Both the position numbers and the translations under genes were made by a program. A stretch of DNA of 58,338 nucleotides from Lachnospiraceae bacterium (GTDB lineage Bacteria > Bacillota > Clostridia > Lachnospirales > Lachnospiraceae): NCBI GenBank assembly GCA_045580245.1, contig JAZNNL010000010.1, positions 1-58,338 of the forward strand. The letters are read 5' to 3'. Shown in pieces: positions 1 to 58,338 of this stretch (position 1 is its first letter; each line of letters starts with the position of its first letter). Under the pieces are notes generated by a model. The model did no database searches and was not told the origin of the DNA. It was given only the letters and a program-made list of their open reading frames with translations.

Positions 1-1252
1 CAATATAAGATAAATCAAGCTTCAGCTTATCATAAGGTGTCGTGTTGTATTTTCCATAGACCTGCGCATAACCCGCAAGTCCTGCTTTTACCTTCATGCG
101 GAATACAAACTCCGGCATTTCTTCCACATACTGGGCAATAATTTCCGGTCTCTCCGGTCTGGGTCCGATAAAGGACATATCCCCTTTGATAATGTTAATC
201 AGCTGGGGAAGCTCGTCCAGTCTGACTTTACGGATAAATTTACCGATAGGCGTAATGCGGGAATCATTTTTGGAAGCCAGTCTTGCCACACCGTCTTTTT
301 CCGCATCCACTCTCATACTGCGGAATTTCAAAATATGAAATTCTTTTCCGTCTATGGTGCAACGCACCTGTTTATAAAGTACAGGTCCTCTGTCATACAG
401 TTTCACCGCCAGTGCAGTCAGCAGCATAAAAGGGGAAGCCAGCACAAACAGGATCAATGCACATACCAAATCTATCATTCTCTTGCAGAATCTTTGTTCA
501 ATGGTAAGTACATACTCTCTGGTTAATAATAACGGGGTATCAAACAAATGTAACTCTTCCGCACCTTTGATAATCACATCCGGAATCTTGGGCATCATAT
601 AGGTACGGATGGATTTCCCGTAACAGTATTTTAGCAGTGCATTTCTGTCCTTTTCAGGTATATCCCACAACACAACTGCATCATATCTTTCCAAAGCTTC
701 TGCTTCGATTTTTGCAATTCCCTGATTGATATGCATGCATTTACTTACTTCAAACTTGTCCTTTCTGCGGGCAAATTTGGCCAAAATATCATCAATGGGT
801 CTGTCCCCGTGCACCAATAAAAGTTTACGGGGCGGAAATACATTCTTGTATATAAGGCTGGATACATTAATCCAAATCACAATCCAGACAAACTGGATAA
901 GCAACATACTTAAATAAACCGGCACCTCATACAGTTTCATCATCATCAATGAAATCTGCCCGTAAGTAACCACATTTACCAAAAGGGTTGCCAGAAGCTG
1001 TGAAAAAATCACTTCCAGATTCTTTAAATAGCCGATACGCATACCGCCGTACATATTGGAAAAAAAGAATAAGAGCACTGCGTAAATGGCAATAATCAGC
1101 CAGTGTCCCTTTTCCCACAGGGGCAAAAACGGCTTAATCTTTATGAAGTATACATTGTACCAGTAGTATGCATATATACCGATCTGTCCTGCCAGACAAA
1201 TGCCGGATAAAAACAATAATACCAGTCTTTTAAAGGATTCTATCTTTTTCAA
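1..1252 (-). CDS. Exopolysaccharide priming sugar transferase (polyprenyl glycosylphosphotransferase, WcaJ/CpsE-like); 3' end runs off the window
   Basis: Manual translation from TTG at 1252 (GAGGG RBS upstream): MKKIESFKRLVLLFLSG...KRMIDLV...KFRSMRVDAE...RITPIGKFIRKVRLDELPQLINIIKGDMSFIGPRPERPE..., which are Bac_transf motifs. Absent from the ORF track because no stop lies in the window. Confidence 0.92.
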   Translation of the reverse strand, partial: MKKIESFKRLVLLFLSGICLAGQIGIYAYYWYNVYFIKIKPFLPLWEKGHWLIIAIYAVLLFFFSNMYGGMRIGYLKNLEVIFSQLLATLLVNVVTYGQISLMMMKLYEVPVYLSMLLIQFVWIVIWINVSSLIYKNVFPPRKLLLVHGDRPIDDILAKFARRKDKFEVSKCMHINQGIAKIEAEALERYDAVVLWDIPEKDRNALLKYCYGKSIRTYMMPKIPDVIIKGAEELHLFDTPLLLTREYVLTIEQRFCKRMIDLVCALILFVLASPFMLLTALAVKLYDRGPVLYKQVRCTIDGKEFHILKFRSMRVDAEKDGVARLASKNDSRITPIGKFIRKVRLDELPQLINIIKGDMSFIGPRPERPEIIAQYVEEMPEFVFRMKVKAGLAGYAQVYGKYNTTPYDKLKLDLSYI

Positions 1253-1331
1253 TTTTCATCCCTCGTTATCTTAATTTTAGAAATATTTATCATTTTAGTA
1301 TACCATGTCCGGGCAGATGGTGCAACTTTTA

Positions 1332-2087
1332 CTAGATACGCCTCCACACTGCTCTAAATGCCCAGAATACAAAATTATAAATGCTGTATGGAACGGATAG
1401 CTTTTCTGATTTCCGATACAGGTTCCAGATGCGGCGGATAGCTTCCAGTTTGTTGGAAGACAAAGTCCCCCCCATCCTGCGGTAACGTACCAGATTTTCG
1501 TCCAGACCGTATGCCGTGATGCCTGTGCGCAACACTTTAAACCACAATGCGGTATCTTCACTTTTTATGATGGGCATGTTCAATTCTTCTTTTGCTATTT
1601 TTTGTGTATCAAACATAACCGTAGAAGTAAAGATGGTGGTATTCTTTAGTGCCTGTTTGTACACCAGTGTTTCGGGGACTTTTACCACCGTTCCGTTTCC
1701 TACACCGTTTTCATCTGCAAATTCATACCCCGTAAAGCAAAACGCCGCCTGTTTTTCTTCCATAAAAGCCAGCTGTTTCTCCAGTTTGTCGCTGCTCCAC
1801 AGATCATCTGCATCCACATAGGCAATAAAACGTCCGTCAGCCTTAGAAAGACCGTAATTTCTGGCTCTGGCTGCACCGCCGTTTTCCTTGGGCAATACAT
1901 GAATCCTCTCATCCGGCTCTTTTTCCAAATAGGCTTCTAATACCTTTGCCGTATCATCAGTAGAACCGTCTTCTACCAAAAGCAGTTCCCAGTTTTCATA
2001 AGTCTGTGCTTTTACACTGCGAATGGTTTCCTCTATATACTTTTGTGCATTGTACACCGGTACAATAATACTCACCTTATGCTCCAT
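1332..2087 (-). CDS. Family 2 glycosyltransferase (TuaG-like)
   Basis: VSIIVPVYN, VEDGSTD, GAARARN and YVDADD GT-A motifs; start placed at MEHKVS by RBS spacing. Confidence 0.9.
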   Translation of the reverse strand: MEHKVSIIVPVYNAQKYIEETIRSVKAQTYENWELLLVEDGSTDDTAKVLEAYLEKEPDERIHVLPKENGGAARARNYGLSKADGRFIAYVDADDLWSSDKLEKQLAFMEEKQAAFCFTGYEFADENGVGNGTVVKVPETLVYKQALKNTTIFTSTVMFDTQKIAKEELNMPIIKSEDTALWFKVLRTGITAYGLDENLVRYRRMGGTLSSNKLEAIRRIWNLYRKSEKLSVPYSIYNFVFWAFRAVWRRI

Positions 2088-2120
2088 GGCCTGCCATCCC
2101 ATCCTCTTACTCTGTATCCC

Positions 2121-3002
2121 TTACTCGTTTCCATAAACGACATACTTGTCAGTTTGTGCGAGCATATAATATGCTCCGGTATTCTCCAGTGCATATGCCA
2201 ATAAATCATTGTTGGCCCGCTCCAGCGAAAAAATCAAATAGTCACAGCCCTTTGCCTTACATAATTCTACGTAAGTCTGTTCCTGTAAATAAGCTTCTTC
2301 CACCAGTCCCGGTGCAGGCAAGGTACCATGCACCCAGTCATGAAGTCCCATAATATCTGACGGATATTTATCATACAGATACGCAGTCAGTTCCATTTCC
2401 GTCATATCCCTGCCGTAAAGTAACTTCATATCGCCGTCATATATTCGTGCCCAGGTAACCACTTCATCCGGAGCCGCCAAAAGCACGGTTTCTCCTTCCG
2501 GAATTTCAATCAAATCAAGAACTTCCCCGATTTCTTCAGGCAAACCGTCCTTACGGGTTACTTTTTCCGTTACACTTTCTGCCACAGATACCGTACCGCT
2601 TAAAAACAATAAAACTGCCAACGTTCCTATTACCAGACCTTCATATATCTTTTCCCGTCTGCCGGACACCGTTGCTTTCCATTTTCTGTCTTCTCTGGTT
2701 AATAACTGCAACATTTTCGCTGTAGCCACCACCAACCCATAGGCTAAAAGTGCGGTTAGCGGTAACCAGACCCACACAGTTTCATAATCAAAAAAAGCAG
2801 TCTGATATACGGTTAATAGTCTGGCAGTCACCGGACAAAGCAACAGAATCCCTGTCACAAGGGAAAACCACTTAAATTCTTTTCGCTTTCCTTCTCCCAG
2901 TAGCCACAAAAAAATCAGGGCTGCCAGATACAAAACAAGATACTGTCCGTTCTCTGCAAAACTGCCTTTTCCTGCTCCCCAGGATTCCAAAAGTTTTATC
3001 AT
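2121..3002 (-). CDS. Hypothetical membrane protein of the glycan locus
   Basis: 293 aa with several N-terminal hydrophobic segments and a soluble C-terminal region; overlaps the upstream gene by 4 bp. Confidence 0.7.
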   Translation of the reverse strand: MIKLLESWGAGKGSFAENGQYLVLYLAALIFLWLLGEGKRKEFKWFSLVTGILLLCPVTARLLTVYQTAFFDYETVWVWLPLTALLAYGLVVATAKMLQLLTREDRKWKATVSGRREKIYEGLVIGTLAVLLFLSGTVSVAESVTEKVTRKDGLPEEIGEVLDLIEIPEGETVLLAAPDEVVTWARIYDGDMKLLYGRDMTEMELTAYLYDKYPSDIMGLHDWVHGTLPAPGLVEEAYLQEQTYVELCKAKGCDYLIFSLERANNDLLAYALENTGAYYMLAQTDKYVVYGNE

Positions 3003-3913
3003 ACTTTTTTCCTCCTATCTGCAAGCATTTTCACAAATCTCATTATCGTGATGACCAAAACCGTCAACGCCACATATCCCAGACCATAGAATGTCCACAC
3101 CACAAACACTTCTGCAAGCAGGCACAAAACTACTTTCTTCCATTCACCCCTAAGGCAACACAAAAGGGCAAATGGCAACAACACGCAGACTCTCAAGGCA
3201 TTTCCCTGTCCGCCCTGAAAAAACAGCAAATAGCCATCCGTGACCGGGCTATAGCATCCGAATTGATAAATCAATGCTACAAATAACATAAACCACACCT
3301 GTTTTTTCCCTTCTTCCGGGAAAAAATAAACTGCCAGCCTGCTGTAAACCAGATAACTTAACAAAAGGATGACCATGGGCATAATCCGAAAACAAACTGT
3401 GGAAACATCCAGTCCTGTCCATTTACAAAACACACCATACAAAGTGGGCAATACCAGTACTTTTAAACGCATCGGCATACCTGCACTATAAGCCTGTCCC
3501 GTCAGGGGATTGATTTGATAAATCGTATCTGTGGCAAGCATGGTCTGTACCGTCTCACCGGTAATATCCTGTGTGATATAAGGGGTATGCATCCAAAAAT
3601 TCCAAATAATCTGAAACAAAACAATTCCTATAAACAACAGCGTACAAACCGGATACAGTCTAAGCACCGTATAGAGAGCAATTCCTTTCTTTAATCCGGT
3701 GACCGTCTTTTGTTCCGCTCTCACTTTTCTACGCCAAATCCCATAGAACCCCAGACTTAAAAGCCCGGACATAAACAGGGCTGCCATCATTACTGCACAC
3801 GAAGAAAAGGGCATTCCCAAAAAGAGTGCCGCCAAATGTGCCACCTCCGCCAGTAACAACGCAATAAGGCTTCCTACAATTAATTTATCCGCAATACTGT
3901 TGGCCTTTTTCAT
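2999..3913 (-). CDS. Polytopic membrane protein (DUF6077-like)
   Basis: 304 aa with many TM segments; the loop TDTIYQINPLTG resembles DUF6077 proteins (recognition from memory, not searched). Confidence 0.6.
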   Translation of the reverse strand: MKKANSIADKLIVGSLIALLLAEVAHLAALFLGMPFSSCAVMMAALFMSGLLSLGFYGIWRRKVRAEQKTVTGLKKGIALYTVLRLYPVCTLLFIGIVLFQIIWNFWMHTPYITQDITGETVQTMLATDTIYQINPLTGQAYSAGMPMRLKVLVLPTLYGVFCKWTGLDVSTVCFRIMPMVILLLSYLVYSRLAVYFFPEEGKKQVWFMLFVALIYQFGCYSPVTDGYLLFFQGGQGNALRVCVLLPFALLCCLRGEWKKVVLCLLAEVFVVWTFYGLGYVALTVLVITIMRFVKMLADRRKKV

Positions 3914-4010
3914 CCTATACCTTCTAAAAGTGCAATTTTTCTTGTTTCACACCATTCTTTCCTATAAACTCTATCCAATTTTACCATAATTATCAAACAA
4001 GTACAACGCA

Positions 4011-4043
4011 AAACAGCAGGAAGTCTGTTACTTCCTGCTGTTT
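4011..4043 (-). terminator. Rho-independent terminator after the Spo0A_C gene
   Basis: Perfect stem AAACAGCAGGAAGT-ctgtt-ACTTCCTGCTGTTT, with a T-run on the minus strand. Confidence 0.8.
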
Positions 4044-4053
4044 ATTATTTACA

Positions 4054-4431
4054 TTACATAGCTTTCACATCCAACCGGATTTTATCTGCTATCCTTGCAA
4101 TATACTCGCTGTTTGTAGGGCGGGATTTCCCATCTCGGACAGAATACCCGAAAAGCTTTTCAAACACCTGTACATTGCCTCTTTCCCATGAAACTTCTAT
4201 AGCGTTGCGGATAGCTCGTTCCACCTTCTGGTCCGTAGTCTTAAAACGTCTGGCTATGACCGGATACATTAGCTTCGTTACACTGGTTACCGTCTCCGCA
4301 TCCCTTTCTGTCATCAGAATCGCATTGCGCAGATAATAATACCCCTTCAGATGAGCCGGAACACCCATTTCCAACATAATCTCCGTTATGTAGCTTTCTA
4401 ACTGTGGGTCATTCATTGCGGTTATTTCCAT
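4054..4431 (-). CDS. Stand-alone Spo0A C-terminal DNA-binding domain protein
   Basis: GVPAHLKGYYYLR, VTKLMYP, VERAIRNAIEVSWERG and PTNSEYIARIADK match the Spo0A effector domain; no receiver domain. Confidence 0.88.
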   Translation of the reverse strand: MEITAMNDPQLESYITEIMLEMGVPAHLKGYYYLRNAILMTERDAETVTSVTKLMYPVIARRFKTTDQKVERAIRNAIEVSWERGNVQVFEKLFGYSVRDGKSRPTNSEYIARIADKIRLDVKAM

Positions 4432-4571
4432 CCTTATCCCCTTCCTTGCTGTCATTTACAAAACGGTTCTGTCTTGGTAAAAATATCCTAACACATTTGT
4501 AAATCACATAAAAGACAAATGAAAAGGGTTTCCGTCGCATAATATTTACAAAATCCACCATTATCTCTTGC

Positions 4572-5501
4572 TTACAGTTCTTCTTTCAACAAATAAATGG
4601 GACGTCTCTTTACTTCCATGTAAGTTTTTGCCAGATATTGTCCCACAATACCCAGACAAAACAGCTGCACACCGCTGGCCAGAGATATGATACATATCAT
4701 GGAGGGCCATCCGGCAACAGGGTCACCGAATATGAGTGTACGCACAATAATAAAGATTATCAATATAAACGCTATGAAGCAGAACAGCACGCCTACCACA
4801 GCCGCAAAAGATAAAGGGGCCGTGGAAAATGCCGTAATGCCTTCAATGGAATATAAAAGCAGTTTCCAGAAATTCCACTTGGTTTCGCCTTTTACCCGTT
4901 CCACATTTTCATATTCCAGCCATTTAGTCCTGAAACCGACCCAGCCGAAAATACCTTTGGTAAAACGGTTATATTCTTTCATTTCCAGAATGGCATCCAC
5001 CATCTGGCGGGTCATCAGACGATAATCCCTGGCACCATCCATCATCTCCGTCTTGGAAATCCGTTTCATCATGCGATAAAACATACGTGCAAAAAAGGAA
5101 CGGATAGGAGGCTCTCCTTTTCGGGTTACCCTTCTGGTTGCAACAGAATCATAGCCTTCCTCCAGATGCGCTATCATCTGGGGCAGCAAAGAAGGCGGAT
5201 CCTGTAAATCCACATCCATAATTACCACATAATCTCCCTTGGATTTCTCCATACCTGCGTACATGGCTGCCTCTTTCCCAAAGTTACGGGAAAAGGAAAG
5301 CAAGTGTACTCTTTCATCAGATTCATGGAGTTTTTTTACTTCTGCCGCCGTATGGTCTTTAGAGCCGTCATCCACATACAAAATTTCCCACTCAATGTCC
5401 TTTTCTTTCAAAAAAGGCGCATTCTTTATAAATTCCTCATAAAAATAAGGGATATTTTCTTCCTCGTTATAACAGGGTACAACTACACTTAAAAGTTTCA
5501 T
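4572..5501 (-). CDS. GT2 polyprenol-phosphate glycosyltransferase (GtrB/YkoT-like)
   Basis: LSVVVPCYNEEE, VDDGSKD, SRNFGKEAA and MDVDLQDPP, plus two C-terminal TM helices. Confidence 0.9.
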   Translation of the reverse strand: MKLLSVVVPCYNEEENIPYFYEEFIKNAPFLKEKDIEWEILYVDDGSKDHTAAEVKKLHESDERVHLLSFSRNFGKEAAMYAGMEKSKGDYVVIMDVDLQDPPSLLPQMIAHLEEGYDSVATRRVTRKGEPPIRSFFARMFYRMMKRISKTEMMDGARDYRLMTRQMVDAILEMKEYNRFTKGIFGWVGFRTKWLEYENVERVKGETKWNFWKLLLYSIEGITAFSTAPLSFAAVVGVLFCFIAFILIIFIIVRTLIFGDPVAGWPSMICIISLASGVQLFCLGIVGQYLAKTYMEVKRRPIYLLKEEL

Positions 5502-5517
5502 GTTTTCTCTCCAAATC

Positions 5518-6594
5518 CTACAGATACTCTGTCCGACCGCGCTTTTCCAATTCTTCCACAATTGTCCTGACTTCCTGTGTTTTATCCTTAGGGCAAACCA
5601 GTATGGCATCCGCAGATTCCACTACGATTAAATCTTTCACAAAAGCCGTCACCAACAACTTATCTTTAGCATAACAGATTGTCCCCTCTGTGTCCACCAA
5701 AACACAATTTCCCACATCCACATTGCCTTTGGTATCCGCTTTATGCAGCACTTCCAATGCATCCAGATTTCCTACATCACTCCAGCCAAAATCACCGTCT
5801 AATACGATGACTTTGTCCGCTCTTTCCATAATACCGTAATCTATGGAAATTTTCGGAATGTGGGGATATACTTTATCCAGAACCTCCTGCTCCTTAAGGG
5901 TTCCCATTGCATCTCCGATTTCCTGTAAACAATCGTAAATATCCGGGAGCAGTCTCTGAAAATACTGAAGAATCAGGGACGCTTTCCAGACAAACATGCC
6001 GCTGTTCCAGACATAGTTCCCCTCTTCCAGATAGTATCTTGCTATTTCTTCCGCAGGCTTTTCCACAAACTCTTCCACAAGACTGTAATCTGTTGCCAGC
6101 TCTTCTTTTACCGCCTGCTTGCGGATATATCCGTATCCGGTGGAAGGGAAAGTAGGGGTAATTCCTATGGTAACCAGACAGTTTTTTTCCTCAGCAAGAC
6201 TGATGGCACGGTCAATGGTTTTCGTAAAAGCAGCTTCATCCTGTATATAATGGTCAGATGGTACCACACACATAACACCGTCGCCATATTTTTTTACGAT
6301 TTCCATGGCCGCATAACCGATACATGCCGCGGTATTCCGTGCCGCCGGTTCTGCCAGAATATGTGTCTTTTCAATTCTGCCGTCCATCATGGCAAACGTT
6401 TTTTCGGCATAGGATACATTGGTTACCACAAAAATATCGCCACCTTTTATGGATGGCAGTAATCTGTCAAAGGTTTCATTTACCAGTATATCCTTCCCGG
6501 TTAAGTTTAAAAACTGTTTGGGAAGCTCTCTGCGGCTTAACGGCCAAAAGCGGGTTCCCCCGCCTCCTGCCATAATGACTCCGTATGTTTTCAT
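5518..6594 (-). CDS. manC: Mannose-1-phosphate guanylyltransferase
   Basis: IMAGGGGTRFWPLSR..PKQF, EPAARNTA, FVEKP, WNSGMF, SIDYGIME, WSDVG. Confidence 0.93.
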   Translation of the reverse strand: MKTYGVIMAGGGGTRFWPLSRRELPKQFLNLTGKDILVNETFDRLLPSIKGGDIFVVTNVSYAEKTFAMMDGRIEKTHILAEPAARNTAACIGYAAMEIVKKYGDGVMCVVPSDHYIQDEAAFTKTIDRAISLAEEKNCLVTIGITPTFPSTGYGYIRKQAVKEELATDYSLVEEFVEKPAEEIARYYLEEGNYVWNSGMFVWKASLILQYFQRLLPDIYDCLQEIGDAMGTLKEQEVLDKVYPHIPKISIDYGIMERADKVIVLDGDFGWSDVGNLDALEVLHKADTKGNVDVGNCVLVDTEGTICYAKDKLLVTAFVKDLIVVESADAILVCPKDKTQEVRTIVEELEKRGRTEYL

Positions 6595-7535
6595 TATAAT
6601 CTTGCCTCTTCGATATTATCGCAAAACCATTGGTATGCCAGTTCCACACCTTCTTTTAATTCTACCTGATGCTTCCAGCCAAGCCCGTGAAGTTTTGACA
6701 CATCTGTCAGTTTTCTGGGTGTGCCGTCAGGCATATTGCTATTCCATACAATATCGCCGGTGTAGCCCACTGCTTCTCTTACTGTTTCTGCCAGTTCTTT
6801 AATACTTACCTCTTTGCCGGTTCCGATATTCACATGCTCTTCCCCGTCATAGTTTTCCAAAAGATATACGCAGGCATCCGCCATATCGTCCACATACAGA
6901 AACTCTCTTAAAGGGGTACCGGTTCCCCACAGTTCCACACTCGGTGCATTGTTTTTCTTTGCCTCATGGAATTTACGGATCATCGCAGGCATAACATGGG
7001 AATTTTCCAAATCATAGTTATCTCTGGGACCGTATAAATTAGTGGGCATACAACTGATAAAGTTATCCCCGTACTGTCTCTTAAAGAATTTACACATTTC
7101 CAGACCTGCAATTTTTGCAATGGCATAGGCTTCGTTGGTCACTTCCAGCGGCCCTGTCAGCAATGCACTTTCCGGAATAGGCTGGGGCGCCATCTTGGGA
7201 TAAATACAGGTACTGCCTAAAAATAACAGTTTCTTCACTTTATAATCATGTGCCGCCTTAATCACGTTACACTGAATCTGCAGATTTTCATAGGCAAAAT
7301 CCGCGGGTGCAGTATTGTTGGCATTGATACCGCCCACCTTTGCAGCCGCCAGTACCACCACATCCGGCTTTTCTTCTTCAAAAAAGGCTCTTACATCCGC
7401 CTGATTGGTCAAATCCAACTCCTTATGGGTCCGCCCAACAATATTCGTATACCCCTTGCTTTCTAAATTCCTGACAATGGCACTACCAACAAGCCCCCTA
7501 TGCCCCGCTACATATATTTTATCCGTCTTCTTCAT
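6594..7535 (-). CDS. fcl: GDP-L-fucose synthase
   Basis: [41 protein letters not shown] and [14 protein letters not shown]; adjacent to gmd. Confidence 0.96.
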
Positions 7536-7564
7536 CTTCCTTATCTCTCCTTAACATCGAAAAC

Positions 7565-7738
7565 TAAGTATGTTTGCTGCTGCCTTGAAAAGCTTTCCTC
7601 TAAAGACCCTTGCCAAACGTCGGCGCTTAGCGAGAAGGCTTCCTTTTGAAGCATTCGAGCTTAGCGTCCGTTACGTTTGGCACGGAGCGAAAGCGCGTCT
7701 GTGAGGAAACTTTTCAAGGCATCCGGAACACCTACTTA
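7565..7738 (+). repeat. Dispersed structured intergenic element, copy A (core 7581-7721)
   Basis: Paired arms TGCCTTGAAAAG-C-TTTCCTC / GAGGAAA-CTTTTCAAGGCA, AGAC/GTCT, TGCCAAACGT/ACGTTTGGCA and CGCTTAGC/GCTTAGCG, plus a GCGAAAGC side hairpin; homologous to copies B-E. Confidence 0.85.
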
Positions 7739-8803
7739 TTTTTCAATATTTCTAAACTCCTCACAACTCATACCGGCCACGGCCTTCATATCCGCATCCA
7801 TCATCATAGCTGCCAGTTCCTGAAATCCAATCTCACGCTGCCAGCCCAGTTCTGTTTCCGCCTTGGTGGCATCGCCCCACAAAAATTCTACTTCTGCGGG
7901 TCTGTAGAATACAGGATTGACATCTACTAACAGTTTACCGGTAGCTGCATCGTAACCTTTTTCATCCACACCGGTGCCTTCCCAGCGGATGGTTATCCCC
8001 AGATTTTTGAAGCTTTCTTCCACAAATTCACGAACGGTATGGGTCTGTCCGGTCGCCAGCACGTAATCGCCGGGCTTTTCCTGTTGCAACATCATCCACA
8101 TACCTTTCACGTAGTCTCCTGCAAATCCCCAGTCACGCTTGGCATCCATATTACCCAAAGACAGCTTTTCCTGTTTCCCTGCCATGATATTTGCAATAGC
8201 TAAGGTGATTTTACGAGTCACAAAATTTTCACCTCTTCTGGGTGATTCGTGGTTAAACAGAATGCCGTTGCAGGCAAACATGTTGTAAGACTCTCTGTAG
8301 TTTACGGTAATCCAGTAGGAGTACAGTTTTGCCACGCCGTAAGGACTCTTAGGGTAAAAAGGTGTTTTCTCACTCTGGGGTGCCGTTTCCGGCAAGCCTC
8401 CAAACAATTCAGAGGTAGATGCCTGATAAAAACGGCATTCACCGCCCCAAAGTCTGATTGCTTCCAAAAGCTTTAGCGTACCAACGCCGGTAGCTTCCGC
8501 CGTATATTCAGGAACTTCAAAAGAAATGCCTACATGGGACTGGGCAGCCAGATTATACACTTCAGACGGTTTTATCTCTGCCACCAGTCTGATCAAATTA
8601 CTGGAATCCGTCAAATCTCCGTAATGCAGGAAAAATTTAGTATTGTTATATTCTGACTTTAAAACACTGTCCAGTCTGTCCAGATTTTCTGTACTGTGAC
8701 GACGGATAATTCCGTGCACCTCATATCCCTTCTCTAATAAAAACTCTGCAAGATAAGAACCATCCTGTCCTGTAATACCTGTAATAAGTGCTGTTTTACT
8801 CAT
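7736..8803 (-). CDS. gmd: GDP-mannose 4,6-dehydratase
   Basis: [55 protein letters not shown]. Confidence 0.97.
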
Positions 8804-8816
8804 TTTTATCCTTTCT

Positions 8817-9000
8817 TAGGTTGGTTTGCATGTGCTATCCGATGCAATATACTTCCACGCAAGGACCGTTAGGAAACGCCGGTCCTTAGTATGCGTTTAA
8901 AGCGAAGCTTTGCATACTTAGTACCGCTGCGTTTACTGTCGAGCGAAAGTGCGTCCTGCGGGGAAATATATTGTATCGGATGGCTGGTGCAATCAACCTA
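8817..9000 (+). repeat. Dispersed structured intergenic element, copy B (most diverged)
   Basis: Paired arms GCTATCCGATGCAATATA/TATATTGTATCGGATGGC, GGAC/GTCC, AAACGC/GCGTTT and GGTCCTTAGT/ACTTAGTACC; apical AAAGCGAAGCTTT; side hairpin GCGAAAGT. Confidence 0.8.
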
Positions 9001-9031
9001 CTCAATATTAAAAATTATATTATTTTTCCAA

Positions 9032-9071
9032 TTCACAAATGAAGTATACTATTGTATAATCAGGTTATCAA
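9032..9071. promoter_or_regulatory. Overlapping divergent sigma-A promoters for araC (+) and gmd (-)
   Basis: Plus strand: TTCACA (9032-37), 17 bp, TATAAT (9055-60). Minus strand: TTGATA (9071-66), 17 bp, TATACT (9048-43). Confidence 0.65.
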
Positions 9072-9129
9072 GTCATTATGTTGCTGTTAAATTGCAAAAT
9101 ATTGCTATCGCAATACAGAAGGGAGTTTT

Positions 9130-9963
9130 ATGGCAAATTCACATTCCGAGCGTATTCTGGTTACACCATCCGCTTATACAAAAAAGCATTATCTCTACAT
9201 CCAGGAAATTGGAACGTTAACCAGTTTAGAGCCCCATTTAAGCAGGCGTGAACGGTTGGACTCCTATCTTTTCTTTATTGTGACACAGGGTAGCGGTACC
9301 GTCACCATAAATGGTGAAGCCTTTGATGTCAAAGCCGGTGACTGCGTCTGGTTAAACTGTCTGGTTCCCTATTCTCACAAAAGTAACCTGCATGATCCAT
9401 GGACTCTGCACTGGGTACATTTTAACGGCTCCCAGGTTCCCCCTTTTTATCAGCTCTTTGGGGATAAGGGGGGCTCTGCAGTTTATACCCCGGCAGGTCT
9501 CTCTTCTTATAGCGAAATTTTACAGACGCTTTTTAGGTTACAACAGAAACCTGAAGTTCTTACGGATTTACTTTCACATAAGTATCTGACGGATTTGATT
9601 GCCTTGATTTTTACGGATGCCCTGCACCGCAGTACAGATGTCTCTGTACCCAATAAATTTATAGATATTCAAAACTATATCGAAAACAATTATACGCAGA
9701 AAATCACTTTGGATTCCCTTGCCGCACAGTTTTTCATCAGTAAGTATCACTTACACAGGGAATACCAAAAATTATTTGGCACTACTATTACCAATGCACT
9801 TTCCCTAAAGCGCCTTGCCCACGCAAAAAAACTGCTACGTTTTTCAAAGGACAGCATAGAAAGCATTGCCGTTTCCAGCGGTTTTCAAACCGCCTCTTAT
9901 TTTATTAAGGTCTTTAAAAAATATGAAGGTATGACACCTCTTGAGTATCGGCGCAAGTGGTGA
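9130..9963 (+). CDS. AraC family transcriptional regulator
   Basis: N-terminal cupin-like ligand domain (WTLHWVHF) and C-terminal double HTH (SGFQTASYFIKVFKKYEGMTPLEYR). Confidence 0.92.
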   Translation: MANSHSERILVTPSAYTKKHYLYIQEIGTLTSLEPHLSRRERLDSYLFFIVTQGSGTVTINGEAFDVKAGDCVWLNCLVPYSHKSNLHDPWTLHWVHFNGSQVPPFYQLFGDKGGSAVYTPAGLSSYSEILQTLFRLQQKPEVLTDLLSHKYLTDLIALIFTDALHRSTDVSVPNKFIDIQNYIENNYTQKITLDSLAAQFFISKYHLHREYQKLFGTTITNALSLKRLAHAKKLLRFSKDSIESIAVSSGFQTASYFIKVFKKYEGMTPLEYRRKW

Positions 9964-9988
9964 TATACTAAGGCAAACGAGGTGACTT

Positions 9989-10447
9989 ATGATAATATTC
10001 CAAGAATTATTACAAAACAAAGTTTTAATCAGCGCTTTGGCCGGCTGGTGTATTGCACAGGTTCTAAAAACCATTATTCATCTGTTTTTTACCAAAAAGT
10101 TTGTAGCCGAAAGGCTGGTGGGCAGTGGCGGTATGCCCAGTTCTCATTCCGCAACGGTTTGTGCGCTGTCAACTTCCGCACTCATTGTTTATGGTATCGG
10201 CAGTTTTGAATTTGCCATTTCCTTTATTCTGGCAGTCATTGTTATGCACGACGCCATGGGTGTACGCCGTGAAACCGGTATCCAGGCAAAAGTACTGAAC
10301 GAATTAATTGAAGTGTTTGCCGCAATGGACAGCGACATGTCTGCCCAGGAAAAACTAAAGGAATTTGTAGGCCATACCCCTTTGCAGGTTTTAGTTGGTG
10401 CACTTCTAGGTATTACCATTGCAATTCTGGTATGTATTATGTTATAA
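9989..10447 (+). CDS. Divergent PAP2 family protein (DUF212)
   Basis: SGGMPSSHSA, VMHDAMGVRR and GHTPLQV motifs. Confidence 0.9.
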   Translation: MIIFQELLQNKVLISALAGWCIAQVLKTIIHLFFTKKFVAERLVGSGGMPSSHSATVCALSTSALIVYGIGSFEFAISFILAVIVMHDAMGVRRETGIQAKVLNELIEVFAAMDSDMSAQEKLKEFVGHTPLQVLVGALLGITIAILVCIML

Positions 10448-10485
10448 TGAACTTTGGGATTTTTTGACGAAAGAGAGGATATATT

Positions 10486-11664
10486 ATGAAGAAACATTCA
10501 TTACTTCTGTTGTTATCCCTTTCCGCTATGCTTGTACTCGGCGGATGCGGCAATGACTCAGAAGATGCTGATGCTCCCGTACGTCCCAGTGACCTGGAGC
10601 AGACCATCGAATCTACAACACAGGATACCACAGCTACCACTCCTGAAACCACTGTTGAAACCGAAGAAGAACCGGAAGATGTTCCCCCTGAAGAAGGCTT
10701 GGTTCACAGCCCTTTAACCAACGAATGGATTGATGAAGAACTGGCAGCACAGCGTCCCATCGCAGTAATGTTCCCTATCGACAGAGCCGCTCAGCCTCAA
10801 TACGGCATTGGTGAAGCCGGCGTATTGTACGAGTGTCTGGAAGAAGGAAACATGTCCCGTCAGATGGGTATTATCCAGGATTGGAAAGACATGGAAACCA
10901 TTGGTAACATCCGAAGCGGTCGTGACTACTACGGATACTGGTGTATGGAATGGGATGCCATTTTTGTACACTGGGGTGGCCCTTACTACCTGTGTGAAGT
11001 AACCGGACGTGATGATTTCGATTACTTATCTGCAGTTGCAGTAGGTGCAGGCAGTGCCATTGAAACTCCCGCAGCAGGTGCCGGCGCATTCTTCCGTTGG
11101 GGTGACAACTCAGCTCCTCACAACGGTTATACCAGCGGTGAAAAATTATTAAAAGCGATTAACTCTTTAGAATATGATGTAGAACACACTTCTTCATCTT
11201 ACGAAGCAAAACACTTTGATTTCGTTCCCATGGGTGAAATCAATACCTTGGCAGATGCTGCTGATTCTTTCGAAGCAACTGAGATTGATTTAACAGGTAT
11301 TTTCCCTGTTACCAAATCTTCTTTTGAATACGATGAAGCAACCGGCACTTATTTAAAATATCTGTACGGTTCTCCTCAGATTGATGCTGCTACCGGTGAA
11401 CAGCTTGCATTTACCAATATCATCATCCAGGATACCGCATGGGAATACAGAGAAGATAATAAGTATCTGAAATTCCAGACCAACGATTCCGGCCGTACCG
11501 GTTGGTACTTCACACAGGGTCGCGGCATCCAGATTACCTGGGAAAAGGAAGATGACTTCTCTCCTACCAGATACTATGATATGGAAGGCAATGAAATTGA
11601 AATCAATGCCGGACATACCTATATCGGTGTAGCACAGGAAGGTTGCAAGCCTATTTACGAATAA
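10486..11664 (+). CDS. Lipoprotein, DUF3048/YerB-like
   Basis: Lipobox LVLGGC, acidic linker, SPLTNE..RPIAVM, RSGRDYY, HWGG, APHNGY. Confidence 0.8.
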   Translation: MKKHSLLLLLSLSAMLVLGGCGNDSEDADAPVRPSDLEQTIESTTQDTTATTPETTVETEEEPEDVPPEEGLVHSPLTNEWIDEELAAQRPIAVMFPIDRAAQPQYGIGEAGVLYECLEEGNMSRQMGIIQDWKDMETIGNIRSGRDYYGYWCMEWDAIFVHWGGPYYLCEVTGRDDFDYLSAVAVGAGSAIETPAAGAGAFFRWGDNSAPHNGYTSGEKLLKAINSLEYDVEHTSSSYEAKHFDFVPMGEINTLADAADSFEATEIDLTGIFPVTKSSFEYDEATGTYLKYLYGSPQIDAATGEQLAFTNIIIQDTAWEYREDNKYLKFQTNDSGRTGWYFTQGRGIQITWEKEDDFSPTRYYDMEGNEIEINAGHTYIGVAQEGCKPIYE

Positions 11665-11672
11665 GCATGATG

Positions 11673-11722
11673 AAAGAACTGCAGGAAATTAGTCAAAGCT
11701 GATTTCCTACGGTTCTTTTTTT
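11673..11722 (+). terminator. Rho-independent terminator
   Basis: AAAGAACTGCAGGAAATTAG-loop-CTGATTTCCTACGGTTCTTTTTTT, directly after the lipoprotein stop. Confidence 0.75.
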
Positions 11723-11826
11723 ATGCACAAATGGGACTAACATACGATATTAAATGATTACATTTTGTGATAATATGAAATACAAAATAATATATTATTA
11801 GTATGCGTATCATTTGGGGAGGTCTT

Positions 11827-12534
11827 ATGAAATTTGTAATTGAGCATTTATCCAAGAAGTATGAAAGCAAGGTTGTATTAAAAGATATTGACTTTACCTT
11901 CGAAAAAGGACGGATTTACGGCCTGCTGGGTCGCAACGGTGCCGGCAAAACCACTTTATTTAATTGTTTAAACAGGGACATCAAATCTGATGGAGGCACC
12001 TTTTATTTCCTCACCGAAACAGGTCACCGGGAGGTCACGCCGGAGGATATCGGTTATGTACTGTCCACGCCTACTGTTCCGGAATTTTTAACCGGCAGGG
12101 AATTTTTGAAGTTTTTTATGGATATCCATAGTAATACCATAAAAAATCCCCAGCCGTTGGATAATTATTTTGACATGGTGCGCATTGCTCCCGAGGACCG
12201 CGACAAGCTGTTAAAAGACTATTCACACGGTATGAAGAATAAGATGCAGATGTTAATCAACATCATTGCTCAGCCGAATCTTCTGCTTTTGGACGAACCC
12301 TTAACCTCTTTGGATGTAGTCGTAGCCGAAGAAATGAAAGAGCTGCTGCGTTCCTTAAAGGATAACCGTATTACCATTTTTTCTACGCACCTTTTGGATT
12401 TGGCACTGGACTTATGCGACGAAATTGTACTATTAAGCCACGGTGAATTACAAATTGTGGACAAAGCAGATTTAAACAACGCAGAATTCAAAGACAAAAT
12501 TATTGCTGCACTGAAGGAGGACGGAAATGTTTAA
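11827..12534 (+). CDS. ABC transporter ATP-binding protein
   Basis: Walker A GRNGAGKT, degenerate signature YSHGM, Walker B LLLLDEP, H-loop STH. Confidence 0.92.
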   Translation: MKFVIEHLSKKYESKVVLKDIDFTFEKGRIYGLLGRNGAGKTTLFNCLNRDIKSDGGTFYFLTETGHREVTPEDIGYVLSTPTVPEFLTGREFLKFFMDIHSNTIKNPQPLDNYFDMVRIAPEDRDKLLKDYSHGMKNKMQMLINIIAQPNLLLLDEPLTSLDVVVAEEMKELLRSLKDNRITIFSTHLLDLALDLCDEIVLLSHGELQIVDKADLNNAEFKDKIIAALKEDGNV

Positions 12535-14098
12535 AACTTTGCGGATTTCCTTTTCCTTAAAAAATACCTACCGGGTAAACGGCATTCTGTATGCACTAAA
12601 GCAGATACCTCTTATCAAAAAAATACTGCCGGACTCTTTATATCGGATACAGGGCTTTAAAATTTTTGCCAACATACTTTCCGTTCTGTGGGAGTTTGTT
12701 TCTGCCTTTTTATGGAAATTTTTATACTTTTTATTTATGATTTCCATGGTTGCACCTATGTATGAAAAGGTACCCCAAGATACCATGTTTATACATTTAC
12801 TCTTCTGGCTTACTTTGATAGGTTCTTTTGTAAACACCATTATGTTCGACCCTACAAAGGATAAATATTATGCCATTGTGTTATTGAACATGAACGCCAG
12901 AGAGTATACCCTTATCAATTATTTTTATGCCATGTTGAAAATAGCCGTTGCCTTTGGCTTGTTTGGTCTTTTATTCGGGTCGCAAGCCGGTTTACCCATA
13001 TGGCAATGTCTTCTGATTCCTTTTTTTGTTGTAGGCATCAAAATTATGATTGCAACCTATGCTTTGTGGCGTTACGAAAGAACCGGCAAACCCACCAATG
13101 AAAATTTGCTGAACAAATATCAATGGATTGGGATTTTACTCCTTTTGCTGATTGCTTACGCAGTACCGTTTTCAGGTATTGCCACTCCCAAAATCTTTGT
13201 GTTACCGGTCATGGCTTTTATTGCTGTTGCAGGTTTTTTGTGCATGTTTAAGCTTGTTTCATTCCCGTATTACCGTGAAGTTTATAAAGAACTTTTAAGT
13301 GAAACCATGGCAATGCAGGTCAGTGCAAAAAACATGAACAGAGAAATGTCCCACAAATCAATTAGTGCCGACACGCAGATACAAAGCAGAAAAAAAGGGT
13401 TTGAATACTTGAACGAATTGTTTATCAGGCGCCACCAAAAAATTCTCTGGAAATCTGTAAAAAAAATATCACTGGTCTGTATCGGATTGATTGCCGCTTT
13501 ATTAGTGTTATTTGCAGTGTATCCTCAGGCAAAACAGCCTGTAAACGACGCACTGATGACTTCCCTACCTATTTCCCTGTTTGTGATGTACATTATTAAC
13601 AGGGGAACAAGCTTTACCCGTGCTTTATTTATCAACTGCGACCACAGCTTATTGACATATTCTTTTTACAAGCAACCTAAATTTATTTTACAGCTGTTTC
13701 AGATACGTCTGAGGGAAATCATAAAAATCAATTTGCTTCCGGCAACTATTATCGGTTTCGGACTTGCCCTATTATTGTTTGCTTCCGGAGGCACTGATGC
13801 ACCGTTAGATTATGTTGTATTAATCGTATCCATTATATGTCTCAGCATTTTCTTTTCGGTGCACTACCTGACCATTTATTATCTGTTACAGCCCTATAAC
13901 GCCGAAACAGATATTAAAAGCGGTATGTATCAGCTCATCATGTCTGCTACTTATATGGTATGTTATATTTTTATTCAGATAGAATTGCCTACTCTGTATT
14001 TTGGCGCTGCAACCATTATTTTCTGCATTTTATACTGTATTGTAGCAAGTATTCTGGTGTATAAGCTGGCTTCAAAAACCTTTAAAATCAGGACGTAA
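12527..14098 (+). CDS. Putative ABC exporter permease
   Basis: 523 aa with about 12 hydrophobic segments in two blocks; overlaps the ATPase gene. Confidence 0.75.
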   Translation: MFKTLRISFSLKNTYRVNGILYALKQIPLIKKILPDSLYRIQGFKIFANILSVLWEFVSAFLWKFLYFLFMISMVAPMYEKVPQDTMFIHLLFWLTLIGSFVNTIMFDPTKDKYYAIVLLNMNAREYTLINYFYAMLKIAVAFGLFGLLFGSQAGLPIWQCLLIPFFVVGIKIMIATYALWRYERTGKPTNENLLNKYQWIGILLLLLIAYAVPFSGIATPKIFVLPVMAFIAVAGFLCMFKLVSFPYYREVYKELLSETMAMQVSAKNMNREMSHKSISADTQIQSRKKGFEYLNELFIRRHQKILWKSVKKISLVCIGLIAALLVLFAVYPQAKQPVNDALMTSLPISLFVMYIINRGTSFTRALFINCDHSLLTYSFYKQPKFILQLFQIRLREIIKINLLPATIIGFGLALLLFASGGTDAPLDYVVLIVSIICLSIFFSVHYLTIYYLLQPYNAETDIKSGMYQLIMSATYMVCYIFIQIELPTLYFGAATIIFCILYCIVASILVYKLASKTFKIRT

Positions 14099-14307
14099 AA
14101 AAGAACTGCGGAAAATAGAATATTTTCCTAATTCTCTGAAAAAAGTTTTCCGGCGCAGACCCTTGGCGAACGTCGGTACTTAGCGAAACTATCTCGAAGA
14201 GATAGTTTGAGTTTAGTACCGCTACGTTCGGCGGGAGCGAGAGCGAGTCTGCAAGGAAACTTTTTACAGCGAATTAGGAAAGTACCTATTCTTCACAGTC
14301 CTTTTTT
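14097..14307 (+). repeat. Dispersed structured intergenic element, copy C; probably also a terminator
   Basis: Paired arms TTTCCTAATTC/GAATTAGGAAA, AAAAAG-T-TTTCC/GGAAACTTTTT, GCAGAC/GTCTGC, CGAACGT/ACGTTCG and CGGTACTTAGC/GTTTAGTACCG; apical AAACTATCTC-GAA-GAGATAGTTT; side hairpin GCGAGAGC; flanked by an A-run and a T-run. Confidence 0.88.
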
Positions 14308-14330
14308 ATTATTATACCAGCTACACGTCT

Positions 14331-15500
14331 CTATTTATCAGCTTTCTTTCCTATACTACGATTAATATTTTCAGTAACAGCTATCATGAATACCAGTACG
14401 ACCAGTAGGAAAAAAGGGTAAATCCCAAGACCTGTTATATCCGTTATCCCCCCGAAAATCACCGGCATAAAAGTGGTGCCGATATAAGCACACCCCATCT
14501 GTACCCCCATGATTGCCTGGGATTGTTCCGGTCCAAAGTTTACCGGTGTTGCGTGAATCAGCCCGGGATAAACAGGTGCACAACCGATTCCCAATAAAAT
14601 CAATGCTATCAGTGTAGCGGTTGCTCCTAATGGCAGAAAGAATAACAAAATTGCCACAACGCATAGGGATTGTCCGATTCTCACCATATTTTTATCGCCC
14701 ATTCTATCTGAAACGAACCCGCTAATCAGTCTGCCAGCGGTGATTCCCAGATAAAACAAGGAGGCATATTTTGCCGCAGTTTCTGCATCGATTCCTTTTT
14801 CGAATACCAGAAAACTGCTTGCCCACAAACCTGCGGTTGTCTCCACGGCACAATAGCTGAAAAAGGCAACCAGCACACCTAAAGCACCTTTCATTTTCAA
14901 CACTTCTGTTATTTTCACTTTATTGTCTTTGGCATCCTTGCCTTCTTCTTGTACAGGCTTTTTCCACAACGGCAGAGAAAAGAGCAGAGCCACAACCAGA
15001 AGAGTCTGCAATACACCAATAATCTGATAACCGTTATTCCATGTCAAATGATGGGTCAGGCAAAGCCCCATAATATAGGGTCCCACAGTAGCACCTACTC
15101 CCCAGAAACAATGTAACCAGTTCATATGTCTGGATTGATAGTGTACTGCCACGTAATTGTTCAGTGCCGCATCTACGCTGCCCGCTCCCAGACCGTAGGG
15201 AATTCCCCACAGACATAATGCAGTAAAAGAGGAGGATACAGAAAAGCCAAACAACGCTACTGCAGTCATTGCTACACTGATAGCCGTTACCTTACCGGTG
15301 CCCAATGCAGCAATAATCTTACCCGAAAACATACTGGAAACAATCGTTCCTCCCGCAATAATCATGGAAATGATACTGACGGAAAAAACCGGTACCTGTA
15401 ATTCCTCATACATACTGGGCCAGGCGGACCCCAATATGGAGTCCGGAAGGCCCAGTGAAATAAATGCTATATAAATAATAACTAATAACACCGAAAACAT
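14331..15500 (-). CDS. MFS transporter
   Basis: About 12 TM segments; SLGLPDSILGSAWP, MNWLHCFWGVG and GRLISGFVSDRMGDK (MFS motif). Confidence 0.9.
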   Translation of the reverse strand: MFSVLLVIIYIAFISLGLPDSILGSAWPSMYEELQVPVFSVSIISMIIAGGTIVSSMFSGKIIAALGTGKVTAISVAMTAVALFGFSVSSSFTALCLWGIPYGLGAGSVDAALNNYVAVHYQSRHMNWLHCFWGVGATVGPYIMGLCLTHHLTWNNGYQIIGVLQTLLVVALLFSLPLWKKPVQEEGKDAKDNKVKITEVLKMKGALGVLVAFFSYCAVETTAGLWASSFLVFEKGIDAETAAKYASLFYLGITAGRLISGFVSDRMGDKNMVRIGQSLCVVAILLFFLPLGATATLIALILLGIGCAPVYPGLIHATPVNFGPEQSQAIMGVQMGCAYIGTTFMPVIFGGITDITGLGIYPFFLLVVLVFMIAVTENINRSIGKKADK

Positions 15501-15555
15501 TTATTGTCTCCTTGACACAATACTAATCCATCAAGCACACATCTGTCCCTCAGAC

Positions 15556-17229
15556 TTAGCCCAATTCCAAGCGGTTAATTGCAGAAAAGATTGCGCGCAC
15601 GGAAGCTCTGGTAATATTGGAGCTGACACCCACACCGTAGGTAACATGACCGGTCTGGGAATCCAGCAGGTGAATATATGCAGCAGCCTGGGAATTGGAA
15701 CCGCTCTGCAATGCGTGTTCTTCGTAATCCAGTACCTTGATACGGATATCCAGTTCTTCACACAAGCCTCTCTGTACAGCGTCAATAGGACCATTACCCA
15801 CAGCAGTAAAGGTTTTTGCTACACCTCTGTTGGTGTAATCCACCGTTACTCTGGTATCGAAAGCAGTTTCCACTTCGCCGCTCAAATCGTCTACGCGCAG
15901 TTTGCGGAAATGAATAGGTTCTTTTTTGTCCAGATATTCTGCCTTGAAGCATTCCATAATCTGTTCGGGAGATACTTCGCCCTGTTTCTCGGACACATTC
16001 TGGATAACATTCGCAAATTCTTTGTGCATTGCCTTGGGTAATTTGTATCCAAAATAAGAATCCATAACAAAAGCCACACCACCCTTGCCGGACTGTGAAT
16101 TGATGCGAACGATGGGTTCATATTCCCTGCCGATATCTGCAGGATCAATAGGCAGATACGGTACCTGCCAGTGTTCACTGCCTCTTTCCCTAAGTGCCTG
16201 CACACCCTTGTTGATGGCATCCTGATGGGAACCGGAGAATGCAGTAAATACTAACTTTCCGGCATAAGGGTGTCTGGGATGGATAGGCATCTTACAGCAT
16301 CTTTCATAAATTTCAATAATATCGTTTACTTTTTCAATAGCCAGTTCAGGATCAATACCCTGAGAGAACATATTGTAAGCAATATTTAAAATATCCACAT
16401 TACCGGTACGTTCTCCGTTGCCAAACAAAGTACCTTCCACTCTGTCTGCACCTGCCAGCAATGCAAGCTCTGCACTTGCCACACCGGTACCTCTGTCATT
16501 GTGAGGATGTACACTGACAATCAGGCTTTCCCTATTTTTAAAATGACGAATCATCCACTCTATCTGGTCTGCATATACATTGGGAGTATTCATTTCAACC
16601 GTAGAAGGCAGATTCATAATCATAGGATCTTCCTTAGTAGGGCCCCACACCTCCTGTACTGCAGTACAGATTTCCAGTGCAAAATCCAATTCTGTACCGG
16701 TAAAGCTTTCGGGAGAATACTCCAGAATAATTTTGCCGGGGAATTTGGCAGCACGTTCTTTTACCATCTGTGTGCCTTTTACTGCAATATCAATGATTTC
16801 TTCACGGTTCATATGGAACACCACATCTCTCTGTAAGGTAGATGTGGAATTGTATATATGTACAACTGCCTGCTTACAGCCTTCAATTGCTTCAAAGGTT
16901 CTGTCAATCAGCTCTTCCCTGCACTGTGTCAGTACCTGGACACGGACATCATCAGGAATCAGCTTTCTGTCTATCAGCTGACGCAGAAAATCAAATTCAA
17001 TCTGGCTGGCCGCAGGAAATCCGATTTCAATTTCCTTAAATCCTAATTTCACCAGAAACTCAAACATTTCAATTTTTTCATTTACCTGCATAGGGTCAAT
17101 CAGCGCCTGATTACCGTCACGTAAATCCACACTGCACCAGATGGGTGCCTTTTCGATTTCTTTGTCAGGCCACTGTCTCTCTTTGTAATCTATAACAGGG
17201 TTTTTCTGATAACGCTTGTAATTCAACAT
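15556..17229 (-). CDS. leuA: 2-isopropylmalate synthase (type 2)
   Basis: WCSVDLRDGNQAL, HPHNDRGT, GNGERTGN, FSGSHQDAI and RINSQSGKGG, plus the regulatory domain GNGPIDA. Confidence 0.96.
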   Translation of the reverse strand: MLNYKRYQKNPVIDYKERQWPDKEIEKAPIWCSVDLRDGNQALIDPMQVNEKIEMFEFLVKLGFKEIEIGFPAASQIEFDFLRQLIDRKLIPDDVRVQVLTQCREELIDRTFEAIEGCKQAVVHIYNSTSTLQRDVVFHMNREEIIDIAVKGTQMVKERAAKFPGKIILEYSPESFTGTELDFALEICTAVQEVWGPTKEDPMIMNLPSTVEMNTPNVYADQIEWMIRHFKNRESLIVSVHPHNDRGTGVASAELALLAGADRVEGTLFGNGERTGNVDILNIAYNMFSQGIDPELAIEKVNDIIEIYERCCKMPIHPRHPYAGKLVFTAFSGSHQDAINKGVQALRERGSEHWQVPYLPIDPADIGREYEPIVRINSQSGKGGVAFVMDSYFGYKLPKAMHKEFANVIQNVSEKQGEVSPEQIMECFKAEYLDKKEPIHFRKLRVDDLSGEVETAFDTRVTVDYTNRGVAKTFTAVGNGPIDAVQRGLCEELDIRIKVLDYEEHALQSGSNSQAAAYIHLLDSQTGHVTYGVGVSSNITRASVRAIFSAINRLELG

Positions 17230-17259
17230 ATTATTTCACACTTTCCTATTATCTAAAAT

Positions 17260-17281
17260 CAGCCCATCCGCAGATGGGCTG
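17260..17281 (-). terminator. Hairpin or weak terminator between the HPr gene and leuA
   Basis: CAGCCCATC-cgca-GATGGGCTG, followed by a short T-run on the minus strand. Confidence 0.55.
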
Positions 17282-17301
17282 TCAGTTACATGTAAAAAAT
17301 C

Positions 17302-17565
17302 TTATTCACCAAGGCCGCTTTCAACCACTCCGACCAATGCACTTAATGCACCTTCTTCATCTTCGCCTTCACAGGTAAACTCGATTTCATCTCCACACTT
17401 CACGCAGGCTCCCAATACGCTCAATACACTTTTGGCATTGGCGGTATTGTCGCGAAATCTAAACGTAATTAATGATTTATATTTCATTGCTTCCTTACAT
17501 AGAATACCTGCGGGTCTTAGATGTAATCCGGTGGGATTTTTAATCACAACCTTTTGACTTACCAT
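17302..17565 (-). CDS. ptsH: HPr family phosphocarrier protein
   Basis: GLHLRPA (His15) and NAKSVLSVL (Ser46); GGAGG RBS. Confidence 0.85.
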   Translation of the reverse strand: MVSQKVVIKNPTGLHLRPAGILCKEAMKYKSLITFRFRDNTANAKSVLSVLGACVKCGDEIEFTCEGEDEEGALSALVGVVESGLGE

Positions 17566-17636
17566 GACGTAGTACCTCCAATTTCCCTTCTCACACTTCA
17601 ACTATACCATTTTTTAGTAAGGTTCACAAGCCTTTT

Positions 17637-18986
17637 CTAAAACATAATATCCTGTATCAGAACTGCCAGTTTTTCAGCTTCTTCCTGAATCTGTTCCTTG
17701 TCCTTACCCTCTATCATTACACGTACCAAAGGTTCTGTTCCGGAAGGACGGATTAACACACGACCTTCTCCTGCAAACTTGGCTGTCAGCTCATCGATAG
17801 CCTTTGCAATTTCCGGATATTCCAGATAATGATCTTTCTTATGGTTTGCAACCTTTGCATTTACCAGCGCCTGAGGCAACACTTCCATCACTTTTGCCAG
17901 TTCGGAAAGAGGTTTACCGGTATCCACAATAACCTGCAACAAATGTAATGCGCTTAATAATCCGTCACCGGTAGTATTTTCATCTAAAAAGATAATGTGA
18001 CCGGACTGTTCACCACCCAGACTTGCACCGATTTCACGCATGCGTTCCAGTACATAACGGTCGCCTACCTTGGTCTGTTCTGCTGTAACGCCATTCTTTT
18101 CTGCCATTAAGAAAAATCCCAAGTTACTCATAACGGTTGCTACAATGGCATTCTGCTTCAGGGTTCCGTTTTTCTTCATATGCAGACCTACGATGGACAT
18201 AATCTGGTCACCGTCCACGATATTACCGTTTTCGTCCACAGCCAGCATTCTGTCCGCATCTCCGTCAAATGCCAGACCTACATTTGCCTTTTCATATACG
18301 ACACGTGCCTGTAATTCTTCCATATGGGTAGAACCGCAGTTTGCATTGATATTGGTTCCGTCGGGATTGTTATGGATAGCAACAATTTCTGCGCCCAAAT
18401 CTTTTAATGCTTCTACGGATGTATAGAAAGCAGCACCTTCTGCGCAGTCCACAACAATCTTCATACCGGTCAAATCCACCGGTACAGACTGTACTGCGTG
18501 ATTAATATACTCTTCCCTTGCATCGGTACGGTATTTTACCTTACCTACGCCGGAACCTGTAGGGAATTTTACACCCTGCATATTATTTTTAATCAATGCT
18601 TCTATTTCATCTTCCATTTCATCAGGCAACTTATATCCGTTACCATCAAAGAATTTAATACCGTTAAATTCAACAGGATTGTGGGATGCTGAAATGACTA
18701 CACCTGCATCTACTTTATATTTTCTGGTTAAATATGCAATTGCAGGGGTCGGGATAACTCCCACAAAAATACAGTTAGCCCCTACCGAACAAGCACCTGC
18801 CATCAAAGCATTTGCCAACATATCTCCTGAAATTCTGGTATCATATCCTACCATCAAAGTAGGCTTGTGTGCCTTTTCTTTTGTTAATACATAAGCTCCT
18901 GCCTGACCCAGCTGCATAGCCAGTAAAGGTGTCAGCTCCTCATTTGCGACTCCGCGTACTCCGTCTGTTCCAAATAAACGTCCCAT
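17637..18986 (-). CDS. glmM: Phosphoglucosamine mutase
   Basis: FGTDGVRG, ISASHNP, FDGDADR and GGEQSGH; last gene of cdaA-cdaR-glmM. Confidence 0.96.
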   Translation of the reverse strand: MGRLFGTDGVRGVANEELTPLLAMQLGQAGAYVLTKEKAHKPTLMVGYDTRISGDMLANALMAGACSVGANCIFVGVIPTPAIAYLTRKYKVDAGVVISASHNPVEFNGIKFFDGNGYKLPDEMEDEIEALIKNNMQGVKFPTGSGVGKVKYRTDAREEYINHAVQSVPVDLTGMKIVVDCAEGAAFYTSVEALKDLGAEIVAIHNNPDGTNINANCGSTHMEELQARVVYEKANVGLAFDGDADRMLAVDENGNIVDGDQIMSIVGLHMKKNGTLKQNAIVATVMSNLGFFLMAEKNGVTAEQTKVGDRYVLERMREIGASLGGEQSGHIIFLDENTTGDGLLSALHLLQVIVDTGKPLSELAKVMEVLPQALVNAKVANHKKDHYLEYPEIAKAIDELTAKFAGEGRVLIRPSGTEPLVRVMIEGKDKEQIQEEAEKLAVLIQDIMF

Positions 18987-20300
18987 TTATTCTATTTCCT
19001 CCGATTCTACTTTTTCAGTTATTTCAATATATGCTCTTAACGGTTCCACTATGGTAATATCCTGTGGCAATTCCATTTGAAGCTCCACTTCGTAAATGCC
19101 AGGTACAGGTGTCTCCCAACCGTGTTCTTCCATCAAATCCGCAACACTGATGGTGCTTTCCAATCCATTGGCATCAATTGCATCTACATTTTCCTGCAGG
19201 CCTTTCACGCGAAGCGTATATACGGACATATCTCCGCTCAACGCAATTTCAAATCCTTCCGGTACATCCGTTATCCGGATATTATCTGCAGATACATTGA
19301 GATTTTTTTCGAACTCTTCTTCAATGTACACTGTAACAAGCACTTTGCCATTAAAGGTAGCATCGGCCAAAATGGTACCCTCCGGTAAATAGCTTTCCAC
19401 CTGAATACTCCTTACGAGATTTTCCGTCTGTCCCGCAATATTGAGTTCTTCCTCCGGAACAATAATATGTTTTACACCTTCTATCGCCCCAACAGAACCC
19501 GCGATGGCAATCTCATCGGGAGCTCCTTCAATGACACCTGTAAAAAGATATCCTTCTGCCGGCGTACCCATTACGGAGTAGAAAACAGGTACCGTCTTGG
19601 TCGCAAGAATATTTACCTGCACCAAGGCATTGGTTACATTCAAATCCAACTTATCCGTTGCAATTTCCACCCCATCCGCATCATATAACTTAATATCCGC
19701 ATTAGTAGAAATATCACCGGTAGAATCCGTAACATCCACCTGCACCTTAGCTTCCGCTATTTGGGATACAATCGATGCCGGTCCGGTCACTTCAATTCTG
19801 TTCTGGTTTGGTATGACACTGTGAATCATGTAGCCTTCAGCCACTTCACCGGTGGTTTCAACTTCCAGCACCAGTCTCTTCATCTTCTTTTCTTCTATAT
19901 TCAGTTTTAAAATTTCATTACTTCCGCTGATAGCTGTTATCTTATCATTGTAGCGCAGGGAGTAAAAACGGATTTCCACCGTATTGGTTACCGTCAGATT
20001 ACTAAAATCTGCTTCCGCCACAATATCGCTACTGCTCAATTCATCCTTAACCGACTTCGGTGCCGTAATGGTAACGCTTCGCACCACATCTGTTTTTTCC
20101 AACACCTCATATACCATATCTTCATTGGTAACCACATCTGTATTTACCAATTTAACCGGTATATTATAGACTGTCCATTTCTCCTCCGGGTCGTCTATAT
20201 TCATTACCACGAGCCAAAGCAGGAATGCAGCCACCAGTGACAGAAGCTTCAGAAACCAGTTATTCAGCAGCTTTTTGCCCAGTTTTTTTATTGTTTTCAA
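18987..20300 (-). CDS. cdaR: CdaR/YbbR-domain regulator of diadenylate cyclase
   Basis: N-terminal TM (NWFLKLLSLVAAFLLW) and repeated YbbR-like beta domains; lies between cdaA and glmM. Confidence 0.85.
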   Translation of the reverse strand: MKTIKKLGKKLLNNWFLKLLSLVAAFLLWLVVMNIDDPEEKWTVYNIPVKLVNTDVVTNEDMVYEVLEKTDVVRSVTITAPKSVKDELSSSDIVAEADFSNLTVTNTVEIRFYSLRYNDKITAISGSNEILKLNIEEKKMKRLVLEVETTGEVAEGYMIHSVIPNQNRIEVTGPASIVSQIAEAKVQVDVTDSTGDISTNADIKLYDADGVEIATDKLDLNVTNALVQVNILATKTVPVFYSVMGTPAEGYLFTGVIEGAPDEIAIAGSVGAIEGVKHIIVPEEELNIAGQTENLVRSIQVESYLPEGTILADATFNGKVLVTVYIEEEFEKNLNVSADNIRITDVPEGFEIALSGDMSVYTLRVKGLQENVDAIDANGLESTISVADLMEEHGWETPVPGIYEVELQMELPQDITIVEPLRAYIEITEKVESEEIE

Positions 20301-21171
20301 CTTTATCCGCCTTGCTCCTTCCTCTAAAGATTTTACGCGTCTTCTTCTCTTCTTCCACGCCGCCCGGCAACGCCATCTCCAAACGTTCTTTCAACCTTTC
20401 CCCGTCCAGGTTTCTTTCAAGAGAACCCTTATAAGCCAGACTGATTTTACCGGTTTCTTCGGATACAATTACCGTTACCGCATCCGTTGCTTCCGAAATA
20501 CCCAGCCCTGCACGATGTCTTGTTCCCAGGTTTTTATCCAGATTCAAATTATCAGAAAGCGGCAAATAGCAGGTTGCTGACGCCACTCTGTTCCCACGTA
20601 CAATAACAGCACCGTCATGTAACGGTGTATTATGCTCAAATATATTAATCAAAAGCTGGCTGCTTACCAAAGCATCTACATCAATACCTGTTCTTTCAAA
20701 CTCTCCAAGGGGTTGCTTGCATTCAATTACAATCAAAGCTCCCGTTCTCACCTTGCCCATCTCTACGCAGGCTTTCACGATTTCATTGATTGTTTTTGCA
20801 CTAAACTCGCCTTCTTCCCTTTTATTGCCGGCAAAAGGCAGCACGTTACTGATAATTTCTTTATTTCCCAGTTCTTCCAGTGCCTTTCTCAATTCGGGCT
20901 GGAGAATAACAATGACCGCGGTAACCGCAAAACCCAGAATATTCTCTCCAAGCCAAAGAATCGTATTCATTCTAAAGTAAGCAGCAATCATCCAAAAGAC
21001 CAAAATGATAACCAGGCCCTTGAGTAAACTCCAGGCCCTGGTATTTTTAATCCAGATAAGGATATGGTAAATGAGATAAGCCACAATAAATATTTCTACC
21101 GCATTTGCTAAATCCATATCCGGTATGCGCCGTATCATATTGTCAGTTAGTTTCTGAAGCTGTTGCTGCAT
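20260..21171 (-). CDS. cdaA: Diadenylate cyclase CdaA
   Basis: Three TM segments, QPELR, GALIV, PLHDGAV, LGTRHRA, VSEETG. Confidence 0.95.
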   Translation of the reverse strand: MQQQLQKLTDNMIRRIPDMDLANAVEIFIVAYLIYHILIWIKNTRAWSLLKGLVIILVFWMIAAYFRMNTILWLGENILGFAVTAVIVILQPELRKALEELGNKEIISNVLPFAGNKREEGEFSAKTINEIVKACVEMGKVRTGALIVIECKQPLGEFERTGIDVDALVSSQLLINIFEHNTPLHDGAVIVRGNRVASATCYLPLSDNLNLDKNLGTRHRAGLGISEATDAVTVIVSEETGKISLAYKGSLERNLDGERLKERLEMALPGGVEEEKKTRKIFRGRSKADKVENNKKTGQKAAE

Positions 21172-21186
21172 ACCTACTGTCCTACC

Positions 21187-22278
21187 TTAAATTTCTTCTA
21201 AATCTTCAATATCCTCTTCCATATCGATATCCCGGTCCTCATATCCCCGGCTGTTTGTTGAAATCGTACGGGAAGGTGCCTGTCTGCCGGTAGTCTTTTG
21301 TGAGGTGGCACTTTTTACAACCTGACGTGCGCCGGATTGTCCGCCTCTGCCTACCGGGGCATTGATACGCTTCACATTCTTTTCCGGCGTTGCCACTGTC
21401 ATCTTAGGCACTGCCTTCACATAGTAATAATATTCATCATCTTCAAACTGCACTTTTTCCGTTCTGGTATAATCCACACAGAGAACGAAAAATTGCAGAA
21501 CAAGACATAAACCTACGGAAACCAATGTTCCCAGCACAACTCCAGCAATGGGTACATTGACATCAAACATCAAATCTCCCAGCAAAAGAATCACGATGTT
21601 AACAAATGCTCCGCCAATCATCGCCACATTCCAGGCATAATCAATGGGTAACTTGCGGATGATATATACCAAAACGACTACAAACGCAAAGGTCGCAACC
21701 ACAACCACCATCTCTTTATTGTCAAGAAGCCCGTCAATCACCAGTCGCAAACGCGCAACCATTTCCCCTTCTTCTATTGCACTGATGGAAGCGGCATTAA
21801 TGGAAATGAATTTGATAAAATAATATACCACAACGCCACACCCTACCGAAACCGCAGATGCAGGTGTGCCTATCAGACCCATTGCAAGAGGCGCAAAATA
21901 AGGGATCTTGAGTCCAAACAACAGCGGTGTCAGCATCACTACCAGTGCATCCTTGGGTGCAAAGCGGAAAAACAACAGCGCCATAACCAAAAACAGGCAA
22001 AAAGCCACCAGCGCCACCTCAAGGGATAACGTGTAACAATGCAGCATCACAAAAACCGCAGCAAAAAAGATAATGAATCCGGTGGGCAGGAAAGAACACA
22101 GCAAAGCAACCATAAGCACAATCGGTGTACTGTCAATACGTGCCATATATCCTAACTGTCCATTCACGGCAAGCAATGTAATCATTGCTACCAGGAACTT
22201 AACTACCGGCAAAATATACACTTCATACTTGCTGTAGAACTTTTTCATCATCTCTCTTATTTCCAGTAAATTTCTCAT
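21187..22278 (-). CDS. Hypothetical polytopic membrane protein
   Basis: About 9 TM segments and a C-terminal DYTRTEKVQFEDDEYYYYVKAVPK motif. Confidence 0.75.
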   Translation of the reverse strand: MRNLLEIREMMKKFYSKYEVYILPVVKFLVAMITLLAVNGQLGYMARIDSTPIVLMVALLCSFLPTGFIIFFAAVFVMLHCYTLSLEVALVAFCLFLVMALLFFRFAPKDALVVMLTPLLFGLKIPYFAPLAMGLIGTPASAVSVGCGVVVYYFIKFISINAASISAIEEGEMVARLRLVIDGLLDNKEMVVVVATFAFVVVLVYIIRKLPIDYAWNVAMIGGAFVNIVILLLGDLMFDVNVPIAGVVLGTLVSVGLCLVLQFFVLCVDYTRTEKVQFEDDEYYYYVKAVPKMTVATPEKNVKRINAPVGRGGQSGARQVVKSATSQKTTGRQAPSRTISTNSRGYEDRDIDMEEDIEDLEEI

Positions 22279-22293
22279 AACCAGACCTCTCTG

Positions 22294-22689
22294 TTAATGT
22301 TTCTTTTTCTCATATAAAGCAGACAGCTTTTTCAAGTTGCCGTAATAGTTTTTCAGGCTCTTTTTTGCCCGGCTGTAACGATACGTATATATCACATAAG
22401 TCAGCACTGCATAAACTGCCACTACTGCGAAATAGATCATTAACACATTTTTGGCGAATATAAACAAATCCATCTTGTAAATATCCATCATAAGCGTCTC
22501 GAAATCATATAAAATATAGAGTCCGAACCCGATTGCAAATGCAATGGTTGCGCACAGAATGGATTTGATTACCTGCACACCGATGTAATCGCTGCGGAAA
22601 TACTTACCGATGGCAGTATTCTTCTTTCCTTCGCCGGCTTCATAGGCAGCCAGCTTTGTCATTAAAATAATTCGTTCTTCGTTTAACAT
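22294..22689 (-). CDS. Hypothetical 2-TM membrane protein
   Basis: MLNEERIILMTKLAAYE...YFRSDYI followed by two TM helices; operon-like spacing. Confidence 0.7.
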   Translation of the reverse strand: MLNEERIILMTKLAAYEAGEGKKNTAIGKYFRSDYIGVQVIKSILCATIAFAIGFGLYILYDFETLMMDIYKMDLFIFAKNVLMIYFAVVAVYAVLTYVIYTYRYSRAKKSLKNYYGNLKKLSALYEKKKH

Positions 22690-22706
22690 CCTTAAACCTT
22701 TCAAAC

Positions 22707-23126
22707 CTACTTGTTCAGGTAACGCATTTTATCTCCGTCACGTTGTCTTGTATCCGGTTTCTCAACAGGCGCCTGCTGCTTCTGTAAAGAGCGGGACGCA
22801 TCTTTCAGTCCCATGGTCAGCCCTCTTCTGCACTGGTCACAGTATCTTCCGCAGGTAATGGGAGCACCGCATGCTTCACAATTCAGAACGATGGCAGATC
22901 CCTCTGCCAGTTCCAGACGCTCTTCACGCAACCACTGGTGAATCTGAGAAGTCGCCACTTCACATTCTTCGGAAACTTCTGTAATCGTTGCACCGGGATG
23001 TTCTCTGACATACGTCTTTACCTTCTGGAAATCAGCTTCCAATCCTTCTCTGCATGACGGGCACACAAAAGCCCCCATAACATAGTTAAACATTCTTCCG
23101 CATCTTCTGCAATTTCGAACATTCAT
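22707..23126 (-). CDS. Flagellar operon zinc-finger protein (YvyF-like)
   Basis: NCRRCGRMF..CPSC, FQKVKTYVREHPGATI..WLREERL and CEACG..CDQC; follows comF as in Bacillus. Confidence 0.85.
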   Translation of the reverse strand: MNVRNCRRCGRMFNYVMGAFVCPSCREGLEADFQKVKTYVREHPGATITEVSEECEVATSQIHQWLREERLELAEGSAIVLNCEACGAPITCGRYCDQCRRGLTMGLKDASRSLQKQQAPVEKPDTRQRDGDKMRYLNK

Positions 23127-23136
23127 AGGCAACCTC

Positions 23137-23877
23137 CTACTTTCCGGCACCAATCGCCAGTGCCACAAAATAAATTTTATCTGTCCCGGCTTGTAAAAGC
23201 ACCTCTGCCAAAGCATCCACGGTGCTGCCGGTGGTATAGATATCATCAATAATTATAATCGTACTTAATTTTACATCATTTTGCGCAATTTTGAAAGCCT
23301 TTTTCAAATTATTTTGCCTTTGTAACGCATTTAATTCTTTTTGCGGCACCGTATTCCGTTTTCTTACCACCCATTTGTCATAAACAGGGATATCAAAAGC
23401 CTTCCCCAAAACCCTTGCCAACAGCTCCGCCTGATTATATCCCCTGCGGTTTTTCCGTTTTTTATTTAACGGCACCGGTACCAGTCCGTCCGGTTGTATC
23501 CCGTGAATAAAATCCCGTAATTCTCTGGCCATCTTTTCCCCGAAATAGGTGGCATATTCCTGTCTGCCGCCATATTTAAACCGGTAAATGGATTTTGCCA
23601 CATCCCCATATCTGTATAAAGCCCTGCCCTGCCGATACAAATGTTTTCTGTTTAAGCAGTCGTGGCAATATTCCTGTTCCATAGCAGGCAACGGTCTCCC
23701 GCAGTGCAGGCAGAAAGGCGATTGTATCACCTTCCATTTCTCTTTACACTCCCTACAGACCAGTCCGTCTTTCATACTGACAACATTGTCACAAACAGGG
23801 CATCTGTTAGGAAACAACAGTGTCAGAAATTGTTTTTGCTTTCTTTTAATCATGCATACCTCTTTCCGCATGCACAA
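23137..23877 (-). CDS. comFC: ComF family protein (zinc finger + PRTase)
   Basis: CxxC pairs, VPVPL..RGYNQAELLA and IIIDDIYTTGST; start uncertain. Confidence 0.9.
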   Translation of the reverse strand: MCMRKEVCMIKRKQKQFLTLLFPNRCPVCDNVVSMKDGLVCRECKEKWKVIQSPFCLHCGRPLPAMEQEYCHDCLNRKHLYRQGRALYRYGDVAKSIYRFKYGGRQEYATYFGEKMARELRDFIHGIQPDGLVPVPLNKKRKNRRGYNQAELLARVLGKAFDIPVYDKWVVRKRNTVPQKELNALQRQNNLKKAFKIAQNDVKLSTIIIIDDIYTTGSTVDALAEVLLQAGTDKIYFVALAIGAGK

Positions 23878-23914
23878 CCTTCTCTTTTCCTGATTTTCCT
23901 CTCCCTATTATCCT

Positions 23915-26188
23915 TTAGTATCCAAAGCCGTTCTCTTCTCCTGCCAGCTCCAGTTCCCGGATTCTGGTTGCCAGAGCAGTATATCTGGCATTCACATCCG
24001 CATTGTTGACCATTTCCCCTATGGTCACCCGGCTTCCCAGTATGGTAACACAGGATTTTGCACGGGTTACACCCGTATAAAGCAGATTTCTGTTAAACAA
24101 CATTTTCGGTCCTGTTAAAAGCGGCATCACCACCGCTGCATACTCGCTTCCCTGTGCCTTGTGTATGGTAATGGCATATGCCAGTTCCAGCTCTTCCAGC
24201 TGCACAAAAGGATAGGTTACGCGCCTGTGTTCATCATATTCCACCACCATATTTCCTGCATACTCATTTATCTGCAAAATGCGGCCCATATCACCGTTAA
24301 AAATGCCCAATCCCTTGTCAATGGGGATGCCGTAACGGCTGACAATTTCCCACTCCAGTTCATAGTTATTCTTAATTTGCATAACCTTATCGCCTTCTCT
24401 GAATACCATTTCCCCTATGGCGTATTCCTTTTTATCGGGCGATGGCGGATTTACATACTGCTGCAGAATCCGGTTCAGGGTTTCTACCCCCAGATTGCCT
24501 TTTCTCATAGGCGTCAACACTTGTATTTCAAAAGCATCTGTACCTACGTATTTCGGCAGTTTTTCCGTAATCAACTGCACCATATGTTTATAAATCACAT
24601 TCACATTGTCTCTTTCCAAAAAGAAAAAGTCCCTGCTCTTATTGTCTAATAAGGGGGCTTCTCCCCCATTTATCCTGTGCGCATTGACCACAATACCGCT
24701 CTCTTGCGCCTGGCGGAATATTTTCTTCAATACAATCATGGGAAAAGCACCGCTAAGCATAATGTCACGCAATACCTGTCCCGGACCTACCGAAGGAAGC
24801 TGGTCCACATCTCCTACCAGAATCAATCTGGTTCCCGGTGAAACCGCCTTTAACAATGCCTGTAACAAATGAATATCTACCATCGACATTTCGTCTATGA
24901 TAATGACATCTGCTTCCAGCGGATTCTCTTCATTTTTTTCAAATCGGATATTCTTAGCACCATCTTCGCCCGGATAGCCCGTCAATTCTAACATACGATG
25001 AATGGTTCTGGCTTCATATCCCGTTGTTTCCGTCATACGTTTTGCCGCACGTCCGGTAGGCGCTGCCAGAAAAATATCCAAATGTTCCGCTTCAAAAAAG
25101 CGGATGATGGTATTAATGGTGGTGGTTTTACCGGTACCCGGTCCGCCGGACAATACAAAAACCCCATTCTTCACACATTCCAGGACTGCTTTTTCCTGTA
25201 ATGCATCCAGTTCCAGTTCTGTCTCCTGTGTAATGGTGCGAATTCTTTTCCGGATGCCTTCTTCCTGCGCCGGTAAAAGCTCCCCATCTCCCTCCATGGG
25301 AATATTCAATTGCAACAGCATCCGCGCACAGTTCAATTCTGCATAATAATAATTTGCGGCAAACACCTGTATCTCAGCCTCCGGCGAAGGCTTTTTTACC
25401 ACAAGCTTTCTGTCCATTGCCAGATTACTAATCTGTGGTTCAATATGTTGCTCTTCCACGCCTAACAATTCTGAAGCTTTCGCAAGCAGAATACTGCCCG
25501 GCAAATACATATGCCCCTCTTGTACCGCCTATAAAAGTACATACAGAATTCCGCTTCGGATACGATAATCCGAGTCTGTATGTATCCCGATACGTGTTGC
25601 AATCTCATCCGCAATCTTAAATCCCACCCCGTCAATGTCTTCCGCCATTTTGTAGGGATTTTCCTGCATAACGGTATAAAGCCGGTTTCCATAGGTGTTA
25701 TATATTTTAACTGCCAATGTGTTGGTAATACCAAATTGTTGCAAATACAGGAACGCTTCCCGCATATCCTTTTTTTCTTCCATCTGCGCAGAAATTTCTC
25801 TGGCTATCCTTTCACTGATTCCTTTAATTTCTGCAAGCCGTTCCGGCTCCTCCTCCATAATCCTAAACGTATCCGCCCCGAATTTTTTCACAATACGGGC
25901 CGCTAAAGCAGCACCGATACCCTTAATGGCACCGCTTGCCAGGTAACGTTCCATTCCGGCAGCATCCTCCGGCATAACCGTTTTAAAAGTCACTACCTTA
26001 AACTGTGCACCATAAACGGGATGCTCTATATAATCCCCTTCTGCCCGGATACTGTCTCCCTGACTGATTCCTTTCATCATACCAACCAGAATCGTTTCCC
26101 CGTCCTCCACCAACAGGGAAAGTACCGTGTAACCGTTATCTGCATTTTGAAATATAATATGATCTACAAATCCTTTGATTATTTCCAT
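23915..26188 (-). pseudogene. recD2: ATP-dependent RecD2 helicase interrupted by one in-frame TAG at 25529-25531
   Basis: The two ORFs share a frame (..ILYVLL*AVQEGHMYLP..). The N part has YLASGAIKGIG and ENPY; the C part has GGPGTGKT, APTGRAAKR, IIIDEMSM, AYAITIHKAQGSE and YTGVTRAK. Joined length 757 codons. Confidence 0.88.
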
Positions 26189-26234
26189 GTAATTACCTCA
26201 AGTTACCAACGAATCTCTCCGCCACCATAGTACA

Positions 26235-26261
26235 AAAAGACTGCCTCTTCAGCAGTCTTTT
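26235..26261 (-). terminator. Rho-independent terminator after flgJ
   Basis: AAAAGACTGC-ctcttca-GCAGTCTTTT with flanking A/T runs. Confidence 0.65.
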
Positions 26262-26332
26262 CCGTTGCCAGTATATATCTCTATCTGTGTTACGTCCTCA
26301 TACAGTAAACTACTGCATTTACAAAGATAATG

Positions 26333-26680
26333 TTACAGACCGTAATTTCTCTTCATCTGCTCATACAGCATCTGCGCCAGCCCTAAGCCTTCCTGTTCCG
26401 TGGCTTCACCGGCAATTTCCTGTACCATATTGTCTTTGTAATAGTCCATCAGATTGGATGTATAAGAGGATGTGGTGTCCGATTCCGGAATTGTCTTTAT
26501 CATCTCTTTAAACATCTGCTCAACAAAATAAGCCTCAAACTGTTTGCAGGCATCCATTAATTCTGCATCGGTTGCCTTGGAATAATCGTTTTTCAATTCC
26601 CCTTCCAGTTTGTTTGCACTTTGGGAAGCCTGTGCCTGATATAAATCTGTATAGGTACCGGTCAAACCGCTAATATCCAT
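26333..26680 (-). CDS. flgJ: Flagellar rod-binding protein (FlgJ N-terminal domain only)
   Basis: LMDACKQFEAYFVEQMFKEM..T and GLGLAQMLYEQM; follows flgG. Confidence 0.85.
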   Translation of the reverse strand: MDISGLTGTYTDLYQAQASQSANKLEGELKNDYSKATDAELMDACKQFEAYFVEQMFKEMIKTIPESDTTSSYTSNLMDYYKDNMVQEIAGEATEQEGLGLAQMLYEQMKRNYGL

Positions 26681-26771
26681 AATATTTCCTCCTGCATCCG
26701 CCACTGTGATTGCTGTTTTTACACCTTGTCACCGGGATCATCGGCGGATTCTCACCCTCTACAGTCTTTTA

Positions 26772-27590
26772 TTAACGACGAAGGTTGTTAGCCTGTTGTA
26801 ACATTTCGTCAGAAGCCGTAATTGCCTTAGAGTTCATTTCATATGCTCTTTGTGCCACAATCATGTTTACCATCTCATCCACTACCTGTACGTTGGAGCC
26901 TTCCAGATAGTTCTGCAATACGGAACTCTTTTCTACATTGTCACTGGTTGCCTCATTAATAGGCTCTCCACTGGCTGCGCTCTGCTGATAAAGGCTGCTG
27001 TCCTTTCTTTCCAGACCGCCGGGATTGGAAAACTGATACAATCCGATGGTAATACCCAGAGGCTGGGGATTGTTGTTTTCATCGGGATAACAGATGCTGC
27101 CGTCAGCAGTTACCGTAATCTGGTTGGTATCATAGGAGTCATCCAGAATAATCGGTGTGCCATCGGAAGACATAACAGGCAAACCTTCACTGTCCGCCAG
27201 CATATTTCCGCCACCGTTAGCCAGTGCCCAGCGGAAGTTACCGTTACGGGTATAATATGTATTACCGTCTTCACCACGGATTGCAAAAAAGCCCTTACCG
27301 CTGATAGCAAAAGAAGTATTACTATCATTAGCCAGCATACTACCGTTGGAAAACAAAGTATTAATGGATGCATTTCTTACACCCAGACCAACCTGTGCAC
27401 CGGAGGGCTTGGGGTCTCCGTTAGCGGTTGTTGTTCTTGTCTGTATATTCTGATAAAGCAAAGACTTAAATTCATTGACCTGTGCTTTATAACCTGTAGT
27501 ATTTACGTTTGCAAGATTGTTAGCAATGGTATCTACATTTGTCTGCTGGGCAATCATACCTGTTGCCGCTGTCCATAAACTACGTACCAT
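26772..27590 (-). CDS. flgG: Flagellar basal-body rod protein FlgG (FlhP-like)
   Basis: SLWTAATGM..IANNLANVNTTGYK, YTRNGNF, LEGSNVQVVDEMVNMIVAQRAYE. Confidence 0.9.
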   Translation of the reverse strand: MVRSLWTAATGMIAQQTNVDTIANNLANVNTTGYKAQVNEFKSLLYQNIQTRTTTANGDPKPSGAQVGLGVRNASINTLFSNGSMLANDSNTSFAISGKGFFAIRGEDGNTYYTRNGNFRWALANGGGNMLADSEGLPVMSSDGTPIILDDSYDTNQITVTADGSICYPDENNNPQPLGITIGLYQFSNPGGLERKDSSLYQQSAASGEPINEATSDNVEKSSVLQNYLEGSNVQVVDEMVNMIVAQRAYEMNSKAITASDEMLQQANNLRR

Positions 27591-27600
27591 ACCCTACCTC

Positions 27601-28377
27601 CTATAACTTACCTAACTGGTTTACTGCGATTTCCAGAGAAGAATCGTAAGTCTGTAACACCTTTTGGTTACTCTCATACTGTCTTGTAATGGTAATCATA
27701 TTTACCATTTCGGAAACCACCTGTACATTTGCCATTTCCAAAACGCCTGACTGCACCGATGCTGAAGACTGTATCAGCTGCGCGCCTTCTAAAGGCGTAA
27801 AATAAGTTTCGCCGTAACGTTCCAAGGAATTATAGTCCGCAAAATCCGCCACCTGGATTCTGGCAATCACATTGCCTTCCTGGCTGATGGTGCCATCCTG
27901 CATAATATCCGCACCCTTTAACGGATCCAGTTTAATACGGTTATTGTTTTCGTCTAACACAAAGTCGCCGTCTGTGGTAACCAAATACCCTTCTTCCGTC
28001 AGGGTAAAGTTACCCGCTCTGGTGTACATGGTAGAAGTTTCACCCATTTTATTGGTAAACTCTACGGCAAAAAAGCCTTCACCGCCCAGAGCCAAATCAA
28101 ATGTATTGTTTGTGATACGGAAGGAACCCTGGGTATAATCCGTGTAATTTTCTCCGATTTTAACACCGGGTCTGTTTACACCAATCGGTTCTACCCTTCC
28201 CGTACCAACGGATATATCTTTCAATTTTACTGCCAGAATCGTATCAAATGCCTGACTGGTGGAACCTTCTTTTTTAAAACCCACCGTAGAAGCATTAGCC
28301 AGATTGTTGGTCATAATGTCCATACGGTTCTGTTCATTTCTCATGCCGGTATGCGCCGTATACAATCCCTTTAACAT
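27601..28377 (-). CDS. flgF: Flagellar hook-basal body rod protein (FlgF/FlhO-like)
   Basis: GLYTAHTGM..NNLANASTVGFK, YTRAGNF, LEMANVQVVSEM. Confidence 0.8.
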   Translation of the reverse strand: MLKGLYTAHTGMRNEQNRMDIMTNNLANASTVGFKKEGSTSQAFDTILAVKLKDISVGTGRVEPIGVNRPGVKIGENYTDYTQGSFRITNNTFDLALGGEGFFAVEFTNKMGETSTMYTRAGNFTLTEEGYLVTTDGDFVLDENNNRIKLDPLKGADIMQDGTISQEGNVIARIQVADFADYNSLERYGETYFTPLEGAQLIQSSASVQSGVLEMANVQVVSEMVNMITITRQYESNQKVLQTYDSSLEIAVNQLGKL

Positions 28378-28410
28378 GGTTTTCCTCCCCGGCGAAATAC
28401 CGCCGTTTCT

Positions 28411-29403
28411 TTAGTCTGCTTTATAACCTGCCAGGAACTCCACATATTTGCCGGTACCGATTGCCACTGCAGTCATAGGATCCTCAGCTGTCATCGTGTT
28501 AATGCCGGTCTTTGCGGAAATCAAATCTTCCAAACCGCGCAACAAGCTTCCGCCACCGGTAAGAACAATACCCCTGTCAGCAATATCAGCCGCCAGTTCG
28601 GGGGGAGTCTTCTCCAATACACTATGAATGGTTTCCACAATCTGTGCTGTGGTTTCTCTGAGTGCTTCCTCGGTTTCTTCGGAAGAAACCGTAACTGTCT
28701 TGGGCAAACCTGTTACCAGGTTACGTCCTCTGACATCCATATAATCTACTTCGGGTCTCTTGTAAGCAGAGCCGATTTTAATCTTCAAATCTTCTGCAGT
28801 TCTCTCACCGATTAACAGGTTGTGCTTCTTACGCATATAACGTACGATTGCTTCATCGAAATCGTCACCTGCAATCTTGATGGAGGCACTGACTACAGTA
28901 CCGCCTAAGGAAATAACAGCTATATCGGAAGTACCGCCGCCGATATCTACAATCATGTTGCCACAGGGTTTGGATATATCAATACCTGCACCGATAGCTG
29001 CTGCGATAGGTTCCTCAATGATGGATACTTCTCTTGCTCCTGCCTGATAAGTAGCATCTTCTACTGCTTTCTTTTCTACTTCCGTTACGCCACTGGGTAC
29101 ACAAACCGCAATGCGGGGCTTTCTGAAGCTTCTTCTGCCCAGCGCTTTCTGGATAAAATATTTCATCATCTTTTCCGTAACGGTGTAGTCTGAAATTACA
29201 CCCTGACGCAAAGGTCTGACTGCAACGATGTTGCCGGGTGTTCTACCTAACATAAGACGTGCATCTTCACCGATTGCCTTAATCTTGTTGGTATCTCTAT
29301 CAAAAGCCACAACAGAAGGCTCCTTTAACACAACGCCTTTTCCTCTGATGTAAACTAAGATACTCGCTGTACCTAAATCAATTCCGATATCTGTATACTG
29401 CAT
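28411..29403 (-). CDS. mbl: MreB-like actin homologue (Mbl)
   Basis: IGIDLGTA, EPSVVA, RPLRQGVI, DIGGGT and LTGGG; synteny matches Bacillus mbl-flhO-flhP. Confidence 0.85.
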   Translation of the reverse strand: MQYTDIGIDLGTASILVYIRGKGVVLKEPSVVAFDRDTNKIKAIGEDARLMLGRTPGNIVAVRPLRQGVISDYTVTEKMMKYFIQKALGRRSFRKPRIAVCVPSGVTEVEKKAVEDATYQAGAREVSIIEEPIAAAIGAGIDISKPCGNMIVDIGGGTSDIAVISLGGTVVSASIKIAGDDFDEAIVRYMRKKHNLLIGERTAEDLKIKIGSAYKRPEVDYMDVRGRNLVTGLPKTVTVSSEETEEALRETTAQIVETIHSVLEKTPPELAADIADRGIVLTGGGSLLRGLEDLISAKTGINTMTAEDPMTAVAIGTGKYVEFLAGYKAD

Positions 29404-29564
29404 AAAACTTACCCCTTTCATGGTAGTGTTGGTTTACAATACTCTATTTTTCTACATACTTTTCTGTTTTGCCCCACAATATAACCGCCAGCAGGACATT
29501 CTTAAATATTATAACCCAAATTGCACCATTTTCATAGAGGTTTCATAAAATTTTAAAAAATAAA

Positions 29565-29605
29565 ATGCAGGAATAGGACGGATCCTTCCGTCCTGTTACC
29601 TGCAT
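29565..29605 (-). terminator. Terminator after uvrA
   Basis: ATGCAGG-AATAGGACGGA-tcct-TCCGTCCTGTT-ACCTGCAT, with a T-run on the minus strand. Confidence 0.65.
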
Positions 29606-29649
29606 CCTTGCTCTTGTAAAGAATTTATCGGCTGCTTTCTTTGATTCCT

Positions 29650-32511
29650 TTAGAGCATTTTTTTATTTTCTAACAGTTTCTTAATATACTGTCCCGTATA
29701 GGAAACCGGATTGGCTGCCACTTCTTCCGGTGTTCCCTGTGCAATCACGGTACCACCGCCGTCACCGCCTTCCGGACCGATATCAATAATGTAGTCTGCT
29801 GTCTTAATCACATCCAGATTGTGTTCAATCACAACCACCGTATTGCCTCCGTCCGCCAGACGCTGCAAAATCTCTATCAGTTTCTGCACATCCGCAAAAT
29901 GCAGACCCGTAGTAGGTTCGTCCAGAATATATATGGTCTGGCCGGTGCTTCTGCGACTTAGTTCCGTCGCCAGTTTGATGCGTTGTGCTTCACCACCGGA
30001 TAGCTGTGTGGAAGGCTGCCCCAGCTTGATGTAGGAGAGTCCCACATCGTTGAGGGTTTCGATTTTACGGCGGATGGAAGGTACATTTTCAAAGAAAGGT
30101 ACCGCTTCTTCCACTGTCATATCCAACACATCATATATACTCTTGCCTTTATATTTGACATCCAATGTTTCCCTGTTGTAACGTTTCCCGCCGCAAACCT
30201 CGCAGGGCACATACACATCGGGAAGGAAATGCATCTCAATCTTAATGATACCGTCACCGCTGCATGCCTCACAGCGTCCGCCTTTTACATTAAAGCTGAA
30301 ACGGCCTTTCTTGTATCCCTTTGCCTTTGCATCTGCGGTTGCTGCAAACAAATCTCTGATTTGGTCAAAAACGCCTGTATAGGTTGCCGGATTGGAACGG
30401 GGTGTCCGTCCGATAGGGGACTGGTCAATATCAATGACCTTGTCTAACTGTTCTACTCCCTTAATGCATTTGTGCTTGCCGGGTATGGTACGGGCACGGT
30501 TTAACTTCTTTGCCAGATATTTATATAAAATTTCATTTACCAGAGAACTCTTGCCGGAACCTGACACGCCTGTCACCGCCGTCATGACGCCCAACGGGAA
30601 ATCCACCGTAATATTTTTCAGGTTATTCTCCTGTGCACCTACAACGGTGAGTTTGCCGGTAGGTTTTCTGCGCATCTTAGGCACAGGAATCTTCTTTGCA
30701 CCGCTTAAATACTGTCCGGTTATGGATTCCGGTACCTGCATAATTTCTTCCGCAGTACCGCAAGCTACCACATGTCCGCCGTGGGAGCCTGCCCCTGGTC
30801 CGATATCCACAATATAGTCCGCCGCAAACATGGTATCCTCATCGTGTTCTACCACAATCAGGGTATTTCCCAGATTCCGCAGGTTTTTCAGTGCCGCCAG
30901 CAGCTTATCATTGTCCCTCTGATGCAGACCGATACTGGGCTCATCCAGAATATAACATACCCCCACAAGACCCGAGCCAATCTGAGTTGCCAGTCGGATA
31001 CGCTGGGCTTCTCCACCGGAAAGTGTCCCCGTAGCTCTGGAAAGGGAAAGGTAGCTTAATCCTACATTTACCAAAAATCCTACTCTTGCCTTAATTTCCT
31101 TTAAAACCTGTTTTCCGATTAATGCCTGTTGCTTTGTCAGCTGCATTTCCTCTAAGAAAGTCTGCAATTTATCTATGGACATGGAAGTAATCTCATGGAT
31201 ATTTTTATCACATACGGTTACCGCCAGTGCCTCCCGTTTCAGACGCATGCCTCCGCAAAGCTTACAGGGGGTAATCCTCATAAAAGATTCGTACTCCTGT
31301 TTCATGGTCTCCGAAAATGTTTCTCTATACCTGCGTTCTACGCTTTTAATAAGACCTTCAAAAGCTACCGGGTACACGCCACGGCCTCTCTGCCCCTCGT
31401 AATACACATCTACTTTTTTACCATCTGTACCGTAGATGAGAATCTGCTGTATCTTCTCAGGATATTTTTCAAAAGGAGTGTCCAAATCAAATTGATACTC
31501 CTTGCAAAGTGCCTGCAAAATGGCATTGGTAAAACTGCCCTTATCCGCACAGGACTGCCAACCCGTCACGGCAATGGCACCCTGACTGATGCTGAGCTCC
31601 CTGTCAGGAATTATCAAATCTATGTCAAATTCCATCTTGTAACCCAAACCGAAACAGTCGGGACAGGCACCGAAAGGATTGTTAAAGGAAAAGCTTCTGG
31701 GTTCAATCTCACTGATACTGATATCGCAATCAGGGCAGGCAAAGCTCTGACTGAAGGTCATAGCTTCCCCGTCAATCACATCCACTTCCAAAAGACCTTC
31801 CGAAAGTTCCAGCACGTTTTCAATAGAATCCGTCAGTCTGCGCTCGATGCCTTCTTTCACCACCAGACGGTCTACTACCACTTCGATATTGTGCTTAATG
31901 TTTTTATCCAGTTTGATTTTCTCGGACAGTTCGTACATATTACCGTCTACGCGAACACGGACATAACCGCTTCGTTTGGCACGTTCAAATACCTTGACAT
32001 GTTCCCCTTTCCGGCCGCGTACTACCGGTGCCAGAAGCTGAATACGGGTACCGGCTTCCAGTTCCATAATACGATCCACCATCTGGTCCACGCTCTGTTT
32101 GGCAATCTCCCTGCCGCAATTCGGGCAATGAGGAATCCCGATACGGGCATACAACAATCTGAAATAATCGTAAATTTCCGTTACGGTGCCCACGGTAGAG
32201 CGGGGGTTACGGTTCGTGGATTTCTGGTCAATGGATATGGCGGGGGACAGTCCCTCAATCTTCTCTACATTGGGCTTTTCCATCTGTCCCAAAAACTGGC
32301 GGGCATAAGAAGACAGAGACTCCATATAACGACGCTGTCCCTCTGCATAAATGGTATCAAAAGCCAGCGAGGACTTACCGGAACCTGACAGTCCTGTCAG
32401 AACCACCATTTCATTTCTGGGAATATCCACATCAATATCTTTTAAGTTATGTTCCTTTGCACCCCGGATTTTAATCCACTCCCTGGGGCGCATTTTCTGT
32501 ATTTCTTCCAT
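29650..32511 (-). CDS. uvrA: Excinuclease ABC subunit A
   Basis: [22 protein letters not shown], zinc fingers, two LSGGEAQR and a second Walker A GVSGSGKS. Confidence 0.98.
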
Positions 32512-32524
32512 GGGTTACCTCTTT

Positions 32525-34510
32525 CTACTCTTCCAAATCCCTAAGCACTGTCTTTAACTCAACCATCTTGTCACGCAACTCTGCTGCTGCCTCGAAGTTT
32601 AAATCCGCCGCTGCTTTCTGCATCTTCTTCTGCACATCGGCAATCAGCTTTTCCAGTTCCTTGCGGTTCATGGATTCGGGATCCTTTTCAAACTTCACTT
32701 CTTCCTTGGCAATAACCTTGGAAATACTAATCAGGTCACGCACCGCCTTCTTAATGGTCTGGGGCGTGATACCGTGCTCCACATTATATTTCTGCTGGAT
32801 GCGGCGGCGTCTCTCCGTTTCCTCAATGGCAATCTTCATAGAATCCGTCATATTGTCCGCATACATAATCACATGTCCTTCTGCATTTCGCGCCGCACGT
32901 CCTACCGTCTGAATCAGAGAGGTTGCGGAACGCAGGAATCCTTCTTTGTCTGCATCCAGTATTGCTACCAGGGAAATCTCGGGAATATCCAGACCTTCTC
33001 GCAACAGATTGATACCTACCAGCACATCAAACACATCCAGACGCATGTCACGGATAATTTCCGCACGCTCCAGTGTATCGATATCCGAGTGCAGGTATTT
33101 CACACGGATGCCTACTTCCTTCATGTAGTCCGTCAAATCCTCTGCCATCCGCTTGGTAAGGGTTGTTACCAGCACTTTGTTGTGTTTCTCAATTTCTTTC
33201 TTAATTTCCGCCAGCAAATCGTCAATCTGTCCCTCTACGGGACGCACGGAAATCTCCGGGTCCAAAAGCCCCGTAGGCCGGATAATCTGCTCTGTGCGGA
33301 GCAGTTCGTGTTCCTCCTCATAGGTAGAAGGAGTGGCAGACACAAACAACATCTGGTCAATGTGTCCCTCAAATTCTTCAAAATTGAGAGGCCGGTTGTC
33401 CAGTGCGGAAGGCAGTCTGAACCCATAATCCACCAGTGTAGTTTTACGGGAACGGTCTCCCGCGTACATACCGCCAATCTGTGGAATGGTAATGTGGGAC
33501 TCATCAATAATAATCAAAAAATCATCCCCGAAATAATCCATCAGACAATGGGGCGGCTCTCCCTCTTTCATACCGCTTAAATGTCTGGAATAGTTTTCTA
33601 CGCCGGAACAAAAGCCGGTTTCCCTGAGCATCTCCACATCAAAATTGGTGCGTTCGGAAATACGCTGGGCTTCCAGTAATTTGTCCTCACCTTTAAAGAA
33701 GCGGATTCGCTCTTCCAGTTCTTTTTCAATATCGTCACAGGCTCTTTTTATCTTATCCGGTGCCACTACATAGTGGGATGCCGGGAAAATAGCAATATGA
33801 TTCAGCGTGGCATGCACCTGTCCGGTCAAAGGTTCCACTTCGCAGATACGGTCAATCTCATCCCCGAAAAATTCAATACGAATCAGATAGTCTCCGCCCT
33901 GGGCGGGATAAATTTCCACCACATCCCCGCGGACACGGAAACTGCCACGCTGTAAATCCATATCGTTGCGGTCATACTGGATATCGATGAGCTCACGCAG
34001 CACTCTGTCCCTGTCTTTTTCCTGACCCGGACGGAGGGACACCACCATGCCCTGATAATCGTCCGGACTACCCAGGCCGTAAATACAGGATACGCTGGCT
34101 ACCACAATAACATCCTTGCGTTCCGTCAGGGAAGCGGTTGCGGACAGTCGCAGGCGGTCGATTTCTTCATTGATGGCAGAATCTTTTGCAATATAGGTAT
34201 CCGTGGAAGGCACATAGGCCTCCGGCTGGTAATAATCATAGTAGGACACAAAATATTCCACTGCGTTCTCCGGAAAAAATTCCTTAAATTCAGAGTACAA
34301 CTGGCCTGCCAATGTTTTGTTGTGGGCAATAATCAAAGTCGGTTTATTTAATTGGGCGATTACGTTTGCCATGGTAAAGGTTTTACCGGAACCCGTAACC
34401 CCCAGTAAAGTCTGGAATTGGTTGCCTTCCTTGAAACCGTCCACCAGATCTTTGATAGCCTGGGGCTGGTCGCCGGTAGGGGCATATTCACTGTGTAATT
34501 TGAACTCCAT
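32525..34510 (-). CDS. uvrB: Excinuclease ABC subunit B
   Basis: [37 protein letters not shown] and a C-terminal UVR domain. Confidence 0.98.
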
Positions 34511-34630
34511 TTCACCACTTCTTTCTCAAACTATATGCACCACAAATAAAATATGGACAAATCACCCTAATTTATTCGTGATACAGCTTTTATAGCATAT
34601 CACATAAAGGCTAATTTGTCCATACGTTTC

Positions 34631-34644
34631 AGAACATTTGTTCG
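34631..34644. promoter_or_regulatory. LexA SOS box (Firmicutes Cheo box) upstream of uvrBA
   Basis: AGAACATTTGTTCG matches GAAC-N4-GTTC, about 120 bp upstream of uvrB. Confidence 0.85.
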
Positions 34645-34664
34645 CTATATATATATATTCTTTT

Positions 34665-34919
34665 TCACACCCACGTCGGCTTCTGGTCCTTGTGGGTAAA
34701 ACCTTTCATCCTGCTCTTAAACGCATCTACCTCGCCGGTATAGTACGCTTTCTGCTTTGCATTTAGCTTGCCTTTTCCTTCCAGTTGTCCTAACAGTTCT
34801 TCTAATTCTTTCAGATTCATCTGGGCTGCATCTTTGTAGTTATTTTCCATATTCATCCGAATCTTCTGCACAATGGCATCCAATTGTTTATTTCTGCTGC
34901 TTTTCAAAAAATCAAACAT
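34665..34919 (-). CDS. Small hypothetical helical protein
   Basis: 84 aa with a GGAG..GGGA RBS region; no recognised domain. Confidence 0.65.
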   Translation of the reverse strand: MFDFLKSSRNKQLDAIVQKIRMNMENNYKDAAQMNLKELEELLGQLEGKGKLNAKQKAYYTGEVDAFKSRMKGFTHKDQKPTWV

Positions 34920-34994
34920 AATCCCTGCTCCTCCATTGATCTATGAATCACTTTCCTATTTCCCAATTGATATTCCATTACTATTTCTATGCTA

Positions 34995-35885
34995 TTATTC
35001 TATAAATTCCTGCGGGTCCATTCCGTACAACTGCACCACTTCCAACAGGTCCGAATGTAACAAATCCGACGCCGTTACCAGTCGCCCACCATCAGAGTCT
35101 AAGTCATATCCGAAGTGATTCCACGCATACCACACCAGATATGCACAATGCACCCCAAAATACGGTTCATCTGTTTCAGGTGCTTTTGCGCCAATAAATC
35201 CCGCAGATAAATGATAGGGAACGCCACACAACTCGTTTTCTGCATAGTCGGCTACCTGTTGTTGCAAGTTTGGGGTAACATCTTTCATTCTAAGCACTGC
35301 CCAATTGGCATAATCCAGCCAGTTATCCACTCTGCCACAGGTGGAATCCACCCCCCACATCACGCTTTCCACCGTCGTATTTTCATCCAGTACCAATGCC
35401 GCATGTCCGTGCCGCCAGCCAATGGAATGGGTGGACAAGGTCACCAGGATATCCCCCGGTTGCAAATCCACAAACTGCGGATACCCGTTGTTTCCATTCT
35501 CCATAGACCTTTCCGTCGTCCGGGCCGCCCCCGGTTGCAAACATGCAGGAGTTGGCTGCAATTTATCCTCTCTGGTAAACCATCCGATTAGGGATTCGCA
35601 TTTTACCTCTCCGGGTTCAAAAAAATCTTCCTGTGCTGCCTGTATGGACCGTAGTTCTCCCGCATCCAACAACCGTTTGGCAGCCACCGGTCCCACACCG
35701 GACTGTAAAAAAATAGTTTCATAGTCCGTAGTTTCCGATACCGGGATTTTCTCATAGGCCGGCACAAAACATTCTGTGCCATGTATGAAAAACCGCTGTC
35801 CCAGGTACACGAATAAAACCGCTCCTGCCACCAGTATACACGAAACCAACGACCTTTTCCATATTTTCCGTTTCTTTATACGCAC
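34995..35885 (-). CDS. Membrane-anchored permuted papain-like (YiiX/YebB, NlpC/P60-type) hydrolase
   Basis: N-terminal TM; LQPGDIL..GHAALV (His) precedes CAYLVWYAW (Cys), followed by DLDSDGG..VTASDL. Confidence 0.7.
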   Translation of the reverse strand: MRIKKRKIWKRSLVSCILVAGAVLFVYLGQRFFIHGTECFVPAYEKIPVSETTDYETIFLQSGVGPVAAKRLLDAGELRSIQAAQEDFFEPGEVKCESLIGWFTREDKLQPTPACLQPGAARTTERSMENGNNGYPQFVDLQPGDILVTLSTHSIGWRHGHAALVLDENTTVESVMWGVDSTCGRVDNWLDYANWAVLRMKDVTPNLQQQVADYAENELCGVPYHLSAGFIGAKAPETDEPYFGVHCAYLVWYAWNHFGYDLDSDGGRLVTASDLLHSDLLEVVQLYGMDPQEFIE

Positions 35886-35990
35886 AAAAACACCCTCTAA
35901 CCGTTTTAGTCAGAGGGTGCCCCCAAATAGTCATTTTAATCATTTTCTTAACAAAAATCATCCCGGCAACCGGTTTTTACCATGTGCAGA

Positions 35991-36833
35991 TTACTTTCCG
36001 ATTCTCTTTAACAGATAAGGAATTGCCAGTTCAAAATTCACACCGTACCAGGGTTTGTCAGCATCCTCTCCGGTAATGCGGATACATTCTGCAGTATAAT
36101 CCGCAGCAACCTGCATTGCCTCTTTCCAGTCCAGACCATTCATCATGGCTCCGATGCAGGTACTGGAGAATATATCGCCGGTACCATGGTAGCTTACCGC
36201 TAATTTATCCTGTTCATAGTAATAGTATTCGTCTTTGATACGGTCATAGCCCATCACACCGGTTTTGCCTTCTTTAAAGCTGACACCGGTCAGCACACTG
36301 ATTTTTGCACCCAGTTCTGCCAGTTTACCCAGCATCTCTTTGATATATGCCTCATCATAGGACTCTTTGTATTCCATACCGGTCATGTAAGCGGCTTCCG
36401 TCACATTGGGCACTATAATATCCGCTTTGGCACACAAAGTAGCCATATGTTTTGCGAAGGCTTCATCAAAGGCCGGATACAACTTACCATTATCCGCCAT
36501 GGCAGGGTCCACAAAAAGCAATGTATCTTCTGTCTTAAAGTCATCAAACATTTCTTTCATCAAATCAATCTGTTCAAAAGAACCCAGATAGCCTGTGTAA
36601 ATGGCACCGAACTGCATCTCTTCCTGTTTCCAGTGTGCCGTAATGGGTTTAATCTGGTCCGTTAAATCTTTGCAGGTAAAATTTTTGAACATGGTGTGGG
36701 TGGACAGCACTGCGGTAGGCAGAATGGCTGTTTCGATTCCCATTGCGGAAATAATAGGTAACGCCACGGTCAGAGAGCACTTACCCACACATGAAATATC
36801 CTGAACGTTTACAATTCTTTTCATCTTATTCAT
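35991..36833 (-). CDS. pdxK: Pyridoxal/pyridoxamine kinase
   Basis: QDISCVGKCSL, LSTHT, YTGYLGS, VDPAMADNG, PNVTEA and YHGTGDIF; divergent from a MocR regulator. Confidence 0.88.
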   Translation of the reverse strand: MNKMKRIVNVQDISCVGKCSLTVALPIISAMGIETAILPTAVLSTHTMFKNFTCKDLTDQIKPITAHWKQEEMQFGAIYTGYLGSFEQIDLMKEMFDDFKTEDTLLFVDPAMADNGKLYPAFDEAFAKHMATLCAKADIIVPNVTEAAYMTGMEYKESYDEAYIKEMLGKLAELGAKISVLTGVSFKEGKTGVMGYDRIKDEYYYYEQDKLAVSYHGTGDIFSSTCIGAMMNGLDWKEAMQVAADYTAECIRITGEDADKPWYGVNFELAIPYLLKRIGK

Positions 36834-36931
36834 ATCCTCCGATACTTATATATACTATATACACTTGTTTCAAAACAGTCCGCCTGTTTATTACCATGTC
36901 ACGGCAAACCGTTTTTTCAAAATCTAATCCC

Positions 36932-37010
36932 TTTACAACAAATACAAATTCTATTATACTAATTTTTGACCATATCAAAATACCCAAAATCAAAATATTA
37001 TTTATGGTCA
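36932..37010 (+). promoter_or_regulatory. pdxR promoter plus putative PdxR operator
   Basis: TTTACA-17 bp-TATACT (36932-36960); inverted repeat TGACCATA (36967-74) / TATGGTCA (37003-10) enclosing two copies of ATCAAAATA. Confidence 0.6.
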
Positions 37011-37022
37011 GATTGAGGTTTT

Positions 37023-38417
37023 ATGCTTACATATTCTTTTGCCAACAGAGGCTCCGACAGTCTCTACGAATCTTTATATAAACAAATCAAGCAGGATATC
37101 CTGGATTACAAGCTTTCTCCCGACGAAAAGCTCCCCTCCAAAAGAGCTTTGGCGAAACATTTAAACGTCAGCACCATTACCGTGGAAAACGCTTATTTAC
37201 AGTTGGTTGCGGAAGGCTATCTCTATTCCGTTGCCAAAAGTGGTTTTTATGTTTCCCATGTGACTTCTTCCCAAAGCACTGAGGCAGAACGTCCTTTCAG
37301 AAAAACACCACAGCCTTCGGATATCCCCTGCTATTTTGCGGATTTTGTGAACAATTCTACCTCCGCAGACAACTTTCCTTTTGCAGCATGGACCAAACTT
37401 ATGCGGGAAACCATGTCAGATGAAGCCGATAAGCTTATGGTCAGATCCCCCTCCACAGGAATTGCACCTTTAAGAAATGCCATTGCAGACTACCTGTATC
37501 AGTTTCGCGGCATGACAGTGGAGCCGGAACAAATTGTAGTGGGTGCCGGAACGGACTATCTTTACAGTTTAATCATCCAGCTTTTAGGCCGCAGCAAAAC
37601 CTATGCCGCAGAGGACCCCGCCTATCAGAAAATCAGCAAAATGTACCGTTCCAACGAAGTGTCTTTTATTCCGGTTCCTCTGGACAAAAACGGGGTGGAT
37701 ATCACTTATTTAAACCAAACAGAGGCGGATGTATTACACATATCACCCTCACACCATTTTCCAACCGGTATCGTAACGCCCATCAGCCGCAGATATGAGC
37801 TATTATCCTGGGCCTCCAAAACAAGTGACCGTTACATTATCGAAGACGACTACGACAGCGAATTCCGCCTTTTAGGTAAGCCCATACCGTCCTTACAGAG
37901 TATCGATGTGGCTGATAAAGTGATTTATATGAATACCTTTAGCAAAACCCTGACCTCTACCATACGAATCAGTTACATGGTTTTACCCAAAAGCCTTATG
38001 GAACGCTACAAAAAAGAACTGAACTTTTACTCCTGTACCGTTTCTAACTTTGAGCAATATACTCTGGCAAAATTTATTGAAAGGGGCCATTTTGAAAAGC
38101 ATATCAACCGCATGCGTAATCACTACCGTTCCCTGCGTGACGAAATCATCAGTTGTATCAAAAAACACCCCGACTACCATAAAGTCACCATCATGGAGGA
38201 AAACGCCGGATTACATTTCCTTTTATCCGTAGACACTAACTATTCTGACGAAGAATTGGTATCACGTGCCGCAGCCAACGGTATTCACGTCACTTGCCTG
38301 AGTGAATACTTTTACAACAAGACTAAATCTATCCCCCATACACTGGTACTCAATTACTCCGGTGTCGCAAAATCCAACATAGAAAAAGCCGTGGAACTTC
38401 TCTTCCACAGCTTCTAA
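37023..38417 (+). CDS. pdxR: MocR/GabR-family PLP-dependent regulator (PdxR-like)
   Basis: GntR HTH (KLPSKRALAKHL..TVENAY..L.AEGY) plus an aminotransferase-like domain (SPSHHFPTG, IIEDDYDSEF, NTFSK). Confidence 0.85.
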   Translation: MLTYSFANRGSDSLYESLYKQIKQDILDYKLSPDEKLPSKRALAKHLNVSTITVENAYLQLVAEGYLYSVAKSGFYVSHVTSSQSTEAERPFRKTPQPSDIPCYFADFVNNSTSADNFPFAAWTKLMRETMSDEADKLMVRSPSTGIAPLRNAIADYLYQFRGMTVEPEQIVVGAGTDYLYSLIIQLLGRSKTYAAEDPAYQKISKMYRSNEVSFIPVPLDKNGVDITYLNQTEADVLHISPSHHFPTGIVTPISRRYELLSWASKTSDRYIIEDDYDSEFRLLGKPIPSLQSIDVADKVIYMNTFSKTLTSTIRISYMVLPKSLMERYKKELNFYSCTVSNFEQYTLAKFIERGHFEKHINRMRNHYRSLRDEIISCIKKHPDYHKVTIMEENAGLHFLLSVDTNYSDEELVSRAAANGIHVTCLSEYFYNKTKSIPHTLVLNYSGVAKSNIEKAVELLFHSF

Positions 38418-38427
38418 TCCTTAAACG

Positions 38428-38629
38428 GGATTTGTAAGATAATTGAGGTCGTACCTGTTGCAAAAAGCTTTCTCAAACAGACCCTTGGAAAACGTCGGTG
38501 CTTAACAAAACAAACCTCGAAGAGGTGCAGTTGCGTTTAGCATCCGCTACGTTTTTCATGGCGCGAGAGCGGGTCTGTGTGGAAACTTTTTGTAACAGGT
38601 ACGACCTCTCGGTTTTACAAATCCTTTTT
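38428..38629 (+). repeat. Dispersed structured intergenic element, copy D; probably also a terminator
   Basis: Paired arms GAGGTCGTACCTGTTGCAAAAAG/CTTTTTGTAACAGGTACGACCTC, ACAGAC/GTCTGT, TGGAAAACGT/ACGTTTTTCA and TGCTTAAC/GTTTAGCA; apical ACCTC-GAA-GAGGT; side hairpin CGCGAGAGCG; outer GGATTTGTAA/TTACAAATCC followed by TTTTT. Confidence 0.88.
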
Positions 38630-40124
38630 ATTCATTTATCATTTCCAACAGAAGTTCCTTGGCTGCTTCTAATTGGTTATCATACTTCTCATCACTATAA
38701 TAACGCTCTCCGTCGAACTCTACCACTACATCCGGTTCGATGCCGATGCCATGGATGTTGGTACCGTTAGGCGTATAATAAGAGCTGATAGTCAGTTTTA
38801 CTGCAGAGCCGTCACTCATCTCAATAGGACGTTGCACAATACCTTTACCGTATGTGGTAGTTCCCATCAAAGTACCTACACCATAATCTTTAATAGCACC
38901 TGCCAGAATTTCGGAAGCACTTGCAGAATTGCCGTCCACCAGCACTACCATAGGTACTTCAATTTCTCTTTCGCCATTACAATAATATTCGTCCCTGTTG
39001 CCTTCTCTGTCCTCGGTATATACAATCAAACCTTCCGGCAACAACATCTTTGCAATATTCACAACAGCGCTTAAGCTTCCGCCGGGATTGGCACGTAAAT
39101 CCAGAATCAGTCCCTGCATACCGGTTTCTCTTGCCACTGCCAGTGCTTCTGCAAACTGGTCTTCCGTTACGGTATCAAACTCTGTAATTTGGATATAGGC
39201 AATACCGTTATCATACATCTCTGATACTACAGTGGGTGCCTCCACCTTACGACGTACTACTTCTTTTTCAATTTCCACACCGTCACGCACCAAGGTAAGG
39301 GTAACATACGTTCCTTCTTCCCCTTTAATCAATGCGGTTACTTCTGACAGTTCCAGACCATAGGTATCCTGACCGTCTACTTTATAAATAATGTCATCCC
39401 CCCGTAAATCCGCTTCTTCTGCAGGGGTTCCCGCGATCACACTACTGATTTTTGCATATCCGGTATCTTCATCCAACGCTACATAGGCACCTATGCCGTA
39501 ATATATTCCATAAGTAGACTCATACAGTTCATTCAGTTCTTCTTCGGAATAATATTCGGAATACGGGTCACCCAAGGCGGCAACCATACCCTCATAAGCA
39601 CCTTCTTCCAGAACAGATCTTTCAATATCCTCCTGATAATAATAAGTGTCAATGATTTCCTCAATCAATTCCATCTTGGCAATCATATCAGGAGTGATAG
39701 CAGTATCGGTATCTGTGGCTGTATCCTTTTCTTCCTCTTTTTCCGTGCGGTTGTCTGCCACGGAATCCCTGGCATCTGCCAGTGCCTGCAGACGATTTAC
39801 CAGATATACACTGCTTACAATAAGCAGCGCGGTTACCAGACCGGTTGCAAGACCACACCAGAAATACTTACCGCCTTTTCCTTTTTTCGGTTCCTGCGGA
39901 TTCTGTGTCCACTGGGGGTCCTGAGGATACAAGGGATACTGGGAATATTGTCCATATCCATTGTTTTGCTGATAACCGGTATTCTGTGTTGCCTGCGTAT
40001 ACTGCCCGCATGCTGTATTCTGATTTCCCTGCACATACTGCCCATACTGTGCATTCTGTGTATACTGATTATTTTGTTGCTGCTGTTGCGGTGTATTTAC
40101 CGCATAAAATTCATTTTGTTGCAT
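38628..40124 (-). CDS. S41 carboxyl-terminal processing protease (CtpA/CtpB-like) with a Q/Y-rich N-tail
   Basis: TM anchor, LGDPYSEY, PDZ (YGIGA), LDLRANPGG, SASASEI, TYGKG, YYTPNG..GIEPD. Confidence 0.92.
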   Translation of the reverse strand: MQQNEFYAVNTPQQQQQNNQYTQNAQYGQYVQGNQNTACGQYTQATQNTGYQQNNGYGQYSQYPLYPQDPQWTQNPQEPKKGKGGKYFWCGLATGLVTALLIVSSVYLVNRLQALADARDSVADNRTEKEEEKDTATDTDTAITPDMIAKMELIEEIIDTYYYQEDIERSVLEEGAYEGMVAALGDPYSEYYSEEELNELYESTYGIYYGIGAYVALDEDTGYAKISSVIAGTPAEEADLRGDDIIYKVDGQDTYGLELSEVTALIKGEEGTYVTLTLVRDGVEIEKEVVRRKVEAPTVVSEMYDNGIAYIQITEFDTVTEDQFAEALAVARETGMQGLILDLRANPGGSLSAVVNIAKMLLPEGLIVYTEDREGNRDEYYCNGEREIEVPMVVLVDGNSASASEILAGAIKDYGVGTLMGTTTYGKGIVQRPIEMSDGSAVKLTISSYYTPNGTNIHGIGIEPDVVVEFDGERYYSDEKYDNQLEAAKELLLEMINE

Positions 40125-40187
40125 TTTTCCTCCTTGCCTTACGTCAGAGGGTGTTCCTTAGAACGCCGGGTGACCGGGCGTTTATTG

Positions 40188-41405
40188 TCACTGGGACAGA
40201 TAATTCCACGGGCTCACATATTGCCCGTTAAGCCGCACACCAAAGTGCAGATGGGGACCGGTAGAACGTCCCGTGGAGCCTACCGCTGCTATGGTTTCCC
40301 CTTTCACCACAATATCGCCGGTTGAAACATATAATTTGGACGCATGCATATAAATTGTATACAAATCGTCACCATGGTCTATCATGACATAATTCCCCAT
40401 GGAACTGCTATAAGCCGCCGCAACTACCTTGCCGTCGTAGGCCGCATAGATATCCGTTCCCGTAGGGGATGCCAAATCGATACCGTTGTGGAACTTCTCC
40501 ACATGTAATGTAGGATGCATACGCCAGCCGTACTCACTGGAAAGTCTGGTATAATATGCCAGCGGAAACTTAAATTGTCCGCCATCATAAGTCAATAATT
40601 TCTGGTTTTGTTCAATCAGCTTGCGTTTTTCTTCCGCAATGGCAGCTTCCAGGGCTTCAATGATTTCCGTTTCCTCCCGAATATCTGCTTCATATGCTTC
40701 AATGGAATCTTCTTTCACTGCAATATCTCTTTCGTATTCCAGAATGGTGGCTTCTTTTGCCGCAATCAAATCTTCCAGCGCTGCCTGTTCCGCTTCTTTA
40801 CCGGCTTTTGTTTCCTCAAGCAATGCCTTATCCGTCAACAGCTGTTGCTCCAAAACTTCAATCAGCTGACGGTTTAAAATATACTGATCCAGCATATTTT
40901 TATCATATGCGGAAATCTGCTCCAGATATTCTACCCTGTTTAACATGTCGCTGAAACTGGTGCCGGAAAACAGAATCTGGACATAGGAAGCTTCCCCATG
41001 TTCATAGATATATTGGATGCGCTCTACCATATTGGTATACTGCTCTGCTTCGGTTTCCCTGGCAGACTGTAACTCCGCCTGGGTTTCCGTTATTTGATTT
41101 TCTTTTTCCGCAATCTGGGTTTCCAATGTGTCAATATGGTCGATAATTGCCGTTAACTCACCGTCCAGCTGCGTGATATATGCATTCAAATCCTTTTTCT
41201 GGGCTTCCAGACTTTCTTTGATTTCCTTTGCATCCGTCAGGGAAGCCTGTAATTTTTCTCTTTCTTCCTCTGCCTGGGCAATCTGCTCTTCCTTCTCCTG
41301 AATACTCTCAGATGTTACATTCGAAGCAGAAACCAAAGACGCATGCCCTGCCAGCATCGACACCGATAACAATAGTGCCACTGCCGTTACCAATCGTTTC
41401 TTCAT
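40188..41405 (-). CDS. Coiled-coil M23 peptidase (EnvC/CwlO-like partner of FtsEX)
   Basis: Signal peptide, long coiled coil, HNGID, YMH and STGPHLHF. Confidence 0.92.
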   Translation of the reverse strand: MKKRLVTAVALLLSVSMLAGHASLVSASNVTSESIQEKEEQIAQAEEEREKLQASLTDAKEIKESLEAQKKDLNAYITQLDGELTAIIDHIDTLETQIAEKENQITETQAELQSARETEAEQYTNMVERIQYIYEHGEASYVQILFSGTSFSDMLNRVEYLEQISAYDKNMLDQYILNRQLIEVLEQQLLTDKALLEETKAGKEAEQAALEDLIAAKEATILEYERDIAVKEDSIEAYEADIREETEIIEALEAAIAEEKRKLIEQNQKLLTYDGGQFKFPLAYYTRLSSEYGWRMHPTLHVEKFHNGIDLASPTGTDIYAAYDGKVVAAAYSSSMGNYVMIDHGDDLYTIYMHASKLYVSTGDIVVKGETIAAVGSTGRSTGPHLHFGVRLNGQYVSPWNYLSQ

Positions 41406-41423
41406 GTATCTTTCTGCCTCCGA

Positions 41424-42320
41424 TTAAACGCGCAAATGTTTTCTTACTGTATGGAAACTTCCGAAAAAGCCGATTCCTATGCCTATGACAAGGGATACCG
41501 GTACCAGCACGGTAAAAATATCTTTCACGCTTAAGAAATTCAGGATATGGGAAAGGAACCCGAATTCCTCCAGCACATAGGTAATTACTTTGGTATATGC
41601 AAAATAAATAATCGCCAAAGGAATGACGGAACCAATGGCACCGATAATCATACCTTCAATCACAAAAGGTGCACGAACAAAGAAATCCGTTGCCCCGATA
41701 TATTTCATAATGCCGATTTCTTCCTGACGCACGGAAATACCAATGGTCACCATATTGCTAATCAGGAACACGGATACCGCTAAAAGAATCACTACCAGTC
41801 CCAGTGCCACATAGGCAATAATCATATTCACACCGCTTAAAGCTTCCGCAGTGCTTTCCTGATAATTAATCAATCTGATATCTTCAATGGACTCCAAATA
41901 GGTAACCAGCGTACTCTGTTTAGCCACATCTTTTAAAAAGATTTCATAATTATCATGATGTTCCAGAGGATTGGTCGGAAAACCTTCTGCCTCACCGTTA
42001 AAATAAGTTTCCTGCACATATGCCCAGGCTTCTTCCCCGGACGTATACTTCACATCAGCCACTTCATCCCTGATACGGATCAAATCACCGATTTCCGCAA
42101 TACGGGCATCCGTGGTCTCTTCGTAGAAAAACACCGTAACGGACATATTGCCCTGTGCAGTTTTTACGATATGCTGGAAGTTCATCACTACCGCATACAA
42201 AATACCAAACAAAAACAGACAGGTGGTAATGGTAGCAATACTTGCCAGGGAAAACCACTTGTTTCTGAATATACCCTTAATACCCTGTTTGAGAGTATAA
42301 ATCAAAGTACTAATCTTCAT
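41424..42320 (-). CDS. ftsX: Cell division permease FtsX
   Basis: Four TM segments; EEIGIMKYIGATDFFVRAPFVIEG. Confidence 0.94.
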   Translation of the reverse strand: MKISTLIYTLKQGIKGIFRNKWFSLASIATITTCLFLFGILYAVVMNFQHIVKTAQGNMSVTVFFYEETTDARIAEIGDLIRIRDEVADVKYTSGEEAWAYVQETYFNGEAEGFPTNPLEHHDNYEIFLKDVAKQSTLVTYLESIEDIRLINYQESTAEALSGVNMIIAYVALGLVVILLAVSVFLISNMVTIGISVRQEEIGIMKYIGATDFFVRAPFVIEGMIIGAIGSVIPLAIIYFAYTKVITYVLEEFGFLSHILNFLSVKDIFTVLVPVSLVIGIGIGFFGSFHTVRKHLRV

Positions 42321-43053
42321 CGATATACTCTCCTTCCTCTTCGTCACTTACAATTACGCCCTTTTTCATAGTGATAACGCGCTTTTGCATTGCATTTACG
42401 ATTTCTCTGTTATGGGTTACCACCACAACCGTAGTACCGGCTTCGTTGATTTCTTCCAATAACATCATAATTTCCCATGAGTTTTTAGGGTCCAAGTTAC
42501 CGGTAGGCTCGTCTGCCAGAAGAATGGCAGGTTTATTTACCAGTGCCCTTGCAAGCGCCACTCTCTGCTGCTCCCCGCCGGAAAGCTGCTTGGGTTTCGC
42601 TTTATACTTCCCTGCAAGTCCCACGGTGGAAAGAATATTGGGCACGTTTCTGCGGATTTCCTTGGTAGGAACCTCCACAATTCTCTGGGCAAACGCTACG
42701 TTTTCATAAACATTTCTGTCCTTTAACAGACGGAAATCCTGAAACACAATACCTATATTGCGGCGGAATTTGGGAATCCTGCGATGAGAGAGTTTCGCCA
42801 CATCATGTCCCATTACCCACACTTTACCGTTGCTGGCAGTCAGTTCCCGCAACAAAAGTTTAATCAATGTAGATTTTCCGGAGCCGCTATCTCCGACAAT
42901 AAATACAAATTCTCCCTTTTTAATGCTGAGGGAAACACCGTTTAAGGCCGGTGCACCTGCAGAGTATACCTTACTTACCCCATCCAGATAAATCAGACCC
43001 TGCTCTTCTATCATCTTCTCTCGTTTTTTTCTGTTTTCCTCTTTACGTGACAT
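42310..43053 (-). CDS. ftsE: Cell division ATP-binding protein FtsE
   Basis: GDSGSGKS, IGIVFQDFRLL, LSGGEQQRV and ADEPTGNLD; start uncertain. Confidence 0.94.
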   Translation of the reverse strand: MSRKEENRKKREKMIEEQGLIYLDGVSKVYSAGAPALNGVSLSIKKGEFVFIVGDSGSGKSTLIKLLLRELTASNGKVWVMGHDVAKLSHRRIPKFRRNIGIVFQDFRLLKDRNVYENVAFAQRIVEVPTKEIRRNVPNILSTVGLAGKYKAKPKQLSGGEQQRVALARALVNKPAILLADEPTGNLDPKNSWEIMMLLEEINEAGTTVVVVTHNREIVNAMQKRVITMKKGVIVSDEEEGEYIDED

Positions 43054-43069
43054 TTCTGACCCCTTATGA

Positions 43070-44155
43070 TTAATATTCAAAAGTTTCCATGTACTTCATG
43101 TATTTTACTACCATCAACGCAATTTTAAAGGTAATGGCATCTTCAAACACTCTCAAATCCAGCCCGGTACTCTTCTGCAATTTATCCAGACGGTAGACCA
43201 GCGTATTACGGTGAATAAATAACTGTCTGGAGGTTTCCGAAACATTTAAGCTGTTTTCAAAGAATTTATGTATGGTAGTAAGCGTTTCTTCATCAAATTC
43301 GTCAGGACTCTTACCGCCGAAAATTTCTTTGATAAACATTTTACAAAGCGGAATGGGCAACTGATAAATCAGACGTCCGATGCCCAGTTCACTGTATGCA
43401 ATCACATCTCTTTCATCAAAGAAAATCTTTCCTACATCCAAAGCCATCTTTGCCTCTTTGTAGGAGCGGCTCACTTCTTTGATTTCATGCACAACAGTAC
43501 CGTATGATATATGTACGTTTTTCACGCCCTCTTTTTGCAGGTAATTTTCCAAAGCCCTTGCCGCTTTTTCAATTTCCTTATTGCCTTCGCCATCCGACAG
43601 TTCTTTTACTACCACTACGTTATTTTCATCTACTGCGGTAATAAAATCCTTGCCATTGCTTCCCAGATAGGTTCTGGAAAGTTCCAATGCATTATTATCC
43701 TTGCCGTTTTCAGATTCCACAATCATAACCACACGGTTTACATCTGTCTGGATATGCAGTTTTTTTGCACGGCTGTAAATATCCACCAAAAGGAGGTTAT
43801 CCAAAAGCAGATTCTTAATGAAGTTATCTTTATCAAAACGCTCTTTATACGCAACCAGTAAATTCTGTATCTGGAAAGCTACCATCTTGCCTACGGTATA
43901 TACGTCTTCTCCGCTTCCGCCTGCAATCAACACATATTCCAGTTGCTGTTCATCAAATACTTTGAAATACTGATAGCCCTGAATCTCCTGAGAATCCGCA
44001 GGAGATAATGCAAACTCCACAGCCTGTTTGGAACAGTTGTCCATATTGACGGTGGCCGCAACTTCCTTTCCCTCGGTATCCATTACACAGAATTCTACTC
44101 TGGCAATTCCTTTCAAACCTTCGATTGTGTTTTGTAATATCTGACTTGAAATCAT
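43070..44155 (-). CDS. CdaR/PucR family transcriptional regulator
   Basis: GGDEF-like middle region and a C-terminal HTH (NSLNVSETSRQLFIHRNTLVYRLDK..TGLDL). Confidence 0.9.
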   Translation of the reverse strand: MISSQILQNTIEGLKGIARVEFCVMDTEGKEVAATVNMDNCSKQAVEFALSPADSQEIQGYQYFKVFDEQQLEYVLIAGGSGEDVYTVGKMVAFQIQNLLVAYKERFDKDNFIKNLLLDNLLLVDIYSRAKKLHIQTDVNRVVMIVESENGKDNNALELSRTYLGSNGKDFITAVDENNVVVVKELSDGEGNKEIEKAARALENYLQKEGVKNVHISYGTVVHEIKEVSRSYKEAKMALDVGKIFFDERDVIAYSELGIGRLIYQLPIPLCKMFIKEIFGGKSPDEFDEETLTTIHKFFENSLNVSETSRQLFIHRNTLVYRLDKLQKSTGLDLRVFEDAITFKIALMVVKYMKYMETFEY

Positions 44156-44396
44156 CCGCTTACTCCTTTTGTAAAAAATGCCAATGAAAAAACCACTTTC
44201 AAATGGCTCTATGCGCATACTTATTTTTCATTTTAATTCATTTCTACAAAAAAATCTACTACAAATATATACTTTTTTATGCAATTTTCATGTTTTTATT
44301 TTTTTATACTAAAATTTGCGAATAGACAAACTAAACAAAAGAATTGCCTGTTACTGCTCCGAAATACGTTTTGAAAGTCCCGGCAGTTTGTCAAAA

Positions 44397-44434
44397 AAGG
44401 ATGCCTGCCAATTTATTGAATTGGTAGCATCCTT
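44397..44434 (-). terminator. Terminator after araC
   Basis: AAGGATGC-CTGCCAATT...AATTGGTAG-CATCCTT, with a T-run on the minus strand. Confidence 0.6.
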
Positions 44435-44444
44435 AACCCTAAAA

Positions 44445-45299
44445 TCATCCTTCTGTTCCATAAATTTCTGATGGGCGAAAACCCAAATGCCTTTTAAAGC
44501 AATTGGAAAAATAACTCACATCTGCATAACCGCATTTCCATGCAATATAGCGGATTTCTTCCTTCCCCTCTTTCAGCAATTTTATAGCCAGTTCCATACG
44601 CAGTGCCTGTACATATTTTGTAAAAGTAAGTCCGGTCACTTTCTTAAATTGTCTGCAAAAGTATGTCTCATTATAGCCAAACTGTAAACTGATATTTTGG
44701 GGCGTAATCTTATCCGTAAAGTGTTCATTTACGTACTTTACAATTGCATAGAAACCCTTATCCGTTTCCGCTGAAGTTCTTACTGATACCGTGCCATACC
44801 GATACAGTATCCCCAGAATTTCATAGATTTTTCCTTCTGCCTGCAACGGATGATACCCCTCATCTTCCTTAGCAATTTGGATAAGTTGTTCCATTGCATG
44901 TTTTAAATGTGCATCCTCTATAACCCGTGGAAAAATAATATCCCCTTTCCATATCGGACGCAGATATTTGTCCGAAGCAGGCGTCTGATTGCAGAATTTT
45001 TCCACATCAAACATAATTGTATGGTATTCTACCCCGGCACAACCTGCAATACCGCCATGCATTCTGCGTGGAGCACTTATTGCTATCTGTCCGGGTTTTA
45101 CCTCAAAATGTCCTTCCTCCGAATAAAACATCAGGCTCCCCGAAACTATCAGATTAATTTCCATCCTGTCATGCCAGTGCATTTCAAAGCACATTCTTTC
45201 AGTATTTACACTTTCATGCAGATATTTGATTGCATTTTCTCCGTATACCACCGGAACAAGCTCTTTATATGAGTCCAGCATATCAGTCCCCCACACCAT
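44445..45299 (-). CDS. AraC family transcriptional regulator
   Basis: Cupin HWHDRMEI and HTH CGYADVSYFSNCFKR; divergent from the sugar genes. Confidence 0.9.
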   Translation of the reverse strand: MVWGTDMLDSYKELVPVVYGENAIKYLHESVNTERMCFEMHWHDRMEINLIVSGSLMFYSEEGHFEVKPGQIAISAPRRMHGGIAGCAGVEYHTIMFDVEKFCNQTPASDKYLRPIWKGDIIFPRVIEDAHLKHAMEQLIQIAKEDEGYHPLQAEGKIYEILGILYRYGTVSVRTSAETDKGFYAIVKYVNEHFTDKITPQNISLQFGYNETYFCRQFKKVTGLTFTKYVQALRMELAIKLLKEGKEEIRYIAWKCGYADVSYFSNCFKRHLGFRPSEIYGTEG

Positions 45300-45521
45300 C
45301 CTTCACATTTTCATCTACTAATTGTATCACGCCCTACTGTCACTTGATTGTATAATTTTGCTCTCTGCTTGTAAATTTTTTACCTTTATGATTTCATCTG
45401 TTATCACGTAAATATTTTACAAGAATAAGTTCAAATCTTTTATTTTCAAACCACATTTCCCTGCTAACATAATAACAACAGAACTTATTCACCCAAAGCT
45501 AAATATGATTGGAGGTATATT

Positions 45522-46357
45522 ATGCAAATCGGAACTTGTATTTACTTTTCTTCTATGGACGGCATGGCAGAAAAGCTGGCTATCCTACGTGATAACCACT
45601 TTGATTCCTGCCAACTTATATCCTGGAGTCCCAATGCCTGGACAGTCGAAAATGCAGTTACCTTAAAAGCCCTTTTTGAAAAATACGGCATCACCATTTC
45701 CGCATTCTGGTGCGGCTGGGAAGGTCCCTGCGACTGGAATTTCTACACCGGTCAGCTGACTCTCGGGCTTGTACCGCCCGAATACCGCACCATGCGTATT
45801 AAAAATCTCTGTGACGGCGCAGATTTTGCCTTAAAACTTGGTGTTACCGATATAGTAACCCACATGGGCTTTATCCCTGAAAATCCCTATGATCCTAACT
45901 TTAATAGTTTCTGCGTAGCAGTAAGGGTAGTCGCAACCCATTTAAAACAAAACGGGCAATATCTGCTGTTTGAGACCGGACAGGAAACTCCGGTAACCAT
46001 GGTACGTTGTTTTGAGACTGTAGGCTGTGATAATCTGGGCATCAACCTTGACACCGCAAACCTGATTCTCTACGGAAAAGCAAATCCGGTCGACGCACTG
46101 GACGTATTCGGAAAATATGTAAGAAACCTCCATGCCAAAGATGGATGCTATCCTACCAACGGTCACGACCTGGGATGCGAGACCCGTATAGGAGAAGGCA
46201 AGTGGATTTCAAAGGTGTTTTCCAAAAACTGCATGCATTGGGCTATCATTCTTACGTAACCATTGAGCGTGAAATCTCCGGCGACCAGCAGTTAGTTGAT
46301 ATTCTGGAATCCAGAGAATATCTGCAAACAATTATTGATGAAGTTTATGGTAAGTAA
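45522..46357 (+). pseudogene. Sugar phosphate isomerase/epimerase (AP-endonuclease-2 TIM barrel) with a 1-bp frameshift near 46200
   Basis: FETGQE, NLDTAN and HAKDG in the first frame; ..IGEGK then continues in another frame as VDFKGVFQKLHALGYHSYVTIEREISG. Confidence 0.82.
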
Positions 46358-46378
46358 ATTACCGGAAAGGAGTCTATT

Positions 46379-47323
46379 ATGTTAAAAATCGGATTAATTG
46401 GCGTCGGTGGTATCAGTGGTGCACACATCCCTGTGTGGGAAGCAATGGAAGATGCAGAATTAGTGGCAATGTGTGACATTCGTCCCGAATGTATGGAACC
46501 TTATCCTGACAAGCACCACTATACAGACTTTGATGAAATGTTAGAAAAAGAAAAACTGGATATCCTCGATATCTGTCTACCTACTTATCTGCACGCAGAC
46601 TATGCCATCAAGGCCATGGAAAAAGGAATCCACGTAATCTGCGAAAAGCCTATTTCCTTAAAAGAAGAAGATGTAGAACGCGTTTACTCCACTGCCAAAA
46701 GAATGAATGTAAAATTCATGGTTGCCCAAGTACTTCGTTTCTGGCCTGAATATGAATTGTTAAAAGAACTTTATGATACAAAGAAGTACGGCAAACTCCT
46801 GTCCGGTTATATGAGCCGTCTTGGTGCCTGTCCCAAATGGAGCTGGGATAACTGGATGCAAGACCCTGCACGCAGTGGTCTGGTCCCCTACGATTTACAT
46901 GTACATGACCTGGATTTTATGGTATATGCTTTTGGTACCCCCCTTAATGCACAGAATCATCGTTCCAAAAGGCCCGAGCAGGACTATATCAGCGCCACCT
47001 ATTCCTATGAAGATTTTTTTGTTACCACCGAAGCAGCCTGGTATGCAGCACCTTTACCCTTTGGCGCAGGATTCCGTTTCCAGTTTGAAGATGCACTGAT
47101 TACCTATGTTGACGGAAAATGTATGATTTACTGCGGTGACGACGCCATCATAGACTTGTCCACTGAAGCCACAGGCGATACCGGTTCCATTAACCTGCCA
47201 AAGAGCAATGCCTACGCAGAAGAAATCCGCTACTTTACAGATTGTGTGCTTACAGATAAATCTCCGGACAAAGTAAAACCGAAAGAATTAGAAACCGTTA
47301 TCCGCATTTTAAATAACCTGTAA
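46379..47323 (+). CDS. Gfo/Idh/MocA family oxidoreductase
   Basis: IGLIGVGGI, ICLPTYLH, CEKP, DLHVHDLD. Confidence 0.92.
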   Translation: MLKIGLIGVGGISGAHIPVWEAMEDAELVAMCDIRPECMEPYPDKHHYTDFDEMLEKEKLDILDICLPTYLHADYAIKAMEKGIHVICEKPISLKEEDVERVYSTAKRMNVKFMVAQVLRFWPEYELLKELYDTKKYGKLLSGYMSRLGACPKWSWDNWMQDPARSGLVPYDLHVHDLDFMVYAFGTPLNAQNHRSKRPEQDYISATYSYEDFFVTTEAAWYAAPLPFGAGFRFQFEDALITYVDGKCMIYCGDDAIIDLSTEATGDTGSINLPKSNAYAEEIRYFTDCVLTDKSPDKVKPKELETVIRILNNL

Positions 47324-47347
47324 ATACCACTAAGAGGAGAATGTGCA

Positions 47348-48598
47348 ATGATTGTAAGGAAGATAAAACCGGAAGAATGGAAACGAACGGAAGAATTGTT
47401 TTCCTTAGCTTTTTGTTATCCATATGACTGTGACAAAGAACCGCTGGAACTCTACAAAGAAAAAATGGCAAATCCCGAAGCAAGGGAAGTCGCAAAAACC
47501 TTCCACAAATATGCCGCATTTGAAGATGACGATAAGACTATGATGAGTTGCATGTCAGCCATTCATTTTCCTATCAATTTCAACGGAAAAGACGTTGTCA
47601 TGGCCGGCATCGGTGACGTTTCTTCCATACCTGCTTACCGCAGACGTGGCGGTATCCGCGCTTGCTTTACCGAAATGCTGCCGGATTTATATGAATTAGG
47701 GGTAACCTTTTCTTATTTGTATCCTTTTTCTACTTATTTTTACAATAAGTTTGGGTATGGTATGGGTGTCAAAGCCAATGTGTATGAACTGTATCTTTCC
47801 AGAATCCCTCGATATTCTACAACCGGAAAATGTATTCTGGCGGAACCGCACAATGCGCAGACATTGCTAAAAGATATTTCCACGGTTTATGAAGTATGGC
47901 AGCAGAAATATAACGGTATGGTAAATAACAGTCTCTTAGAATATCAATTTGTTACAAATTCTAATCCCTGCAAAACTCAGGAGTTTTTATATCTCTATCG
48001 AAGTGCTGACAGCTCACCAAAAGGTTATATTTCTTTCCACAAAGAGAAGCAGGATGGTGACCAGCTTTTAGTCTGTACCAAAATAGTATTTGTAGATGCA
48101 GAAGGACTTATGGGCCTGTTGGAACTGGTGGCTTCCTATGCCGCAAATTACAGAAGCATCCGTTTTACCATACCGGAAGACATCGAAATCGAAATGGCCC
48201 TAAAAGAATTATCTTTTGGTGCATGCAAATTGGAACATTCTTACACAGGCATGGTCCGTGTCATTAACGTAGAAAAAGCGCTTTGGTTATCTTCCTATTG
48301 TGGAAACGGCAATATTGCTTTACGGATTACCGACCCCTATATTAAATCTAATAACGGTATCTTTTCCGTAAGTTATCAAGATGGAAAGGCTGTAGAAATA
48401 AAACACTCTCCTCTTGAAAACAACATAAATTCCGACGCAATTATCATGCACATTGACCGTTTTTCCGAATTCATTTTCCAAAACCGGTCTGCAGGACATT
48501 TTCTATATTGCCAAGAACAAAGTTTGACCGCCAAAGATATCCGGATTCTGGAAGAGTCCTTTATCCGGAAACCCTCTTTCCTAATGGAACACTTTTAG
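47348..48598 (+). CDS. Eis-like GNAT acetyltransferase
   Basis: GIGDVSSIPAYRRRG, YLYPFSTYFYNKFGY, MVRVINVE and an SCP2-like C-terminus. Confidence 0.85.
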   Translation: MIVRKIKPEEWKRTEELFSLAFCYPYDCDKEPLELYKEKMANPEAREVAKTFHKYAAFEDDDKTMMSCMSAIHFPINFNGKDVVMAGIGDVSSIPAYRRRGGIRACFTEMLPDLYELGVTFSYLYPFSTYFYNKFGYGMGVKANVYELYLSRIPRYSTTGKCILAEPHNAQTLLKDISTVYEVWQQKYNGMVNNSLLEYQFVTNSNPCKTQEFLYLYRSADSSPKGYISFHKEKQDGDQLLVCTKIVFVDAEGLMGLLELVASYAANYRSIRFTIPEDIEIEMALKELSFGACKLEHSYTGMVRVINVEKALWLSSYCGNGNIALRITDPYIKSNNGIFSVSYQDGKAVEIKHSPLENNINSDAIIMHIDRFSEFIFQNRSAGHFLYCQEQSLTAKDIRILEESFIRKPSFLMEHF

Positions 48599-48625
48599 TC
48601 AATTTTATACATATAACATAAACAA

Positions 48626-48650
48626 AGCCCCGTCCGTAATGGACGGGGTT
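48626..48650. terminator. Terminator hairpin between convergent genes
   Basis: AGCCCCGTCC-gtaat-GGACGGGGTT. Confidence 0.6.
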
Positions 48651-48712
48651 AATTCTAAACATGCTTTATAAAAAGAATACCTACATTCTCTTTCTAACTT
48701 TCTTTTCGGTTT

Positions 48713-48904
48713 TTATACTCTGAAATCAAAATTACCGCCTACTGCAGGATTTACGGAACGCTCCATGGCAGCCGCATCAATCATCTCTACCATACCGGCA
48801 GCCAGGTTTTCTGCGGTTTCCATCGTATTATCCAAAACTGCGGTTCCTACTTTGTTGCTGATATTAATCTGCGCCAACGCCATTGATACACCGGCTATAT
48901 CCAT
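48713..48904 (-). CDS. YjfB-family putative motility protein
   Basis: MDIAGVSMALAQ..VGTAVL..MERSVNPAVGGNFDFRV; AAGGAGG RBS. Confidence 0.8.
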   Translation of the reverse strand: MDIAGVSMALAQINISNKVGTAVLDNTMETAENLAAGMVEMIDAAAMERSVNPAVGGNFDFRV

Positions 48905-49023
48905 ACCGATACCTCCTTTACAAGATGATATTCTTCCTACATACATTATAGCATGTCTTACAGGTTTTCTGCAATCCCCAAATCAGCCAAATTCTTTCAA
49001 TCAGCACCCCGCCTTGTCCCTGT

Positions 49024-49857
49024 TTACAACCTGCGGATTGCTTTTTCCTTAATTTCTATCATGCCTTTTTTCAAAAGATGCCCCACCGCACGTTTAAATT
49101 CATTCTTACTCATCTGCATTTCCCTGCGGATTACCTCCGGTGAAGCCTTGTCATTAAAAGGCAGTACCCCGTCAAAGCTCTCTATCACTTCCAGCACTTT
49201 TTGGGCATCCGTTTCTATTTGCAGGTAAGCCTTTTCGCGGATACTTAAGTCCAGCTTCCCGTCTTCCTTCACGCCGGTGACCCTGCAGGTAACGGTATCG
49301 CCGATTTTTACCTCACCATACAGTTCCTTCTTGGGAATCAGGCCGGAGTATTTGTCATCCACTGCCACAAAAGCGCCGAATTCCGGACTGGTTTCATAAA
49401 TGCATCCGGTGACTTTATCGTCCTTTCCATAGGGGCTGTCAGTTGACAAATACGGGTATACATTCATAGTTGCACACAGTCGTTCACTTTTATCAATGTA
49501 CAAAGAAACCAAAGGCGTATCGCCCTGTTTTACACGGTATGTCTGTTGCTTAAAGGGCAAAAACAAATCCTTTTCCAGTCCCCAGTCCAGAAATGCGCCG
49601 AACTTGCTGAGCTGGGCCACACGCAGTCTTGTTACTTCACCCATTTTTAACAGTGGCTCGTGCACCGTTGCAATGATTCTGTCCTTGGAATCCTTGTAAA
49701 TAAAAACCTCTATTTCACTGCCCGGTGCCACACCTGCAGGCACCTGTTTTGCAGGAAGAAGCACTCTCTCTTCCGCTTCAGCAGACTCTGCCAGATAAAC
49801 ACCGAATTCCACTTTCTTTACTACCTGTAATACTTGTTTTTCACCCAGTTTCATCAT
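49024..49857 (-). CDS. cvfB: CvfB-like S1 RNA-binding protein
   Basis: Repeated S1 domains (FGAFLDWGLEKDLFLPF) and a C-terminal winged helix (MSKNEFKRAVGHLLK). Confidence 0.88.
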   Translation of the reverse strand: MMKLGEKQVLQVVKKVEFGVYLAESAEAEERVLLPAKQVPAGVAPGSEIEVFIYKDSKDRIIATVHEPLLKMGEVTRLRVAQLSKFGAFLDWGLEKDLFLPFKQQTYRVKQGDTPLVSLYIDKSERLCATMNVYPYLSTDSPYGKDDKVTGCIYETSPEFGAFVAVDDKYSGLIPKKELYGEVKIGDTVTCRVTGVKEDGKLDLSIREKAYLQIETDAQKVLEVIESFDGVLPFNDKASPEVIRREMQMSKNEFKRAVGHLLKKGMIEIKEKAIRRL

Positions 49858-49912
49858 TTCAAAAACCTTGCCTTTCCGTCCCCGCAGTTCTTATTCTGCA
49901 ATATCATGTTCT

Positions 49913-50644
49913 CTATTTCTTACAGCATCCCCCGAATTCCACATTTGCATAAACATTGCCCTTTTCATCCTTTAGGGATACGATTTTCTTTTCCGAACCA
50001 TCGCCGCTTATTTCACCGGCTACATAGGGAATCATTACATCCTGTAACAATGCCTGCTTTTTATATTCTGCACGCATTTTATTTATACAAAATCCTTCAG
50101 GCAAATGCTCCATTGCCATGCGCACATACTGCACATTATTCACATGATTATTGGTGTCAAGATGCTGCTTTCTTACTACAATTTCTTCCTGTGCCACCGC
50201 ATCTGCAGATATTGTAATTTTACGCCCTACCGCATCCATCGGCAGTTTTTCTTCCAGCACATATCTTTCCAGCATCTGCTCCGTGGGATGTTTGGGTCTG
50301 AAATGTTCTGTATCAAGCAAAGTCCACATGGTATTGGCTTTTGCAATATAGTTGCCCTGCTCATCAGTCATAAAGAAATTACGGTAGCCGAAACACCCCT
50401 TAAATTCATAGGGAAACGTACCGACATTTACCTTTTCTGCCAGCTTAGGAAACCGTGTAATCTCTATCTGCCAGGAAGAAAGCACCCATACCATCTTATT
50501 TTCTCTTAAATACGCTACGCCCAGCCCTAAATCTTCGGAGTGAAAGGTAGAACAGTCCTGAAAATAATCCAGCAGTCCTTCCAGACTCAATTTCCCCTCA
50601 CTATCCGTCTCACTGTAGCGGATTCTACTGTCAAAACTATACAT
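49913..50644 (-). CDS. Acyl-ACP thioesterase
   Basis: RIRYSETD..YFQD, WVLSSW, HLDTNNHVNNVQY. Confidence 0.9.
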   Translation of the reverse strand: MYSFDSRIRYSETDSEGKLSLEGLLDYFQDCSTFHSEDLGLGVAYLRENKMVWVLSSWQIEITRFPKLAEKVNVGTFPYEFKGCFGYRNFFMTDEQGNYIAKANTMWTLLDTEHFRPKHPTEQMLERYVLEEKLPMDAVGRKITISADAVAQEEIVVRKQHLDTNNHVNNVQYVRMAMEHLPEGFCINKMRAEYKKQALLQDVMIPYVAGEISGDGSEKKIVSLKDEKGNVYANVEFGGCCKK

Positions 50645-50655
50645 ACATGCTCCTT

Positions 50656-51900
50656 CTACATGAACTTTTCCATTAAGAATGTAATACCATCCATACAATA
50701 TGCCACAAGGGACTGGGCACCGATTAACTGTAAAATGATTTCCACTATAAAGTACAGGCAGAATATTATCATACCTGCGTTACAAATTACAGTCACAAAA
50801 CCTTTTCCCTTTGGCAATGTAATTTTACCGGGATTGGTTTTAAATTTCTTTCTAAATACAATGAGTAAAACAAAGCCCGCTATGACAATGCCTATCAGCA
50901 CAAACACATATGCCAGAAGAATCAGCATGCCCAAAAGCATTTCCATAATTCTTTCTTCCATCAGTGCAGGATTTGACATAAGTTCTGTATAACCGCTTAA
51001 TTCCAGTATCCATACACCAAGTACGCCGCCTAAGAAATTCACAAACATATGTAACGCAATGGTATAAATAATCTTACCTGTTTTGACGTAGATAAACGCA
51101 AAGAACATACCCAGTGTAGTTGCATAAACAAACTGCGCCAAATTACCGTGGAACAGACCGAACATCAGGCCGGAAAGTACCACTGCCACGCCTTCTCCGT
51201 AGCGTACTGCCCTGTCTACCAGGAATTTGCGGAAAATCAACTCCTCAAATATGGGAGCGCAAATAACTACAAATAAAATTCTGACACCTACTCCGGTATC
51301 CAGAACCGCTTCCTCCAGTACATTGTCTACCGCATCCATCTTTATCAATTCCACCACAAAGGTAATAATTGTACCGATGATATTACTGATATACATAATG
51401 GCATATGCCATCATGGCCGCAATCAGCCATTTTCCTACAGACATTTTACGTTTGGGTATATTTTCTGCCGGTATCCGGCTTACTAAAAGCAATAATAACG
51501 GCATACCGATAGCATACATGGGAATCATGGTAACTGCCAGCTGTATATCCTGATTTTCCAACAAATCCGGCCACAACACAGAAAACAGGATTGCAACCGT
51601 CATCTGCACGGCATAAATAATCAGGGTACCCAAAATGAAGTGCAGACCAAGCTTATTAAAGAATTTTCTTCCGCCATTTACAATGGTCTTTTTTTCTTCT
51701 TCTGACATAGGCGGTTCCACCGGCTGTTGCGGATATACCGGTTGTTGCATCGGCTGTCCATAACTCTGCATTGGCTGTTGGTATACCGGCTGCTGCATAG
51801 GCTGTCCATAGCCCTGCATGGGCTGTTGGTATACCGGCTGCTGTGCCATTCCCTGCATATATACCGGCTGACCGGTCTGATTCATATTCGGTTCGTTCAT
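50656..51900 (-). CDS. CPBP (CAAX/Abi) intramembrane metalloprotease with a Q/P/Y-repeat N-tail
   Basis: APIFEELIFRK, FGLFHGN and IALHMFVN; GGAGGGG RBS. Confidence 0.9.
   Translation of the reverse strand: MNEPNMNQTGQPVYMQGMAQQPVYQQPMQGYGQPMQQPVYQQPMQSYGQPMQQPVYPQQPVEPPMSEEEKKTIVNGGRKFFNKLGLHFILGTLIIYAVQMTVAILFSVLWPDLLENQDIQLAVTMIPMYAIGMPLLLLLVSRIPAENIPKRKMSVGKWLIAAMMAYAIMYISNIIGTIITFVVELIKMDAVDNVLEEAVLDTGVGVRILFVVICAPIFEELIFRKFLVDRAVRYGEGVAVVLSGLMFGLFHGNLAQFVYATTLGMFFAFIYVKTGKIIYTIALHMFVNFLGGVLGVWILELSGYTELMSNPALMEERIMEMLLGMLILLAYVFVLIGIVIAGFVLLIVFRKKFKTNPGKITLPKGKGFVTVICNAGMIIFCLYFIVEIILQLIGAQSLVAYCMDGITFLMEKFM
51734..51843 (-). repeat. 48-bp intragenic tandem repeat (about 2.3 units) encoding QQPVYQQPMQxYGQPM
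   Basis: Units at 51734-51781 and 51782-51829, with a partial unit at 51830-51843. Confidence 0.85.
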
Positions 51901-52046
51901 ATCGTTTCCCCTCCATAGGTATTTTCCACTTTTTGTCACAAGATACATTATATATGATTTCTGCGGTAAAAAAAAGAGGGGATTTTTATATAGCAATTTT
52001 ACGTTTTCCGGATAGTGATTTCATGCAGGCAAGCCATACGGGCAAT

Positions 52047-52796
52047 CTACCCCAGTAAATCCTTCACTATCTTTTCCGGTGCGTCCATAAACCGCTTGGT
52101 TATCATAAAATGCTCCGTATCTTTGTAATCCACCGAACAGATATCCTTCTCTGTAATTTCCAGCACCTCAGCTCCGGGAAAAGTCATCAGTATAGGGGAA
52201 TGGGTGGATACAATAAACTGTGAGTTCTTCTGTACCAGTTCCTTCATGCAATACATCAGGCGCATTAACCGCATAGGGGATAATGCCGCCTCCGGTTCAT
52301 CCAAAATATACAAGCCGTTTCCTCCAAAACGGTTTTCTACCAGGGCCATAAAACTTTCCCCATGGGACTGTTTGTGCAATGACACTCCTCCATAATTAGT
52401 GATTATCGGAGCACCTCCTTCCGAGTCCTCATCCAGGTCATCTATATTGGATGCCACGTTATAAAAACTTTCTGCCCGCAAAAAGAATCCGTCCTTATGC
52501 TTCTTATAGCCACGGCTCACCGTCAGATACCGGTGCAAATCCGAATGGGACTCCCTGGTAGAAAAGTTGAAATTGATCGTCCCTCCTTCCGGGTTAAATC
52601 CCATAGCCACCGCAATCCCTTCGATTAACGTGGATTTGCCTACACCGTTTTCCCCCACCAGAAAGGTTACAGGTTTTTGAAAGGAAATCCCTCCGCTTTT
52701 TTTCAGATTTTTCACAACCGGTAAATCCTGCAAATAATTGTGCTCGGGAATCTCTTTTGACATATAAATTTTATTAATATAAAGATTGCTTTTCAT
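52047..52796 (-). CDS. ABC-type/AAA_21 ATPase (no adjacent permease)
   Basis: GENGVGKS, FFLRAESF, SHGESF, YILDEPEAALSP, STHSPIL. Confidence 0.88.
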   Translation of the reverse strand: MKSNLYINKIYMSKEIPEHNYLQDLPVVKNLKKSGGISFQKPVTFLVGENGVGKSTLIEGIAVAMGFNPEGGTINFNFSTRESHSDLHRYLTVSRGYKKHKDGFFLRAESFYNVASNIDDLDEDSEGGAPIITNYGGVSLHKQSHGESFMALVENRFGGNGLYILDEPEAALSPMRLMRLMYCMKELVQKNSQFIVSTHSPILMTFPGAEVLEITEKDICSVDYKDTEHFMITKRFMDAPEKIVKDLLG

Positions 52797-52924
52797 GCTA
52801 CTTGTCAGCGCCTCCTTGGACATATCTTGTTTCCATGGTTTTTCCTCCTAAAAACAAGTTCCATAATGTATCTACGGATTAAATTTACACCAGGAAGAGT
52901 CCATTAAAAGTATCTTTGAACAAC

Positions 52925-52958
52925 AAAAAATCCCAGGAGCAATAACTCATGGGATTTT
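52925..52958 (-). terminator. tRNA terminator
   Basis: AAAATCCCA..TGGGATTTT stem, with a T-run on the minus strand immediately 3' of the tRNA. Confidence 0.7.
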
Positions 52959-52962
52959 AAAA

Positions 52963-53034
52963 CAGGGCTACAAGGATTCGAACCTTGAAATGACGGAGTC
53001 AGAGTCCGTTGCCTTACCGTTTGGCGATAGCCCT
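52963..53034 (-). tRNA. tRNA-Gln (anticodon CTG); CCA not encoded
   Basis: AGGGCTATCGCCAAACGGTAAGGCAACGGACTCTGACTCCGTCATTTCAAGGTTCGAATCCTTGTAGCCCTG folds into a cloverleaf with a GTTCGAATC T-loop. Confidence 0.96.
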
Positions 53035-53053
53035 TTATGCGATTACTTTATGC

Positions 53054-53082
53054 ATTATACATGAACTATATTCATTTTGCAA
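53054..53082 (-). promoter_or_regulatory. Sigma-A promoter of tRNA-Gln
   Basis: TTGCAA-17 bp-TATAAT, about 20 bp upstream of the tRNA. Confidence 0.75.
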
Positions 53083-53131
53083 TACCCTTTTTTCATTTTT
53101 CTTTGTTTTTTTGTAGGTACAATTTAAACAA

Positions 53132-54280
53132 TTAGGATTTATGCATGTTCATCGCCTTATCCAGTGCAAAATCAACAGCCAATATGACCAGGCAGTACAG
53201 ACACATCCATGGTACGATAGTGTGATTGTGCACAGCGTTTAAGTAATAAAACGGCGGTAAAAGATATTGTAACATCCTAAAGCGTCTTACCGCAAAGAAT
53301 ACAGGACAGAGTATCAGCATACCAATCATCAGCAAAGGAATACAGGTTCCCAGCCTTTGCAGGTTGCCGCACAGCTTTTTTACCACACTGCAAAAGCCAA
53401 CGGACATAACGAGGTACAAAATCATCAGCCCCGTTTCTTTTAACCATCCTTCAAAATCGCCGGATAATGCAAGTGCAACAAACACTGCTATGCCTGCACA
53501 AAGCATGGCCGCCAGCTCATAACCGTACAGATATTTCTGCCTGTTTTTCAGTGCAACCCTGTCAAACACACCTGCTGCCTCATCCTGCAAATAATACATA
53601 ACCGCAGACAGTCCGCATAACATAATCACAAGCGCAAGCAACCCGCGGACCGGTGCCGTCAGATAATTGCCCTCCGCCGGATTATTTTCCTTCACTTCCC
53701 CATTTAACAAGGTCAGTTGAAACAAATCTCCTTCCACGCGGGCAGATTCATAGTACGTACGCAGTTCTTCCCCGGACAAAGTATCCCCACCCAGTTCATT
53801 TTGCACATACTTTTCATAAACCGTGTACGGAAAATAGGAATACAATGCGCCATACAATTTTTCTCTGGATAACTGTAGTGCCACATTATCTTCCCTCTCC
53901 AGTATGCGGATAAAAGGTCTGTCATACGCACCTGCAATATATTCTTCCAGCCGTTCCTGCATTTTATCCGAAAAAATCCAGGCAGCATCAGCATTGCCAT
54001 TCTCTACCAGCTCATAGGCCTCTTCTTCATCAAATACCTGCTGATACTGCAAAACACTATTTTCCGAAAGTAAATCTTCTACCAGTTGAGAGGACAGCAG
54101 GTCTTTCTCATTTTCCTGGTATAACACAATATGTAACATACCGCTTTCTTCTTTTGCAACCAGTCCCATGGATAACACCAGCACCGGAATACTGCACAAA
54201 AGAATCAGAAAGCCCGGTTTTTTCAGCAATCTCTTACAAGTCAGGCAAAACCACAATAAACTCTTTTGTAATTTTCTCAT
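53132..54280 (-). CDS. ABC-2 family permease
   Basis: N-terminal TM, large extracellular domain and about 5 C-terminal TM segments (YLLPPFYY). Confidence 0.82.
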   Translation of the reverse strand: MRKLQKSLLWFCLTCKRLLKKPGFLILLCSIPVLVLSMGLVAKEESGMLHIVLYQENEKDLLSSQLVEDLLSENSVLQYQQVFDEEEAYELVENGNADAAWIFSDKMQERLEEYIAGAYDRPFIRILEREDNVALQLSREKLYGALYSYFPYTVYEKYVQNELGGDTLSGEELRTYYESARVEGDLFQLTLLNGEVKENNPAEGNYLTAPVRGLLALVIMLCGLSAVMYYLQDEAAGVFDRVALKNRQKYLYGYELAAMLCAGIAVFVALALSGDFEGWLKETGLMILYLVMSVGFCSVVKKLCGNLQRLGTCIPLLMIGMLILCPVFFAVRRFRMLQYLLPPFYYLNAVHNHTIVPWMCLYCLVILAVDFALDKAMNMHKS

Positions 54281-54340
54281 TTTCTTCTCAATTCCACCGC
54301 ATAAAATCACTTGTACCGTGCGGACCTTACGGGGTTATTC

Positions 54341-55579
54341 TTAACTGTTTCTGATTTTGTATGTCCGAACCATGACCGCAAGCCCCAAAAACAACGCAAA
54401 GTACACTGTCATGACCATAAAAGCACCGCCCCATCCGGTCTGTTTCAGACAGGCACTTGCATATTCCACTGCAGCTCCCGTAGGTAAATATGCCGCCAGT
54501 TTTTGGATGCTTTCCGGAAAGAAAGAAATCGGATACAGACATCCCGATATATATCCCAACCCAATTGCAATTAAAAACTGTGCCAAAACACTGCCCACCA
54601 TGCCCGAAACCGTTTCATAAACCAGAAACTGCAGGGCAGACAGCAACATACATACCGGTATGAGTTCTATGAAAAACAAAAACAAGGCACCCACTCCTTG
54701 CCCTTCCCACTCAGGCAATGTCATACCGGTCATGCCCATGACAATAGCAAGCAATGCAAAAACCAGTGCCAAAGTCCCCAGCATCAAAACCACATATGCA
54801 AGGTACTCTCCCAGCACTTGACCAAGCGCATTCCGGCCTCTGGATTTTAACAGTTTCGGCAGGGTATGACTTCTTTTTACAAACAAAGGACTGCATACAA
54901 TGCCCCACAAAAGCAAAAACAGTACCAACACACCACAGGCATAGTATCCCACAAAGGACAGTTGATGAGCTACTCCCACCGTTTCCAATTCATAGACCTG
55001 TGTTCTGCCTAAAATAAAATTGGCAATCTGCAAATACAGTTCATCGGTAGCATCCCAATACACATCCTGCATCCCATGGTCAGCCATATACCACTGGGCA
55101 CCGTAAATGGCATTCTGGGATTCTACCACCAATTTGGAAATGGTTTCCACCAGTTCATTCATAATGGTGCTTCCCACACCGGAAGCTCCTACACTGGTCA
55201 CATAAGTAATGGGCTTATTCTCTCCGGTTACCAAAGAATCTACAAATCCCTCCGGAATCACTACATATGCGGAAATTTTTCCCTGCAGTAAGTTCTCTTT
55301 AGCTTCCTCTTCTGTCATATCAATAAACGATATGGCAAATCTGGAAGAGTCCAGATTCTGTATGGTCTGGATACCAATGCCCAGATAAGAGCCTTCCAAA
55401 TCACCGGCAAGGCCAATCTGTATCATCTGTTTTTCCTCTGAAGCGTTGTTTTTCTCCAACACCACCCACATCAGTAACGCCATACAGCCCAACAGAAACA
55501 GGGTTGTAAGCAAAATGGTAGGAAATACCTTTATGACGCGTTTTAATTGTGCCCAAATATATTTTCCACAGTTGGTCAT
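54341..55579 (-). CDS. ABC-2 family permease
   Basis: VVIPEGF extracellular domain; SGCLYPISFFPESIQKLAAYLPT. Confidence 0.85.
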   Translation of the reverse strand: MTNCGKYIWAQLKRVIKVFPTILLTTLFLLGCMALLMWVVLEKNNASEEKQMIQIGLAGDLEGSYLGIGIQTIQNLDSSRFAISFIDMTEEEAKENLLQGKISAYVVIPEGFVDSLVTGENKPITYVTSVGASGVGSTIMNELVETISKLVVESQNAIYGAQWYMADHGMQDVYWDATDELYLQIANFILGRTQVYELETVGVAHQLSFVGYYACGVLVLFLLLWGIVCSPLFVKRSHTLPKLLKSRGRNALGQVLGEYLAYVVLMLGTLALVFALLAIVMGMTGMTLPEWEGQGVGALFLFFIELIPVCMLLSALQFLVYETVSGMVGSVLAQFLIAIGLGYISGCLYPISFFPESIQKLAAYLPTGAAVEYASACLKQTGWGGAFMVMTVYFALFLGLAVMVRTYKIRNS

Positions 55580-55587
55580 CTTTTACG

Positions 55588-56250
55588 TCAAAGCCTCCCC
55601 ACCAATTTGCTCACATTTCCATCATATGCATAAGGTTCCAATACACCTTCTTTTAAAATAAACCATTTATCGCACAGTGCCAGCTCCTGCACATCATGGG
55701 TTGCCAGCAAAATGCTGCCGCCTTGTGCTTTAAAATCCCGTAAATAGTTATAAATCCGTTCTTTACACACCAAATCCAGCGCAGCAGTAGGCTCATCCAT
55801 TAAAAGTATTTGCGGTTTTCCGGCTACCGCACAACCGATGGATAATCTTTTTTTCATACCGCCTGACATTTTATGTACCGGCACTTTAATAAAATCATGA
55901 ATACCAAGCATGGCAAGAACGCCCTCTTCCAATTCCTTTCGCAAGGTCGCCTTGTCATACCAAAGCCGCAGATTATCCCATGCAGTCAGCTCTTCCAACA
56001 ACGGATTCCCCTGCGGTACGTAGCCGATTACCTTTGTCCTCAGGCTCTCATGCTGAAACAAATCCGTATTGTCCCACAAAAAAGTGCCGCCATCCGGCTT
56101 CTGTACGCCGGCAAGCGTGGAAAGCAGGGTGGACTTGCCACTACCATTGCTTCCCAAAATGCCAATGCATTCTCCGGCTTCTGCCGAGAGAGTAATATTC
56201 TGTAATACTGTTTTATTTTTATAATTTTTCTTTATGTTTAAAATCTTCAT
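55588..56250 (-). CDS. ABC transporter ATP-binding protein
   Basis: GSNGSGKS, MSGGMKKR, LLMDEP, ATH. Confidence 0.92.
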   Translation of the reverse strand: MKILNIKKNYKNKTVLQNITLSAEAGECIGILGSNGSGKSTLLSTLAGVQKPDGGTFLWDNTDLFQHESLRTKVIGYVPQGNPLLEELTAWDNLRLWYDKATLRKELEEGVLAMLGIHDFIKVPVHKMSGGMKKRLSIGCAVAGKPQILLMDEPTAALDLVCKERIYNYLRDFKAQGGSILLATHDVQELALCDKWFILKEGVLEPYAYDGNVSKLVGRL

Positions 56251-56260
56251 AATATGTTTT

Positions 56261-58093
56261 TTAATATTCGTAATAGTATTCTTCCGGTGCCGGTGCTGCT
56301 GAATATCCGAACAAATATCCGATAATGTCCTTTGCATCCATTTCGGATATATCTTCCAGCATATCGGTTATTTCATCATCCACTTCTGCTTTTACCAGTT
56401 TCCTGATGTAACCTTCCCAGTCTGCAGTTTCATACCATTCTTCAAAATCCTCAAAATCTTCCACTTCCACTACATTTTTATCTGCAGGCAGTTTTACTGT
56501 TTTGCCGGAATCTCTGGATAAAGCCAGGGTAACCGTTCCCCACTTTTCTTCTTCCTGCATCACACTGCAAACCAACTCTACGGAATTTACATCACTATCC
56601 GCCTCCATTTTTACAGACATCTCTCCGATAACGGATGCAAAAGAGGATAATTCCATGGCACGGATCAGACTGGAAGAAGGGGCTATTGTAAACGTTCCCT
56701 GCAACTGTCCTGCTTTTGCCTTATCGGTATCAAACTTCTCTACGGCAATTTCTACCAATCCCATGCCGTTATAGGCCACTTCAAACTCACCGGTTAACTT
56801 GCCGCCGGAATCTTTACCGCTGCCCGCAAATTCTATTCTTTCCTCATCCATTTCACAACTTGCAGTAAAACCAAAGGAAGAACCGTCATGTGTCATAAGC
56901 ACTTCCACGCTCTGTCCGTCCTGTTCTAAGGCACGGCCACAGATATTGCCCTTGGAATCCACATAGACAAGCATTACAAATTCCATGTCATAGTCAGAAA
57001 TATATTCTGCTTCATCCAAAGCATACTCTATTTCTTCCTGCAAATTTTCATAAAACTCTTCTGCATCCATATCCAGATCCATATCGAAATCGGACTCTTC
57101 TATCGCAGCAAAGGTCTCTAATACCCATTCTCTGATATCTTCATCCTCTTCCATGGTTTCTAAAACAAGTTCCGCCATGTCTGCCAATGTTTTTTCATCA
57201 ATGGTAACTTCCAGTTCTACACAATCCTGTGAAACACCCTCTGCGCGAATGGTTTTTTCTGACATATCTACATCATCAATACAGGAAAGTGCCAGTTGTG
57301 TATATCTGTTTAAAAGTTTTTCGGTTAATTTCTTATCCGGTGCCGCTTCATAAAATACTTTTAACAAATCAAAAAGCTCCACTGCTTCTTCGGTATCAGA
57401 AACCTCCGCCAGCATATACATTGGATTTAAATCCGGCAGCTGCAGGTAAGCATTTTCCTCTGCTATATCCAAAATACCTGCAATATGCAACAACTCTGTT
57501 TCCTGCAAATCCACAGAGAGCTTATTGTCTTTTACAGATACATCTGCCGCAAAGCTCACACTATCCAGCCAGGATAAATCAATACCAGCCATACCTGCAA
57601 GACTTAACATATCCATCCCTGCCTCTTCCAGCTTGGCGCTTGCCTCTATACTGACACTAGTGTCATATATCTTCAAACTCTCTCTTATATAGTCATTATA
57701 TATGGTAGTAACATTGGAAACTGCTTCCTCCGCCGCATTTCCTTCCACCCACTGATAATACTCTTCCGGCTCTGAAAAGGTCTTTTTAAACCAGTTTTTC
57801 ACCGTTGCGGAAGTCAACAGGAAAACCAACAGCAGAATTACCGCCAAAACAGCCACACCAATACCAATCAGCAAGCCCATGGGCGGCTTTTTACCGGACA
57901 CTTTCTTTTCAGCAGGCACACCGGGTGCAGGCATTTGGGGCTGTACGGGTGTTGCCGTTACCGGCCGGGCAGGTGCCTCCGTTGTCTCAGCTTGGGCAGG
58001 TGCCGTACTTCCGACCAGCGGATTTCTCCAGCCGCACTTACCGCAGAACCTTTCTGTCTCGGTCATCTGATTACCACAATTACCACAAAACAT
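56261..58093 (-). CDS. Zinc-ribbon membrane protein with a large acidic extracellular domain
   Basis: MFCGNCG..FCGKCG, Pro/Ala linker, single TM and D/E-rich C domain; GAGGAGG RBS before ATG at 58093. Confidence 0.8.
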   Translation of the reverse strand: MFCGNCGNQMTETERFCGKCGWRNPLVGSTAPAQAETTEAPARPVTATPVQPQMPAPGVPAEKKVSGKKPPMGLLIGIGVAVLAVILLLVFLLTSATVKNWFKKTFSEPEEYYQWVEGNAAEEAVSNVTTIYNDYIRESLKIYDTSVSIEASAKLEEAGMDMLSLAGMAGIDLSWLDSVSFAADVSVKDNKLSVDLQETELLHIAGILDIAEENAYLQLPDLNPMYMLAEVSDTEEAVELFDLLKVFYEAAPDKKLTEKLLNRYTQLALSCIDDVDMSEKTIRAEGVSQDCVELEVTIDEKTLADMAELVLETMEEDEDIREWVLETFAAIEESDFDMDLDMDAEEFYENLQEEIEYALDEAEYISDYDMEFVMLVYVDSKGNICGRALEQDGQSVEVLMTHDGSSFGFTASCEMDEERIEFAGSGKDSGGKLTGEFEVAYNGMGLVEIAVEKFDTDKAKAGQLQGTFTIAPSSSLIRAMELSSFASVIGEMSVKMEADSDVNSVELVCSVMQEEEKWGTVTLALSRDSGKTVKLPADKNVVEVEDFEDFEEWYETADWEGYIRKLVKAEVDDEITDMLEDISEMDAKDIIGYLFGYSAAPAPEEYYYEY

Positions 58094-58150
58094 ATGTAAT
58101 CCTCCTCGTTTGTATCTATCGTTTTTTTCCTTATGTAAACCCATATTTTT

Positions 58151-58179
58151 ATTATACTTTTCCGTATATTTTCTGTCAA
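58151..58179 (-). promoter_or_regulatory. Perfect-consensus sigma-A promoter of the zinc-ribbon/ABC operon
   Basis: TTGACA-17 bp-TATAAT on the minus strand. Confidence 0.85.
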
Positions 58180-58199
58180 CACGCCCCAGCCATACAGAA

Positions 58200-58338
58200 T
58201 AAAAAGAGACTGTTTTTAGGATTCGTAACAATATCCGTTGCAAAAAGTTTCCACGCAGACGCGCTCTCGCTCCGTGGTCAACGTAGCAGTACTAAGATTT
58301 TTTCTGCGTATATGTTATACTTGAAAAAATCAAGTGCT
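58200..58338 (-). repeat. Dispersed structured intergenic element, copy E (3' part, inverted, truncated by the window edge)
   Basis: Minus strand reads ..CTTAGTACTG-CT-ACGTTGACCA-CGG-AGCGAGAGCG-C-GTCTGCGTGGAAACTTTTTGCAAC.., matching the 3' half of copies A, C and D. Confidence 0.85.

Follow-up and report, generated by a model that had tools for sequence, protein, structure and literature searches.

Five copies of a structured repeat in the window

The window, a stretch of 58,338 nucleotides from a Lachnospiraceae genome (G000, the genome studied), carries five copies (A to E) of an intergenic element of about 200 bases, in which a three-way-junction head of ~95 nt is carried by long inverted arms that differ from locus to locus (median 66 nt, 80% paired). 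All five copies sit where the original prediction placed them, with covariance-model scores of 113 bits for C, 107 for A, 101 for D, 85 for B and 47 for E, which is 5'-truncated at the contig end. Of the motif order it described, copy B lacks the A-tract and T-tract ends. The boundary it gave is not the end of the element, as longer copy-specific arms extend every copy. The copies and adjacent host genes are as follows.

6594..7535, minus strand: NAD-dependent epimerase gene (PF01370), which we take to be GDP-fucose synthase-like
7553..7750, plus strand: copy A, complete with both arms; the right arm overlaps the 3' end of gmd (last codons and stop) by 15 bp
7605..7699, plus strand: copy A head, comprising the junction stem, a T.T mismatch (7628/7662), the apex (7629-7661), a TT bulge (7671-7672) and a GAAA side hairpin (7687-7694)
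7736..8803, minus strand: gmd, GDP-mannose 4,6-dehydratase gene (PF16363), with copies A and B on either side
8797..9019, plus strand: copy B, complete; pairing is tight over 8817-9000, and the left arm overlaps the gmd ribosome-binding site and start
8843..8987, no strand: deletable stretch of 145 nt in copy B, absent from near-identical contigs (two runs, two studies)
8864..8955, plus strand: copy B head, with a C-GAA-G loop in its apex (8888-8918) and a side hairpin at 8943-8950
9130..9963, plus strand: AraC regulator gene
12527..14098, plus strand: gene for a permease-like protein without Pfam match, downstream of an ABC ATPase
14096..14308, plus strand: copy C, whole element in a convergent gap; the left arm starts with the stop codon of the permease-like gene upstream
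14158..14249, plus strand: copy C head, with a C-GAA-G loop in its apex (14182-14213) and a GAGA side hairpin at 14237-14244
14331..15500, minus strand: MFS transporter gene
37023..38417, plus strand: GntR-aminotransferase regulator gene
38421..38629, plus strand: copy D, whole element in a convergent gap; weaker pairing out to about 38371-38678
38480..38575, plus strand: copy D head, with its apex at 38504-38537 and a side hairpin at 38563-38570
38628..40124, minus strand: S41 peptidase gene
58190..58338, minus strand: copy E, truncated where the contig ends; it comprises the 3' half of the head, the side hairpin (58270-58263) and the right arm

The block at 11.7-14.3 kb is missing from the corresponding site in G141, a related-species genome, and in G161, one of three further comparison genomes (with G127 and G059).

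Fold and covariation

Alignment of the copies recovered every compensatory pair that had been listed, together with the conserved T.T mismatch, 2-nt YT bulge, unpaired pyrimidine and side mini-hairpin. Copies A-D folded with z-scores of -5.7 to -7.1 (0/200 shuffles equally stable), and their reverse strands folded nearly as well (z -4.8 to -7.1). When 45 copies from G000 were aligned, 89.8% of cells were paired and 28 of 36 pairs showed two-sided changes (0/500 shuffles), as the original prediction would have it, while slid controls of this alignment gave 35-45% paired. Among 108 distinct copies, nearly all from other genomes, 89.5% of cells were paired and 33/36 pairs covaried; these figures lean to the model, as that alignment was made to it.

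The side loop was GNRA in 74/74 copies, with the third base free. Apical loops were C-GNA-G in 23/74 copies, and GNRA or UUCG in none. Mismatches in the arms were G.T in 194 cases and A.C in 195, thus without a G.U bias, and G.U-type pairs were present in the head. The C-GNA-G apical loops and the unbiased arms favour folded DNA over RNA; the GNRA side loop with its free third base and the G.U-type pairs of the head also fit RNA.

Abundance and genomic setting

Many copies per genome had been extrapolated from the window, and the profile search identified 96 non-redundant matches at E<0.01 and 87 at E<1e-5, that is, about 90 copies in G000. Copies were present in 103 of 149 genus relatives, with copy numbers from 0 to at least 147 among genomes. 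The element occurs across Lachnospiraceae and in 0/146 other Clostridia sampled. Named species such as Eisenbergiella tayi carry copies, so that the family is testable. Comparison with Rfam gave no match, consistent with an uncatalogued structured family, and blastn against plasmid and phage collections gave none either. As had been supposed, the copies are not a fresh burst of identical MITEs.

Convergent gaps were enriched about 3-fold (18/53 vs 78/677, p=5e-6), and divergent promoter gaps were also occupied (18/180; copy B is an example). Tandem gaps held 63 antisense and 48 sense copies, indicating no sense bias (p=0.18). Ten of 11 doublets were divergent, the arms often ended at stop codons with A/T tracts, and the neighbours were unrelated housekeeping genes.

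The head is conserved and inverted in place

Twenty filled sites are shared by G000 and G141, incomplete assemblies (83% and 73%) that as one genome pair supply most of the flip and selection figures. At 10 of these 20 sites the head is inverted between the same arms, although the evidence is weak for two of them, L258 being a remnant and L293 facing a doublet; this is a new observation. The syntenic head was the best match of 87 at 15/20 sites, including 7/10 flips. Inner arm columns at flipped loci were 26 swap and 0 positional, whereas those at unflipped loci were 26 positional and 2 swap. The longest exact arm repeat was only 7-26 nt and crossovers were located within the arms (L279, and a double swap at L282/C104), which argues against flips made by the assembler. 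In the window, copy A has the same orientation in G141 with a different apex; copy B is inverted in place there, with 80/84 head positions identical and the best match of 87; copy D keeps its orientation in G141 and is inverted in G161, whose head ranks only 39 of 87.

At orthologous sites the head was 92% identical (1431/1556) and four-fold sites 61% (1742/2868), which supports the proposed selection; the apex was 91% and other intergenic sequence 68% identical. The Jukes-Cantor distance of the head (0.085 vs 0.56 at four-fold sites) indicates that it evolves about 6-fold slower. As half of these heads are inverted, selection holds the head, not its orientation. The idea that structure rather than sequence is selected thus stands for the head being under selection, but the head sequence is conserved too. 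About ten locus clusters in near-identical strains contained no flip, so flipping is slow and not phase variation. The fixed divergent orientation of doublets is difficult to reconcile with free flipping, unless doublets that flip are lost.

Arms change in concert and copy host DNA

Within the inner 50 nt of the arms, both arms had changed together in 58 columns, and strains 98-99% identical differed by one 3-nt block altered simultaneously in both arms. The head at L237 was fully symmetrised, and apices had been exchanged between copies in near-identical strains (L388, L475). Host sequence was also copied: at C104 the final 16 codons of a PHP-family gene recur as an inverted, non-coding copy, and convergent genes at C7 and C45 have identical or nearly identical terminal residues. 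The arm zone at 22-45 nt was 66% identical at shared sites, that is, drifting at the neutral rate.

Stem covariation had been taken to indicate selection. However, multi-base block changes and inversion of the head are the signature of template switching, as far as the available parts of two studies describe it (PMC8604942, PMC8794818). Since arm pairs change together in blocks and heads invert, covariation alone does not demonstrate selection, and much of it is probably due to template switching during replication.

Gain and loss of sites, and the search for a partner enzyme

The mobility suspected earlier was confirmed by gain and loss of sites: in 400 kb compared, 11 sites were shared, 9 were G000-only, 3 were G141-only and 2 were unclear. 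Four elements were nested in the apex of another element, and the empty site at C31:7551 forms a short hairpin whose midpoint is the insertion point. 'Empty' sites were mostly deletion remnants or unalignable, diverged sequence, and defined no clean insertion site or target duplication. Whole heads were deleted in some near-identical strains. Two strain-level joints carried 6-nt and 3-nt repeats, asymmetric and on opposite sides, as in slippage deletions; at the deletion in copy B, a 6-nt direct repeat marks the joint, which is asymmetric relative to the arms, and a short hairpin remains.

An enzyme encoded elsewhere had been suggested as the mover, and we found none beside any locus set or by family screens; tests of Y1/RAYT, IS1182, IS110, small GIY-YIG, Rpn, XerS and a four-helix bundle yielded no partner. 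Y1 (PF01797) was absent from G000 (83% complete) and present in 50/149 relatives, in 4/27 of those with 22 or more element matches vs 20/46 of those with none; the 30 best Y1 loci lacked the element. No IS1182 DUF772 gene was found in G000, G141, G161 or G127, and the two in G059 had no element nearby. G000 had no IS110 match over the family cut-off, and the 30 best IS110 loci contained 0 element matches, so an IS110/IS1111 target or derivative was rejected. An XerS-like gene lay beside a copy at 1/30 loci. The only GIY-YIG in G000 was one 630-aa frame, and no small GIY-YIG was detected in 149 relatives at E<=1e-11, a strict cut-off that can miss divergent members. The search also found no autonomous version of the element.

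Comparison with known systems

REPINs mobilised with RAYT/TnpA-REP are, in the accessible accounts, similarly gene-less, extragenic and present at tens to hundreds per genome, with a long ssDNA-type hairpin, compensatory changes, lineage confinement and asymmetric deletions (PMC3116915, PMC6006769). In them the REP ends are conserved and the centre varies, whereas here a conserved junction head lies between variable arms. We rejected identity with REPIN/RAYT: two conserved inverted REP ends are missing, the arms being copy-specific and the centre conserved; no constant GTAG/GTGG foot was seen by inspection of copy alignments or the arm consensus; and the cognate Y1 gene is unlinked to the element. 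A MITE with a DDE transposase is a poor fit as well, since terminal inverted repeats are not shared and the outer-arm consensus reaches only 30-60% per column. Integron attC sites have an invariant AAC/GTT. The element does not, and it also differs in its three-way junction and in having neither a cassette array nor an integrase link. Likenesses to attC, in the available text on these sites, are the folded ssDNA, extrahelical bases and variable terminal structure (PMC5737381).

TwoAYGGAY (RF01731) is likewise a multi-copy structured intergenic motif with very variable copy number, mostly divergent doublets at a few hundred bases and a long basal stem in Bacillota; inversion in place and arm copying, found here, are not reported in the accessible part of that work (10.64898/2026.09.22.753630). 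The element is not TwoAYGGAY: it has no AYGGAY loops and no Rfam match, and carries a single apical arm together with a GNRA hairpin of 2 bp. The bcr1 repeat of the Bacillus cereus group, as outlined in its report, is a Firmicute repeat of about 155 bp with a branched fold, compensatory changes and non-conserved positions, but it has fixed ends, 5-bp direct repeats and two stem-loops (PMC3184786), whereas the element has locus-specific ends and no constant duplication was found. E. coli RRS, in the excerpted description, are structured DNA elements of about 220 bp that serve the host at the replication fork; they number two per genome, are G-quadruplex based and orientation-dependent (PMC10592627), in contrast to the many orientation-free copies here.

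Template-switch (quasi-palindrome) mutation, in the parts of the literature available, homogenises arms, extends stems, introduces multi-base compensatory changes and inverts spacers, all of which our loci also show, but it is a general mutational process described for short repeats (PMC8604942, PMC8794818). It does not explain the spread and conservation of an asymmetric head.

Discussion

On balance, we lean towards reading this dispersed, gene-less Lachnospiraceae repeat as a folded-DNA site, single-strand hairpin or cruciform, recognised in trans by a putative protein; the best reading is a REPIN-like, partly domesticated DNA-hairpin element. Its history would begin with the observed gain and loss of sites between species and deletion of whole heads in some near-identical strains. 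New copies may be inserted by a trans-acting enzyme, not found here, with a preference for the tips of existing hairpins near gene ends, those of older copies included. Once a copy is in place, the polymerase would switch templates from one arm to the other; this would keep the arms complementary, as the pattern of arm changes suggests, lengthen them as host DNA is copied across to the other arm, and occasionally invert the head. The comparison of shared sites shows that the head and its locus-specific apex persist in either orientation, evolving about 6-fold slower than neutral. This constraint might come from a host protein, likewise not found, that recognises the folded plus-strand junction, and the family would thus be partly domesticated, as argued for REPINs. 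Ssn of Neisseria offers a model for this step: in the available part of its report, a host-encoded nuclease recognises hundreds of hairpin repeats (NTS), much shorter than ours, as ssDNA and affects recombination (PMC11893778). Because no partner gene was found, the insertion and constraint steps have no molecule behind them.

Several other explanations were weighed. Possibly, though we hold this only tentatively, the copies are domesticated, orientation-free DNA-structure sites whose folded heads a putative Lachnospiraceae protein would recognise, nicking or stalling there, with the ensuing repair flipping heads, swapping apices between copies and rewriting neighbouring DNA, last codons included; each copy would then be a small self-editing locus under selection. 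A multi-copy structured non-coding RNA of TwoAYGGAY type, transcribed by read-through from either side and with a GNRA loop docking on a receptor or protein, appears unlikely. The invariant GNRA side loop with its covarying 2-bp stem, the G.U pairs within the head and the TwoAYGGAY likenesses would suit such an RNA, but 10/20 orthologues are inverted with conservation kept, and tandem gaps show no preference for sense copies (48 vs 63). The arms without G.U excess, the apical C-GNA-G triloops and the lack of an Rfam match also count against it; the non-coding RNA option of the original prediction is therefore disfavoured.

It is rather improbable that the family is a purely selfish MITE or REPIN without host role, its head identity at shared sites arising from re-seeding, conversion or recent interspecies transfer. 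High turnover, strain-level deletions, the apex swaps at L388 and L475 and the slightly more similar flanks of shared sites (0.84-0.86 vs 0.77-0.79 at unshared ones) agree with such a history, but conversion from a common pool would erase the locus-specific head features (best of 87 in 15/20). Identity at four-fold sites within 800 bp is only 61%, so these loci are not recent transfers; moreover, 400 kb showed no identity peak around elements, and the autonomous element was not found. A bidirectional terminator or mRNA 3'-end protector is quite improbable. A long stem made from either strand would explain the enrichment at gene ends and the indifference to orientation, in keeping with the 3-fold enrichment in convergent gaps, the arms ending at stop codons with A/T tracts and the good folding of both strands. 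However, a terminator does not need an asymmetric junction, bulge and mismatch kept at 92%, the short hairpin left by deletion could serve equally, copies also occupy divergent promoter gaps, and copy C yielded no call of a terminator-like site.

The family studied here, for which we prefer the REPIN-like reading, is an abundant, uncatalogued repeat in a dominant gut bacterial family. Its conserved sequence and free orientation point to a DNA-level function and a putative binding protein, and the question of what maintains REP-like repeats becomes testable without RAYT. It also provides a bacterial case of template switching yielding covariation, a caution for covariance-based discovery of non-coding RNA, and indicates that a repeat can change the C-terminal codons of adjoining genes.

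Detection and distribution of the repeat family

The original prediction described five dispersed copies of a structured intergenic element, and all five copies of this gene-less repeat of approximately 200 bases were located where it had placed them. These copies, together with the only feature that Rfam recognized in the window, are listed below.

7553-7750, + strand: copy A
8797-9019, + strand: copy B
14096-14308, + strand: copy C
38421-38629, + strand: copy D
58190-58338, - strand: copy E, cut by the contig end
52963-53034, - strand: tRNA gene (Rfam)

The folds of the copies were much more stable than those of shuffled sequences on both strands. When copies were counted by iterated profile in the source assembly (G000; 2.29 Mb, 83% complete), 96 non-redundant matches were obtained, 87 of them at E<1e-5, in keeping with the expectation of many copies per genome. 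The covariation read from five copies was recovered in a covariance model of 45 copies, in which 89.8% of cells were paired (slid controls, 35-45%) and 28 of 36 pairs had changed on both sides. Among 108 distinct copies, almost all from outside G000, 89.5% of cells were paired and 33/36 pairs covaried in an alignment fitted to the model. The family was unmatched in Rfam at gathering and E-value thresholds, where the tRNA was accompanied just by sub-threshold miRNA and snoRNA hairpin matches. We found no account of the family in the literature; one might exist in the supplementary motif catalogues of large ncRNA screens. The repeat family is real and uncatalogued.

The covariance model, with matches counted up to a ceiling of 24 per genome, hit 103 of 149 genus relatives, and copy number ranged from 20 to at least 147 in the five relatives examined more fully. 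A pattern scan of species genomes identified at least 124 stretches, most of them labelled Lachnospiraceae; the genera among the matches listed included Eisenbergiella, Butyrivibrio, Pseudobutyrivibrio, Oribacterium and Robinsoniella, and a few metagenome bins bore non-Lachnospiraceae labels. In a class-wide draw, matches were found in 2/3 Lachnospiraceae versus 0/146 other genomes. Carriage by phages or plasmids was rejected, as viral contigs (scanned with two patterns) and phage and plasmid records gave 0 matches. Near-identical DNA was found in animal-gut runs.

Element anatomy

In the conserved head (~95 nt), a short stem leads to a three-way junction, which bears a side hairpin of 2 bp and continues into a long stem; the apex is free in both length and sequence. 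In the long stem one pyrimidine is left unpaired, two nucleotides (YT) bulge out, and there is a T.T mismatch and usually a C.A mismatch as well. This fold agrees with the original prediction, which missed the long, copy-specific inverted arms beneath the head. Median arm length was 66 nt (82 of 96 profile matches could be anchored), and the arms usually terminate close to the end of a gene, in many cases a few codons within it. Contigs of G000 often terminate in or beside a copy; a perfect outer arm at C13:13886, possibly an assembly fold-back, was excluded from use.

Close pairs of copies were divergent in 10/11 cases, and the remaining doublet is probably a false pattern match, because the covariance model found a single copy there. 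Genes adjoining one copy each included a CptIN type III toxin-antitoxin gene (L124:1850-2383) and one that we take to be Uma2-like (L132:2853-3461). Overlapping copy E, a 660-aa frame (window 56261-58243, - strand) without a Pfam match starts with a small Cys-rich motif; its true start probably lies downstream of the copy.

Heads are inverted in place between related species

Comparison of 47 heads of the related genome G141 with G000 gave 13 heads without syntenic flanks, 14 sites scored empty and 20 filled sites. At 10 of the 20 filled sites, the head was inverted in place between the same arms, although two of these flips are weak (L258, a remnant; L293, a doublet). The syntenic head was the best match among 87 G000 heads at 15/20 sites, including 7 flips. 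Copy B is inverted in G141, while copy D has the same orientation in G141 and is flipped in a further relative, G161, where one of three filled sites was flipped relative to G000.

In four-way arm alignments of 17 loci, inner columns were swapped in flips and positional in non-flips, and 58 columns within 50 nt had changed in both arms together. Exact arm repeats at these loci were just 7-26 nt long. Crossover positions varied from locus to locus, and one unflipped locus had exchanged mid-arm segments, which implies two inversions.

Among metagenome loci with flanks at least 95% identical, no true flips were seen; 21 apparent within-species flips were discarded as cross-matches between both members of one doublet. 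At this strain level, a 3-nt block was altered simultaneously in both arms, and in two copies the apex differed while the surroundings matched. One doublet locus (L388/L396/L416/L444/L457/L475/L492) showed apex swaps, spacer replacement, paired arm changes and the loss of one member among near-identical strains.

Arms also copy host DNA. On contig C104 of G000, the final 16 codons of the PHP-family gene on one side recur, inverted, in the non-coding arm on the other, and the same copy was found in G141. Both convergent genes end in GEEE on C7, and those on C45 end in DSSK and DSLK. One head (L237:150-480) is fully symmetric: its 3′ half has been copied, and both strands carry the side hairpin. 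At four loci (L181, L182, L210 and L222), which may share descent, the apex contains a second, nested element, oppositely oriented in 4/4. Polymerase template switching is described as yielding arm homogenisation, extension and spacer inversion (PMC8604942; PMC8794818). As probable products of this process, these changes would account for much of the stem covariation without any selection.

Selection on the head

Heads at shared sites were 92% identical (core 93%, apex 91%; 18 heads), compared with 61% at four-fold codon sites within 800 bp, 68% in other intergenic DNA and 66% in the arm zone 22-45 nt out. Substitutions per site were 0.085 in the head, 0.56 at four-fold sites, 0.42 in other intergenic DNA and 0.45 in the arm zone, and the last two values led us to reject hypermutable arms. 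Concerted evolution would be expected to remove the bulge, the mismatches and the side hairpin while leaving the substitution rate unlowered. Therefore the head, judged by these rates, is under purifying selection site by site, with orientation free.

Flanks were slightly more alike at shared than at unshared sites. Recent transfer of the shared loci is unlikely, because identity shows no peak around elements in 400 kb; a homing or recombination hotspot was rejected for the same missing peak.

Gain and loss of copies

Site turnover in 400 kb comprised 11 shared, 9 G000-only, 3 G141-only and 2 unclear sites. Segment 8843-8987 of copy B was missing in contigs from two studies, and 180 nt of one C30 copy in two contigs. 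In both cases the joints lay between short direct repeats, asymmetric on opposite sides, with a small hairpin left, and we read these losses as putative slippage deletions. Several empty sites between species were headless remnants; at one, the insertion point marked the centre of a short hairpin, and another lacked any hairpin. No constant target duplication was found at the filled and empty sites compared.

Headless intergenic hairpins with the outer-arm motif of young elements were observed in G000 at C3:13548, C47:8107, C70:1154, C109:10628 and C166:1164, and are probably deletion remnants or unused targets. The window segment 11700-14330, with an ABC ATPase, a permease-like gene and copy C, was missing from its place in both G141 and G161; in these genomes the flanking genes adjoin each other directly. 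In run X1, window 7419-7730 (the 5′ part of an epimerase gene plus copy A) was strongly diverged inside an otherwise near-identical 94-kb contig, which suggests that this patch of the GDP-sugar locus has recombined.

Search for a partner enzyme

Screens covered Y1/RAYT, GIY-YIG, tyrosine recombinases, Rpn/YhgA, IS1182, PF05635 and IS110. No partner enzyme was found in any family screen or neighbour survey, which reads as "not found" rather than "absent" because the assemblies are incomplete. Y1/RAYT genes were not found in G000 (83% complete) and were less frequent in relatives with many copies than in those with none, although these kin are not independent. No element occurred in the best 30 Y1 loci, in the best 30 IS110 loci or beside IS1182. 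In a single-copy genome, an Rpn/YhgA-like gene (L106:506-1447) ends just before the copy; four other Rpn loci had none (0/4). An XerS-like recombinase (G000 C100:17157-18218; L041), conserved in 110/149 relatives, was rejected, since the element lies behind it in G000 only. Neither the four-helix bundle PF05635 gene, in five genomes, nor a small GIY-YIG gene, at a strict cut-off, was found.

Element neighbours were ordinary genes, and no recurrent mobile gene was found among the 155 of 176 loci that bear an element, the short neighbours (60 of 70 scanned) or 911 ORFs. No apex among 297 3′ halves carried a gene; 15 atypical halves proved to be variants, nested copies or, in one case, a symmetric head. 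Loss of SbcCD as a permissive state was rejected, as SbcD is present in G000 and many copy-rich genomes.

Interpretation

Several readings were weighed. A multi-copy ncRNA, which we consider unlikely, has to be set beside the details of pairing and loops. The arms were 80% paired, with 194 G.T versus 195 A.C mismatches (72 copies). The side loop was GNRA in 74/74 parsed copies, its two middle bases unconstrained by the parse; a count of 274/274 was set aside as circular, since the search pattern itself fixed the purine. Apical loops were C-GNA-G, a stable loop of DNA type, in 23/74 copies and mostly T- or A-rich in the others, with GNRA or UUCG in 0/74. attC sites provide a model for ssDNA motifs mistaken for RNA (PMC5737381).

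Copies were enriched in convergent gaps (18/53 versus 78/677 gaps, p=5e-6), and tandem gaps showed no significant bias (48 sense versus 63 antisense, p=0.18). A bidirectional terminator, which the convergent enrichment would fit, appears very improbable. A selfish repeat maintained by re-seeding is improbable. The element would work like REPINs, yet it is not one by the tests that define them (PMC3116915; PMC6006769); as in TwoAYGGAY, copy number varies and doublets are divergent, but the loops of that motif are missing here (bioRxiv 10.64898/2026.09.22.753630); and it is similar to bcr1 but without bcr1's fixed ends (PMC3184786). CGTC-tagged repeats are another family without a dedicated transposase (PMC3733652).

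We lean towards a folded-DNA element. Such an element would be inserted in trans at hairpin tips, and template switching would be the likely cause of the reshaping observed. Selection keeps the head, and this constraint probably reflects recognition by a host protein; for such a host role, Ssn/NTS (PMC11893778) and RRS (PMC10592627) offer models.
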